64,000 nt of DNA from Eukaryota sp. TZLM1-RC (lineage: Eukaryota; Protista; Metamonada: BaSk clade): contig JAUPSS010000006.1 in assembly GCA_040285825.1 (NCBI GenBank), positions 310,001 to 374,000 of the forward strand, read 5' to 3'. The translations under genes and the position numbers were made by a program. Numbering within the stretch: the stretch's first letter is position 1; every line of letters starts with the position of its first letter. The notes under the pieces were generated by a model. It searched no databases and was not told where the DNA came from. It was given only the letters and a program-made list of their open reading frames with translations. This document shows, one piece after another, positions 1-64,000 of this stretch.

Positions 1-1247
1 GTGTGTAAGATTATTATAAAAAGATGTGTATTCATCTGATTTATTTGTACTACGTTTTCTATCACGTTTATCGCCCCCCCCCCCCCGACGCTTTTTTGAA
101 CCAGGTCTTCCCAGCATTTTACAACATTTTTCTTCAGGATGTTTGTTGGTTTTGCATGAGCTACACCATTGCTATGAGGATTTGGGTCGACTACGTCTAG
201 AATTCTCTCTAGAGCTTTCAAAAGGACCGTTTTACTGGCTTCATCCTTATTGCGCGGGGGCGTGTTTGCCAAAAGCTGTTTTGATTAAATTGAGGATTCA
301 AGGCTATTGACCTTGTTTACAAATACATTTTCCAAATCGAAAACATCATCACCAGTTTCTTATTACTCGTATTAAACTTATCAATCCAAATATATATAAA
401 AATGTCCATCAATTGGCTGTTAGTTTTATCGTTAATGGACGTGCGGAGTTTCATTAATTGACAAGTTTGAGAGAAAAATAGTGGGTAACTTTTGGTATTT
501 TTAAACGTTGTGATACCGAGCATTAACATTAATTGATCTGTGATTAGTAAGAAAATTCAAACCCTTCATCTAGCCAAGCTAGCCAATGAGCAATACCGTT
601 GGTTTCGACTCTGTTGGGTTCATCTGCAACACAAACATCAGATTTTTAGTTGCAAAAATTCGCAAATTTACCGGTATCGGGAGTTAAGTAAACTTGGAGA
701 CCAGCCTAAACTTAATAAAAAATAATTACAAACTTTTTGCAAAAGACGCACAACAGTGGTTTTCCCAATGGAGGAGAGACCAGAGATATATAGACGTTTC
801 TCTCTGAAAGCACTTTTAACTCCAATAAGAAATTCATCATTTAGTTTGTTATTACCCTACAAATTATCCAAGATTTCAGAATAAAGTTAACAAATAGATT
901 AAGGATGAATAGATATTTGATAAATAGAATCAAAAATATTAAAATTGTTTAAGATTAGTGATGAGATATAAAAATAAATAAATATAAACGTATTACAAAG
1001 TTATTAAAATTAATTCATATAATTATTTCAATTTTAAAAATTCTAATAAATATATTGCTGACAAAATTGAAGATTAACGTCGACGGTTATAATGGTGTTG
1101 TTAATAACCTGTTTCTCACAGATTGGATGCAATAACCTTTTTGTGAATTTTGGCAACTCTGTGGGATAAAATAATCTGCAACAACAATAATTTGTTTTCT
1201 TTAAATTGGGCTTCACAATAAAATAAAATAAATTCAAGTGTCTGTCA
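1..1247. repeat. Left arm of long inverted repeat (partner 61927-63198); probably extends beyond the window start
   Basis: Window start GTGTGTAAGATTATTATA is the reverse complement of 63181-63198. Similarity runs to TCTGTCA (1247) / TGACAGA (61927). The ORF track gives near-identical translations for both arms. Confidence 0.95.
432..835 (-). pseudogene. SF3 helicase domain (CRESS Rep/NS1-like) fragment with two mini-introns, left copy
   Basis: Manual translation: LYISGLSSIGKTT (Walker A), DVCVADE (Walker B), INVNARY (B'), then a motif-C-like PTxFLSN. Frame is joined by removing two GT-AG introns. In-frame stops are present. Confidence 0.7.
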
Positions 1248-1689
1248 GTAACTAACCATAGGTCGTCTCTTTGATCTGATGCATTGTCTATACAATATAT
1301 ACAATCTCTATCTCTGTGCAGAACTACCTTAGCTTTCTCAGTGGCGAGTGGTATGTTGGAAATCCACATAGTGCCGTGCCTCCTCTGGATTTTTATGGTC
1401 CACAACCTGGTGTATGCCATTCCTTCAACAGTTCCGTCTTTCTACATTACCCCCAACCATCACATACTTCTAGCTTGGTCTCTTTTCTCTCTGTATATCC
1501 ACACTCCAGCCCTTCAGCAAGTAATAATGATAAATAATAAGTTCATCTTTTCAACAACGTTTCTCTAATGTCATCCTCTGACGAACATCTTGATAAACAA
1601 TCTATCACCAATCATATTCAGTATCATAAAAAAACAGTAATGATTTAGTTTATGACCAAAACAAACATTAAGCCAAAAGGAAAATAACC

Positions 1690-2033
1690 AATGCAAATAT
1701 GCTGATCCCCATATTTCTACACAGTGACTATCTAGGATAAACCTTGACAGAGCACACTGGTAGATGAAAAGTATCGGTACAGTTGTAACAAAAAGGCACT
1801 ATTTGAACGAACTTATATGCGCTCACAACGAAATTGAGAAAGGTTTTCAATATCGACATATATTTCAGCAAAAGGAGAAACTTCAGGTGAAGTTTTGACG
1901 GACTGTGGTGAATCAGTCCTTGGTATATTGGATGATGGATCTTCTATAGTTTTGATAAACTCCTTCTTTAAATACTTGTGGAATCTATCCCTGATTGATT
2001 GGTATGTGTGGCAGAGGAGCTGAGATTCTGTGA
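1690..2033 (-). repeat. Inverted duplicate of ~44455-44795 (3' part of the Rap1-Myb-like ORF and downstream)
   Basis: Reverse-complement match, e.g. CTATAGTTTTGATAAACTCCT vs AGGAGTTTATCAAAACTATAG. Confidence 0.85.
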
Positions 2034-2087
2034 TTCGCTAAATGAATGTTAAAGGGAATCAATTTAGAATGCAAGGGTTTGATTTTC

Positions 2088-2420
2088 CACTCTAGCAGGA
2101 AGTTTCTATCAGAAGCGTTCTTAGTCATTCTATAAAGTTTTTCCAGTGTCCGTCGATAAAACTCTCTGTTTGAATTGAACTTACTTTTTTGAGCATCATA
2201 TGTGTGTTGACCACTCCCAGATACCTCGACATCATTGGAATAGGAGGGTTAGATGGATGAGATCGGCGTTGATTACCCGTAGATATTGAATCCATGTTGG
2301 TAGGTGAACGTGATGAATGATGCAGTACTCTGCTTGGTCTCAAACATCCATCGAAGCCTTCATTCAGAGGAGAAGAAAACCATTTTTTTTGAATTGGAAA
2401 TCTTTGTGAATGTCTGACTT
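2088..2420. repeat. Block duplicated in inverted orientation at ~36865-37232 (and partly ~61855-61905)
   Basis: Translation RPSRVLHHSSRSPTNMDSISTGNQ is shared by ORFs 2125-2343(-) and 36956-37156(+). Confidence 0.9.
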
Positions 2421-2438
2421 TTGACTAAATTATATCAC

Positions 2439-2986
2439 CTCTATTGTCAAATCTGTTTGATACTGAAGATGATTTTCATAAGAATAATAGAGGTGATGTT
2501 ATATTACCTGGATTAGATGGAAGTTTCATTTTATTGGATGTAATGTCTGTTGATCCTTGTAATGCCTCAAATGAAAGGCCAGTTAATTCTGAAATTCATA
2601 ATCCTCTTTCAAATGCTGAAAATTTCAAATTCAAAAAATACAATGAACCTTTGTCCAAATTGGCCAGTCTACAGCATGCAAAATACAATTTGTATCCATT
2701 TGTATTTTCCCTTTTTGGTTCACTTGCACCAACTGCTTTACGTTTTTTGGAAGATTTTGAAATGATTGTAAAGAGAAGAACTGGCAGAAATTTCAACAGA
2801 TTGTTTTGGCAAAATAGAATTGTGTTTTCTATTTTTAAGGGGATGTTGAAGATGGTTTCTGATGCTTTGCTTTCTCTTGGATCTCACTATGAGAGAGTTG
2901 CATCTAGTGTTTTTGTTTTGGGAGAGATGGTTTTTTTAGATGTTGATTTATAGGTTTTGAATAAAATTAAAAAATTTTTTAAAAAA
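2439..2986 (+). mobile_element. 5'-truncated CRE/SLACS-like non-LTR retrotransposon insertion (RLE endonuclease end, poly(A), 12-bp TSD)
   Basis: ORF 2444-2953 has RGDVIL..LLDV..AENFKFKKY..YPFVFSLFG (PD-(D/E)xK RLE). AATAAA and an A-rich tail follow. TSD AAATTATATCAC at 2427-2438 and 2987-2998. Empty-site paralogues near 50740 and 33915. Confidence 0.85.
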
Positions 2987-3261
2987 AAATTATATCACTA
3001 CTGATGAAGATTGCTTTCACCAGATTGCTGATTCAACTATTGATTTAGTGAATGTGTTTGCTACCCATGGTCATTTTATACACATCAAAAGTAATTTGAC
3101 TATGATTATTGCTATGTTACTGAAGTATCATTTCAATTTAAATTCAATGGTGATATATGGTAAATTTATTTAAATTTTGTGTCTCATGGGGTTTACTTCT
3201 TTGAAATTTTGATTTTAACTTTGTGTTTTTTCGCTTATGTTTGTTTACTACTATTTTATTG

Positions 3262-3500
3262 GAGTCTCTACCAAATATTGAGAGTAATTCTCTTTATTTT
3301 GAGTCTCTATTTATAAATACATAATCGACTGAGTAATCATCAATCAATCAGTTTTTAACTGTTTGAGGTTGATTACGGCCAAGAAAGATCTGATTACGTG
3401 TGTCTGTATAGTCTACATGTTTTTGGATCTTTGTAGGTTTGATACTTACAACAATTTTATTTAATGAATTAATTTGAGGTTTTCTTTTTTTACCTCAACA
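3262..3500 (+). repeat. Dispersed ~230-bp core repeat, copy 1
   Basis: GAGTCTCTACCAAATATTGAGAGTAATTCTC...GATTACGTGTGTCTGTATAGTCTACATGTTTTTGGA, shared with six other loci. Confidence 0.95.
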
Positions 3501-4699
3501 AAATTAATTTATTTTTATTTTCTTTATTTTTGGCTGGTAAACCACTTTCCTTTCTTTTTGGCTCGGTCGAACTTGTATAGGATTGTATATTGTTGTTTTT
3601 TGATTTGACCAACCGAAATAAATGTTTCTTCCGTCAATTGTTTTCGTACAGCCTTACGGGAATTTTCTGCTATGTAACCTGTAAGAACTGGAAAAAACTC
3701 CAGCTTTTCCCCTTTGTACATTTCACTTTTTGATTTTGACAAATTTGAAGGTTTTCTACCCGGAGGAAACAGTGCATCATTAAAAGCATAATCCTTGAGC
3801 AATAGTAGGTACTGTTTAAATATATGGATAAACTTTAGTTGGAATGACGACCTTCCGCCATTTGTCGGTTTTTTTCTCTTGTAAATTTATCTATTTTTGG
3901 AATGAGATTCTGTTTGATGTTTTGCTATTTACCACATCTTTTACTTTTAAAGCCATTATATCGGATTATGAAAAAATACTAGAATAAAAATAAGGAAAAA
4001 TTTCTTTTGAAAAAATGGATTTCAATTTCAGTTGCATCTATCCAATAATGTTGTAGTATGTGAAAATTTACCCTTGCGAAACGAAGTAACAAGTTTCTCT
4101 GCTGGAGGATACACATACATTTTGGTATTCGTCTTGGGTGGAAGGGTGTTTTCAACCAACCATCTTCATATTCAAAAAGGACACCTAGTTGTTTATCGCG
4201 AACTGTGGGAGTTCCTGGTGTGAGATTTGGGGTTGTACAATAATTTGGAGATACTTGTACTTCTTCGTTCTGTGGATTCTCCTCTTTTATCGAATATCTG
4301 GATCCTTCTGTTTTTTCAAATTTGTTAATTGTGGACATTGATTGTTTTTTGATAACATCGAATTTGGCAGCTCGTCTAACTTTTGGTGTTGCTAATTTGG
4401 GCACCGAATAACCTTTGTTGATATATTTGCGCTACAATTGTTTTATTATGAATAGTGTATGGTTGGTGTTGAACAGTGTTTTCTGGAACGTTGGAAATGA
4501 TTCGCAAAATGAATGTTAAAGGGAATCAATTCTTTTCAGTTTCATCCCATCCTTTATTGTTTTATATACCATTATGATTTTTTATTATTTAATTGACCAA
4601 GACTTTTCCTCCTTAGCTGCGGCAATGAGACCTCTTAATATAAATTGTACTTTTAGAATATTATATTGAGCTATTGCATTCCTTACATATTCATCAACC

Positions 4700-4969
4700 T
4701 AACATCCTAATTTACACTGACGCCTCTGAAAAAACTATCACAGAAATCGGAGGCCTCCATGTCAATCCCACTGTCGCTACCGCAACAAAAACAACAAAAC
4801 AGAAAACCTAGCATTAATTGAGAATAATAATTGTTAGTCTATACACTATTTTATTGAGTGTAGTTAAACTTATTTATTTATACTTGTCAATTAGTTTTAT
4901 GTTTATTGTTACCTCATTTCCGTCGTAATAAATTACTCTCTCTTTATACATATGTATGTACTATCAACA
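4700..4969 (+). mobile_element. Ty3/Gypsy RNase H fragment followed by an LTR-like segment (4832-4969)
   Basis: NILIYTDASE motif (inverted copy at ~13365-13510). The TGTTAGTCT...TATCAACA segment shares CGTAATAAATTAC with the 53178-53338 LTR. Confidence 0.55.
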
Positions 4970-5087
4970 TTGTGTTTAGCTTATTTCACTATACATATTC
5001 AAGACCACTGTGATTCGAACACATGTAACTGGTACTTCTTGAGAGTGTCTATATTGTTGTTTTCGGAAGACATCGAAGTTATAGAAC

Positions 5088-5174
5088 AATGGGGCTATAT
5101 TGAAAAGGATGTTTATGAATGGGGCTATTTTGAAAAGTGGGTGTTCTCAAATGGGGCTCTTTTGTAAATATCCC
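5088..5174 (-). repeat. Three ~31-bp AATGGGGCT repeats; possible Mutator-like terminal repeat remnant
   Basis: AATGGGGCTATATTGAAAA / AATGGGGCTATTTTGAAAA / AATGGGGCTCTTTTGTAAA. The minus strand starts GGGATATTTACAAAAGAGCCCC. No partner TIR was found. Confidence 0.35.
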
Positions 5175-5180
5175 AAAATG

Positions 5181-5749
5181 TTTTTGAAGTTATGTAAAAT
5201 GATAGGGATTATGGTCAATGATAATGAAAATCTACACATTATACTCACATTCACACACTTTAAACACTATCAACATTGTTTTTTAGCTTATTCGATTATA
5301 CATATTCAAGACCACAGTGATTCGAACACATTCATTTTTCCAACATTATTTTCCAACATAAAAGTTGAAGAAAATAGTAAAATGAGATAACCAAAATATC
5401 ACATTACATAATACTGATTTCAATGAATTAACAATGTTGTAAGTAACACATAGAATCTGTTTGTAGAATTTAACAAAGATTTATGAAAGAGTTGTATGAC
5501 TTTTTTTGACTTTCTCTATCAAATATTAAAAACTCTTATATACCATTTTATACTCGCAAAAACAAATACAATACACACATAATTTAAAAGTTTTACAATT
5601 TTATAGTTTATTTTGAAGTTAGGCAAAATGATAGGGATTATGGTCAATGGTAATGAAAATCTACACATTACACTCACATTCACACACTTTAAACACTATC
5701 AACATTGTGGTTAGCTTATTTCACTATACATATTCAAGACCACAGTGAA
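5181..5749. repeat. ~430-454 bp tandem unit family, cluster 1 (~1.3 units)
   Basis: AAAATGATAGGGATTATGGTCAATG recurs at ~5196 and ~5626. The same unit is at 10521-11183 and partially at 4960-5022 and 37236-37337. Confidence 0.9.
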
Positions 5750-6749
5750 TAGGGAAAATGAAAATCTATAAATTATCATAAGGTCCTTTATCTTGTGATT
5801 GAATTTCCGGTTATTGTCTTTTTTGGGTCTTTGATAAGAACAAGCACAGTAAACATACACAAAGGGGGAGAAGCCTGCAGGAAGGGGTGAAGGAATCACC
5901 GCAGGAGTCACGGGAATTGGCAAAGAGGAGCTGGATGGTTGGAACGGTGGATCACCGAAAATGACCCGCTTTTTGGGCATTCTACGTACGTTACTGAGTA
6001 GATACCTGAACTTGGAACTATAAGACCTACAGGACATATGTAACGAATGGAAATGAACTTTTGCCATGTATCTAGTAGTTTTGCAAAATGTAAAATACGT
6101 CAATACCGGTATTTACATACACTCCCTTTTGACAAGTAATTATCCTCGTTATCCTTCCGCTAACGTGTAGTCTTCCTCCAGCTCCAGCGCCCCCTCGTCC
6201 TCCTCCAGTCCCGCCGAAAGCTCTCGTGTAGAGTCTCTTAATGAGGAAATAGCTGAGCTGAGAGCTAGACTTTCCTCCGCCCCTGAATCTGATAATCTGT
6301 TCGAAAGCCCCTCAAAACTTGAAACTGTACCCGCAAAGAGAATGAGTCCTCCCCTCGACTAATAACTAATAACTAAGTAACTAACTTAACTTAACTAACT
6401 TAACTACTAAGGTACTAAGTTAACTAGTTAATTAACCTTTCACTAAGTACTACTAGTAGTAACCTAAGTTATAAGTTTACCCTCCCCCTAGTTTCACCCA
6501 ACCTTCCGTCAAATCTGACGAAGACGAAATTTGTCCTCCTCATTCTAATCTGCAGGCCTACGAACTTCGTCAAATCTCGTCCGAAGAGCAACTCCATCAA
6601 ACCATGCTCCCTCACTTCCTCTTTACTATCTCGCCTATAGTGTTGGAAACCTTTGAAATTCTCGAAGGTGTTGACCCCCGTGACCCCTCTGCCGTCCTCT
6701 CTAACTTACTCTCTTTCTGTCAAAGTGAAGATCCTGTTGTGACTTATTA

Positions 6750-7075
6750 ACAGTTTCAATCAATTCAAGAAATTCCAAACCGATCTCTTTTTAATTTACA
6801 GTTTTGCTGTAAAAAGCTTCAACAAAAATTGTCAAAGATTTTTGAAAGCTTGGATTTTGATGTTAGACTTGGCTTGGCCAAGAAAAAGAATCCCGCTTTT
6901 GCAAATCTTTTACAAGATATGTGTGACAGTACTTCTTTTGCCTTAGTAACAACAATTCCCCAAGTTTATGGTACTCTCTTAACCGATTCTGCTTGGACTC
7001 TAAATATGAGATTTCGTTCCTTTATCTGGCCTGATAATTTACCTCATAATTTAATTTGTAAATGTTCTCGATGTC
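6750..7075 (+). mobile_element. CRE-like non-LTR fragment (region between RT and RLE, start of the CCHC finger)
   Basis: LLTDSAWTLNMRFRSFIWP...ICKCSR resembles the pre-RLE segment of CRE elements. Confidence 0.5.
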
Positions 7076-8680
7076 TGAAGGGGTTTCTCAGAAGTTTTTG
7101 GTCTGGGTTCAAATGTAAGAAGTGTTTTTCCAATTGCTGGCTGAATGAAATAAAGCCAGGAGAGTAACTTGCGAAGGAAGCTAGAGCAGTTGGTACATCA
7201 CTGTGCTTTTTGTAAATTAAGTTTACATCAGTTTGTATGGAGTTTGATTTGTTATTCTGCTTTTGATTGAATTAATAATTAGTTGGGTTATTGGTACATA
7301 TATACACATATACATTTTAGAACTCACTCTGTTCTATAAATTTTCCGTGTCTGAAGCGAATCAAGCTGAGACTTTACTGACCATATCACGTTGCTGAATA
7401 ATCGCCCTTGTAGTTTCAGCTGCTGAATCAACTGTTGAAAGAGATTCATTGACAGGCTGTAATTAAAAAAATCAATAGGCAACATACATTAGATGCTAAT
7501 TGAATTTTGTCATGGAAACTGTCGAGCGAGTTAGCGACAGGAGAGAATTGAGGGCTATCTCCATTACTGATTGCTGGGGAGTTCTTCGATTACAACATCT
7601 ACAACATCTTTTTCTTCATCATCAATTTGGAAATCATACTGCTTCATATCCTCAATAGGATTGAACTCTTCCAGCGTAGCCAACTGTTGGTTCCTTTTGA
7701 TTGGATCATGAGGATACAAGTGTTTGTCAACTTTCAAAATAGCTGAAAGTACTTCACGAGCTTCTACAATTTCTCCCAGATATTCTATTATCACAATATG
7801 GGCTGGCAAACTTTGTCCCTTTTTGAATGAATAAACACCTTTCTCATGTTGTCATCAATCAAAGGACCCACGGTACAATTGCGTTTCTTTGTTTTCTTTT
7901 CGCGTCTTTTCGGCGTCTTGCAGATTTCTGTTCATGCTCAACCATTAACACCGTTTGGGCAGCTGCTTGTCCAGCTGCTTGTCCCATGCGATTGATCAAC
8001 ATCTCAGCCTCAGGACATAAGGCAGCAGTGATTGACGGCATTTGTTGAACATGTTGTGGAGTTGGAAGGAGGAGACATGGGTCTCAGTACAATCGATTGT
8101 TCAATTGGCATTTCTACGGCTTCAGATTCAACGACATTGTTGTAATCATTCATTTCAGAGGCAAGGCAGTTATGTTTATATCAATTGAATTTAAGGGGTT
8201 AGAAATTTTTAGTTCATACATTACACCCTTGAAAGTCAAATTTAACTTTAATGTATAATTTTACCAAAAAGTATAATTTAACTTCAAAGTACAATAAAAG
8301 TTGTATTGTTTTCAAGGTAATTTAGTGGGTGGGAATCTTTAACAGATTAACACCCCTTCATATGTACAATTATACTCTAAAGTTGAATTCAACTTCATAG
8401 TCTAATAACAATGAGAACATTTGGTCAAACATTAAAGTCTAAAAAAGTCTGATCACTTGCTTTAGACAAAAAAGTTACTAAAATAAAAAATGCCAACAGC
8501 AACAAAAAAGTAGAAATCACGGTTAGAGTGATTTAAATTAGAATTGTATAAAATAGTCTAAAAATGTGACGTAAATAGTACAACATTGAAGTTGAAATAA
8601 TCGCCTAAAAATCGAAACAAATCTAAATCTAAGAACTCTATCTCTATGTTTTTTGCAATATATTTATTCATTAGAAAGCT

Positions 8681-8778
8681 TTTAAATCAACATCTAAATA
8701 ATTCATCTCTCCCAAAACAAAAACACTAGATGCAACTCACTCATAGTGAGATCCATGCGAAAGCAAAGCATTTCAAAA
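8681..8778 (-). mobile_element. Second copy of the CRE-like ORF C-terminus
   Basis: Reverse complement of ~2860-2950 (SHYExVASSVFVLGEM). Confidence 0.8.
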
Positions 8779-9062
8779 GGCATGGTCGTGATCAGTTCAA
8801 CTTTTTGTTCATCAAAAATGATCACGGCCTGTTGCTCATTTCCAGCATCAGCTTTTTAACCCTGTGGTTAAACTTACAACTAATGTTAGATTTTGCTCTA
8901 AAATTAATTTAAGAGAAAAACATTCTGAGTGGGCGAGGGAGTGCCGACCGCAGAGGGAGAAACAGCCACAGGTGCTGTATTAAGAGGAGGATGAGCACTG
9001 TTGTTGGCTTGAACAACAGACTCCCTGAAATGTTCTCCTGACGGGAACTCTGCACACTATCT

Positions 9063-9776
9063 TCAGTGGTTATGGAGTTTTAGCACCACGTTGAGGCATT
9101 GAGATTTAATGAAGATTAATGAAAACACACCAGCAGTTAAAGAGTAATTTTGTAATCCTTCTGTAGTTCCTACAGAGCTCGCATATAAAATAGCTGTTCT
9201 TTTGATCATATCTGACAAGGATGTGACACAGATACAATCCCTGAAACTGCAGTTCCCAATATGAAACTTGAGATTATAATACGCGGTAGTGACCACAAGA
9301 TCTGATTGAGTTTTTTCCTTGTGAGATGGTACGTAATGAGTGTTCCGATGGCAGGAGAAAGTTTTCCATCTATAGAGTTTGTACTCAGAATTATAGTCTG
9401 AGCAACTTGGAGTCAAACTTTCGAAAGCAGGTGGCGCAAAATCAAAAATGATTGATTGGCCAAAATATCCATCCAACCTGAATCCAGGTGGAAATTGGTA
9501 TAATTCTTCGTTAGCATTGTTGTTGAGTAATTTTGCTACGGCCAAAAGGAATCGATAAGCAATCTGAGTGTCTCTATCTCTCACGGATGGAACGTGTGGC
9601 CAAATTCCTTTGTTACCAGACATTGAAGGTATGTTTAGGATGGAGTAAACATAGGAAAGAGCTAAAGATCTCTTGGCATCAGGAAGACGACAAATGTAGT
9701 TCTTGAGGTAAGAAAACTTACGATCTTTCAAAAAAGAGGACAGAGTATCGGATTCAGTGGCAGTGAGATCTGACAT
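9063..9776 (-). CDS. Uncharacterised 237-aa ORF
   Basis: ATG-initiated ORF, long for this AT content, with protein-like composition. No motif recognised. Confidence 0.4.
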   Translation of the reverse strand: MSDLTATESDTLSSFLKDRKFSYLKNYICRLPDAKRSLALSYVYSILNIPSMSGNKGIWPHVPSVRDRDTQIAYRFLLAVAKLLNNNANEELYQFPPGFRLDGYFGQSIIFDFAPPAFESLTPSCSDYNSEYKLYRWKTFSCHRNTHYVPSHKEKTQSDLVVTTAYYNLKFHIGNCSFRDCICVTSLSDMIKRTAILYASSVGTTEGLQNYSLTAGVFSLIFIKSQCLNVVLKLHNH

Positions 9777-9884
9777 GGAAGAGAAATTTGGCGAAAGTGA
9801 AAGGCACCAAAATCAATTTCCCCACAGTAAGTATTTCCTCATTCTGTGTTCAATCAACAACATTATGTACATTTTCAGAGGAGA

Positions 9885-10100
9885 AAATTGTGACTGGTGC
9901 CCGTAGACACCATTAGGAAGGTTCAAAGCAGAAGGATGATTAAGTGTAAGGACCTGTCATTGAGGATGTATAGGGGGATGATGAGGAGCAAATTGTGGCT
10001 GGTGTCCGTAGACACCATTAGGAAGGTTCAAAGCAGAAGGATGATTAGATAGAGAGACATGAGTGATAATGTGTAGGGTGATGAGGAAGAGCAAATTGTT
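9885..10100. repeat. Two ~106-bp tandem units
   Basis: CCGTAGACACCATTAGGAAGGTTCAAAGCAGAAGGATGATTA occurs twice (minus strand NHPSALNLPNGVYGHQ x2). Confidence 0.9.
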
Positions 10101-10109
10101 TCCAAATTG

Positions 10110-10526
10110 TTACAAAAAGAATGTGTTTCCTCATATTCAACTGTTTTGCCATGTTTTTTGGCACTAAAATAAATTTTTTGTGTTCTTGCTAAATGTGAAG
10201 TCAATTGAAGAACTATTTCACAAGAACTGTTCTGATCTTCCATCAGTTTTTTCACTTCTGCCATCAGTATTTGCTTCCTTTTGTGATATTTGCTGGTCAT
10301 TTTTTTGGAATCGTAATTTCTGACTTAGGAGTTCAGTTCTGATGTGGAAAAGTTCTGAGAGGATAGGCTGGTATCAGTACCAGAACGGAGGCGGAGCATG
10401 TGTATTTATGTGGATACGAGGAGAGAAAGCACTGATGCTTTGTTTGTGAAGGACGTGAAGTATGGGAAGAGGAGTTGAGGTAAAGCAAGGGTAAGTTAGT
10501 ACAACTCAATAATCAACATTATTTTG
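10110..10526. repeat. Direct duplicate of 54147-54561
   Basis: Near-identical sequence; ORFs 10028-10300 and 53333-54298 share QNSSCEIVLQL...HLARTQKI. Confidence 0.95.
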
Positions 10527-11183
10527 AAATAAAATTTCAAATTCTCTATCAAATATTACAAATTCTTATATACCATTTTATACTCGCAAAAGCTTATATA
10601 ATACACAGATACTTAAGAGGTTTTACAGTTCCATAGTTTATTTTGAAATTATGCAAAATGATAGGGATTATGGTCAATGGTAATGAAAATCTACACATTA
10701 CATTCACGTTCACACACTTTAAACACTATCAGCATTGTTTTTTAGCTTAGTCGACTATACATATTCAAGACCACAGTGATTCGAACACATTCATTTTTCC
10801 AACATTATTCTTCAACATAAAAGATGAAGAAATTAGTAAAATGAGTTAACCAAAACATCACATACGTAATAATAATATCAATAAATTAAAAATGTTGTAA
10901 CCAACACATAGAATTGATTTGTAAAATTTAACAAAGATTTATGAAAGAGTTGTATGACTATTTGAAATATGTGAGATTTTAAAATAAAATTTCAAATTCT
11001 CTATCAAACACTACAGACTCTTATATACCATTTTAAACTTGCAAAAGCTTATACAATACAAACAAAAGTAAGAGGTTTTATAATTCCATAGTTTATTTTG
11101 AAGTTATCCAAAATGATAGGGATTATGGTCAATGATAATGAAAATCTACACATTACACTCACATTAACACACTTTAAACACTA
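10521..11183. repeat. ~454 bp tandem unit family, cluster 2 (~1.5 units)
   Basis: The unit marker AAAATGATAGGGATTATGGTCAATG occurs at ~10656 and ~11110. Confidence 0.9.
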
Positions 11184-11845
11184 CTTAAACACGGCTGATT
11201 CCAACAACTGAAGTTTGGTGCCTGACTGTCTAATCAAATAACCAATCAAATCATGAAGAAGTGATTGAGATTGATTAAGGTTTTCCCTCACGACAGATTC
11301 TACTTTGTCCCCTGATTGAAGTACCAAGGGGGTAATAGTAGAAGTATTGGCCTGGAACTCTTCAATTTGCTTTGTGAAGGCTTCCCTGGCTTTTGAAAAT
11401 CTCACAAGAGCTTCATGGTGTTGAGAGTGGCCATGAAGCAAGCCACAGGAATTGCACAAAGCAACCTTACACTTGGTGCAATAATGCTCGATTTCCATGT
11501 TCTTGTGGTGAGGGCATTTGGGAAGGGAGACGTTGGATCTTCCTGAGAGAGGGACGACGGTGTGAGATTGAAAGGTGTTGGGTCTTTGAAGGAAAGAAGA
11601 ACAGTCCTGGCAAAAGAAACGTTCACAATCAGCGCAGAAAAGGGTAGAAGAGGCTTGTTCGCATTCAAAGCAGGGCTCGGAAAGAGCCTCAGCTTCAATG
11701 ATGTCACGTAGAGTGAAGTTGATGCGGTGAAACATCGAGGGAATCTTCTCGCGACATTGAGGACATGTGGAGTTGTGCTTCTTCGAGGGGAGCAGACAGC
11801 GATCACGGCAGAAGCTATGACCACAGTAGGACAGTTGAACGAAGA
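11184..11845 (-). pseudogene. RING / B-box / B-box / coiled-coil (TRIM-like) gene fragment
   Basis: CGHSFC...CPQCR (RING C-half), CFEC...FCADC..FCQDC...H (B-box 1), CPHH...YCTKC..LCNSC...H (B-box 2), then a helical region. Both ends are truncated by other fragments. Confidence 0.85.
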
Positions 11846-12269
11846 TGTATTCGGAGAGGGAGAGGAAGGACAAGGAGAGAGTTCTCCTGCCAACGGGAAA
11901 GAAAAGAGATACTTGCTGTGAATGGGAGAGAAAAGTATAGTAGTGAAAGTGGTGTAAAACAGATATCTTCACTATAGCTTCCAATGTGACAAACAGACAT
12001 GTGAGATGACAATTTATTACAACAATAAAGGTCAACACTACTGAACCAATAACATATAAGCCTAATTAGAGACTGAAAGAACTACAACAGAGTACAACAG
12101 AAAAAACACAGTACAACAGAAACATCACCATTTTTTATCTTACAAGGAATGAGTTTCGTACATCAACCAAACCTGGAAATCTCACACTTCTCTGCCGGTA
12201 GAGAACCCAATTGGACAGTAACAAACCACTTACTAAACCTCTGTAGTACTGCTGCTAGAGGTTTAGTGA

Positions 12270-12536
12270 GTGGAATTTTATTGTGGTCATATAGGAACGA
12301 CAGAGTTCAAACTATGATCACAATGAAAAACTTGACTTACCAAGGAACACTCTCCGGTACCACCACAATTCAGGTTTTGAATCAGTCTTCTTGGGTCATT
12401 CCCCATGACTCCCTTCCCATTATAAAAACAGCAGATTGGGAATCTACGCGACACTTACGTAAACTCAAAGCCAATTACTCTAACACATACAGACGTAGGC
12501 TCGAGAAATCTGTTCTCGAATATGCTGAAAAAGAAG
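12270..12536 (+). repeat. Inverted duplicate of ~55652-55918, uncharacterised coding fragment
   Basis: RVQTMITMKNLT...KSVLEYAEKE appears in ORFs 12149-12694(+) and 55181-55906(-). Confidence 0.9.
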
Positions 12537-13057
12537 AATCCCTCCCGCCTCATGTCCCTGCTCAGAATCCCGTGAACCTGGTAGCTCCTTATTTAAGCCA
12601 TACCGGTAGAGAATCCGTCTCCCGCTATGTAGAAGCTTTAAAGTTTACGCGATGTTGCCTTACATTCCGTACACCATCGCCCCAATTGTTCTAGAAACTT
12701 TCGAGATTTGCCACATTTCCCTCGTGAAAATGTGGCTTCAATACCACATTTTCCCAAGCTTTTAATGAAAAAGTAAGCACCTTTAACGGACAGATTGCTC
12801 AATACAGTGATCTTGTAGATCAAATGTTAAAAGTGTGTTTTTATTACTAATTAACTAATTGCAGAAATGTAAAGATGCCATTCAAGCCTTAACAGAAGTG
12901 CACAAGAACCCAAATCTGGAATCTACAGAAAAAATTACAACATTATTACACAAGACTGATGATGTTTTTTCAGGAATCCAAGAATGTGTTGAACAAATGT
13001 TTGATACAGGGTATATTTGAGCTCCCCTCCTTTCTTATGATCGGATCAAGAGACCGA

Positions 13058-13354
13058 GAAGCGTATAAAGACTTCATCAAGACTTCGAAAGCACGTAACC
13101 GTACTAAATCCGCTCCTCCCAGGAAGCGTTCCAATATCACTACCTCACCTCCTGTGACTAGAGCTTCCAGGGCTCGTCGCTCGAAAAAGAGGAAAAGGCA
13201 GTGTTAGTCTTGAATAGTATTTATAGCCAATAGTTTAGTTTATTTAGTATCCGCCCTATAGTATACGAAGAGAGAATACAATTCCTCTTTGTAATAAATT
13301 TCATTACATTTACATTGTATGTCGCAATCTAACGAGCCAAGACCATCAACTACA
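13058..13354 (+). mobile_element. Ty3/Gypsy 3' end: integrase C-tail, polypurine tract and ~153-bp LTR (13202-13354)
   Basis: AYKDFIKTSKAR...RQC tail matches the 53333 integrase. PPT GAAAAAGAGGAAAAGGCAG is followed by TGTTAG...ACTACA. Confidence 0.75.
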
Positions 13355-13364
13355 CTCTGAAATA

Positions 13365-13641
13365 GTGTATAGACTAACAATTAATCTCAATTAATGCTCG
13401 GTTTCTCTTTTGTTGTTTTTGTTGCGGTAGCGACAGTGGGATTGATATGGAGGCCTCCGATTTCTGTGATAGCTTTTTCAGAGGCGTCAGTGTAAATTAG
13501 GATGTTGCTATTGGAGTCTGGAAGGACCAGAGATAGACTATTGATGATCATATCTTTGATGTTCTGGAAATTCTTTAATTCATCTGGGTTTGTTACAGAG
13601 GAGGTCCAAGCAATCTTTTCAAGTTTATCAATAATTACCAA
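13365..13641 (-). mobile_element. Ty3/Gypsy RT-RNase H linker fragment
   Basis: FQNIKDMI...LVLPD...ILIYTDASE. Confidence 0.7.
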
Positions 13642-14954
13642 TTGTTCAGTATTTGATCATTTAGTATATCTTTGCAAGATCTATAACAATATGTGACATG
13701 TGCTACAACATCTCGTTAGGTATGAATCACGTTAGGATGAACATGTGATTGGAGAAAACCAATTTCTTGTTTCATGCCTCCTAAAACTACCAAAACGACT
13801 TCAACTCCCCCTCTTAAGAAGGCTAATGTTAACCAATCCAATAAAGAAGCAGTCTCTGAATCTGTATCTGAAACTGTGGCTGAACCCAACTTCTGCCACT
13901 TGCAAAAAGATAAGTTGTTAGTCAGTGATAAACAACTTGATTTTTCAAAATATCTGAAACGTAAAAATCGGCTAGTAACCAGAAGCACCACTGATTCGAT
14001 GTATATCATTGAAGAAGTCAAAGACTCGTTATTTGTCAGCACTAATCTCCATGATGGTCCTGCTCAAGAATCAGATATCATTGATATTGTTACATGGTAC
14101 CATCAAGCTGAAGCTCCACAGAAGCGAGGTATATTGGTGGCTGATGAAAGTTAGTGGCAATGGCGAATCTGTATTCATCACCATTTTTAACTCCCTTTGT
14201 GACGATGATAATTACGATGAAAAATATTGTTATATTGAAAATTATATTAAACTATTCTTTTGCCATTTATTTGATTATGGATTGAAGTTTAAAATCAATC
14301 ATTGTTGTGCTTTTCAACAAGAACATATTTTGCTTTGTGGATGGATTTGTTGCTACATTGTTCCGAGATTGGTCCAAGGTTTTCACCAATAATAGTCAAC
14401 TTGAGACAATTTTTGGCTGTTATTAACCGATTTAAAAATCTATTCCAACTCCACAGCAAGCTTTTCTACGAGAATGATATTGTGCCTTTGCTTCCTGATG
14501 ATACTTCCAACCTTCTTCCTGTTTCTTCTACTAATAGTTCTCCACATACTCGTTGTCATTGTTGTTCTCAAGATTCTACTTCTCACGTTCCTGTTACTAT
14601 CATCAAGAACTATCAAGTGAATGCAAATGTGTCAATATCTACAATAGTGTTCATGTCACTTACAAGGATGAAGATTTACCAACTGGCTCCTTTGCATTCA
14701 ATCTCCGAGATTTAAATTCAGAAAGGTTTTGGGCTTTGCATTTTTCAGATCACTGTTGTGATGCATGGGTATGTATTATAATAGTAGCCCTCAACTAACT
14801 ACAGATTTCATTCACCTTTACATTTGGATCCTGCTGTGTTTCCGTCTCCTCGATCTTGCTGTCCATCTCCTCGATCTGTCTCTCCATCTCCTCTATCTTT
14901 GATACCCTTTGTCTCTCCGTCTTATTTATATCTTATATAATTTATATCTTACTT

Positions 14955-15040
14955 AATTTAAGACGGTTTTGATTTGAGAAGGTTTTTTATTTTAAGAAGG
15001 TTTTTTATTTAAGAAGGTTTTAATTTAAGACGGTTTTCTT
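14955..15040. repeat. Minisatellite, ~5 units of ~16-19 bp (TTTAAGA(A/C)GGTTTT)
   Basis: Directly visible. Confidence 0.8.
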
Positions 15041-15078
15041 ATGAAGTATCTAAAATATCTGATATAAGTTATCACTCG

Positions 15079-15480
15079 GTGATCCCATCACATTGTTTCA
15101 ACAATCAAAACCTATTAGATAAAAAATTCAATGAGTTAATTGCTGTAGATCGTAGTAAAGAATTTTCATTTCGGTTTCCTTCGGTGAAGACTATTGGAAC
15201 ATCAATTGTGGCTGCTGAATTCATAACCCGAAATACGGTGATATGTCGGTTAAATGGCATATTTGTGGACAAATCAATACTTGATGTACAAAATAGTATT
15301 TTGATTCCCGCATATAGACTTAACTCTATGGACACCTACAAGTTATGTATGAAAATCATCCAAGATTCAAAATATCAGTTTTTGTTTCAACAAACCTCTC
15401 AATCCGGTGCTCCTAGTTGTCGCCTGGTTTGGGTGAATGAGGACGAGAAATCACTTCCACTACGAGGATTCAAGAAGGTG
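15079..15480 (+). pseudogene. Possible SET-domain-like fragment
   Basis: IGTSIVAAEFITRNTVICRLNG and QSGAPSC loosely match the SET N- and C-motifs. Confidence 0.3.
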
Positions 15481-15880
15481 TTGTTTCTAACATCCCTGTT
15501 GTTTGTGGTGTTCAATTATTTGTGGAAAATGTAGAATTATAATGCAATATCCCGCTGCTGAACGTAAAGACACATTTAAAGCACTATCCCGCTGATGTTT
15601 TCAAAAAGTTTAATTGTCAGATGGAAGCAACATTATGGCTGGACCAACAGTGTGATACTTCATACATAGACGAAAGTGACTACATGTCCAGTAACTACCG
15701 AGAACCAGCAGTGGTTATGCTCAAGAGGATTTGAAAACAATGAATGAAGAGAATTGGTATTTTTGCTATGTCATGAACCAATGGCATACTCGATTAGGAG
15801 GACGCGAAAAACCTTTAGGCATAAACGCAGTAAGTTGTCAATAAGAAACCCTAATTAATAGATAGATAACAATGTAAACA

Positions 15881-16062
15881 TTAAACCTAAAAAAATCCAA
15901 AAACATGTAGACTATACAGACACATGTAATCAGATCTTTCTTGACCGTAATCAGCTTCAAACAGTTGAAATTTGAATGATTGATGATTACTCAGTCATTT
16001 ATGTATTTATTGATAAAGACTCAAAATAAAGAGAATTACTCTCAATATTTGGTAGAGACTCC
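15881..16062 (-). repeat. Dispersed core repeat, copy 2
   Basis: Reverse complement of the 3262-3500 core. Confidence 0.9.
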
Positions 16063-16238
16063 AATAAATAAACCATAATTAGATTCGTGCTGATCAATAT
16101 CAAAATCAGTAATAGTGATTGATAAATGAGAAAACAATTAATTGAAACTAAATAAAAAAAATTTCCAGAATAATTGTTAAAAGAAGTGGTGATAACTACA
16201 AAAAAATAACACAAAAAAGAAAAAAAGAAGCAAAAAAT

Positions 16239-16318
16239 GTCCGACATGTTGGCATCCAACAACCCAACACCAAAGTTCAATAGGTACATCCGTCCGGGTT
16301 CGAGTCCCGGTGTGCGAC
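16239..16318 (+). ncRNA. tRNA-like (pseudo-tRNA / SINE-head-like) element
   Basis: Perfect T-arm CCGGG-TTCGAGT-CCCGG (B-box GGTTCGAGTCC). An imperfect acceptor-like pairing GTCCGACA/TGTGCGAC spans 80 nt. No clear D-arm or anticodon arm. Confidence 0.4.
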
Positions 16319-17194
16319 TTTTGATTCCAAGTCTAGATTTAAACATGGATATGGATCGGTACTGGTGGCGGAAAGCAATGAAAAAAGAATTGCAGAGAGT
16401 CTATTCGGGTACTGATACCACTCTCTTACCCCAAATGAGAGAGACGATACGGAGATCGCAAGGAAGGGATGAGAGACTTTGAGGGTAGAGTTCTCAGTGA
16501 AGAAGAGATGTAGTACTGTTGAGAGGTAAGCAAGAGAGAGATTACAATCATCAAAAAGTGTGAAGATACCAACCATAAGCGTCTACTGTGACTAGTAAAC
16601 GACGGAAAGGGCTAAGTGTGCATGGGATTAGAAATATCACTACTTAATGAAAGGGTGTCATCATGGAGGATGAAAATCAAAATTGCAAAGTCAATTTGCA
16701 TTTTAATTCTGTGATTTGCATTTGAAGTGGATAAATTCCTTTTGTAGCCACTTTTTAACAAACTCCTTAGGATATCATTTTCTAGCATCCCCGATGATGT
16801 TGACCCATTCACTATGCCACATTCTCAATTCATTGATATCATCATTACGTAATGTGATATTTTTGTTATCTCATTTTACTAATTTTTTCATCTTTTATGT
16901 TGGAAAAATGAATGTGTTCGAATCACCGTGGTCTTGAATATGTATAGTCGAATATGTTAAAAGGTATAAAGGTACACTAGTAATTAATCTATCAAGGATA
17001 TATCAAATGGAGGTTCAGCAAACCACTCCTGCTCTTCATTATCTTCATCTTCTACACCCTCATTATCCCAGTCATTACCCATTTCGTACACTTCTTCACT
17101 GTAGATCATCGTAGTCTTCATCATCTACAGATAAAGAAGCTACTACTAAACCAATAAGGTCTACTGCTAGTACCTTCCTTCACCAATTTCACGT

Positions 17195-17370
17195 TGTCGT
17201 CAATGAAAACCAGATTTTTCAATCTTTCAGCGTTCAATCGGTTCCTCTTCGGTGTGGATTGCTTCAAACACAGACCAATTTCTCTAACAGGCAAAAGCAG
17301 ACGCTACTTGTGCTAATGATCGTTGCGCCACATATTGAAGGGTCACATATCCAAAAGTTGCCCACCACTA
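17195..17370 (-). mobile_element. hAT transposase C-terminal dimerisation domain fragment (not in ORF track)
   Basis: Manual translation WWATFG..LQYVAQRSLAQVASAFAC*RNWSVFEAIHT/KRNRLNAERLKNLVFIDDN, with one stop and one frameshift. Confidence 0.85.
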
Positions 17371-18013
17371 AGTTATAACTACTCTTCACTGGATCGGTGA
17401 TAATTGGCGATTGTAATCGGTAATTTTGGACATTCCGGTATTACCATAACTAAAAAGTTATACGAGTTCAAAAAGTGTACTAGGTATGACTTTGCTGTTA
17501 CCCAAGATCAAGAAAGAACCTCCCCTCAAGGTTAATGATGATTCCCACAATGGGCATATTGTTATCGAGTCTGTTTCGAATGCTCAACAACAGATAGCAA
17601 CACTGGATATTGCACATGACCCTATTCGTGAATTGTCCAAAAAAATACACAATCTCAGCAATTGTCAAACAACTGTATTCTATGTAGATGCAATTTTTTA
17701 TGTTTACAATAATGAAAACACATAACGAAAATAAAAAAACAATATTAGAAAAAGATTATTTGAAAATGTAAGAACATTAAAACTAAGAGGGACTATACTC
17801 CCGTACGATATTCCCGTCGTGTTCCCGTCGCAGGTTGTTGAATAAACTGGAGGAAAAAATATATCAGAAAAGTGTTGTTTTTTTCAATAATGTATTTCAC
17901 GTGTGTTATCACTAGTGAAATAGACCACTCAATCCCCTTATCTTGAGGTTGTTTCTAATGTTTTCCAAACCTTTGATTCAACTGGAGAGCTGTTTACCAA
18001 ATGCTTTTCCTGC

Positions 18014-18116
18014 TACCTCGATTTAGGGTTTAGATGTATTGGTTCAACTGTATCAGAAATTAAAAAGGGTAAGAAGGTCGTATATTATTTACGTATCAGG
18101 ATTATCACAGTGGTGT
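18014..18116 (+). pseudogene. Kinase-like fragment, 5' part (continues at 29712-29791)
   Basis: YLDLGF..KK, a 31-nt GTAAG..CAG intron (18069-18099), then GLSQWC joins in frame to IISRNEETASDIYSVGLSLREL (subdomain IX-like) across a 21-bp direct repeat. Confidence 0.45.
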
Positions 18117-19673
18117 TTACATTTTAATAATATTATGGATAGCCAAACAAAACAGCAAAGGGCCAAGAGGATCACCTTGTTTCACACCAGAAGAAGATTT
18201 AAGGGTAAAGGAGTCAAAAATTAAGTCTGATTTTTTTCCATAAAATAAATAAAAATATGCAGAAAGTTCAGGAAAATCTTGAAGAAGCACATCAAAAATA
18301 CAATTACGTTTCACAGAATTGAAAGCATTTTTGAAATCCAAATTGAAAATATATTGATGTTGTTGATTATTGAAAAAAACATCTGAAGTCATTGAAGCAA
18401 CAGAAGCACCTTCAATAGTTTTTATACCAAATTGGAAAGGCTTCAAAAAGTCCCTTGCTTTAGTAGAAATTCTGTTAAAAATAAGCGAAGAAAGCAATCT
18501 GGTTAATGACTCTCCAATAGCAATTGGTCTAACTCCATCAGGTTTGTCACCTTTACCAGGTTTAACTAAAGCAACTAAACGGGCAGCAGTCAATTCAGGC
18601 GGAGGAACATAATTCATACACATTAAATTTTGAAAATAGGAAGCAAGATCCTCAAAAATTTCAGGAGCATTTTTACAGGCAGTTTTCAACAAATCAAAGG
18701 AAATGCCTGAAGGACCAGCAGCTTTTCCTTTTGGTAATTTAGCAACGGCATTCAATACTTCTTGAGCCTGAAATGGATTTTCGAGCCAATATTGACAAAT
18801 AGAAGGCTTACTGGGGCAAAAATTTTCAGCTGGATGGAGGGATTTCAATTTTTCAACAGTTTCGAGATTGTTATCAGCCAGTTTTCCAGAAAAAATATTT
18901 TTTAATCCGCTTCCATATCTACCTCGCAAAAACAATTTTCTTGCTTGAAAAGATGAATTAGCTTTTCTCTGTTTTGGTTTGTAATTAATTTTCTTCTTAT
19001 TCTTTTTGGCAAAGAATTTCCAAAATCTTGTTATGTTCCATTTGTTTAATTTCAATTGCGAAGAAAAAGAACGCATTTCCATTGACATAGGAACAGAACT
19101 GGCAGGACTGACCTCTATAGGAATTTTAACAGGTGCACGAAGAGAATCACTTGTTTGACAGTCAAAACAAAACAAAAGAGGGCGACCATTAGAAGAATTA
19201 GAGAGGAACTTTTTGCAAAAAGGACAATTATGCTTCAAGACATTATCCGTAGGATCAGGGGCAACAGTTTTTGGTAAATGAGTTTGATCAATATTTAAAT
19301 CATAATTAACATCATCAGCAGAAACATTGGGAACAGGAGGAAGATTCAGTTCGGATGGCGTTTGCAAACTATTAACAATAGAAATATTGGTTTTCAGTCT
19401 CATTTTGTCAGTAATAATATCAGGACATTTTCTAATGTTATGACCAACCTTGCCACATTTGGAACAGGTATGTCCTCTTTTTTGCACTTTTTCAGGCGTA
19501 ATAACAGGGGCATCACACAAAGACAAAAAATCTTTTTTAAAAATTTTCAAATTTTTTTTGAGAAGAATTTCGAGCATAGCTTGAAGGGTGGGGAGAGTGG
19601 AGAAGTGAAGGGGATGAGCTTGATCTGATGGGTAGAATCTTTGCTTGGGCGTTCCAATCAGTATCAGAGTCAC
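18117..19673 (-). mobile_element. CRE/SLACS-like non-LTR retrotransposon ORF, N-terminal half (zinc knuckle, CxxC finger, RT domains 0-4), 3'-truncated
   Basis: CSKCGKVGHNIRKC; CPFC..CFDC; KAAGPSG; ARLVALVK; VRPIAIGE; FQFG; LDFKNAFNSV; GVKQGDPLGPLLF. Ends before YxDD. Confidence 0.9.
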
Positions 19674-19885
19674 TATCAGTCAATGGCATCGTTTTGGCAA
19701 AGACACAGTACAACTTAGACGCCGTGACAGAAAGTGAAATATGAGAGGGTTGACCAGGGGAGGGAGAAAAAAAACTCCTAAAATTGGAAAAAATTATGGA
19801 AAATTATTTAATATTGTTCATATTGGAGTAAAATATTTTTGAACTAAATAAATAAAAATATGAAGGGAAATTACATATGTGGAAA

Positions 19886-22800
19886 TCTGAATTTGAGTCA
19901 CGAATTTTATTTCTTGCTTTTATTTCGTTGATGCTAGACGAAGTATCACAAAAAGCAAATATGCCAATCAACCGGTAAACCCAAATGCTGAGGTCTACGA
20001 ATATAAAGGTTGTAGATTGTTTCTTGTGTCTAAAAGGTTTATCGAGATACATGAATAAGTTTTTATTTGCTACAATGGCCCTGGAATAATAATGGTTCTT
20101 TCTACTTTAGTCATCACATAATTAAACCTTGAGTTAATAATTTTACCACCTCTTCTTTGGATAATGAAGAACAGTTATATCCTTTGTTGTGTTCTCTTAT
20201 CTTTTTGTTCTTCTTCCATTCGTCGATGAACTAATACTTTTGGCAACCAATTATTTGAATTTCCTGGGGTAATTAATTCAATAGCAATGTCTCCATCAAT
20301 TACTTTTTCAATTTTTTCAATTTGCCATTCTCCATCAAAATAGTGGAAATTATTCTTCAAGTAAAAACCATTTCTTTCAGGTAATCCAAAGACGTGATGC
20401 TGACGTAAGAATTCTCTCAATTCTGGCCATCTATCTGATATTACTACATCCTTCAACATTTCAACAGGAACTTCTTGTTGTTCTTTTAATGTTTGATATT
20501 TCCTCTCCAAAAAGTCTAGACAAACTAATTTCAATAATACAATAATTAATTTATCAAATAACTGTAAATGATGCAAATGGTCAAATAGAGGCTACAATTC
20601 TAGTTGAGAACCCCTAATCACTGTTTTCTATTTTTCCACAAAGAAAACACCGACGCATTACAACAGCTTGTGTATAAAAATTGGCTTCAATAGGGAATAT
20701 GAGAACCATTCATTCGAAAATAGAATTAGTAAATTTCAAATAGTAAACCAAAACTGAAAGATTATGTTTGGTAGACGCGCGATCCGATTACAATCAATTT
20801 CTTGTTGGTACAAAAGAATTATGTCAAAACTTTGTTTTATCATATGCCAAAAAGCACAATTCTTTGTCAGATGCTTTTGGTGAGTTACATCATAATGATA
20901 ATCATACATTTAACTTCATATTCAGAAGTGCTTTGATGGACTCAATTGAATTTCTCTTTTATTTAGAAAATTTAATGTATTTTCAAAAATGGTGTTTGAA
21001 ACATTAGAATTTATTAAGATAAAAAAAGATCTTGATACCCCAAAGCAGTCAAAAGAAACAACTATTTTTGAAAATACAATCAAGAACTCAATATCTGCCA
21101 AAAAGGAAGCGTCCACACCATCAAACCGTACAACAGCAATGTCTTTGTAATGTGCATTGAAGCACATCAAAAGCTTTTGAAATCATTTTAGGAATTGTTT
21201 AGAAAAATAGTAAAATCACTACGATTTAACCACTAATGATGATCAAAACGCTTATTCACTCTGTGTTTTTGAAATTTGCAAAATCATCAATAAAATTCAT
21301 GGCAGTTTTTCCAGGACGTCCATACAAAGATATAGCATATGAAAGAGTTTCAATTTCCTGTTGCAATGAAATAAGATAAGAGCTGCCACAATTTTCAATG
21401 AGATGAATTTTTTCAGGAAAACGATTCACAAATTCATAAATAAAATTCTTTCCACCTCCAATAAAGGCAGCTTCACAAAGGTAGCTTGATTTATGAAAAT
21501 CAACACCAACAAAATTTGTACCACAAAAAATGTGGCTTCGTAACTGAGATGCATCAATTTCCAATAATTTTGCTAAAAAATTGGTTCTTTGTTCATTAAA
21601 AATGCGACAAAACTCCAAAGAAATTGATGGCGATGTTGATCTCAAACTATGAGTAAATTTTTCCAGAATAACAGATTTTTAGGAAAAGAATTTCAAATGT
21701 TTCTCAATATTTAAATTTCTATTGATTCTAATTCATTTCCAAATTGAGTCAACAGAGTCGAAAGTTGGCTTTTGACTTCATCAATATTTCCGAGATAACA
21801 ACCCAAAAAAACGAAAACCAGACTGATCATAATTGATAAAGGGGACATTGACATCATTAATGAAAAAAATCAATTGGTTCATGGCCAATAATCAAACATT
21901 TGGAGATATTCAATGAGAGACCAATATCTTCATAACGCTGTTGAAAAAAAAAATGCTATTTGTTTCAGAATTTCAATAGGAACAATTACAGAAATGTCAT
22001 CCATATATGCTACAATATCTATTTCTGGGAATTTTTTTCTTTCAATTCGCACATTAATGGATGAATTGCCAGACATAAGAAAAAAAGAACCAAGTGGATC
22101 ACCTTGTTTAACACTTGAAGGCGCAACATTGGACAATCCGCCTTGAATTTGATCAATGATTTTGATAATTTATGTCGTTCAAGTGGTAAGAATTTTTGCA
22201 TGGATTTTTATGGAAGAATTGTATTATTTTCGCTTTGTACAGAAGTGTGTTCAAGTACTTGAGTTTAATGATGTCCAAACTTTATAAGGATTCATCAAGA
22301 GTTGGCGTGGAGAATTTTGTTTCTTATGTGTTTTTTATGTGGAAAGACGTACACTATATATTTGTATGTACGACATATCCAACAAACCATTTTGCATTTC
22401 TGAGCTGCTCTCTTTCTACATGAAGCTCTGAATTTGAGTCACGAATTTTATTTCTTGCTTTTATTTCGTTGATGCTAGACGAAGTATCACAAAAAGCAAA
22501 TATGCCAATCAACCGGTAAACCCAAATGCTGAGGTCTACGAATATAAAGGTTGTAGATTGTTTCTTGTGTCTAAAAGGTTTATCGAGATACATGAATAAG
22601 TCTTTATTTGCTACAATGGCCCTGGAATAATAATGGTTCTTTCTACTTTAGTCATCACATAATTAAACCTTGAGTTAATAATTTTACCACCTCTTCTTTG
22701 GATAATGAAGAACAGTTATATCCTTTGTTGTGTTCTCTTATCTTTTTGTTCTTCTTCCATTCGTCGATGAACTAATACTTTTGGCAACCAATTATTTGAA

Positions 22801-25800
22801 TTTCCTGGGGTAATTAATTCAATAGCAATGTCTCCATCAATTACTTTTTCAATTTTTCAATTTGCCATTCTCCATCAAAATAGTGGAAATTATTCTTCAA
22901 GTAAAAACCATTTCTTTCAGGTAATCCAAAGACGTGATGCTGACGTAAGAATTCTCTCAATTCTGGCCATCTATCTGATATTACTACATCCTTCAACATT
23001 TCAACAGGAACTTCTTGTTGTTCTTTTTAATGTTTGATATTTCCTCTCCAAAAAGTCTAGACAAACTAATTTCAATAATACAATAATTAATTTATCAAAT
23101 AACTGTAAATGATGCAAATGGTCAAATAGAGGCTACAATTCTAGTTGAGAACCCCTAATCACTGTTTTCTATTTTTCCACAAAGAAAACACCGACGCATT
23201 ACAACAGCTTGTGTATAAAAATTGGCTTCAATAGGGAATATGAGAACCATTCATTCGAAAATAGAATTAGTAAATTTCAAATAGTAAACCAAAACTGAAA
23301 GATTATGTTTGGTAGACGCGCGATCCGATTACAATCAATTTCTTGTTGGTACAAAAGAATTATGTCAAAACTTTGTTTTTATCATATGCCAAAAAGCACA
23401 ATTCTTTGTCAGATGCTTTTGGTGAGTTACATCATAATGATAATCATACATTTAACTTCATATTCAGAAGTGCTTTGATGGACTCAATTGAATTTCTCTT
23501 TTATTTAGAAAATTTAATGTATTTTCAAAAATGGTGTTTGAAACATTAGAATTTATTAAGATAAAAAAAGATCTTGATACCCCAAAGCAGTCAAAAAGAA
23601 ACAACTATTTTTGAAAATACAATCAAGAACTCAATATCTGCCAAAAAAGGAAGCGTCCACACCATCAAACCGTACAACAGCAATGTCTTTGTAATGTGCA
23701 TTGAAGCACATCAAAGCTTTTGAAATCATTTTAGGAATTGTTTAGAAAATAGTAAAATCACTACGATTTAACCACTAATGATGATCAAAACGCTTATTCA
23801 CTCTGTGTTTTTGAAATTTGCAAAATCATCAATAAAATTCATGGCAGTTTTTCCAGGACGTCCATACAAAGATATAGCATATGAAAGAGTTTCAATTTCC
23901 TGTTGCAATGAAATAAGATAAGAGCTGCCACAATTTTCAATGAGATGAATTTTTTCAGGAAAACGATTCACAAATTCATAAATAAAATTCTTTCCACCTC
24001 CAATAAAGGCAGCTTCACAAAGGTAGCTTGATTTATGAAAATCAACACCAACAAAATTTGTGCCACAAAAAATGTGGCTTCGTAACTGAGATGCATCAAT
24101 TTCCAATAATTTTGCTAAAAAATTGGTTCTTTGTTCATTAAAAATGCGACAAAACTCCAAAGAAATTGATGGCGATGTTGATCTCAAACTATGAGTAAAT
24201 TTTCCAGAATAACAGATTTTTAGGAAAAAGAATTTCAAATGTTTCTCAATATTTAAATTTCTATTGATTCTAATTCATTTCCAAATTGAGTCAACAGAGT
24301 CGAAAGTTGGCTTTTGACTTCATCAATATTTCCGAGATAACAACCCAAAAAACGAAAACCAGACTGATCATAATTGATAAAGGGGACATTGACATCATTA
24401 ATGAAAAAATCAATTGGTTCATGGCCAATAATCAAACATTTGGAGATATTCAATGAGAGACCAATATCTTCATAACGCTGTTGAAAAAAAAATGCTATTT
24501 GTTTCAGAATTTCAATAGGAACAATTACAGAAATGTCATCCATATATGCTACAATATCTATTTCTGGGAATTTTTCTTTCAATTCGCACATTAATGGATG
24601 AATTGCCAGACATAAGAAAAAAGAACCAAGTGGATCACCTTGTTTAACACTTGAAGGCGCAACATTGGACAATCCGCCTTGAATTTGATCAATGATTTTG
24701 ATAATTTATGTCGTTCAAGTGGTAAGAATTTTGCATGGATTTTATGGAAGAATTGTATTATTTTCGCTTTGTACAGAAGTGTGTTCAAGTACTTGAGTTT
24801 AATGATGTCCAAACTTTATAAGGATTCATCAAGAGTTGGCGTGGAGAATTTTGTTTCTTATGTGTTTCTTATGTGGAAAGACGTACACTATATATTTGTA
24901 TGTACGACATATCCAACAAACCATTTTGCATTTCTGAGCTGCTCTCTTTCTACATGAAGCTCTGAATTTGAGTCACGAATTTTATTTCTTGCTTTTATTT
25001 CGTTGATGCTAGACGAACTATCACAAAAAGCAAATATGCCAATCAACCGGTAAACCCAAATGCTGAGGTCTACGAATATAAAGGTTGTAGATTGTTTCTT
25101 GTGTCTAAAAGGTTTATCGAGATACATGAATAAGTCTTTATTTGCTACAATGGCCCTGGAATAATAATGGTTCTTTCTACTTTAGTCATCACATAATTAA
25201 ACCTTGAGTTAATAATTTTACCACCTCTTCTTTGGATAATGAAGAACAGTTATATCCTTTGTTGTGTTCTCTTATCTTTTTGTTCTTCTTCCATTCGTCG
25301 ATGAACTAATACTTTTGGCAACCAATTATTTGAATTTCCTGGGGTAATTAATTCAATAGCAATGTCTCCATCAATTACTTTTTCAATTTTTTCAATTTGC
25401 CATTCTCCATCAAAATAGTGGAAATTATTCTTCAAGTAAAAACCATTTCTTTCAGGTAATCCAAAGACGTGATGCTGACGTAAGAATTCTCTCAATTCTG
25501 GCCATCTATCTGATATTACTACATCCTTCAACATTTCAACAGGAACTTCTTGTTGTTCTTTTAATGTTTGATATTTCCTCTCCAAAAAGTCTAGACAAAC
25601 TAATTTCAATAATACAATAATTAATTTATCAAATAACTGTAAATGATGCAAATGGTCAAATAGAGGCTACAATTCTAGTTGAGAACCCCTAATCACTGTT
25701 TTCTATTTTTCCACAAAGAAAACACCGACGCATTACAACAGCTTGTGTATAAAAATTGGCTTCAATAGGGAATATGAGAACCATTCATTCGAAAATAGAA

Positions 25801-26613
25801 TTAGTAAATTTCAAATAGTAAACCAAAACTGAAAGATTATGTTTGGTAGACGCGCGATCCGATTACAATCAATTTCTTGTTGGTACAAAAGAATTATGTC
25901 AAAACTTTGTTTTATCATATGCCAAAAAGCACAATTCTTTGTCAGATGCTTTTGGTGAGTTACATCATAATGATAATCATACATTTAACTTCATATTCAG
26001 AAGTGCTTTGATGGACTCAATTGAATTTCTCTTTTATTTAGAAAATTTAATGTATTTTCAAAAATGGTGTTTGAAACATTAGAATTTATTAAGATAAAAA
26101 AAGATCTTGATACCCCAAAGCAGTCAAAAAGAAACAACTATTTTTGAAAATACAATCAAGAACTCAATATCTGCCAAAAAAGGAAGCGTCCACACCATCA
26201 AACCGTACAACAGCAATGTCTTTGTAATGTGCATTGAAGCACATCAAAGCTTTTGAAATCATTTTAGGAATTGTTTAGAAAATAGTAAAATCACTACGAT
26301 TTAACCACTAATGATGATCAAAACGCTTATTCACTCTGTGTTTTTGAAATTTGCAAAATCATCAATAAAATTCATGGCAGTTTTTCCAGGACGTCCATAC
26401 AAAGATATAGCATATGAAAGAGTTTCAATTTCCTGTTGCAATGAAATAAGATAAGAGCTGCCACAATTTTCAATGAGATGAATTTTTTCAGGAAAACGAT
26501 TCACAAATTCATAAATAAAATTCTTTCCACCTCCAATAAAGGCAGCTTCACAAAGGTAGCTTGATTTATGAAAATCAACACCAACAAAATTTGTACCACA
26601 AAAAATGTGGCTT
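19886..26613. repeat. Tandem triplication of a ~2.54-kb mosaic unit (starts 19886, 22427, 24961; third unit partial)
   Basis: Units begin TCTGAATTTGAGTCACG. Identical ORFs repeat, and differences are mostly homopolymer lengths. Confidence 0.95.
23450..24660 (-). mobile_element. CRE-like RT C-terminal half plus RLE-region remnants inside the tandem unit (also ~20920-22125 and partial ~25990-26613)
   Basis: SSVKQGDPLG..CLAIHP..IVAYMDDISV..GLSLNISKC..FRFLG, then LKICYSGKFTHSLRS, and YGRPGKTAMNFIDDF. Confidence 0.85.
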
Positions 26614-27768
26614 TCCACATTTTTCTAGAAAATGCATTCTTCTAACTGAAATTAAATTAAGACCAACTTCAGCAAAATCAGAAATTAATAAAATTGAAAT
26701 CAAGTCGCCACAGTTGTTTTCTAAAGAATTAAAGATTGATAGAATTTCATTTCTTTGTTCACTATCAGTATCTCCAGTTAATAGATGAAATCTTTTTGGA
26801 ATAAATTGATGAGTGGTTTCTGATTGATGGTCAGATTTCTTTTTGTGACAAATATTACAGATTGTACTGTTTGATGGAAATTCTCCATAAAGTATTAATC
26901 CGGCCGCCTCCAAACATCTCTTATAAATGTAGACCCCTCTATTCAATAATCTGGAATAAGCTGTTTGTTTTTCTTGTGGATGTTTCAACATTTCGATCAA
27001 ATATTCTTCAGCAATTGGAGCATTCTTTTCAATCCATTCCATATCAATATTGTCAGTCTTTCCATAAAAATCAACATAAATGGCTTCAATATCTATAACA
27101 TCATTTTTAATGGATAACCAATGTTCGTCACTAATTTGACATTTAGTTACCTTTAAAATTTCTCCTTCGCCGTGATAAATAATTTCAGGCAATTGATTAG
27201 ATGGAGCCATTTTATGGTGGATGAAATGAAATTCTCTTATTTTGTCTTCATTATCTGTTTCTTCTTTAAGTCTAGTAATCTGATGTCCTAATAATTCAAA
27301 GGTTTCAAAATAGTCCTCAATTTTTATATTATTTTCTCTTTGAATGTTGAATAAATAAATGAATTCAGAAGGCATTGCATTAAATTGAGTGGCTGTTAAA
27401 AATAATCTCAAAGGTTCTTCTCCCTCTTTAGAAGTCTATTCAATTGCCCTTTGAATGGAGGCTCCATAAGTATTTAGTCCGTGTCTGTTGTAAAGAGAAT
27501 GACTTTCATCCACTACTATTAATCCTGAGGCCAACTCATTTTTAGCAATAGTATTAATAAAAGTTTCTGGATTAAATATTTTTTCGACAGTAATATTTTC
27601 ATCAATAAAAAAGTAACGAGGAATTGATTGAGCGGTCTTGAAAATAATGTCATCTATATTTGAGGAATATTCAGGACGAGATAATTCTTGAATAAAATTC
27701 TCTTTTGAAGACCAATTCGATACTACTATTGGTCTAATGTAACGAGATAAGGCATCATCAATAATCTG
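26614..27768 (-). pseudogene. SF2 helicase fragment of NCLDV D6/D11 (VETF-s/NPH-I) type
   Basis: GLIVV/DESH (frameshifted motif II, ~27500-27530), RLFLTAT..N.PSE (motif III), LLTGD..RNEILSIFNSLENNCGDLISILLIS..EVGLNLISVRRMHFLE. Confidence 0.7.
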
Positions 27769-27769
27769 G

Positions 27770-28754
27770 AAGAAAATGGTGAAATTGAGGTCAGAAAGAG
27801 GAATTCCTCAGTATTGAAATTTACTTAGAGGTTGTAGTATTGTTTTTCCCTGATATGGGTCAATGGGGTGAAAGGGCAGGATGGGTTCACTTTAAGTGTA
27901 ATAAATCACCCTATTTGTCTAAAACGAAACTAGTAGTGTATGTCAAATAGAATTAGCACATTTATTGATGATATGAATACTCGTATGATCAACAAATAAA
28001 CGGAATTTTTATGATAATTTCAAACTGAAACATATGCTGCTACAATATATATGGTAACATATATATAGTATGTAACTATAGTAGTTGGAAAATTGAAAAA
28101 GTTTCTCCGCATCTTCTATAAGTTCAGTTGGACAGAGAGTTGAAACAAGTAAAAGGCGAATAGATTCTGCAATTTCTATATCAATTTTCTTTAATATACT
28201 CTTTTCATAATTGTTCTGATCTTCCTTCAATTTTTTTCATTTTTTACCAATAAATTGGATAATTTCGTATATTCCTAATTACATATCACATTTAATCACT
28301 TCCAATGGTGTCTCAATGGTGTATACACCCATTTTAAAGACATTGGATGTATTGTGGTTTCTCGACTAGTGTTTAAAAAAATAAAACAAATCAAAAACAA
28401 ATATTTATTTAAAGAACCAATACAAGGAGTAAATGAATAAAAACACATTCAAAACATTGTGTATAATTCTAGCATCATGAGTGATACAGATAAAGTATGT
28501 TGTCATAATGGATTAACCATAGAAGTGAGAGAGTGGTGCAACAGAGAGTGCTCAATTGGAGAGTGCTGTTGGAGACTCAAATCCAACCCAACAAGAAGGC
28601 TCCAAGTCGAGCTCTGATGATAGTTCTGTATGTAATCCTATCAAGCTAACCTCAGTCCGAAAGTGACTCTAGCGCTGAACAAGTTATTTCTTCACCAGTG
28701 TCCACTAGAGACGAGCTATTGAGAAAAAGTCTCAGTAGCTTGATCAACCATTTT
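27770..28754. repeat. Inverted duplicate of ~42652-44297 (this copy lacks ~370 bp and ~285 bp internal segments)
   Basis: Shared translations MKEDQ..KKIDIEIAESIR and STRDELLRKSLSSLINHF on opposite strands. Confidence 0.9.
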
Positions 28755-29419
28755 GAAACCCTGGAAAGCTCTAAGACCGTCTCCGTTGGCTACAGGAAAA
28801 TCCCTTATATCGCAAGCAGCATAATTTCCCTGAGGATGATGATGAGGATCTTTAGTCTAGTCTTGTCTTGTTTTGTAATAAATTTTGATATTATACATTT
28901 TTATTTCATTTAATTGATTTTTCATTTAATTGTGGTTGTAGTAAACACCAAAGTAGTCTGATGAATTCCAAAATTGCCAGCATTTACCAAAATGCCTCTT
29001 CGACAATCCATTGCTGCTCAATACATCCTTGCACATCTTGTCAGTGTGAAGAACAATATCAATTGATTAATTCAATAGTTTTGAAAAAACTTAAAACCAA
29101 TATCAGTCAGAATTTGTCTGAATTCTTTAATCTAATTTGTACCACTGTAGAATATTCACCATACTGTTTGCAAATAGAATGATCAATTTGTTTTTATCAA
29201 ATCAGCTCAATTCAATTGATTGAGCTCAGAATTGAACGTTTTGACAAAAGATGGGTTTTTAACTGTGTTGACAATGAACAAAAATAATTTAAGACATATA
29301 AATGATCTTCTGTACAAAAAACCATCAGAAAAAGGAGAGCTGATGTATTGAGCACACCTTTACAACGTGTAAAATCACTTTTTAATGAGAATCCGTTGAC
29401 TCAATAAATAAACCCTTCA

Positions 29420-29492
29420 ATGACACCATCAAATGTCAAAACACAATTTACTCTCAGAATTTTACATTTTGATATTGAAACTTTGGTGTTGG
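29420..29492 (+). pseudogene. Short fragment with family-B DNA polymerase ExoI-like motif
   Basis: TLRILHFDIET; single motif only. Confidence 0.35.
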
Positions 29493-30354
29493 GTAAAAAG
29501 CTCAGCCTCTGCGGCCACTACTCCATCTGGAACCCCAAGGTACATGAAGCTGTTTCAAATGAATACGAACAGATTGACTATATCAGACCAGTTGTATGTT
29601 GTTCTCTTTATATGATCACAGATCAGAATCCGCAATTTCAGATGTTGCCGTGGGAAACGCCCCGGTGACACTGAATGGCAGATCAGCACTTCAGGATTAT
29701 CACAGTGGTGTATTATCTCCCGGAATGAAGAAACTGCCAGTGATATATATTCAGTTGGACTGTCATTGAGAGAATTGGACACCTCAGCCTGAACATAACA
29801 ATAACAGCAGGCTCGTTCAACCTTCTGCCAAAAAATCCATCTCAACCACAGTCCCATCTCAACCACAATCTAATGTTAATTCTCAATTAATTGGTTTGTT
29901 TTAATATAATTTAATCACAGAAATTCTCAAAAATCAGAATGAAATCCTGAACGATCTCACTGCTACCATTAAGGAGATGCATGCCAGCCTTGTCGAAGTG
30001 CATGTTTTAATAAAAAATTGAGCTCAACGAACAAAATCTGAGAACACCTCAAGCTACTCAAAAATGGGAGAGTCCTCCAAAACTCAAGTTGCCTAGACTA
30101 CCAAAGAACACAAACATTCTGCCTCCTCCAGTGAAAAGAGTTCATTTCACAACAATTCTTTGGCTACAATGATTCGGGACGTTATTGGTTTGCCATTAAA
30201 TCCCATTTAACCAACCGTTTTGTGATGAATGATCATACATCCAAGATTTCTGAGGAAAAATCATTAGCTCTATGAACTGGGGTTGTATTCTCATACTTAA
30301 TCTGGCTTTACTTTCCTTCATTATTAATTGTTGTAGTACATAAAGAAAATAGAA

Positions 30355-31340
30355 ATGAATTAATTTTGTTGAGGTAAAAAAAGAAATTCTCAAATTAATT
30401 CAGAAATAAAATTGTTGTAAGTATTAAACCTACAAATATCCAAAAACATGTAGACTATACAGACACACGTAATCAGATCTTTCTTGACCGTAATCAACTT
30501 CAAACAGTTGAAAACTGAATGATTTGTGATTACTCAGTCGTTTATGTATTTATGATTAGAGACTCAAAATAAAGAGAATTACTCTCAATATTTGGTAGAG
30601 ACTCTGAATGAGGAATAAATAAATTGAAATATAGATAAATAATGAACAATGAAATTCCAAAGAAATAAATGTTGGGAAATTGGTCTTGGATATAAGTAAA
30701 TCAATAAATAAAATTAAAGAATAATTTGAATTGAAATTGAAAATCCAAGGTTGAATGATTAGTATTGATAAATGGACCAAACTAATTGATGGAGCAAACA
30801 TTACATAAAAAAATTGACTGAAACAAACAATTTGTAAAAACATTCAATCAATTAGAATACTTTTGTGGGAAGAAATTACTCAACAAAATCAAATATCAAA
30901 AAAAAGCCGACAGATGAACCGACGTAAACAAGGTTAGGTCGGCCGACTTACCTGCTTGTGTTCAAGTCCCACTGTGTATCTTTTAATCTAAGTCGCATAT
31001 TGATTGAAAAACCGTCAGCGAGCAGACGACAGAAAGTGGAAGCACTCCCACCCACAAGAAACAGAAACAAGAAGAGAAAGAGTGACGGTGACCAAGAAAC
31101 GGAATGAGACTTCCAATGAGGAAATCTGGATGAAAGCTTTTGAAGGCAGAGTTCTGAGTAAGGGGAAGATGTAGCAATTTGAAAAGATAAGCGACGCAAT
31201 GGTGAGGATCATCATGAAGGTGCAAAGAAAAAAGTTGATGCCAGAGAACATTAGCGTCTACTGTCAGTAGTAGACAACGGGAAGCGCTAAGTGTGCCCAG
31301 AACTAAAATCCTCAATAGCGAAAGCGATACAATACCCTGT
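30355..31340. repeat. Core repeat copy 3 (30355-30605) plus linked tRNA-like and purine-rich modules
   Basis: Core, then GTCGGCCGAC palindrome with GTTCAAGTCCCAC (~30938-30972), then GGGAAGCGCTAAGTGTGCCC motif (~31280). Confidence 0.8.
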
Positions 31341-32097
31341 TGTATCATTGACATTGTAGAATGGAATAATCAGGCTGAATCTCCTCAAACTGGAGGTGTG
31401 CTCAAGGCATTGAAACGTAGAAGAGGAGATGAGTAGTTTTGTTCTTGTAGGTGTTTTTTAGTCTTTAATATTTTTGTTTTTAATAAATGAATGTTGTTTG
31501 TTGAATTGTATTGTTTTTGTAATTATTAATTGTTGTTAAAGAATATAGATAATTTGTTCATTGTTTTTTACTAGGTAATTGTGAGAATAAAATGTCAAAT
31601 TTGATCCCACATATTATAAAGTGGTCTCAAAATGTGGACTTTTGGAGGGTAAAGTTGATGCTAGTGAATGAATTCATTATTTTGCTACAAATATAATAGA
31701 ATTGAATCACAAACACTGGAACCCTTCAATTACTGGTCGATTTGTTGTTGATAATTATAGTATTTACATTAATTCTCATGAACCACGCTTACTAAAAACA
31801 GTTTCTCAAATTTTATTAGGGGGAAATTAAAAGTGACCTTGATCCTCAGTATATTGTTTCCTTCCTTTCTTTCAACTTCATCAATGCATTGTCAATTTGT
31901 GTAATTTACATCTCTAATCTCTGAATTGCTGTCTTTGTTGCAGAACAAAGCCTTGGTAGAGCTGGTAGTTTTCTAAATAGGATATTTTAAATAGGATTAG
32001 GAGAGGCCTAATTCATGGTTAAGGCCTAATCGATCTCAACAGGAATTGAATGCAGTGAAAGCAAACAATCACCTCCTATCGAGTGTAGTATCAATTT

Positions 32098-32586
32098 TTG
32101 GTATCCCACTGTTAATTCATAGTGACAATGGTATTGAATTTGCAAATGCCATTTTTTAAAGCGTTATGCGATTTATCAAATATTGAAGTAAGTCGTTCTC
32201 TAACTGGCTTTTCACAAAGCAACGGTTTAGTAGAAAGACGTCACAGAAACATTTTACAAAGTCTAAGAAAGATTTTGGTGGACTCTGGCGATTATAACAA
32301 TTGGAGTGAATATATCCCAATTGTACAACTTCAAATCAATTCGCCTATTAGTAGAGTTACTGGTCATTCGCCCTACAATTTAATGTTTGGTAACGACCAC
32401 AGCCCTAGAGCTGATCCTAGTAATATGTTTGAACTAATAAAATCAGCTAATGTTAATATTCCCTTTGTTAAAGATCTTGAAGCAAAACTTGAAAGGAATT
32501 TAAAGAAGAGAGAAGATGCAGAGCTCAGGCAAGCTCATCAACTGCCTGAAGTTAACATAGGAAACCTTTTAATAAAAATGACTTAG
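32098..32586 (+). mobile_element. Ty3/Gypsy integrase core fragment
   Basis: GIPLLIHSDNGIEF (frameshifted), SQSNGLVERRHR, TGHSPYNLMFG. Confidence 0.9.
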
Positions 32587-33169
32587 TTTTGCTGAATTCA
32601 TTTTATTGAGGTGAAAGAAGAAGCCATCAACTTAATTCAGAAATGAAGTTGTTTTAGACTTTGTGTTGGTTTGAGTTGCTTAGGACTTTGTCCTAACCTT
32701 GTGTGCCCGGCTCGTCAATTGCCATCTAGTATTCAGACGAACTAAAATTTGTCAATCCTGGACAAAAAACTTCATTCGTGCTCATTGTAGAGCTCTAGAT
32801 AAAAAGAATGTCTGTGCCAATTATCTTCTCTCTCTTTTACCAGATGAACCAATAGCACCTCTAGAAGCTAGTGAAATGACAAACGATCTCTTTTAAAGAT
32901 TTCCTGCAACTGCTTCTCTACTGTCTTTAAGTGATAGAATCACCTTTTCTTCAAAGGAAATTGGTGAGCTTTTTCGTTTTTCCTGAAGAAGACCGTATTC
33001 CTATAGATAATAGTGACAGCATGACGACAAAGTAGCAAGTAGTTTCAATAAGCACGGTATCCAAAAATCGTAATGATTTGCAGATTTGTATGTCAGCATG
33101 CAAATTGCAAATCATTGAAAACTTTTGACTACCAAAAGTGACAATAAGGGAAGAAATTCAAAAGATCGA

Positions 33170-34690
33170 CCCTGCTTTAGTCATGTCAATACATAATTAA
33201 AATTATTTAAAATGAAGAAATACAAAATAAAGAAAATAAAAATGAATTAATTTTGTTGAAGAAAAAAAAGAAATCCTCAAATTAATTCAGAAATAAAATT
33301 GTTGTAAGTATTAAACCTACAAAGATCCAAAAACATGTAGACTATACAGACACATGTAATCAGATCTTTCTTGACCGTAATCAGCTTCAAACAGTTAAAA
33401 ACTGAATGATTGATGATTACTCAGTCGTTTATGTATTTATGACTAGAGACTCAAAATAAAGAGAATTACTCTCAATATTTGGTAGAGGCTCTAAATTTAA
33501 AAAAGAATCAAGTAGTTTTGGTTACTTCAAGGTAATCATCTGTGGTAGTTGAACCACAAACAAGAACAGTTTTTAAATAACCAAGTGTGCGGAGAATTGG
33601 TCTTGAAAACCAAATAACATTAAATGGAACCATTGTGATTATAATTTCAACAACAAAACAAATATTTTGCAAGTAAAATATTTGTAATGTAAAATTGAGT
33701 CCATAAAATTAATTGTTTAGAATTAACTTCGTTGAAACAAAAAACAGTTTCTACATGAAGACAAATTTTTTTACACAATTTGATAATTAAATGCAGCAGT
33801 TTCAATAATGATTAACTTTGCTGAAGTAATAGATGAACATGATGGCTCAACACGTCGATGATAACTCCAATTTGTATCAGCTAAATAATGACAACAATCA
33901 TTATTAGTGGTGATATAATTTAGTCAAAATTTGGAGTTTTGACATGGATATCACTTCTGAAACCAAAAACTTTCAACATTCTCAAATTCAACATCAGTCG
34001 TACCCAACATTGAATTAGTTGGAAAATAATGATTAGTTGAAGCATAAACTCGAGTTTTTCTAATGTTGACATCATTGGTAACAGTAGTTTGAGATTAGAA
34101 CAATTTGAAAGTTGAACAACGAAAAAACCAGCAAAAGAAGAAAAGATCACATGTCAGCTGACAAAGACCACTGAAGCAAATTGAAAATTCAAAACTTGAA
34201 CCAAAAGAACCCAATTAGGGTTCTGGGTTCGAGTCCCATGTACTTCCAAAAAATTACCCAACCTTCCACGTGTTGAACCTTTGACATTGATTGATGAAAT
34301 GGAATAGAACAACAGCTAGGGAATGCAAAATAAAAGATATCATGTACACCAACTGGAAGGAAAGTGGAGAATGTAGAGTTGAAGAGGAGTTATTGGAGGG
34401 AAGGAAAGGATAATATTTGAGATCAGAAAGCATGGGAGGACTTAGAGTAATGTCAGTAGTTTAAAAGAAGAGAGATGATTGAAGTTTTCACAGCATCATT
34501 CACATGGGAGGATGGTGTAGAACGATAGAAACCGTTAGAAGAACAAGGTGATGTAGGGAAAGCAGATAAAGTGCAAGAACTGAACCAGAATGAGGAGAGT
34601 TGGGTTGGCAAGGTTTCAGAGGATATCTTGAAAGCATTTCTGTAATGTTTTACTGTTTCAAACAGCAAATTCCGATTGATCGGGTTGACA
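33170..34690. repeat. Core repeat copy 4 (33240-33495) within a long family member; inverted paralogue ~49690-51345, direct paralogue ~59757-60690
   Basis: Shared LLLPxMSTLExLEFMLQLIIIFQLIQC translation; B-box at 34226-34236. Confidence 0.85.
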
Positions 34691-36234
34691 AATGAAATAG
34701 AATTTCTTCCAATACAGCACGTAAACCATTTAAAATTATTCATTTGAAAATACGAATTCAATTTTAAACTTCATTTTCTCATGAAAAGTTTGTGATGTGG
34801 TGTATGCAAATCCAGTTTCCCTCATTGATTCATTGCTTATAATACTATTTGTCAATAATAAGTAGACTTAATAACCAATGACAATAAGAATTGACATCAT
34901 GTCAGATCACAGTGATATTGTTGTGAATGTGTTATATGGTGCAATATAATTATTAGTTAATTTGAAAATGTTTTAACAACATATTATTTAGAAATATAAA
35001 TTTAATTTATTCACAAAATAATTCATCAAATAGAAACATACACTTACCCACTTCCATCAATTGTCGTTGTGTTTTTAGAAACAGGCCAGTAAGGTACAGA
35101 GATGATTCATACATATGTACTACTTCCTTTGACTGTCAATAGCCACAGAATGTATCAATTCGGATGATATACTCATAAATGTAACAACAAAAACCTTAAA
35201 TGTTTGTGTATTCGACAGTTTGATAGAACATCAATTGAAATTGTTCAGGCATCCTATTACAATATCTACCTGAACTGTTCTATATCAAAATCTTTCATCA
35301 TCTAATTTGTTCTCTTTGATTTGAAATAATTTAGCTAGAGTTGAATTTTCTCAATAATTATTATTAACAAATTCATTCAAATTTTGTGTCGGTTTGCCAT
35401 CCAATCTGGGCATAATAATTGAGTCTCTAACTACTAAAAGTCTGCTCAAAATTAAGCTATCCAACAAGACTCTTCTGTCAATTTAAATAGTATTGGGCAT
35501 TCAACAATGTAGTTTATGAATTTATCCCATGTAGGAAAATGTGATTTAATGTCATCTCTCGTAAATCTGAACACATAAAATGTAACAATAACAATGAAAC
35601 TTTCTGTAATGTTTTTATTGCTTCAGTTACCAAAAAGATCAAAGAAAAGTCAACTTTTCCCTTTTTTCGTAACATAGTAAGTTCTTTTGACTTGGAATCG
35701 TAATTGCAGAAACTCTGTACATCGTTTGAAGATATATTCAAATGCTAACTTAGTTAAATAATTCTATTTTTTCTCGTAAAGGTTTGATAACAGGTGTTCG
35801 TCAGTAAAAATACCGCTTTTTTTAAGGAAGTTACATCCATAATGATGCAAGAATTCTCACATAGGAGCACAACAAGGGTCAGGTCGACGTCAGTGAGCTT
35901 GGTGGTTTATTTCTAAAGGGAATGCCAGTTTTCTAAAGACCAAAGGGCAGGCGATCTTCGTTTGGTCAGCTAGGGCTACCTTAAGGAAGTTGGGACTAGC
36001 TTGTATCCCTCTGAAGGTTCAGTTGATTAGCTAGTCTTCGTCAGTTTTGAAAAAAACCCAGAATAAAACTAGTGATACTGATTAGTTAGACTAATTACTT
36101 CCAGCGGTGTAATGCCCTTGTTTTGGGAGAGATTGATTATTTAAATGTTGATTTAAAAATTGTTTAACAAATTTTTTTTATAAAAAAGATTTCCAATTTC
36201 CAATTATTAATATTTATTAAATATTTATTAATAT

Positions 36235-36940
36235 TTCCAATTTCCGATCGATCGGATTGACAAAAGGAATTAAATTTCTTCCAATAGAGAACCAGCAACT
36301 AAACGAGATGCCGTTAACGCTTGAGGTAACTTGAAACGTCCCAAGATAACACTATTAAATAAGAATGTTAAATCATCAGCGATTTCTGGGCATATGTTGA
36401 CAGCCGATTTCAAATGATCATAATTAAGTCCAAAAGGCCCAGCTGAACGACCAGACGGAAGTACTTTGATAGCTACACTAACTTCATCAGAAGTAATAGG
36501 ATTAGCAGTGAAGAAATCACGTGCAGCATCAGAACCAATGTGGATACAGGTTCAGAGACTGCTTCTTGGATTGGATAACATTAGCCTTCTTAAGAGGGGG
36601 AGTTGAAGTCGTTTTGGTAGCTTTAGGAGGCATGAAAAAAATTGGTTTTCTCAAATCACATGTTCCTATTAACGAGATGTTTAAGCACATGCCTCATATT
36701 GTTATAGATATTGTAAGGAATTGGCAAAGTCAACGTGGCCTCCTTCAATTAAAAGGGTTCACTTCAGTAATTGTTAGTTGTAGTATTTCTTTTATTCCAG
36801 AAAAGATCTTCGGTTTTAACAGATTAAAGGAGTTACAACCAATTTGGCCTGCTGGTCATGTAAAAAAGTCAAACATTCACAAAGATTTCCAATTCAAAAA
36901 AATTGGTCTTCTTCTCCTCAGAATGAAATATTAATTTCAA
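36235..36940. repeat. Direct duplicate of ~61215-61927; contains a CRE RT fragment (36293-36525, minus) and an inverted copy of ~13690-13865
   Basis: Minus strand reads PITSDEVSVAIKVLPSGRSAGPFGLNYDHLK..LTASRLVA. Same-start ORFs at 36521 and 61500. Confidence 0.9.
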
Positions 36941-37788
36941 TGATTTAAAAAAACCGTGATGAATGAAGGCTTCGATGGATGTTTGAGACCAAGCAGAGTA
37001 CTGCATCATTCATCACGTTCACCTACCAACATGGATTCAATATCTACGGGTAATCAAGGCCGATCTCATCCATCTAACCCTCCTATTCCAATGATGTCGA
37101 GGTATCTGGGAGTGTTCAACACACATATGATGCTCAAAAAAGTAAGTTCAATTTAAACAGAGAGTTTTATCGACAGGCACTGGAAAAACTTTATAGAATG
37201 ACTAAGAACGCTTCTGATAGAAACTTCCTGCTGAAGTGTACAATATACACATAATTAAGAGGTTCTACAGTTCCATAGTTTATTTTGAAGTTATGCAAAA
37301 TGATAGGGATTATCGTCAATGATAATGAAAATCTACAGTGTTATGTTGGAGGATATCTTGAACATCTGCAAAACTACAGTCAGAATTAAATACTAACTGA
37401 TGAGCAAGACTGTGTTTGTTAAAAAACTTATTACAACGATTGACACTACACAATTGACACTGCCACTGATGGGGGGGGGGAACTGATGTAACAGGTCTTA
37501 GTTTGATTCATCAAAAGTACAAACAGGTGTATGTGTACATAGAGAGGAGTTGAAAAGGATTCCATGTTGGAAGGTGAATTAGAGGTGACTCAGGTGGGAT
37601 ATACACATTAAAAAAGTTTAATTGCTGGAACAGTAGTACACCTTAAATGAAAATCACACAGAAGAGAATTTCACAAACACACATCTGGGGTTTTCTTGTG
37701 TAGTGCATAATTCATTTCTGAAATTCGTTCCACCACCAACAGTCCCGCCACCAATTTCTTCCTTTCTCCTACGACTCACAAACATATT

Positions 37789-38900
37789 AATGCCACACAA
37801 TTACGACTTCTTGATGGAACATGATGATATCAACTACTTAAAGGATCACCTCAACGATTTCGGTTCTGACGAACAATCTCATTTGAAAGCTCTGCGACTT
37901 CATGCTTCTGAGGATACTCGTGTTAGAGCTCTTTACACCTACTTCTACTTGAAGAAATCTCAAGCTGAGATCAGCCAATTTTTTTGGGTCAATCAGAGTA
38001 CTATTTCTAGATGGTTTACTGACCTTTTTGAAAGGAAAGACAAGGAGAAAAACAACTGTACGCCCATCCATTCCGACCCAAATTCACGTACGATATTGAA
38101 TGATAATGACATTCAGTATATCACACTGTTATTGAAGAAAAAGCCTTTGTTGTTTTTACGGGAAATTAAAAGAATAATTGAAAGAGAACTGGACAAAAAG
38201 GTTTCGATCTCAACGGTTCATCGTTGTCTTGTTGATCGGTGTAATTTCACCAGAAAAAAAGCAAGGAGAATGGTACAGCGAGCACGTCTCGATTTAATAG
38301 TTACCTTTTGCAACAATTTTAATAAATTTAATGGTGTTGTCGTACAAGAACAATTAGTATTTATTGATGAAGTGAGTTTTCGCGTTGACGATTTTCCAAG
38401 GAAGTACGTTCGATCCCCAAGTGGAAAAGAGGTTGTTTCGATACAGCCCCAATTCAAAGATGGGCTTGTTGGTTTTGTTGTAGCCATCACAGTTGATGGT
38501 TACCTTCTTTGTCACAACAGAAAAGGTCACCTTTCAAGATCCCTCTTCATTGATTTTTTGAAGGATTTATTGCGTAAAGGTTTACTTAGAACAACAGGAG
38601 GTAGACGCTCAATCATTATTTTAGATGGTTGTAAAATACACAAACATCCTTTTATTAATGAAGCAATGTGACGGACAGATGTACAATATAAAATACTCCC
38701 CCTATTGTCCCGAAATGAATCCAATTGAGGTGTTTTTTGGATTATTGAAAAAAAAAGTACAAGATTATTGTTTCAATAATCAACATACTGATCATGTGGA
38801 AGTCATTAATTATGTGTTAGAGACACAAATGTCCAACAATCTGGCACACATTTTTGATCATGCTGGTTGGCGAAATTTAAAACCCTACGATTCACCATAT
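37789..38900 (+). mobile_element. Tc1/IS630-family transposase (DD34E), one stop and one frameshift near the catalytic E
   Basis: HTH-like SQAEISQFFWVNQSTISRW; VSISTVHR; VFIDE; IILDGCKIH; YCPEMNPIEVFFG. D-34-E spacing if LPPY is restored at the C-run near 38700. No TIRs seen. Confidence 0.9.
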
Positions 38901-38915
38901 TTTGATTTTAGTTCT

Positions 38916-39698
38916 TCAAATATTCTCACAAAAGCAATATTTCTCGATTTCAAGCCTTTCAAGTATCACTTGTTTAAGCCGATCCATTTTTTTAGCAACA
39001 AACTGGGAGAGTTTGTACGACATTTCAGACACTTCTGGCTTAAAAGGTTCAATGGGGCGCGCCAATGGGAATCTTCTCAAAAGGTCAAGGGGGGGATCAG
39101 TTGAAGAGTGATGAGTTCCTGCTGTAAGCCTATCAGCCCAAAGTTGAAAGAACTCAGTACAACCTGAAAGATGTGGGTTCGCAGACATCAGTTCTGAAGC
39201 TGTCCAAGTTCTAAGATTAGCAACTTTTAGGGTATTGATAAATGTTCTGTATTGCTTCGTTGTTATGTTTGTCACTTCAACTCTAACGCGGAATAGACCA
39301 TTTTTGATCTAATTAGCAACCGCTGAGACTGAAGGCTCCGAAGATTTGTTGTTACCACTCATAAAGTGGAATGCGACAATTGAGTCTGTTCTAAGAAGAA
39401 CATTGTTTTCGTCAAGATGACGAAAGAAAAGCCATGTAAACAAAGGTTGCAACGTTGTTGAGCAAACATCCTTAGGGCTATTGTAATGTAACTCTATTTT
39501 TCTCTCCATTTTTGGCGCACGTACGTGAGGGAAGAACTCACAACTTACCATTACAGACATAGTGTTTCCAGTAGCTGTGAATGAAGGAGTACCTTGGTAT
39601 TCAAGAATTGTTGATGCCTCATCAGGAAATGTCATTGAGGTGTTGGCATTAGGAGAAGGATGTGAGTTATTGTCAGGTGTGGTAGGAAGGTTATTCAT
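38916..39698 (-). pseudogene. ~260-codon uncharacterised ORF with a single in-frame TAG (39309-39311), convergent with the Tc1 transposase
   Basis: ORFs 39309-39698 and 38916-39275 are in the same frame, separated by one stop. Confidence 0.5.
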
Positions 39699-39829
39699 TG
39701 AAAAATGAAAATTAAAGATACGGATTTATTGTGGAAAGAGTAGAGAGAGTATGCATTTAGAATGAAAATCACAGTTACATTTTCCATCTGCAACACCTTT
39801 TGAATCACCTCACCGAGTCCAGTGGGGTG

Positions 39830-40440
39830 AGCGTACTTAGCCCTTCCCCTCGTATACTGAGAATGTTCGACGCTTCATGTTGCCAGCGTCAGCATCTTCA
39901 GTGCTTGCTTTGATACTGTTCTTTACCCACGATCTTTGCCATTGCCTACCATTATCTTCATTCTTATATCTTTCTTCTATATTCTTTCCTCTTCCTCCTG
40001 AACAGTGCTCGCCCACCCACCCAGTATCTCATCAGAGGTTGCCCCTCCTTACGAACCAACCAACCTATGGTACCGTTACAATACTTTTGTTGTCTTTGTA
40101 CATTGGTATTTTCTCACTGGGACTCGAACTCGCCACTCTATTTTTATTTTTTGGAGTTGGTGGGACTCGAACCCATGACATTGGACATTTTCGTTACCGA
40201 TGATCCAGATGTCGATTTCACCAATGTCAAAACTGTAGGTCCAGTTGATTTTGATGGTAAAGTTATCAGCGGATGTACTAATGATAAACTTCTCATTACC
40301 CTTGTTAAATTTAATGTTGATTCTTTTGATGTAGTTGTTGTTTGTTGTCAATCTCAATCTATTGTTGCTACTGATTCTTCTATTGATTTAGAAACTGTTC
40401 CAGCTACTGATGGTCATTTTGAATTAACCAAAATTAATTT
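39830..40440. repeat. Partial member of the tRNA-like/core family (B-box at 40163-40173, minus)
   Basis: CTTAGCCCTTCCC motif at ~39836; GGACTCGAACC; Val/Asp-rich repeat segment like 42120-42290 and 50440-50570. Confidence 0.6.
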
Positions 40441-40949
40441 AATTATGATTATTGTAAAGTTTGGCATGTTTAACTGATCCCTAACTGTTGGAGTCTTAAT
40501 CTCAGAAAATACATCCCTTAACTTCAATGACACTATATCTCCAGTTCTAAATCCTGGATGAAAATTTCAAGAGTTTTGATGTAATTTAAAAAGAAGCAAT
40601 AGCTGAATATGTCATTGGATGCTATATAAAAGCCTTATGGATGCTTTACCTATATAGAAGGTGTATCTGTAAGTTCTAACTTCTTTTTTGCCTACAACAA
40701 AGACACTGCTCGTAATTGGGGATGGAACCATCATAGCAAATTAAGTACATGCGGTTTAATTGATCGACCACAACCTGTTTAAGTATTTGGTTCTGAAATG
40801 CTTAGAAGTTTTTAAACAACCTGTGTAAAGAATCAACTTTGACTTTGTAATTATGATTTTCATTCTCCATCCCAATACCCTTCTGCTTTCGCTATTGAGG
40901 TTTATAGTTCCGGGCACACTTAGCCCTTCCCGTCGTCCACTCTTAACGC

Positions 40950-42090
40950 TGTGTTTATGTAATAAATAGGTCTATACTGACCTCTGCCTTTATGTCCTCT
41001 AAAATGGCCACCTCGGCCCCTACCTCTAAACCTAGATACACGTCTACCACGGCCACCTCGGCCTCTAACTACGCTGCCAGTTCTCGAAGGCTGATCAGCC
41101 TCGCCGATCTTAAACCTTAATTCTTTTGGTACCTTGCTCCTGGTACAACGGGGGTCTTTACATTCAAAAACCGTGTGACCAATAGGGTTATTTCCCTCGG
41201 TGACGTTGCAGAATGTACAGAACTTAGATCCCTCTCGTTCATGTCTTTCTGGGACATATTTGTTTTGGGGAGTTCGTTTGGATCCGCCTCCCGAGCGACG
41301 TTTAGCACCTGGACCAGATGGAATTGCTCCTCTAGAGAACGTTCTCATGGTCGAAAGGCCTAATGGAATATCTTCTTCTCTTTCAGCTTGTTTTCTCAAA
41401 AGTTCCATGGTGTGCCTATTTCCTGTTGTTTGGCACCAAGCTAAAAAGTGTCTTCTGGTGGTCGAAATCAGGTCTAACAAAGTTGTACCTGTTGAAGGGT
41501 CCCAGAGTTCATCTTTTGTCCAATGGCTTGCCAGCTCCTTGGTAATGGCGAAATTATCTATTCCCAAGAGAAAGTATTCTGCAATAAGGGCGGGTGAGAG
41601 GGTTATTAAGCCGCTGCTTCCCCTAATTGATGCAGATATAGAGTGATCAACCATGTAAGTGGTCATCCTCAGGAAGTTTTCAATTATCTTCGACGAACCT
41701 ACCAAATTCGTTGTCCGCATCCATTTTGTTGTGGATGTTTCTCCAATATATACAAGGTTTTGCTAGGGCAGAGCAAGCCTCATGATATGAGGTAAATTGT
41801 GTCCTGCGTAGCAGAAAAACCATTAGATCTGCGTCTGAGAAGTCCGGTCTCAGAAGTCCTTGGCCTTGCCATCTAGAGATGAGATGGGGGTCAACCATGC
41901 TTGATAAGCCGGACGGACAAGTACTAATCATCATACTTCTAAATAAGTCATAATGATGAGTAGGAGGTCCCAGACGTTTCGTCAGTTCTGGGTCGATCCT
42001 TAAAAGTGGCTGCTTCATGTCCCTATCGATTTCTTCTCTGATGTGAGATGGGAGAGATGATAAGAGCTCAGGGGTAATCTGGGTCTTTCC
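40950..42090 (-). mobile_element. LTR-retrotransposon gag-like ORF (frameshifted)
   Basis: CTFC-x10-H-x4-C knuckle-like motif; RG-rich tail; HHYDLFRS resembles HEWDLFRS in the 54554 ORF. Confidence 0.6.
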
Positions 42091-42298
42091 TTCGCCAAAT
42101 AATCGCTAATAATGCACCTCTTATTACCCTTGTTAAATCTATTGTTGATCTTGGTGATGTAGTTGTTGTTGGTTGTCATTCTCAATTTATTGTTGTTACT
42201 GATTCTTTTATTGATTTGGAAACTGTTCTTGTTTGTGGTTCAACTACCACAGATGATTACTTTGAATTAACCAAAACTACTTTGAATTTTTTAAATTT

Positions 42299-42536
42299 AG
42301 AGTCTTTACCAAATATTGAGAGTAATTCTCTTTATTTTGAGTCTTTATCAATAAATACATAAACGACTGAGTAATCATTAATCATTCAGTTTTTAACTGT
42401 TTGAGGTTGGTTACGGTCAAGAAAGATATGATTACGTGTGTCTGTATAGTCTACATGTTTTTGGATTTTTGTAGGTTTAATACTTACAACAATTTTATTT
42501 AATGAATTAATTTGAGGATTTCTTTTTTTACCTCAA
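42299..42536 (+). repeat. Dispersed core repeat, copy 5
   Basis: Same core sequence as 3262-3500. Confidence 0.95.
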
Positions 42537-43894
42537 GTCTGGAGGAAGACAAAGTGCTGGACATTCGTGCTGGAGGTGCACGACGACTGCTACACCTTCT
42601 GGGTCCAGCATCCACTAATTCGCCAACAGTATCAAGTACTGCTCGAACTCCAAAATGGTTGATCAAGCTACTGAGACTTTTTCTCAATAGCTCGTCTCTA
42701 GTGGACACTGGTGAAGATATAACTTGTTCAGCGCTAGAGTCACTTTCGGACTTAGGTTAGTTTGATAGGATTACATACAGAACTATCATCAGAGCTCGAC
42801 TTGGAGCCTTCTTGTTGGGTTGGATTTGAGTCTCCAACAGCACTCTCCAATTGAGCACTCTCTGTTGCACCACTCTCTGACTTTTATGGTTAATCCATTA
42901 TGACAACATACTTTATCTGTATCACTCATGATGCTAGAATTATACACAATGTTTTGAATGTGTTTTTATTCATTTACTCCTTGTATTGGTTCTTTAAATA
43001 AATATTTGTTTTTGATTTGTTTTATTTTTTAAACACTAGTCGAGAAACCACAATACATCCAATGTCTTTAAAATGGGTGTATACACCATAAAGACACCAT
43101 TGGGAGTGATTAAATGTGATATGTAATTAGGAATATTCGTTGTTGCCTTTTTTCCAAACATCCAATTAAACGATGTTGCCTTTTTTCCCAACATCACTCA
43201 AAATTTCAATTCATCTCTATGCATCGTCCTAAAACTCTCTGGAAACCAGCTTTCACACCTTTCACTACTCAGCTAACTGCTTTTACCAATGCTCGCCATC
43301 CCACCCATCATAACACTCCTTTTGATTGTGTCTTTGCTTGAACACTACTTGATACTGTGTTGAAGTTTCGATCACTCAAAGATTTGTCAAAAAACACTGC
43401 TAAAACTAAGACTGAAGAACAAATTATCCAATTTATTGGTAAAAAATGAATAAAATTGAAGGAAGATCAGGTCAATTATGAAAAGAGTTTATTAAAGAAA
43501 ATTGATATAGAAATTGCAGAATCTATTCGCATTTCACTTGTTTCACCTCTCTGTCCAACTGAACTTATAGAAGATGCGGAGAAACTTTTTCAATTTTCCG
43601 GTAGATGTAACTACTATAGTTACATACTATATATATGTTACCATATATATTGTAGCAGCATATGTTTCAATTTGAAATTATCATAAAAATTCCGTTTATT
43701 TGTTGATCATACGAGTATTCATATCATCAACAAATGTGCTAATTCTATTCGACATACACTACTAGTTTCGTTTTAGACAAATAGGGTGATTTATAACACT
43801 CAAACTGAACCCATCCTGTCCTTTCAAATAAGATATTTCCAATATTGATGAACTATTGTATTTCCGTAAAGATTCCAGCGATGAAATAATGAGT

Positions 43895-44295
43895 TTAATA
43901 GTGGGAGCTTGTGGCTAAAATTGTGCCCACGTTAGAACTTTTTTGCGTAATAATGCAAAAAAAGGTTTCAAGTGAATTAGACTCATGTGAGTATGAAGGC
44001 AATATCAAAAACTCTAGCCCAACCTTAAGAACTGCATGAAAACTTTCAGGCCCAATATGGATCCTAGATCCGTCCATTACTAATACAGATCTGTTTGCTA
44101 GAAATCTGTGTGTAATTCCAGATTTAATAATATCTTTTAAAAAACCAATAAATTCATGACGGTTAAAATGACCTTCTTTCATATGACCCATAATATAACC
44201 CCATTGACCCATATCAGGGAAAAAACATACTACAACCTCTAAGTAAATTTCAATACTGAGGAATTCCTCTTTCTGACCTCAATTTCACCATTTTC
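43895..44295 (-). mobile_element. Second Tc1/IS630 transposase fragment (D-34-E)
   Basis: GHFNRHEFIGFLKD..SVLVMDGSRIH..ILPSYSHESNSLETFF aligns with the 37789 transposase. Confidence 0.85.
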
Positions 44296-44303
44296 TTCAA
44301 AAC

Positions 44304-44672
44304 ATGTCCCCAAGACGCCATTTCTTCACTCCTGAAGAAGATAATCTTATATTAATATACGTTGTACAGAAACTACACCAAGTGGATGGGGATCTTGATC
44401 GCCTTAAGCTTGGTGGGAATGTATTCTGGCAAAAAGCCACGGAACACTTTTTCACAGAATCTCAGCTCCTCTGCCACACGTACCAATCAATCGGCGATAT
44501 ATTCCACAAGTATTTAAAGAAGGAGTTTATCAAAACTATAGAAGATCCATCATCCAATATACCAAGGTCTCATTCACCACACTCCCTCAAAATTTCACCT
44601 GAAGTTTCTCTTTTTGCTGAAATAAATGTCGATATTGAAAACCTTCCTCAATTTCGTTGTGAGCGCATATAA
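44304..44672 (+). pseudogene. Rap1-type Myb domain ORF
   Basis: RHFFTPEEDNLILIYV..GGNVFWQK..HTYQSIGDIFHKYL matches the Rap1 Myb pattern FT.EED..I...V..GN..W..HTWQS.RDR..K.L. No BRCT or RCT domain seen. Confidence 0.65.
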
Positions 44673-44899
44673 GTTCGTTCAAATAGTACCTTTTTGTTTC
44701 AACTGTACCGATACTTTTCATCTACCAATGTGCTCTGCCAAGGTTTATCCTAGATAGTCTTTGTGTAGATTGGCCTATTTGCATTGGTTATTTTCTTTTG
44801 TTGAACTGGGTGGATGGGTGTTGCGAATTTGAAAATAAGCACCCGAGTTGCAAATCACAGTATTCAACTTAGGTGAATCATACAGATCAACTGTGTAAT

Positions 44900-45365
44900 T
44901 CTGATTTTCATTCTCCATCCCGATACCCTTTCGCTTTCGCTATTGAGGTTTATAGTTCCGGGCACACTTAGCCCTTCCCGTCGTCCACTCTTAACGCTAG
45001 ACGCTAACGGTCCATGACATCGGTATTTTCCTTGTATCATTCTTGATGATGATTCTCCTTTCTGTTGCATAACCACTGATGGTACATCTCCCCTCTCAAA
45101 TCTCTTCCCTTAAACATAAGACCATCGTCCCTCTTTTGCGATTACCCATCCCAATTTCCTTGTTTGGACTTTGTTGAATGGATACATTACCCACACAGGC
45201 TCTCTCGAACTCTTTTCTGCTGTTTCTGGTTCACCAGTTCCGTTGTTCATCTACCTTTGAAATTCTTTCTGAAATTTGAACTCATCCGGTGGGACTCGAA
45301 CCCAGACAGATGTGTCGGCCGACATATCTAACAGATGATACATCATTAGTTGAGCCGACATGATT
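44900..45365 (-). repeat. Partial member of the tRNA-like family
   Basis: Minus strand: GTCGGCCGAC palindrome, then TGGGTTCGAGTCCCA (45291-45304), then GACGGGAAGGGCTAAGTGTGCCC. ~95 bp of it recurs at 40855-40950. Confidence 0.7.
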
Positions 45366-46962
45366 TATTTTTCTGTTTTGGTTCCTATTCTTGGACTGTT
45401 TTATATCACCGCTCTTTCACTTAAAAAAGAACAATTATTTGAAAATATTCTGTAATTTACATGTGTTGGCAAAGTAAAATTAGACTTGTTTCACTTTTGG
45501 ATACAACAGGTTGAATTATCCATTATGTGGATTTGGCTTATAGTGTGCAATATTATTTGAAGAATACAAATATAGAAAAAATAAAATGGATAATATATTG
45601 TAACAGTTTTATTGTTTCAATACCATAATTGGATATGTACCTGTTGACAAGTGAAGTATATTGTTTCAAAGGAATAAGATGGACAAATACTCCATCACCA
45701 TTAACAACTGAAGTAAGAGCACAAATGTACAAGTTGCGGTGCACAGAGTCCCATAACTTTACAACGACAATGGGATCATGCAATAGGTCATTTCGTCTCA
45801 ATATAAAAGTAAGACAAGATACCAAACGACATATTGATCTTCTAATAACACTGTGATGAGAAGATCACAAGACATAAAACACACAGAGATAAATCAACAT
45901 AACGTCGAGATGGCCTAGCAGTTGCTGTTTTTGAAGGGAAATAAGAGATTGGATGAACTGGATGAGATGATGGACTGTATGAAGTGTGTAGTTGCGGAGA
46001 TGGAGAGTGTGTAGTATCACAATGTGATTGGACATCTGATTGGTCATCTTCCAAATCAAGGGAAGTTCTGTACTTAAGAACACGTTGAATAACATGCAAC
46101 ATGGTATGACTGATACAAAAACGAGATGATGAATGATCAAATATTGAAGTATTGTAGTTCATAGATGTTGAAGAGAAGAAGAGAAGGAAATCGACACTGT
46201 GATGATGAGGGCTATTGTGAATCTTGAATCTTATTTTACTTTCCAACTATTGATCATCCATCATGTCTGCACCCAATTGGACATTCCCAGAATCTTTACG
46301 GGACCAAGATACTATCGTACAACTTGAAAATCTGCATTACCAGAACATTTTAGGTACTATAATGAAGTGGTGCGATCTTGACACTAGCACATCAACAAAT
46401 TTCGAAGGAGAACCCAATGCAGCTCAATTGATAGTAGTTGATCATGAACAGCGGAAATGTTTTGTTCACAATCAGATTGGAAGTGAATACCCCACTATTG
46501 AGGATTTTCTTAATCATATGTATAACAAGAATTTTATTACAAAAGGTACCAAAAAGAAATGGATAGAACCAGCAACACCAAAGAGTTCTCTTGTTGAAGG
46601 TAGTGAACAGATGGATCCAGCCCTTGAGTGTGATCAAAGTTTTGTGTTTTAATTAATTTACAATTAAAAAACATTGTCAGATGCAAAATTGACTCAATAA
46701 ACACATTAATCACATATCTTTATAACTGTACATACATTTAACAAGCTATTATCAACAAAAAACCACCTGATTTCAGCATGAGATGAGTCCATCAGTGGTA
46801 TCAGCATTTCTGTACTAGATCCAAAAAGGGAATTAGACTTTGAGACTTGAAAGTTGAATTGTTATTTGTACAATAATTGTATTTTTTTTCTCCCAAAAAG
46901 GAATTAGACTTTCAAGTCAGTATAGCACAATAAGTTTATTTTGTGAATCTTTTTCATTCCGC

Positions 46963-47676
46963 GTATCATGACAATTGATAATCTGGACAGTCTACAGTGA
47001 CTACAGGAGCAAGTTTCATTAGTACACAATGAACAATAATAATGAATAGTTTAGAGATAATGACCTTGCTCCAATAGTTTCTTTAGTTACTCAGTTGTTG
47101 TAATGATGTATTGATTTAATTGTACAATTGAATATGTTGGAAGTCATGATTTATTGATGAAAAACTATAAGTCTTCGTCATTATCTTCGTCATTATCTTT
47201 TCGTAATTTTTTCGTCTTTCTTTTGTCCGGTAATTTCAATTGCCACCGTTCTTCCTCATGACCTTGTTCAATTATTGAGGTTTTCTGGTTGTTTAAAAAA
47301 GGAAATTTGTCGTCATTGTATCATGACAATTGATAATCTGGACAGTCTACAGTGACTACAGGAGCAAGTTTCATTAGTACACAATGAACAATAATAATGA
47401 ATAGTTTAGAGATAATGACCTTGCTCCAATAGTTTCTTTAGTTACTCAGTTGTTGTAATGATGTATTGATTTAATTGTACAATTGAATATGTTGGAAGTC
47501 ATGATTTATTAATGAAAAACTATAAGTCTTCGTCATTATCTTCGTCATTATCTTTTCGTAATTTTTTCGTCTTTCTTTTGTCCGGTAATTTCAATTGCCA
47601 CCGTTCTTCCTCATGACCTTGTTCAATTATTCAGGTTTTCTGGTTGTTTAAAAAAGGAAATTTGTCGTCATTGTAT
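46963..47676. repeat. Tandem duplication of a 355-bp unit
   Basis: Units start GTATCATGACAATTG at 46963 and 47318; GTAT microhomology at the junction. Confidence 0.95.
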
Positions 47677-49184
47677 TTAACAAACAATTCTTCATCTTTG
47701 TGAATTTTGCGTGTTGTGTAAAAAAATAGACGCTTGCCTACGCCGATCATGTCTAAATTTACTGCCACATTTGTATTGACATAACGTCCAATCCCTGTTT
47801 CTGACATATCAGTGCTGGTTGCATCAATCCATGTTTTTTTTCCAGTACCATAAGTTCTAGCAAAGCCACGAAAAACCGAAGGAATATACTAAAGGCAACA
47901 ACGAAACAGGAATGAACATTACAAGAAAAACTGATGCAATCACACAATTCAAGGCGTGAATTTAGAGAATTTTTACAAAAAGAACTTTTATTTTCTACGA
48001 AAAAACAAAACAAAACAAATTAACACACATAAGAAACAAAATTCCTACATCAACTTTTGATGAATCCTTATACAGCTTGGACTTCATTAAACTTAAATAC
48101 ATGGGAACACTTCTGTGCAAAGCAAAAATGATACGATTCTTCCATAAATTCCGTGCAATATTCTTACCATTTGAACGACATAAATTATCAAAACCATTGA
48201 GAAAATTGAAAACAGATTGACCAATGTTGCCAAATTATAATATAATATAATTTAATTTAAGGCAGACTGAAAGAGAATTTTATTTAATGTTATTGTATAT
48301 GAACTAAGGTATTTATTAGTAAGATATTTACAGTGAGGAGGTTTCAATGACGATCAGGTGGAAATACTAGATTAAGAAATATTTAAGATTTTAAAAAAAG
48401 CAAGAACGAAATATGAGAGTGTGTTTTTCTTCTCGTTTGATGGAATTTTCAACTAACGTTATTCAATAACTTAAGTCGAATCATATCAAGCCAAGTCAAA
48501 TTGTGCATAACGACTTAACATGTTTCGTTTTTGGATCAGAAGACAAGTTGTCAATAAGTTTTTAAACGGGGTAATGAGACATGAACAAGGTTTAATGCCG
48601 ATCAGTTGGAGATGCAATAAGGAATATTTAAGGTATATTGTACTACCAAACTTAGTATGTATACAATTAGTGCAGTAAATGGTCCAGCAACATTTCAATG
48701 TTGGAGAAATTCAAAACCTCCAAAATCATTTTTCGACACCCAACTTACTGATTCTGTCTTGAACAATAAATAACATTATGTGGATATTCAGAATCAGTAA
48801 ACAGTAGTCAATGTCTGTGTAATAAGCAAAAAGCAACAGAACACTGTTTTCGAAAAAAATTTCCGAGGTTAACCAATTTAATAGGGATTATTGCAACTGT
48901 TGCTCAAATACTACATGTTACATTCTATTTCGTTTTCTGTTTTCGCCACCATTGTCTCATTCATGTTAATAAGACTACATGTGTTGACATTGAGCAACAT
49001 TAGAACACTTTTAATTTTCAAACTTGTTTAGTGCTGAATTTTTGTTTTATTTTAAAAATTAAAAATTAAGTTTATTTTTTATCATCATCTTCGATTTCAA
49101 CAACTACAACATCTTCTTCATCATCATCAATTTTGACGTCATGAATCTTTAGTTCTTTTAATAGGACTGAACTCTTTCAAAGTG

Positions 49185-49603
49185 ATTGGATTGATAATTC
49201 TGAAGCTATTGTTGACTTTGTCTCATGTAATGTTGCAAATACTTTGGTTCACAAAAGAAAACTTAATCCTGTGAATGCTCTTGATTTCAATGCAAAAGAA
49301 AAACATAGAAAATAAGATAAAGATATTGAAGAGGCTAATGCTGATGAAAATACACAGCTAGTTTTTATTGCTTTCCCATTTTCGATAAACGGAAGATTAT
49401 CAGTTGAAGCAGAAACTATTTTGAATGACTTCCAAAAAATGGTTCAAGAAAAAACAATGAAAAGATTTGATATTTTTTTATGACGCTCTCGAATTCAATT
49501 TGCCATTATTAATAGATAACCTCGGTTTTTCAATCGAATTAGAGAAGTTTTAGCTAGACAGCAAGCAGATCAAGATTTTGTAGAGGAAATCTTGGTTCAA
49601 TGA
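49185..49603 (+). mobile_element. RLE endonuclease fragment of a further CRE-like non-LTR family
   Basis: Manual translation AIVDFVSCNV..AKEKHRK*..FIAFPFSINGRLSVEAETILNDF..RIQFAI. Confidence 0.7.
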
Positions 49604-49689
49604 TAGTTGTCCCATTAGTTATGAATTAATTTAATTAAGTGTGCATGTTCAATAAATATTTTATATGCTCTATTGGATGAAATTGAATT

Positions 49690-51345
49690 TTTTTTGTCAA
49701 TCCGATCGATCGGAAATTTGAAACTGAAAAACTGTAAACATTACAGATATCCTTTCAAGATATCCTCTGAAACCGTGCCAACCCAACTCTCTTCATTTTT
49801 GGTTTAGTTCTTGGACTTTATCTGCTTTTCTTACATCACCTCCAATTACCTTGTTCTGCGATTGGTGTCTGTCGTTCTACACCATCTCCCTATGTGAATG
49901 ATGCTGTGAAAACTTCAGTCATTTCTCTTTTCTTTTGATCTACTGACATTACTCTAAGTCGTCTCATTTTTGTGATCTTATGAATTGTCCTTTCTTTCAC
50001 TCCAATCACTCCTCTCCGTCTCTATATTCTCAACTCTCCTTTCAGCAAGTGTACATGGTATCTTTTATTTTGCATTCTGTGGATGTTACTTCATTAAACT
50101 TTATCCATCCATGTCAAGGGGTCAATACATGGAAAGTTGGATTGGTGAATTTTTGAGAGTTCATGGGACTCGAACCCCGAACCTGGGCGAATTCAATTAT
50201 TTTGTTTTAACTTTTTAATTTCTTAAATTAAAGTTGGTTTTTTGGTCATGGTCAGCTGTCCTTTTTCTTTTTTTGCTGATATAACAATTTTCTACTTGTA
50301 ATTTTTTATGTTTAATGGACCATTTTCGTTTTCAAATTTATTTTGGAAATTATGTAAACTCAATCATTAAACAACCCATATTTCAACCATGAATCTAAAA
50401 TAAATCATTGATTAATGTACATGACTCAACGTTGGTTTTCACTATTGTTAAAACTCTAGGTTTAGTTAATTTTAATGGTGATGATGTAAGTAGATGTGCT
50501 ATTATTGAGATTTTTACACTTGCTGATTCTCATGTTGATTTCGGTCATGTAGTTGTTGGTTGCGAATTCAACCTATTGTTACCACTGATGTCAACATTAG
50601 AACAACTCGAGTTTATGCTTCAGCTAATCATTATTTTTCAACTAATTCAATGTTTGGTACGATTGATGTTGAATTTGAAAATGTTGAAAGTTTTTGATTT
50701 AAGAATTAAAATTCATGTCAAAAACTGCAAATTTTGACTAAATTATATCACTACTGATAAAGATTGCTGTCACCAGATTGCTGATTATACTATTGATTTA
50801 GTGAGTGCTTTTGATATCTATGGTCATTTTATACTCTTAAATTAATTACTCTTATAATGAATTTAATTATGATTAATGATGTGTTTCTGAAGTATCATTT
50901 CCATTTAAATTCAATGGTGAAATATGGTAAATTGATTTAAATTTTGTTTATCATGGGGTTTACTTCTTTGAAATTTTGATTTTAACATTGTGTTTTTTCG
51001 CTGATTTTTGTTGACTATTATTTTATTGGAATCTCTACCAAATATTGAGAGTAATTCTCCTTATTTTGAGTCTCTATTTATAAATACATAAACAACCGAG
51101 TAATCATCAATCATTCAGTTTTTAACTGTTTGAGGTTGGTTACGGTCATGAAAGATCTGATTACATGTGTCTGTATAGTCTACATGTTTTTGGATATTTG
51201 TAGGTTTAATACTTACAGCAAATTCAGTTATGAATTAATTTGAGGGTTTCTTTTTTTACCTCAACATGATTAATTCATTTTTTTCTATTATTTATTTTTA
51301 CATGTAAGATAGGTTTAATTATGAGATGACTAAAGCAGAATCGAT
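49690..51345. repeat. Long family member including core repeat copy 6 (51028-51280) and B-box (50166-50176)
   Basis: Inverted paralogue of 33170-34690 and 59757-60690. Confidence 0.85.
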
Positions 51346-52169
51346 CTTTTGAATTTCTTCCTTTACTGTCATATTCCCTTTTCTAGAGATTGTCAATTTT
51401 CTCAAAAAAAAATATTCTTCCATTTTATTTTCACAAAACTTCAGCACTTCTAAACTTCTGCTTGTTCAGCAGCTGGAAAGTTTATTTGAGGGTTAAAACA
51501 AGGTTTAACATAAAAAAAGATACTTTTTCAAGAAATTGCTGCTCACAGATGTATTTTCGTACATATCTTGCTCGTACATGCTTCTTGAATCCAAATCATT
51601 CTGATTGTCCTTCTTAATCAAAGTTTGGATAAAAAGATAAAATATTCAAGTCAGATTGAAAGATTGTTGCCGCAGACTCAATCAAAGTTTGGTTATCTTC
51701 TTTTTCCTCGGAACAACAGGCACATTAAACCTCAATGACCTACAGGAAATCTTTGAAGGAGATTCAAGATAAACTTACATGCATTTAATAAAAAGAATCT
51801 TTCTCTTGAATTATTCAGATTGAAATGGATGTAGTATTCGAGAACAGAATCAACAACTACTTCTTCGGGCTGGGCTAATAATTCATCTGGCAAAAGAGAG
51901 AGAGGATAATTGGCACATACATTCGTTTTATCTAGAGCTCTACAATGAACACGAATAAAAAAATTTTTGTCCAGGATTGACAATTTTTAGGTAGACTTGT
52001 CTTCACGTTAGACGCTAATTGACGAGCCCGACAAGCAAGGTAAAGAGAAAGCCCTTTTCTATTGATAAAAATACGTTTCTGAGACTGCAGCCAAGCATTG
52101 AGAAAAAGATTGAATGAATTTCTATAAGGCACTAAAGAATTTTCCCATGAAGAAACAAGAGACCTGTCT

Positions 52170-52247
52170 TGTTGATGCCGAAAAGTGGGGTTAAGATAAA
52201 GATGATTTATTTTCTATTCATATTATAAAAGCCTAAGGGCGCCAACA
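52170..52247 (-). mobile_element. 78-bp LTR candidate
   Basis: Follows PPT AAAAAAGGGGAGAAGCAG; termini TGTTG...CAACA; internal AATAAA. Confidence 0.65.
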
Positions 52248-52322
52248 CTGCTTCTCCCCTTTTTCAAAATCAATCGGCTTTATAACGAATATTCAACTTA
52301 CATCAATAACTAATAAACTAAA

Positions 52323-53177
52323 CTAATTCTTCTGATTTCTATTACTACGTCTAGGCCGTTTAGGGGCGCTAGACTCGGTGGAAGGATCTCTTCTATTAGA
52401 AGTATGTTTGCCAACTTTTCTAATTCTCTTGTCTTTACTGAATAACTTATAAGCTTCTGAATGTTTTACTGAATTGAGAGGCTCTTCAGTTGTCTCACTG
52501 CCAAACCATTGAACAGTACAGAAACTACCTGAGTCAGAACTATACTCTGAGAGGATTTTCTCTATAACATGTTTTTCAGCATCGCCTGCTGCGACTGCCT
52601 TAAGGAATTCAAAATCCTGAGGATTCTCGGCGTTATAGACTTTACAATCTTTCTTAGCAGCCTTTAATTCGGAGCCAGTGGTAAGATTCTTTAATATTAA
52701 AGTAGAGTTGGAAGGATGATCTATTATTAAAAATGGTCCGTTCCAAGATCCATGTAATTTATTATTTTGTTTGGTTTTCCGAAGGACATAGTCACCAATA
52801 TTAAATACTATAAAACGCGAATTAGTATTATCTACTGAAATCGGAGTATTAAATGTTTGGTGACGCTCTGCTTCTTCCCTTTTTTCTTGTAGACGAATAT
52901 TTTTCAATTTAGTGCCATCTAATAAAGGAATATTGGAATCGAATTTTGATAAGTTTCCTACTATATTAGCAGGGTCTGATCTTGGACTAATCGAAGAACC
53001 GAACATGAGTTCGTATGGGGTAAAACCTGTTTTTCTGCTTTTAGTAGAATTTATTAATAGTTGGGATATGGGTACATAAGTAGACCAATTTCCATAATCA
53101 TTACAATCAATTAATAATTTCCTCAAGCATTGAAGAACGTCTCTAAGTTTACGTTCTACAAGTCCATTACTTTCAGA
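52323..53177 (-). mobile_element. Ty3/Gypsy integrase C-terminal half with GPY/F motif and chromo-like tail
   Basis: SESNGLVERK, TGFTPYELMFG, FNIGDYVL, WNGPFLI, VIEKIL..VQWFG. Confidence 0.9.
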
Positions 53178-54036
53178 GTAGTTGATGATCTTGGCTGCTG
53201 TGTGTTAGAATTCATACAGTATAGAGTAACAGAAGTGTAATTTATTACGAAGAGGAATTGTATTCTCTCTTCTTAAACTAATAGGCGGAATACTAATAAA
53301 CTATATAATAAAACTATAAATACTATTCAAGACTAACACTGCCTTTTTCTCTCTTTCGAGCGACGAGCCCTGGAAGCTCGAGTCACAGGAGGTGAACTAA
53401 TAGAATTGGTACGCTTCTTGGGAGGAGCGGATTTAGTACGGCAACGTGCTTTTGAAGTCTTGATAAAGTCTTTATACGCGGCAGTATTTTGGACTGTGGA
53501 CACGTGTTCAGTGGTGATCTCTTTTCCAGGCCATTGCACTTGGCAAAAGTCACCGTCCTGACTGAGCACCTTTTCTATAATGTGTTCTTCGACATCACCT
53601 GCAGCAACCCATGAGTGGAACTCATCGTAGGCAGGGAGGCTGGAGTGCCAGAGTGCTAAATGTTTGACGCTAGCTTGGACGATCGTACCGGTGCAGAGAT
53701 TCTTAATATTCACGGACGAATTGGATACGATTTTAGTAATTAGGAAAGGTCCTAAATAATCTCCATGTAGCTTAGTGGAGGAACTAGAAGCTCTCAATAC
53801 CAATTGACCAACTTCAAAAGGATTTGGAGTTGCAGATCTGGTTAGCTTGGAAGCTTTTGAAGCTTGATGGTGTGCTGCCTTTTCCTGTTTTTCTTTCAAC
53901 CTTCGAAATTTAGATTGAATTTCTTGTATAAAAGATGACTCAGACGTCGAGCTTTCAATGATTTCAAGAATTTTACCAGGGTCTGATCTAGGAGACACAT
54001 CTGAGCCAAAGATCACTTGGTATGGAGTGTGGTTTG
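53178..54036 (-). mobile_element. Ty3/Gypsy integrase C-terminus, PPT and ~160-bp LTR (53178-53338); continuation of the pol at 56382-58850
   Basis: NHTPYQVIFG..FEVGQLVL..YLGPFLI..IEKVL..VQWPG; AAAGAGAGAAAAAGGCAG then TGTTAG. Confidence 0.9.
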
Positions 54037-54561
54037 AATTGACAATATTACTGCCGCTTACAGAAGCAGCAGTTTCATCAGCCACTTTCTTCTCTGGACT
54101 GAGGAAATCAAATTCTGGAAACCAAAATTTTAAAAAATGATGGTTTTTACAAAAAGAATGTGTTTCCTCATATTCAACTGTTTTGACATATACTTTGGCA
54201 CTAAAATTAATTTTTTGTGTTCTTGCTAAATGTGAACTCAATTGAAGAACTATTTCACAAGAACTGTTCTGATCCATTAGTTTTTTCACTTCTGCCATCA
54301 GTATTTGCTTCCTTTTGTGATATTTGCTGGTCGTTTTTTTTGGAATCGTAATTTCTGTCTTAGGAGTTCAGTTCTGATGTGGAAAAGTTCTGAGAGGATA
54401 GGCTGGTATCAGTACCAGAACGGAGGCGGAGCATGTGTATTTATGTGGATACGAGGAGAGAAACCACTGATGCTTTGTCTGTGAAGGACGTGAAGTATGG
54501 GAAGAGGAGTTGAGGTAAAGCAAGGGTAAGTTAGTACAACTCAATAATCAACATTATTTTG

Positions 54562-55130
54562 CCACTCTATTATCAAGGCCAGTGCCTTGATACCTTAAAG
54601 CGTTGAGAGCTTCAGGTGTTACGCATTCAGCTAAGCCTCTAGGACTAATGCGCATGGCAGATCTGAAGAGATCCCATTCATGAATTGGTTCACTGAACCG
54701 TTGATCAGATGCCAGTTCTGCTGATCTAGCTAGTTCAAGTTCTTCGCGAAGTCTAGCAACTTCGCTGGCCAAAGCAACTTGGGCAGGATCCTCAATGTTG
54801 CCACGAGCCTCGTCTACAATTCTATCCGTACGACTCCAGAGGATAAACTTGTTAACAAACTTGAGGAGTTTATCAACGTCTCTTAAATCAGTCGCGTCGA
54901 GAGTTGGACGTTTGGGGCGGTCTCTGCGTCTATTGTCCCTATCTCTTGATCCCACCATGGAAGATAGGAGAAGGTTACTATCGTAAGTACCTGAGAAAGT
55001 AGAACGTGAAGAACTAACCGTGGAAGGTGTTGGTTGAGCCGCATGTTGTGAACTTGTTGAACCAGTGGAAGGAGGTGTGGGTGGAACCACTGACTTGCTC
55101 GCAGCAGCTTTTCTTTTAGGTAAATATTCC
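54562..55130 (-). mobile_element. gag-like N-terminal fragment
   Basis: RPTLDATDL..LKFVNKF..HEWDLFRS, similar to 41680-42018. Confidence 0.5.
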
Positions 55131-56381
55131 TTGATGGGCCCAGGAGACAGACCCTCAAATCTGCGTCTTCTTCTGCGTTGTTAAGGTTTACGAGTGGGAG
55201 CAGGTTTACGAGTGGGAGCAGGAGGAGCAGGAGGAGCAGGATCAACATCGTAAATTTCTGAAGATTCAGGATGATTGAGAATTTCAAAATTATTGGAGGC
55301 ATTGGCATTTACCTCATGAACATCTGGCAGGTCACCTATAGGATTGTCAGCACCAAAAAAAATATCAGGATTATGAATTTGAGCAGCAGAATTGGGAAAA
55401 ATATTTGCACGGTTATTACCAAAAGCAAAACTACCAGCATCGGATAAGCCAGGGGCAGCGGCATTGGGATAAAAACAGGGAGCAGCACGGACATCGGATA
55501 TTGGATTCTGGTGCCAAACCAAATATTTGGAGTCATCTATGATGTTCTCCAATATTGGCTTATTGGTTGCTGGATTAATAAAAGAAATATTTGTATGTTC
55601 ATATTGTTTCAACAGGTTGCTATTTGAAGTTAATAAGCGAACCTTGATGCCTTCTTTTTCAGCATATTCGAGAACAGATTTCTCGAGCCTACGTCTGTAT
55701 GTGTTGGAGTAATTGGCTTTGGGTTTACGTAAGTGTCGCGTAGATTCCCAATCTGCTGTTTTTATAATGGGAAGGGAGTCATGGGGAATGACCCAAGAAG
55801 ACTGATTCAAAACCTGAATTGTAGTGGTACCGGAGAGTGTCCCTTGGTGAGTCAAGTTTTTCATTGTGATCATTGTTTGAACCCTGTCGTTCCTAAATGA
55901 CCACAATAAAATTCCACTTTCCGATGCTTTTACTATTAAAAAAGCATCATCTAAAATGATAAATGATGTACTAGTCGATTTTCTTTCAATATTAAAACAA
56001 TCTGTTTCTTTCTTTTTTTGTACATATTTTATTTAGGATTAAATTTCGTAATACTTTCCTTGTTATAAATAAAAAATAAAATCATTTTTACTATTTTTAT
56101 TGTTATAAATAAATAGATTACTTAATTAAAATATCTATATCTTTAAATACGTCACAAAATTCTTTAAAGGTATTTGACTTTTTATCTTATTAGAAGCTCT
56201 TATAATAAGATAAAAAAGAGTTGCATGCAGTCTTTATGTACTAGATGTGATCAACTTGTGATCAAATTTTGTGTGAAATTTTGTGTGAATAATGTTGGCT
56301 ATGTGTTACTTGGTCAATACATACTCATGATTACATTTTCAATTGATTTTGTATATATTTGAATTAATAGTGTTTATTAAT

Positions 56382-58850
56382 TGTGGTTTGTTATCGAACT
56401 CTTGGAAGAGTTGATTAATAATTGCACATAAGGCAAATATTCAGACCACACATCGTAGGCGTTGAAGTCTACGAGCAATTTCCGTAGGTTTTGCAGAATG
56501 TCTCTGTGTCGGCGCTCTACCAGGCCGTTGGACTGAGAAAACCTAGGTATTGACTTTGACACCTCTATGCCCAAAAATTTGCTTAGTTCGTCAAAGACAG
56601 CCTTGGAAAATTCGGGTCCATTATCGCTGTGGATTTGAAATGGAATACCAAAGATGGCACAGACTTTCCAAATTAATGCATCTGCAGTAAGATTGGCATT
56701 TATCTCTTTTAAAGGCACGATGATCGTGAACCTAGAAAAGCTGTCAATAAATACAAGGATGTATTTGTAGCCTTCTTGATCTTCAGGAACAGGACCAATA
56801 ACGTCGGCGTTGACGCGAGCAAAGGGTCTGTCAGCCCACAATGAACCGGTTGGGGGAACATGCAGTTTGGGAACTGGCTTTGTTTTCTGACAGGAGGGGC
56901 ATTCTTGGACGTGCTTATTCATGTCAGTGAGCATGTTTGGCCACCAATTATCGCTATTCCTGAGCTTGTTCAGGCTTTCAGCTTTGCTTGGATGGCCTCC
57001 TTGCAGAAGTCCGTGCAACAAGTTAAGAGTGTCCTTAATGAGTGATTTGCGAATCACTATCTTTTTGTCGTGAGTCATGTATAAATCAAGATGATTGTTA
57101 TGAACACTGTTGTTGAAAGAGGGGTCTTTGGAAGCTTTGGCAAGCTTCTGTTCCGACCTAATCCTACAGAACGATGGCTCAAAAATAGGGAGGTCGTTGG
57201 AACATCGTTCTTTGTTGACCATGATACGCTCGAAGTTGTTTAAATCTTCTATGTAGTATCTTTCGTTTTCTGTTCCATCTATTTTATCGATATAAAATAT
57301 TGGATGAAAATTTGGAGACATTTGATGGGACAAATGATTGATCTCTTGATGGTCTATAGGCGGAACTATTCGAGACAACATATCAGCCCAGAAGTTATCT
57401 TCCCCTTTGGTGTGTACCAATTCAAAGCAGAATTCAGAGAAAATGGGTAACCATCTGGTTACAATTCTGTTCTTGTCTGGAGCTGTGAACATGTAGGTAA
57501 GGTTTTGATGGTCTGTGAATATGACCAGTTTCCTTCCTTTCAAGTAGTTTTCGAAACCACTTTGTGTCAACATCAGTAAGATGGCATAGAGTTCCTTTTG
57601 GTTTGTCGGCCAGTTCTTTTGCGAGTTGGTTAACAAGCGGCTAAAGAAGCTGATAGGCCTACATTTTCTGTTGATCAGGGGAGTACCGGGGTCGTCGACT
57701 TGTTCGATTTGTTCCCATATCACGCCGCCTACAGCAATGTCGGATGCGTCGCAACTTATTAAAATTTGATTTTCCAGTGGAGGTAAGTTGAACGGCATGT
57801 GCTGAGCTATCAGTTGTTTGATCTATTGAAGGAGTCCGTCATGCATGTTGGTCCATTGTAGGCGTTGCGCGCGGGGTTTGGGTTTAATGTTGGCGTTGTT
57901 CCCAACCTTCTTAGTCAATCTGATGATAGGAGCAATGAGCTCAGATACCTGAGGAAGCCATTCTCTAATGAAGTTGACTGATCCTACGAGGCTGCGGACG
58001 TCTTTGATTGTCTTTGGTCTAGGAAGATTCAACAAAGATTCAACACGAGTGGGATCGATGGTCCGTTGTTTGTTTTGGAAAACACTGCCCAGTATCTTGA
58101 TGGGGTGTCTGGAAGACACGAAATGGCACTTTGGAAGTCCCAAGGAAACTCTTTTGCATCTGGCTTGATCAAGGACGCGGCGGAAGCGCTCGATGAATTC
58201 GTCAAAGGTTGAACCTATGATTATGAAGTCATCTATATAGATGAATACACCCTCTCCAGAGAAGATGTCAGCCATGACGTTTTGGAAAACGGCTGGGACA
58301 TTTTTGAGGCCAAACGCTGCACGTTTAAACATGATGCTTTTACCAAGAATGCTCAGGGCTGTTTTGTGCCAGTCCTTTTCAGCAATTTTGAGTTGCCAAA
58401 AGGCTTGGGGGGGGGGGGGTCGAGGGTGCCTATGTAGTTTGCTTGGGAGAGAAATACTAGCACATCGGAGATCCTTGGAAGGTTGGGCTCAACAGGAATG
58501 GTGTTGGCGTTGACTCCGTCCTTGCCACTATAATCACCAGTAAGGCGGGGCTTACAGTGATCTGGGTAGACCACTAGACAGACAGGGGAGCTGAACTCGT
58601 GGTTCGATGGAACAGCAAATCCAGAGTCTACGAGTTCGTCGAAAATTTGGTTAGCGACCTCTAGCCTGGCTGGATTCAGGGTCCTGGGGGGTTTTCTAAC
58701 TCTGACGTCTTCATTGTAGAAGTTGATTTCCATGGGATTGGTGGGCAAACCAATCTTTCGCCTACTAATGCACAAGGAGAAGTCGGGAGCCATTGGTATC
58801 TCACATGCCATGTCCGGATTACTCCAATACTTTGCAAAACCCACCAGGTT
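56382..58850 (-). mobile_element. Ty3/Gypsy pol (RT-RNase H-integrase), frameshift at G-run ~58406-58418 and one in-frame stop at 57823
   Basis: SPVCLV..PRLTGDY; FGLKNVPAVFQ; YIDD; CDASDIAVG; KELYAI; FTDHQNL; HHCC-type H..GH..CPSCQ; DVIGP / SDNGPEF / NGLVER. RT-RH-IN order. Confidence 0.95.
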
Positions 58851-59756
58851 TCTGGTTAGTGCTTTCAATAGCCTATTGTAATGTAAACGGTATTGGTGGT
58901 CCATGAGAATGGGGATATACGTCAAGATGCAATTTCACCTATATTACTCTAATGATCTTAATGCTTTTTCCATGTTAATCCTTCCTGACGTTCTCTTGCT
59001 GAACAATGTTAGTCTTTCATCCAGCAGCTGATCTACACCCATATTTCAAAAGAAGGAAATGAACCATTGTATTTGATTGTATGTTGTGTTGTACATGGAT
59101 ACATAAATCAGTATTGGTATTTATTTTTGTTTCAACATTTTGTCAACACTAGTCAACAATTGGCAATGTTCCAATTATCGGGGTTAATGCTCAGATTTAG
59201 CAAGACATTGTATTTGGATATAATTGTATACTATGACATGACTACTGCAATTGTGTTTCTTGTATCTGAAGAACAAATGCAACATTTTATAGATTTACAT
59301 GGTATTTATAGTTTTGTATATTTGATAAATAAACAAGGTTGTAATAGTCTTTATTATTGAAGAGTATTAAAAAACCAAGTATTAGCCTAGAAATAGGCTA
59401 TTCATATCCTTACAGGTGATAGGCCCATATAAATAGGCCCAGATAGATGTTTGTTTAATAAATTTTTAAAGTTTTACACCTCAAGTTTTACACTTCAAAG
59501 AATAAATAACAATAATTGTATGATGATAGTATTATAAAGGTTTAAAATATTTACGTTAACGTTTTTAATGGTATGAAGAGAAAAAATAGCAGCTGAATTC
59601 AAAAATATCAGTAGTTTGTCAATTATTTGGTTGTGAGGATGATAGAAGTTTTGTTAATGGTTAATTCTAACGGTTCATTTGTTGATATTTATATAACATC
59701 CGAAATCTACACATTTTTTTGTTGAAAACTTTTATTATATTTTAATTAAAAAAACA

Positions 59757-60690
59757 CCTGCTTTAGTCATGTCAATACATAATAAAAATTATATAAAATG
59801 AAGAAATACAAAATAAAGAAAATAAAAATGAATAAATCATCTTGAGGTAAAAAAAGAAACCCTCAAATTAATTCATAAATGAAGTTGTTGTAAGTATTAA
59901 ACCTACAAAGGTCCAAAAACATGTAGACTATACAGACACATGTAATCAGATCTTTCTTGACCGTAATCAAGCTCAAACAGTTAAAAACTGAATGATTGAT
60001 GACTATTCAGTCGTTTTTGTTTTTACTGAGTGATTCAAAATAAAGAGAATTACTCTCAATATTTGGAAGAGACTCCAATAAATTAGTAGTAAACAAAAAT
60101 CAGCGAAAAAAAAACAAAATTAAAATCAAAAACTTAAAGAAATAAACCTTATGATACTTATCATTTAAACAAATTTACCAAATGTCATAATTGAATTTAA
60201 TTTAAACTGATATTTCAGAAACATAGCAATAATCATAGTCAAATTAATTTTGGTTTGTAAAAAATATACATAAAAAACTACAAGTAAAAAATTGAAATAA
60301 CAGCAAAAAAAGAAAAGGGACAGATGATTAAGACCAATAAAGCAACTTTATTTTAAGAATTTAAAGAGTTTAAACAGAATAACTGAATTCGCCTAGGTTC
60401 CGGGTTCGAGTCTCATGAACTCTCAAAAATTAACCAACCCAACTTTCCATGTATTGACCCCTTGACATGGATGCATAAAGTTTAATGAAGTAACATCCAT
60501 GGAATGCAAAATAAAAGATATCATGTACACCAACTGGAAGGAAAGTTGAGAATATAGAGACGGAGAGGAGTGATTGGAGTGAAAGAAAGGATATTACTTG
60601 AGATCAGAAAGCATGGGAGACTTGAGGTAATGTCAGTAGTTCAAAAGAAGAGAGATGGCTGAAGTTTTCACAGCATCATTCACATAGGAA
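59757..60690. repeat. Long family member with core repeat copy 7 (59825-60076) and B-box-like motif (60403-60413)
   Basis: Paralogue of 33170-34510. Confidence 0.85.
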
Positions 60691-61926
60691 TGTTAACTGT
60701 GAACGTCAACTGACCATGACCAATAAAGCAAATTAAAAATTAACTACTTTAGGCAAAATGACTGAGTTTGCCTAAATAATCAATAAATAAAAAACAAAAA
60801 TTAAATAAATAACTAAAGAATCTAATCAGCATGTAAAATTAATGCAATATGTGTTTGCCATTTCAATGACACATCAACACAATCAAAATCATCCATCGGG
60901 TTCGAGTGCCACTATGCTACTGTCAATTCATGTCAAAATTTTGCAGATGAGAGCAGACCAGAATAATTCATTGAAGAGGTGGTGAGTTCAACGGAGATTC
61001 ACATCACTAGGAAGAGATGCGGTGAAGATGGTGAGCACAGATAGAAATTGTCATCAAAAGTTCAGTAAGAGATCTGGTATTTATGGAGATTGGGGGTGAA
61101 GGACGGTGATGCAAGCAAGTAAAAAGAGCCAAAACTAACCATAAGAGAGTTGGGTTGGCAAGGTTTCAGGGGATATCTGGAAAGGATATCTGTAATGTTT
61201 ACAGTTTTTCTGTTTCCAATTTCCGATCGATCGGATTGACAAAAGGAATTAAATTTCTTCCAATAGAGAACCAGCAACTAAACGAGATGCCGTTAACACT
61301 TGAGGTAACTTGAAACGTCCCAAGATAACACTATTAAATAAGAATGCTAAATCATCAGCGATTTCTGGGCATATGTTGACGGCCGATTTCAAATGATCAT
61401 AATTAAGTCCAAAAGGCCCAGCTGAACGACCAGACGGAAGTCCTTTAATAGCTACACTAACTTCATCAGAAATAATAGGATTAGCAGTGAAGAAATCACG
61501 TGCAGCATCAGAACCAATGTGGATACAGGTTCAGAGACTGCTTCTTGGATTGGATAACATTAGCCTTCTTAAGAGGGGGAGTTGAAGTCGTTTTGGTAGC
61601 TTTAGGAGGCATGAAAAAAATTGGTTTTCTCAAATCACATGTTCCTATTAACGAGATGTTTAAGCACATGCCTCATATTGTTATAGATCTTGTAAGGAAT
61701 TGGCAAAGTCAACGTTGCCTCCTTCAATTAAAAGGGTTCACTTCAGTAATTGTTAGTTGTAGTATTTCTTTTATTCCAGAAATCTACAAATGATCTCTTC
61801 GGTTTTAACAGATTAATGGAGTTACAACCAATTTGGCCTGCTGGTCATGTAAAAAAGTCAGACATTCACAAAGATTTCCAATTCAAAAAAATTGGTCTTC
61901 TCCTCAGAATGAAATATTAATTTCAA

Positions 61927-63198
61927 TGACAGACACTTGAATTTATTTTATTTTATTGTGAAGCCCAATTTAAAGAAAACAAATTATTGTTGTTGCAGAT
62001 TATTTTATCCCACAGAGTTGCCAAAATTCACAAAAAAATTATTGCATCAAAGCTGTGAGAAACAGATTATTAACAACACCATTATAACCGTTGACGTTAA
62101 TCTTCAATTTTGTCAGCAATATATTTATTAGAATTTTTAAAATTGATATAATTATATGAATTAATTTTAATAACTTTGTAATACGTTTATATTTATTTAT
62201 TTTTTTATATCTCATCACTATTCTTAAACATTTTTAATATTTTTGATTCTATTTATCAAATATCTATTCATCCTTAATCTATTTGTTAAGTTAATTCTGA
62301 AATCTTGGATTATTTGTAGGGTAATAACAAACTAAATGATGAATTTCTTATTGGAGTTAAACGTGCCTTCAGAGAGAAACGTCTATATATCTCTGGTCTC
62401 TCCTCCATTGGGAAAACCACTGTTGTGCGTCTTTTGCAAAAAGTTTGTAATTATTTTTTATTAAGTTTAGGCTGGTCTCCAAGTTTACTTAACTCCCGAT
62501 ACCGGTAAATTTGAGAATTTTTGCAACTAAAAATCTGATGTTTGTGTTGCAGATGAACCCAACAGAGTCGAAACCAAAGGTATTGCTCATTGGCTAGCTT
62601 GGCTAGATGAAGGGTTTGAATTTTCTTACTAATCACAGATCAATTAATGTTAATGCTCGGAATCACAACGTTCAAAAATACCAAAAGTTACCCACTGTTT
62701 TTCTCTCAAATTTGTCAATTAATGAAACTCCGCACGTCCATTAACGATAAAACTAACAGCCAATTGATGGACATTTTTATATATATTTGGATTGATAAGT
62801 TTAATACGAGTAATAAGAAACTGGTGATGATGTTTTCGATTTGGAAAATGTATTTGTAAACAAGGTCAATAGACTTGAATCCTCAATTTAATCAAAACAG
62901 CTTTTGGCAAACACGCCCCCCCCCCCCCGCAATAAGGACGAAGCCAGTTAAAAGGTCCTTTTGAAAGCTCTAGAGAGAATTCTAGACGTAGTCGACCCAA
63001 ATCCTCATAGCAATGGTGTAGCTCATGCAAAACCAACAAACATCCTGAAGAAAAATGTTGTAAAATGCTGGGAAGACCTGGTTCAAAAAGTAATATCAAA
63101 AGCGTCGGGGGGGAGGGGGGGGGGGCGATAAACGTGATAGAAAACGTAGTACAAATAAATCAGATGAATACACATCTTTTTATAATAATCTTACACAC
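61927..63198. repeat. Right arm of long inverted repeat (partner 1-1247)
   Basis: See left arm. Confidence 0.95.
62341..62744 (+). pseudogene. SF3 helicase (CRESS Rep/NS1-like) fragment with introns 62443-62470 and 62614-62638
   Basis: EKRLYISGLSSIGKTTVVRLLQK^AGLQVY..N*KSDVCVADEP..WLDEG^SINVNARNHNVQKYQKLPTVFLSN. Confidence 0.72.
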
Positions 63199-63339
63199 AA
63201 TTCAATCAACACCATTTATACAATGAGCAAAATTGATACAAATTATAGACACCTCAATCCGTTAAAAAGATTTAGAGAGTCGTCCAATCCTGTCGGTTCT
63301 ATCCACAGTGCTAGACTATCCAGGGTGACAGGCAACTAA

Positions 63340-63447
63340 ACAAGTTCTAACGGGGAACTTTGGTTGAAATGTTCAATAAACAACGTGGAAGTAAAGGGCG
63401 AAATTGATAATGGAGCTGCATTCTCAGCATTATCAATGGTTGATTAA
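63340..63447 (+). mobile_element. Retroviral-type aspartic protease fragment
   Basis: LWLKCSINNVEVKGEIDNGAAFSALS (DxGA motif). Confidence 0.6.
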
Positions 63448-63784
63448 ATATCCATTGAAAAATGTTGCTAAATTTAGAAAATAACCAACAATACTAGGCA
63501 AATCAGTTTCTTCAAGACATCCAATAGTTGATCAACAACCACCATTACAATTAGTTTCAATTATAAGGAGAGTCCTCCAAAGGAGAGTGAACTTCCCGCT
63601 GAGAGAAGTCAGAAAGAAAGTGACCTTCCCCATAAAGAGAGTGATCATCATGTTGAGGATGACTCAGAGTTGTACAACCTTCGAAACAGCCTGAAATTAT
63701 TAATTATTGTGTGGGATATTTGGGGCGTCTGATTATTCTGTCATGGCGTGTTCTAATAAGATAAAAAAGTCAGATACCTTCAAA

Positions 63785-64000
63785 GAATTTCGTGACGTAT
63801 TTAAAGATATAGATATTTTAATTAAGTAATCTATTTATTTATAACAATAAAAATAGTATAAAAATGATTTTATTTTTTAATTATAACAATGAAAGTATTA
63901 CGAAATTTAATCCTAAATAAAATATGTACAAAAAAAAGAAAGAAACAGATTGTTTTAATATTGAAAGAAAATCGACTAGTACATCATTTATCATTTTAGA
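63785..64000. repeat. Inverted duplicate of ~55952-56165 AT-rich block
   Basis: GAAAATCGACTAGTACATCATTTATCATTTTAGA vs TCTAAAATGATAAATGATGTACTAGTCGATTTTC. Confidence 0.9.

Follow-up and report, generated by a model that had tools for sequence, protein, structure and literature searches.

In the window, by which we mean the whole 64-kb stretch of DNA analysed here, an insert of 2345 bp (54037-56381; a sign gives the strand where one was assigned) made of at least three unrelated pieces and carrying no terminal repeats lies between two copies of a 9-bp sequence (54028-54036 and 56382-56390, both +). Among four pairs of direct repeats that an earlier note had proposed as the bounds of stitched mosaics, this is the only one for which a target-site duplication is demonstrated, and of the four it is also the one case in which several pieces are shown to have entered a staggered break. 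We observed one such insert and infer its mechanism: there is about an even chance that error-prone break repair made it by copying and joining nearby and repetitive DNA. The window is a transposon graveyard, 16% of which has a paralogue of at least 94% elsewhere in the window. The nearest named relatives of its elements are those of skoliomonad metamonads, and the DNA likely comes from a free-living anaerobic protist.

The 9-bp insert and its target site

The insert interrupts a Ty3/Gypsy-type pol (53333-58934, -; Pfam RVT_1, RT_RNaseH, Integrase_H2C2 and rve) laid out as RT, RNase H, integrase and C-terminal tail, and the 9-bp pair breaks the integrase frame. Contigs in X1 and X2 connect 54027 directly to 56382; they are about 93-97% alike to the window and are therefore paralogues with an empty site. 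Excision at 54028/56382 leaves a frame open over all 200 + 202 codons tested, and both copies of the duplication are supported by the contig joints and by this restored frame. Two excisions had been said to restore a reading frame; our six-frame reading of all four gave a long frame for this one, the next best being 60 + 9 codons at 18096/29691. No A-tail is present at either end of the insert. Metagenome scans gave nothing for the Gypsy pol or for the repeat at the right end of the insert (piece g).

At the left end lies a low-copy gene fragment (piece a, 54037-54570, -) fused in frame to the integrase tail. It is cut inside its frame at the insert end and P0122 continues beyond with other residues; since the gene is cut there, this end is not an element terminus. 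Pieces b-e (54575-56195, -) comprise a putative gag-like block and the AT-rich DNA upstream of it, and together could represent a single native stretch. The gag-like block has 36% identity over 74 amino acids with 41683-42105, and one X2 contig departs from the window sequence at 54575. Paralogues within the window were found for piece a at 10107-10526 (96%) and for pieces b-e at 12269-12536 and 63751-64000 (96-97%), that is, for three stretches of the insert at 96-97%. The copies at 10.1 and 12.3 kb resemble recipients, which speaks against the repair reading favoured below, and the piece c paralogue starts with a fold-back hairpin (12226-12273, 17-bp arms, 1 mismatch).

The right end is formed by piece g (56218-56381), a repeat of very high depth: its summed contig depth at 56267 is 24706 (X1) compared to 37 for the Gypsy contig, far above all other contigs examined. 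Contigs end loosely at 56218 and 56382; at the latter point an X2 contig departs from the window sequence. A short likeness had at first suggested that g is the 3′ end of a CRE element; this was dropped, no match being found among 120 fetched RT proteins. Piece g may yet be a SINE-like element. The e|g joint carries a fold-back hairpin (56179-56216, 14-bp arms, 10-base loop) which is the longest of nine perfect hairpins in the window and whose second arm is missing in the paralogue. A hairpin with 9-bp arms is also present at the a|b joint.

The other direct-repeat pairs and the resident CRE-like elements

The four pairs (21, 9, 13 and 34 bp, the last with one mismatch) lie exactly where the earlier note had placed them, at 18096/29691, 54028/56382, 37646/39761 and 2031/4498. 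Judging from ten order-3 Markov copies of the window, with spacings limited to 1-12 kb, the repeats expected by chance number about 5085 for 9-mers, about 34 for 13-mers and none for 21-mers and 25-mers. As such repeats are expected by chance, the 9- and 13-bp pairs carry no meaning alone; a match like the 13-bp pair is no more than chance would give, whereas the 21- and 34-bp pairs exceed it. Terminal inverted and terminal direct repeats are indeed absent from the ends of all four inserts. The claim that they share no ends was borne out within the window, to which this comparison applies: no pair of ends exceeded the 99th percentile of random pairs, and 2 of 28 reached the 95th. Beyond the window the claim does not hold, the right end of the 9-bp insert being a repeat of very high contig depth. 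Pieces with paralogues elsewhere in the window occur in three of the four blocks; 37659-39760 has none.

The left copy of the 21-mer (18096-18116, +) stands 3 bases away from where a CRE-like element is cut, and the match extends up to the cut if one gap is allowed; the right copy is at 29691-29711 (+). What is left of this element is its 5′ half (18120-19679, -; zinc knuckle and RT), cut inside the RT, and contigs continue natively past 18120. The block also holds a tandem array (19886-26613), with 2.65 copies of a 2.54-kb unit that contains pieces of CRE-like RT, and a fold-back hairpin (26601-26624, 10-bp arms) at the joint of a CRE piece and a helicase fragment. The latter (26578-27807, -) is an SF2 helicase fragment (Pfam Helicase_C, E 3.8e-05, above the cut-off). 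Of the virus fragment announced earlier there remains a tentative giant-virus-like lead: the helicase at 26578-27435 has features and a predicted structure like those of Nucleocytoviricota helicases, and most of its atlas neighbours come from that group. No relatives of the helicase were found among viral contigs, and a PHROGs search with 14 frames gave nothing below E 0.01. A frame at 29408-29665, with what we take to be an exonuclease-like motif, had no homologue in homology searches and no Pfam match. No joint corresponding to an empty site for 18096/29691 was found among contigs over 16700-30400, where cover is too thin (bin depth about 0.3-2.5) for this blank to carry weight.

The 13-mers (37646-37658, a candidate duplication, and 39761-39773, both +) enclose an IS630/Tc1-type transposase remnant (37637-39104, +; Pfam DDE_3). 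The right copy matches a motif that a dispersed family also carries at 16710, 40852 and 44900; the earlier note had itself named dispersed bounding repeats as evidence against its proposal, and this pair proved to be one. Contigs over 37101-57000, with the same thin cover (bin depth about 0.3-2.5), contain no empty-site joint for 37646/39761, a blank that likewise carries no weight. A reading of the left flank at 37646 as a continuation of the dispersed family was discarded, its score being no better than that of the insert side or of random DNA.

The left copy of the 34-mer (2031-2064, +; right copy 4498-4531, +) begins, with a 3-bp overlap, exactly at the break of a Myb-like fragment in its left flank; a paralogue lies at 44452-44799. 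Inside the block lies a 5′-truncated CRE-like retrocopy (2439-2986, +; 91% to P0080) that retains the endonuclease end and an A-rich tail. It is flanked by a 12-bp duplication (2427-2438 and 2987-2998), and its target is unbroken at 50732-50760 and near 33.9 kb. The DNA upstream of three more CRE-like 3′ ends (8650, 36190 and 49650) yielded no other duplication. The variable duplication lengths claimed earlier thus come down to two shown cases, the 9 bp of the mosaic insert and the 12 bp of this plain retrocopy.

The label CRE-like was assigned by domain layout: zinc knuckle and nuclease-like motifs were read in the window, which also matches Pfam RVT_1, and in P0002, P0015 and P0080. The solved structures nearest to the resident RT are L1 ORF2p and R2. 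Sixteen CRE proteins of at least 90% identity come from 7 contig-length classes, while close paralogues of stretches of the 9-bp insert lie within the window. The window also has many GGTTCGAGTC-like motifs, which no tRNA or Rfam family explains; an Rfam scan of the window gave no match of note.

Proposed templated break repair and its alternatives

According to the mechanism that we favour, a staggered break would open, the possible cutters being the resident CRE-like endonuclease or a transposase. The broken end would prime short synthesis on other templates, switching at microhomologies or by snap-back, and rejoining via alternative end joining would produce the 9-bp copy by fill-in. On this view the same process would also have left the 21- and 34-bp pairs, as short templated fillers or as what remains of local duplications, whereas the 13-bp pair would be a motif of its family. 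Nesting would have been added by ordinary retrotransposition, deletion and later segmental copying. PMC11724301 describes both multi-fragment insertions and 5-34 bp fold-back insertions at yeast breaks. Metamonads are reported to be devoid of Ku and DNA-PKcs (PMC8516963), with alternative end joining complete in Carpediemonas.

Overlaps of at least 3 bp were observed at 5 of 9 usable joints versus 7% by chance (the 2.5-kb unit joint left out and 27869 counted as 1 bp), with a range of 3-8 bp at several joints. Hairpins scoring at least 10 were found at 3 of 24 hand-picked joints, chosen after the hairpins had been seen, versus 0.7% of random places. In an unbiased test on 137 alignment ends the signal was weaker: 4 places fell at hairpins, 3 hairpins in all, versus 1.0 expected (P 0.02 for 4). 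At roughly even confidence we prefer templated DNA repair, on the grounds of the microhomologies, the fold-backs and the nearness of donors, to template jumping by a reverse transcriptase, which receives distinctly less; microhomology fails to separate repair from template switching by such an enzyme. Clean 9-bp duplications are commoner for transposases and target-primed reverse transcription than for end joining. Both processes were candidates in the earlier note: templated repair synthesis fits the joints best, whereas template jumping would have to do without a recognizable CRE 3′ end or A-tail. The stitched multi-piece insertion at staggered breaks proposed there stands for 54037-56381, the only insert of several fragments whose site is shown to be unbroken in paralogues. 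A common system behind all four blocks is unsupported because the 13-bp pair is a family motif, the 34-mer starts at the break of its left flank and, at thin cover, no empty site was seen for the 21-bp pair.

Template jumping, which we consider possible but doubtful, would have the CRE-like RT target-primed on a g-ended RNA, then jumping to other RNAs or copying mixed-locus read-through. Such an RT is resident and has acted here, as seen from the 5′-truncated retrocopy with its A-rich tail and 12-bp duplication, and the insert does terminate in a very-high-depth repeat, with an X2 contig departing at 56382. In Magnaporthe, chimeras made of two or three parts are known, with duplications of 10-20 bp (PMC2104539), and target duplications of varying size are reported for CRE elements (PMC12278014). 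However, the insert has no A-tail and piece g is unmatched among the RT proteins; in a hand reading, the letters upstream of g in the loose contigs break the apparent frame. The frames of a and b-c, and so all frame-bearing pieces, run antisense to a g-ended RNA, an opposite-strand RNA would stop mid-frame, and the fold-back at the e|g joint is of DNA type.

It is improbable that no single stitching event took place, ordinary insertions, deletions and segmental duplications having accumulated and the 9-bp insert having been copied from an already mixed donor locus. The window has two filled/empty pairs, of 284 and 371 bp, that lack a duplication and resemble deletions, and segments of 105, 355, 455 and 2541 bp have been duplicated in tandem. 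Joints were also copied after forming, since the fused left joint recurs in a second copy, P0121 (96.6% amino-acid identity). Such a sum of events nevertheless gives no account of what inserted a stretch ending mid-gene together with a 9-bp duplication, and it overlaps with break repair rather than excluding it.

A dedicated mobile system without terminal repeats, such as a Mutator-like carrier of gene pieces, is highly improbable: the insert does hold gene pieces and Mutator duplications are usually 9 bp long, but terminal repeats and shared ends are absent, a gene is cut at the left end, and none of the 37 long frames scanned encodes a Mutator transposase. Helitron capture (no duplication, 5′ TC, 3′ CTRR) was rejected on the end letters, which do not fit, and on the presence of a duplication. 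An assembly or amplification artefact is hardly credible: the 2.54-kb tandem copies (99.4-99.6% alike) do differ largely in run length and, among the contig pieces listed, none bridges a filled joint, but paralogous pieces differ by 3-20% substitutions, the left joint recurs in a diverged second copy, and a chimera would not yield a duplication that is both exact and in step with the integrase frame.

Meaning and comparison with known systems

With the other three proposed cases unproven, the insert, likely stitched by repair, probably does not represent a novel type of mobile element: templated repair and RT template jumping are both already known, and a dedicated new system is not demonstrated here. 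We regard as unlikely, if possible, a wider proposal: in skoliomonads, probably devoid of classical end joining, staggered cuts by the CRE-like endonuclease would be routinely healed by template-switching repair, which would insert patches assembled from several fragments (transposon, giant virus and host) between target duplications of 9 to 34 bp; patching would then exceed transposition in inflating and scrambling genomes and would fuse frames, g being perhaps the priming end. Repeats make up 28-55% of published skoliomonad assemblies versus 4.5% in a barthelonid, as given in PMC11316075; no description of skoliomonad repeats was found in the literature. Should much of this DNA stem from templated repair, it would form a natural, genome-scale record of break mending in a lineage reported without Ku-based end joining, for a process otherwise known from yeast mutants and tumours.

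Pack-MULEs carry captured gene pieces inside a 9-bp (8-11 bp) duplication, as here, but the present insert has no terminal inverted repeats and no fixed left end, and no Mutator transposase was seen among the frames scanned. With the CRE clade (CRE1/2, SLACS, CZAR) the resident elements share a single frame with zinc knuckle, RT and restriction-like endonuclease, and, in the retrocopy 2439-2986, an A-rich 3′ end with a target duplication (12 bp). Trypanosomatid members reside in spliced-leader RNA genes, whereas here the target is a dispersed repeat and several families occur, dispersed and mostly broken. LINE chimeras (Magnaporthe MINE and tripartite chimera; U6-L1) likewise fuse unrelated pieces directly between short direct repeats, with a resident non-LTR enzyme and a target duplication (here 9 bp); those described end in a LINE 3′ part and join sense transcript copies, whereas our insert has neither CRE 3′ end nor A-tail and its pieces are antisense to the g end.

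The closest known kind are the complex templated insertions at double-strand breaks, attributed to alternative end joining, MMBIR or fragment capture, of yeast rad27, RPA and dna2 mutants, of cancer and of plant filler DNA. As described in PMC11724301, these likewise combine fragments from different loci with 0-8 bp overlaps and short fold-back inversions, the donors being left in place. The present case differs in that it arose naturally in a protist, is fixed and of kilobase size, and carries a 9-bp duplication; in addition, the capture step in yeast is reported to use classical end joining, a pathway reported as missing from metamonads.

Direct repeats and the empty site of the 9-bp pair

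Four mosaic blocks lying between direct repeats had been proposed in an earlier note as products of one stitching and insertion process. The repeats, of 9 bp (54028/56382), 13 bp (37646/39761), 21 bp (18096/29691) and 34 bp with one mismatch (2031/4498), all lie exactly where described, and we likewise saw no terminal repeats and no clearly shared ends in any of the four blocks. As a chance baseline, ten order-3 Markov copies of the window gave about 5085 nine-mers and about 34 thirteen-mers recurring at distances of 1–12 kb, and no 21- or 25-mers. The real window holds 54 repeats of at least 21 bp at this spacing, mostly due to its repeat families. An empty site is therefore required for each pair. 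Excision, said to restore a reading frame in two cases, gives a long frame in only one of the four.

This one is the 9-bp pair, which is a true duplication. Removal of 54037–56381 plus one copy leaves the Ty3/Gypsy integrase frame (minus strand) open over all 200 + 202 codons tested, and 54027 is joined to 56382 in one contig from each of X1 and X2, two sequencing runs of one sample. The joining contigs differ from the window (33 of 457 and 8 of 152 letters; 31 of 421 and 14 of 422) and therefore represent other Gypsy copies without the insert.

The insert comprises at least three pieces. The leftmost, a, is a gene cut within its frame, where the related protein P0122 continues with different residues. 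A gag-like block follows, and one X2 contig departs from the window sequence at 54575. The right end is g, a 164-bp repeat with a summed X1 contig depth of up to 24706 versus 37 for the Gypsy contig, depth not being copy number. A hairpin with 14-bp arms, longer than any other perfect one in the window, separates the gag-like block from g; the paralogue at 63751 lacks its second arm. At 96.6% identity, the fused left joint is present again in another related protein, P0121, so that it is no local assembly slip and the joint itself was copied; P0123, a member of that cluster, matches the window exactly and does not count as independent.

The in-frame fusion of a gene piece to the integrase tail (53336–54298) encodes 321 aa and is open in the second copy (96.6%). 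The AT-rich g (56218–56381) has a weaker match at 28893–28931, and in each of the three runs its contigs are hundreds of times deeper than the Gypsy and CRE ones; it may be a satellite, a SINE-like element or extrachromosomal DNA.

The 13-, 34- and 21-bp pairs

The 13-mer has five matches at up to one mismatch, where 0.75 would be expected, and four of these belong to a single dispersed family. The left flank resembles that family no more closely than do the insert side and random DNA, and this candidate duplication is probably a motif of the family. The 34-mer is found at two places only, and its left copy begins, with a 3-bp overlap, where a Myb-like fragment diverges from its paralogue. A duplication would require a flank that continues into the repeat; templated filler, or a longer duplication later trimmed, fits better.

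The 21-mer is also found only twice; its left copy adjoins a CRE-like element cut at 18120, beyond which contigs continue natively, and the pair fits either duplication or filler. No empty-site joint was found among the contigs, at thin cover. The frame next to the right copy (29408–29665) has an exonuclease-like motif resembling that of family B polymerases, but two protein searches gave no homologue by which to place it. The block holds a helicase that, judged by features and predicted structure, tentatively resembles giant-virus helicases. The block also holds 2.65 copies of a 2.54-kb unit; the tandem copies (19886–26613) are near-identical, end in a fold-back joint and may reflect recent amplification or an assembly effect.

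Repeat setting and CRE-like copies

Broken repeats make up nearly the whole window (G+C 34.7%): Ty3/Gypsy pol pieces, two IS630/Tc1-type transposases and several non-LTR reverse transcriptases (RTs), beside one helicase fragment and host-like gene pieces. The best relatives of the RT at 18120–19679 are named proteins of one skoliomonad metamonad (91–95% identity), skoliomonads giving 110 of the 120 matches listed. These relatives appear CRE-like by layout (zinc knuckle, RT, second knuckle, restriction-like nuclease). In the skoliomonad genome paper (PMC11316075), the long-read-based assemblies have a repetitive share of 28–55%, and the word stem 'amplif' is absent from the paper.

A 1.27-kb inverted duplication with G/C runs (1–1247 and 61927–63198, 96% alike) has nearly the whole window between its outer ends. 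Another family, built on a unit of about 455 bp, has at least six scattered pieces (among them 4960–5748, 10521–11183, 16819–16962 and 37239–37337); its low contig depth despite these suggests local copying. Seven copies, 85–95% alike, of a non-coding 230–560 bp repeat belong to a longer element (2987–3531, 15840–16069, 30337–30623, 33139–33510, 42214–42537, 50740–51371, 59757–60265). Many GGTTCGAGTC-like motifs in repeat families (near 16290, 34225, 40120, 40160, 45290, 50165, 60400 and 60895) resemble a tRNA T-loop or B-box, with no tRNA or Rfam match. A RING + B-box (TRIM-like) gene fragment lies at 11181–12065, minus strand.

Absent from the earlier note, a plain 5′-truncated CRE-like retrocopy with an A-rich tail and a 12-bp duplication lies inside the 34-bp block (2439–2986). 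Its target is unbroken in two other window copies, and it is the sole filled/empty pair with a clean duplication in the window self-alignment, whose 17 candidate rows are mostly mismatched family copies. This shows that target-primed insertion has worked in this DNA and that its products look unlike the 9-bp insert. Another CRE-like family is represented by a 5′-truncated 3′ end (49182–49650; X1 contig depth about 340–630), upstream of which no duplication was found. Directly behind a tiny CRE-like 3′ end, a 12-bp word is repeated around 32 AT-rich bases of short self-copies (36190–36245), which looks like iterative templated filler.

Origin of the 9-bp insert

We give even odds to templated repair at a staggered break, on the strength of joint overlaps, hairpins, in-window paralogues, yeast precedent and the metamonad end-joining gene pattern. 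Overlaps of 3–8 bp occur at five of nine usable joints versus 7% by chance. Hairpins scoring at least 10 lie at 3 of 24 joints versus 0.7% of random places, these joints being hand-picked after the hairpins were known; an unbiased test on 137 alignment ends was weaker, with four places at three hairpins versus 1.0 expected. Three insert stretches have 96–97% paralogues within the window; close CRE relatives, by contrast, come from seven contig classes. Yeast break repair yields multi-fragment insertions and fold-back insertions of 5–34 bp (in part of PMC11724301). Metamonads lack Ku and DNA-PKcs, and Carpediemonas keeps alternative end joining, in a part of PMC8516963 that does not mention skoliomonads.

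That the CRE-like enzyme made the insert, by template jumping or by copying a read-through transcript, is doubtful: the enzyme is present, such copying is known from Magnaporthe chimeras (in part of PMC2104539), CRE duplications vary in size (in part of PMC12278014) and g could be a SINE-like end, but the insert has no tail, g has no protein match and the coding pieces run antisense to g. Stepwise decay with copying of a previously mixed stretch we regard as improbable, and a dedicated carrier and an artefact as each very improbable.

The case for a new system is built on a single demonstrated insert. In the literature searches, 'Skoliomonas' and 'transposable element' came together only in the genome paper, in a reference title; the repeats may be described in its supplements. 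Templated repair and RT template jumping are both already known, and a naturally occurring example from a metamonad seems to be new to the literature.

Follow-up and report, generated by a model that had tools for sequence, protein, structure and literature searches.

The 64-kb stretch of DNA analysed here (hereafter, the window) derives from Skoliomonas strain TZLM1-RC, a little-studied free-living anaerobic protist (PMC11603281), and carries on its minus strand a decayed Ty3/Gypsy retrotransposon whose pol gene is split in two. The upstream part of pol (56382..58737) encodes reverse transcriptase (RT), RNase H, the integrase zinc-binding domain, and the integrase core, and it corresponds to residues about 195-976 of pol from L004, an intact relative. 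Pfam matches to RVT_1, RT_RNaseH, Integrase_H2C2, and rve fall on ORFs 57823-58332 and 56377-57798, and the domain order is that of Ty3/Gypsy elements, collinear with L004 pol. The C-terminal part (residues about 976-1208) and the 3′ LTR occupy 53182..54036; the LTR itself (53182-53338, minus strand, with ends TGTTAG...CATCA) is the only one to survive. For comparison, the intact relative (L004 8104-15518) has 149-bp LTRs that are 98.7% identical and a 4-bp target-site duplication (TSD), AATT. Homology of the host copy to every relative stops at 58737, a 5′ truncation that leaves gag, protease, and the 5′ LTR all missing; in addition, an in-frame stop lies at 57823-57825 and a frameshift near 58362-58407. 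Because of the truncation, the stop, and the frameshift, the host copy is non-functional with or without the insert. Other copies of the family are also internally scrambled: in L002 15940-19649, where the LTRs are only 77.5% identical, unrelated repeat fragments and unmatched sequence take the place of most of gag, protease, and RT.

The two parts of pol are separated by a patchwork insert of 2,345 bp (54037..56381, minus strand), flanked by identical copies of the 9-mer TGTGGTTTG at 54028..54036 and 56382..56390. These are its only two exact occurrences in the window, although the count alone is not significant (0.97 chance matches expected; at least two in 26 of 100 shuffles). In L002, L004, and L005, three copies of this Gypsy family without an interruption, the sequences matching the two host flanks directly adjoin one another. 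Window positions 56382-57562 align to L002 18806-17623 and positions 53183-54034 to L002 19649-18800, with a single 9-mer, one base different, at 18798-18806. The two flank alignments share exactly 9 bp in L005 (14476-14484), and they overlap likewise in L004 at about 14671-14679. A tblastn search with L004 pol placed residues 914-976 at 56563-56384 and residues 976-1208 at 54032-53334. Because the uninterrupted copies carry one 9-mer and read straight through, the 9-bp repeat is a true target duplication. No microhomology was found at the junctions between insert and host, and the outer junctions are blunt.

A first-pass annotation of this DNA had proposed a Gypsy integrase interrupted by an insert with a 9-bp TSD, and the three empty sites bear out both points. 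Its further claim that excision restores the reading frame holds locally, with both 9-mers in the same codon phase, and the joined halves are indeed collinear with the paralogous ORF at 52323-53126: the upstream piece stops at residue 33, the downstream piece begins at residue 36, and the duplicated N-H equals residues 34-35. The possibility that the two integrase halves belong to different subfamilies was not upheld. Both halves rank L002b and L004 about equally close, and closer than L005; as this ranking of the three intact relatives is common to both, they belong to one lineage. An assembly artefact, in the form of a chimeric read or a mis-join, is highly improbable despite the very repetitive nature of the region, as a mis-join would not be expected to yield a perfect 9-bp target duplication or to resume the flanks at the right base and in the right codon phase.

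The insert consists of at least five segments, all described here on the minus strand, and repeats were sought in about 250 kb of DNA comprising the window and ten loci. Segment p1 (56196..56381, 186 bp) is unique in this sample. Segment p2 (55435..56195) comprises an AT-rich leader and the N-terminal part of an orphan reading frame, orfA, and is 95.3% identical to L002 9675-10439 and L001 9674-10439. The orfA frame carries on through p2b (55094..55434), which is unique in the sample and has an in-frame TAA at 55181-55183, within an 18-bp tandem; the orfA portion totals about 1.07 kb. Segment p3 (54575..55093) is a central stretch of gag from the host's own Gypsy family, with 97.5% identity to L004 10172-10692 and 81% to L007 10148-10665, and its match falls abruptly to none at either end. 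Next come 13 nt of filler (54562..54574), which may alternatively be a diverged start of p4, leaving a 2-nt microhomology at the p3/p4 junction. Segment p4 (54144..54561) is a repeat that matched no annotated protein family and whose only relative found lies 44 kb away in the window (10107-10526, 96.2% identity). The last segment, p5 (54037..54143, 107 bp), is again unique in the sampled DNA. Segment boundaries are sharp, with identity dropping from 95-97.5% to none at each. Both orfA and gag point in the direction of the host pol, an arrangement to be met by chance about one time in four.

The first-pass annotation had described at least four unrelated pieces, three of them duplicated within the window. 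The three duplicates are real: apart from that of p4, positions 55651-55918 match 12536-12269 at 97.0%, and positions 55950-56195 match 64000-63751 at 96.4%, the latter match running off the window end. The mosaic character of the insert stands, but these two parts of p2 are not unrelated, as elsewhere they form one contiguous unit (L002 10439-9675 across the whole of p2). The gag identity of p3 had been missed.

No Pfam match was obtained for orfA, and its AF2 model (pLDDT 36) was uninformative. In protein libraries of 5.8 billion and 1.84 billion sequences, its only homologues were P0001 and P0002, both from this genome and on the contig that holds the window, and every detectable relative lies on that contig between about 322 and 486 kb; the orfA repeat is known only from this one 180-kb neighbourhood. 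A chimeric ORF of 321 aa (53333..54298, minus strand) starts in p4 and reads into the integrase C-terminus, forming part of a 611-aa NCBI gene model. An exact-protein look-up located the insert's gene model at one place only, and the protein library search returned no protein spanning any insert junction. Likewise, the same 2.35-kb composite, whose occurrence at other sites had been considered in the first-pass annotation, was not found a second time in the about 250 kb sampled, nor were its ends.

At the p1/p2 boundary, the inner 18 nt of p1 (56199-56216) are an inverted copy of the p2 start, forming a snap-back palindrome (56179..56216) with 18-nt arms, 17 of 18 positions matched, and a 2-nt loop. 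It sits exactly where homology to the L002 and L001 copies of p2 ends, and it is the only hairpin of such quality in the 64-kb window (none in 20 shuffles). This junction bears on the question of whether the mosaic arose stepwise, that is, whether some element with a 9-bp TSD was later overwritten by nested insertions and deletions, so that the mosaic would record many events. The window is a dense graveyard of transposable elements, with nested fragments and segmental and tandem duplications, and the scrambled interiors of other Gypsy copies, such as L002 15940-19649, are in keeping with such a history. However, the boundary palindrome points to polymerase switching rather than to insertion plus deletion, and no segment has a TSD or element ends of its own. 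Moreover, three neighbouring fragments would have been truncated at both ends within 2.3 kb while the 9-mers and flanks stayed untouched, and segments only 2.5-5% diverged from their relatives leave little time for many events. Stepwise decay is, on balance, quite unlikely.

Terminal features of known mobile elements were absent from the insert. No terminal inverted repeats (TIRs) joining its ends were detected (seed 6, minimum length 10), in agreement with the first-pass annotation, and the insert has neither LTR termini of the TGTTAG...CATCA type at its ends, nor internal direct terminal repeats, nor a poly(A) or A-rich tail at either end, nor tRNA or Rfam matches. A nested LTR-retrotransposon insertion was rejected on account of the missing LTR termini and a TSD of 9 bp versus 4 bp in L004.

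The first-pass annotation had drawn a likeness to Pack-MULEs, and a non-autonomous Mutator-type DNA transposon devoid of recognisable TIRs, possibly having made a local hop into the Gypsy copy, is an unlikely origin. The perfect 9-bp duplication falls within the 9-11 bp range that distinguishes Mutator-like elements (MULEs) (PMC3310237), and to that extent the likeness holds. The mosaic of acquired fragments also resembles Pack-MULE cargo, the unique ends p1 and p5 could serve as element termini, and nearby donors would suit acquisition followed by short-range hopping. Other features speak against it: MULEs typically have TIRs of 100-500 bp, which are critical for transposition (PMC3310237), whereas none was detected at the seed length used; the unit lacks a second copy in the DNA sampled and its protein maps to one place; and the identifiable cargo is derived from transposable elements and not from host genes. 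No MULE transposase was present among the Pfam matches to ORFs in the window or among the genes called in the ten loci, and the only DDE transposase seen was a DDE_3 (Tc1/IS630-like) ORF. It is distinctly improbable that the insert instead stems from a hitherto undescribed mobile element without TIRs, or from a capture pathway, that operates in skoliomonad metamonads and cuts its targets with a 9-bp stagger. Such an element or pathway would carry patchworks of retroelement and local repeats as a protist counterpart of Pack-type transduplication, and the unique ends of 186 and 107 bp would be its recognition sequences.

Reverse transcriptases classically snap back at the end of a template, and the palindrome would also suit a chimeric retrocopy that a non-LTR (LINE-type) RT produced through target priming; this is a credible, if unlikely, origin of the insert. 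Synthesis would start from a plus-strand nick following position 54036, and a second nick 9 bp away would give rise to the duplication, with the RT jumping between p5, p4, Gypsy gag RNA, orfA RNA, and p1 and snapping back once. Both orfA and gag are sense on the minus strand, a geometry that suits cDNA synthesis from 54037 to 56381. A LINE-like RT ORF is present in the window at 18117-19673 (best PDB matches R2 and LINE-1 ORF2p), and further RT fragments occur at 36294-36518 and 61273-61497, although the only LINE copies seen are broken. A short direct repeat and head-to-tail fusion in the same orientation define the bi- and tripartite chimeras made by LINEs (PMC2104539), and the insert is flanked by such a repeat, but at 9 bp it is shorter than the 10-20 bp quoted for them (PMC2104539). 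Furthermore, the insert contains no recognisable 5′-truncated LINE/SINE 3′ part with an A-rich or microsatellite tail, neither of its ends has a recognisable LINE or SINE 3′ end, and p5 and p1 matched none of the LINE fragments in the sample. The confinement of orfA to one neighbourhood is also unexpected under retroposition, because RNA-mediated copies should land anywhere in the genome.

The explanation tentatively preferred here is that the insert arose once, at the DNA level, as an immobile patchwork: a polymerase switching between templates would have assembled it, and it would have been sealed into a break whose ends were staggered by 9 nt. Such a break would have opened where a Ty3/Gypsy copy, resident and already in decay, encodes its integrase; or else a polymerase engaged in replication or repair would have quit its template at this point and resumed 9 nt back. 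Until the ends were sealed, a polymerase would have copied or captured several stretches of other repeats (the orfA repeat of the 180-kb neighbourhood, the repeat lying 44 kb off, and part of the gag of the host's family), with at least four template switches, at one of which it would have folded back and copied 18 nt of its own product. Fill-in of the stagger would then have produced the perfect 9-bp duplication. This explanation is favoured because three uninterrupted paralogs provide the empty site; because the insert lacks TIRs, LTR termini, poly(A), and Rfam or tRNA matches; because segment boundaries are abrupt and the window's only 18-nt palindrome falls at one of them; and because donors are local (within annotated proteins and the about 250 kb sampled), the insert is single-copy, and its outer junctions are blunt. 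As in filler and templated insertions, a patchwork of at least five segments is combined with a foldback inverted micro-duplication at one junction. Yeast offers documented cases of short inverted duplications templated by foldback at breaks (PMC11724301), and end joining is documented to capture retrotransposon DNA along with other fragments at break sites (PMC11372161, PMC1976456).

Several observations sit less well with template switching into a staggered break. Captured or filler DNA is not normally framed by a clean 9-bp duplication of the target; for filler, segments of 0.4-1 kb are long; and no nuclease or transposase that makes a 9-nt stagger was identified. In addition, the common orientation of orfA and gag with the host pol fits an RNA-templated origin slightly better. 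We infer that the pieces were joined in the course of repair or replication, and not by the action of a transposase or RT; for the stagger itself, one option is cleavage or excision by a transposase that makes 9-bp TSDs, followed by filler repair.

Taken together, the insert is a one-off assembled from other repeats rather than a recognisable transposon, and it is a modest curiosity concerning DNA repair or template switching. As a single, well-documented case, it shows a complex insertion into a retrotransposon that is itself dead, and it is a clean natural example: the empty site is known, the duplication is perfect, one junction shows a snap-back, and the donors are partly identified. The locus illustrates how repeat-rich regions of the Skoliomonas TZLM1-RC genome are reshuffled, and it carries a warning for annotation, as NCBI gene models, including the chimeric 611-aa model, render such debris as 'hypothetical proteins'. 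Greater importance would attach to the insert only if its ends recurred genome-wide with 9-bp duplications of their own.

Among known systems, an ordinary nested LTR-retrotransposon insertion is similar in that the insert lies within a Gypsy pol and is partly Gypsy gag, but differs in its LTRs, its TG...CA ends, and its TSD, which is 4 bp in L004. Pack-MULEs and other Mutator-like elements (PMC3310237, PMC5861414) share with the insert a 9-bp TSD, a mosaic of acquired fragments, and possible new chimeric ORFs; in contrast to them, the insert is without TIRs, a family of copies, or a transposase found, and its cargo is repeat-derived. The LINE chimeras exemplified by MINE and WEIRD-SINE-LINE in Magnaporthe and by U6-L1 in mammals (PMC2104539) likewise join unrelated parts within a short flanking direct repeat, in head-to-tail order and one orientation (readable in the insert for orfA and gag only). 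They consist of two or three parts with a repeat of 10-20 bp, whereas the insert has at least five parts and a repeat of 9 bp, a 3′ part that is not recognisably LINE or SINE, no A-rich tail, and one source family confined to its neighbourhood. Filler and captured DNA at breaks (PMC11372161, PMC11724301, PMC1976456) differs from the insert, whose segments are long, at 0.1-1.07 kb each and 2.3 kb together, and are framed by a clean 9-bp target duplication, which is not normal for repair insertions. The two are nevertheless alike in combining unrelated genomic and retroelement stretches through blunt or tiny-overlap joins, in having a foldback inverted duplication at a junction, in being single-copy and free of transposon ends, and in the possibility of nearby donors.

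Pfam searches identified Ty3/Gypsy pol on the minus strand of the window, with RVT_1 on the ORF at 57823-58332 and RT_RNaseH, Integrase_H2C2 and rve on the ORF at 56377-57798, confirming that the gene interrupted by the insert (54037-56381; 2,345 bp) is a Gypsy integrase. The second ORF ends two codons inside the insert, and the integrase C-terminus picks up on the other side, within the ORF at 53333-54298. The insert is flanked by the 9-mer TGTGGTTTG, which occurs in the window only at 54028-54036 and 56382-56390, in the same codon phase at both places. By count alone two occurrences are not significant (26 of 100 shuffles gave at least two matches); rather, the surrounding context makes the case. 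Three members of this family that lack the insert, in other loci sampled from this genome, are continuous across the site and carry one 9-mer each, as expected of the 9-bp target-site duplication (TSD) proposed in the first-pass annotation: L002 at 18798-18806 (one base different; flank identities 95% and 92%), L004 at ~14671-14679 (94% and 91%), and L005 at 14476-14484 (93% and 87%), where the alignments of the two flanks share exactly 9 bp. By tblastn, residues 914-976 of the L004 pol align to 56563-56384 and residues 976-1208 to 54032-53334. Against the adjacent paralogous ORF at 52323-53126, the two integrase pieces, compared separately throughout and never as a joined sequence, are collinear as claimed: one ends at residue 33 and the other starts at residue 36, on either side of the duplicated N-H. 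For both pieces the nearest copies are L002b and L004 and the most distant is L005, so they do not belong to different subfamilies. An insertion with a duplication is real and cleanly demonstrable.

The earlier statement that excision restores the reading frame holds locally, given the shared codon phase, but the element is dead irrespective of the insert because it is truncated and carries a stop and a frameshift. The intact reference element (L004 8104-15518) has 149-bp LTRs (TGTTAG...CATCA, 98.7% identical), a 4-bp TSD (AATT), and a long gag (gene models of 582, 344, and 164 aa) followed by pol. The window copy retains the 3′ LTR (53182-53338) and pol residues ~195-1208; its similarity to all relatives ends at 58737, with no gag, protease, or 5′ LTR within 16 kb beyond that point, and its pol contains an in-frame stop (57823-57825) and a frameshift near 58362-58407. 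Its nearest relative, L002 15940-19649, lies ~15 kb beyond it on the opposite strand and is scrambled too, consisting of an LTR, leader and 115-bp piece of gag, then 1.3 kb of other-repeat fragments and unmatched sequence, and lastly pol, which starts at the end of the RT domain. The LTR pair of this relative is 77.5% identical, and that of the L005 copy is likewise discordant (78.7%).

The insert is a mosaic, in which identity drops from at least 95% to nothing at every segment boundary. In minus-strand order, it comprises p1 (56381-56196); p2 (56195-55435), 95.3% identical to L002 9675-10439 and L001; p2b (55434-55094), into which the orphan frame of p2, orfA, runs on with one TAA at 55181-55183; p3 (55093-54575), 97.5% identical to L004 10172-10692, the middle of gag of the same Gypsy family (P0003 residues ~58-231), and, between the same limits, 81% identical to L007; a 13-nt filler (54574-54562); p4 (54561-54144), 96.2% identical to window 10526-10107; and p5 (54143-54037). 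Segments p1, p2b, and p5 were not found elsewhere in the ~250 kb of sampled DNA. The first-pass annotation had counted at least four unrelated pieces, some duplicated elsewhere; the duplicated p2 and p4 bear this out, but two of its pieces (55651-55918 and 55950-56195) form a single unit, p2. Stepwise nested decay would be an improbable source of this structure, and an assembly error a very improbable one. OrfA and gag share one frame, in the orientation of the host pol. The p4/p5 reading frame yielded no candidates in a protein search. An LTR identity for p4, based on TGTTGA near its minus-strand start and CCATCA just past its end, in p5, found no support, as homology with its only relative already starts ahead of the TG and p4 has no LTR partner. 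The insert ORFs are annotated as hypothetical proteins of 230 and 134 aa, and a 611-aa NCBI gene model (window 53333-54298 and 52323-53126, minus strand; L006 4576-6551) begins in p4, takes in the host integrase C-terminus and continues, by a splice, into that of another Gypsy fragment; the model is an artefact of annotating transposable element (TE) debris.

OrfA matches no Pfam family, and no homologue from outside the Skoliomonas genome appeared among 5.8 billion proteins (word-indexed search) or 1.84 billion representatives (exhaustive HMMER); its only relatives in both libraries are P0001 and P0002, on the same contig at ~322-486 kb. The orfA-gag frame was searched as two separate pieces because it contains a stop, and no fold search was made with orfA because its AF2 model was uninformative (pLDDT 36). 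OrfA is not a variant gag N-terminus, since the 97.5% identity to L004 drops to zero at a single position and upstream motifs common to all sampled gag copies are absent. At two other places (window 12269-12536 then 13061-13362; L002 9675-10439 then 11704-12564), a Gypsy integrase C-terminus and LTR follow an orfA fragment in the same orientation at a distance of 0.5-1.3 kb, an arrangement that echoes the insert and may reflect coincidence or shared history.

Strain TZLM1-RC is a Skoliomonas, a haloalkaliphilic, anaerobic, free-living metamonad (PMC11603281); a literature search on Skoliomonas transposons gave nothing useful. The window (34.7% G+C) is crowded with repeats, segmental duplications, and TE fragments. 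Large inverted or segmental duplications, 96-98.7% identical and all inside ~180 kb of the contig, relate 1-1247 to 61927-63198, 59757-64000 to L001 5681-9924, and 5776-6357 plus 11912-14095 to L003 9186-11962; the intervening 5.55 kb (6358-11911) is missing from the L003 paralog and shows neither a clear TSD nor LTRs. L002 1-9924 is the same stretch as window 54077-64000 (100% identity). Positions 19886-26613 hold a tandem duplication of ~2,541-bp period (19886-24080 versus 22427-26613, 99.4-99.6% identity), and a ~270-bp repeat has seven copies, 85-95% identical (3259-3530, 15840-16068, 30340-30604, 33224-33494, 42297-42536, 51029-51294, and 59813-60097), in which neither a TIR nor a TSD is obvious. 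A minus-strand ORF (11181-12038) with RING and B-box zinc-finger domains, situated between the relatives of p4 and p2 in the window, is apparently a host-gene fragment among repeats.

The boundary between p1 and p2 carries an 18-nt inverted duplication (56179-56196/56199-56216; 17 of 18 matched, 2-nt loop), the sole hairpin of such quality in the 64-kb window and without equal in 20 shuffles. Its outer arm copies the start of p2 in reverse complement and is absent from the L002/L001 copy; a polymerase product that snaps back and is then extended leaves such a trace. Snap-back is classically known for reverse transcriptases. The tentatively favored reading is that the insert is a one-off patchwork made at the DNA level, for which local donors, the snap-back, blunt outer junctions, a single copy, and the lack of transposon ends all argue; snap-back with extension is documented for break repair (PMC11724301). 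Repair or replication synthesis would have switched templates among mostly nearby repeats, either with the product closed into a break staggered by 9 nt or with synthesis resuming 9 nt behind its departure point. In an attractive version, a transposase with a 9-bp TSD would have cleaved or excised, and repair would then have placed filler between the duplications that remained, although no such transposase was seen. Against a patchwork of this kind stand the clean 9-bp duplication, unusual for filler DNA, the length of the segments, and a 9-nt stagger to which no nuclease or transposase could be assigned.

The main rival, a rather doubtful one, is a chimeric retrocopy produced by LINE-type target-primed reverse transcription. 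Such retrocopies are defined by a flanking direct repeat and parts fused in the same orientation (PMC2104539), both of which the insert displays, and LINE-like RT genes are present in the window. However, the insert has no LINE or SINE 3′ part and no tail, its ends being neither poly(A) nor A-rich, and the orfA family is limited to one neighborhood. Skoliomonas has a non-LTR retrotransposon: a 518-aa minus-strand ORF (18117-19673) encodes zinc knuckles at its N-terminus and an RT domain, and among solved structures it matches R2 and LINE-1 ORF2p best. This copy is cut right past the ORF. RT fragments at 36294-36518 and 61273-61497, ~40% identical, represent a second family.

The insert contains no LTR ends, internal terminal direct repeats, tRNA, or Rfam family, and its TSD is 9 bp versus 4 bp for the intact L004 copy. 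A comparison of paralog pairs for TSD lengths in this genome found four indels with no clear duplication, using a script that overlooks cases in which matches intervene. In the window, a DNA-transposase signature was seen only at 37703-38671 (plus strand), where an ORF has a DDE_3 (Tc1/IS630-like) domain and HTH motifs. Elsewhere, called genes of 249-310 aa (L007 17824-19673, L008 13392-14141, and L009 14342-15091) match Cas12f1-like_TNB, the TnpB zinc-ribbon domain, weakly in Pfam, suggesting that they may be Fanzor/TnpB-like nucleases in Skoliomonas.

The likeness to Pack-MULEs initially drawn extends to TSD length, which alone speaks for a TIR-less element of that type (PMC3310237), but not to ends or copy number, making this origin unlikely. 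A low-stringency inverted-repeat search of the insert ends gave no TIR, as first noted; a 27-nt, 70% inverted match between 56355-56381 and host 56414-56440 was dismissed as AT-rich chance, all other insert relations being at least 95%. The composite was not found at a second site in the ~250 kb sampled or by exact look-up of the 230-aa gene model, which maps to one place, and none of the library proteins crosses a junction. Complex insertions into TE debris, of which this is one, are ordinary events; what is unusual here is that a perfect 9-bp duplication frames a mosaic having neither the TIRs of a Pack-MULE nor the tail of a LINE chimera.
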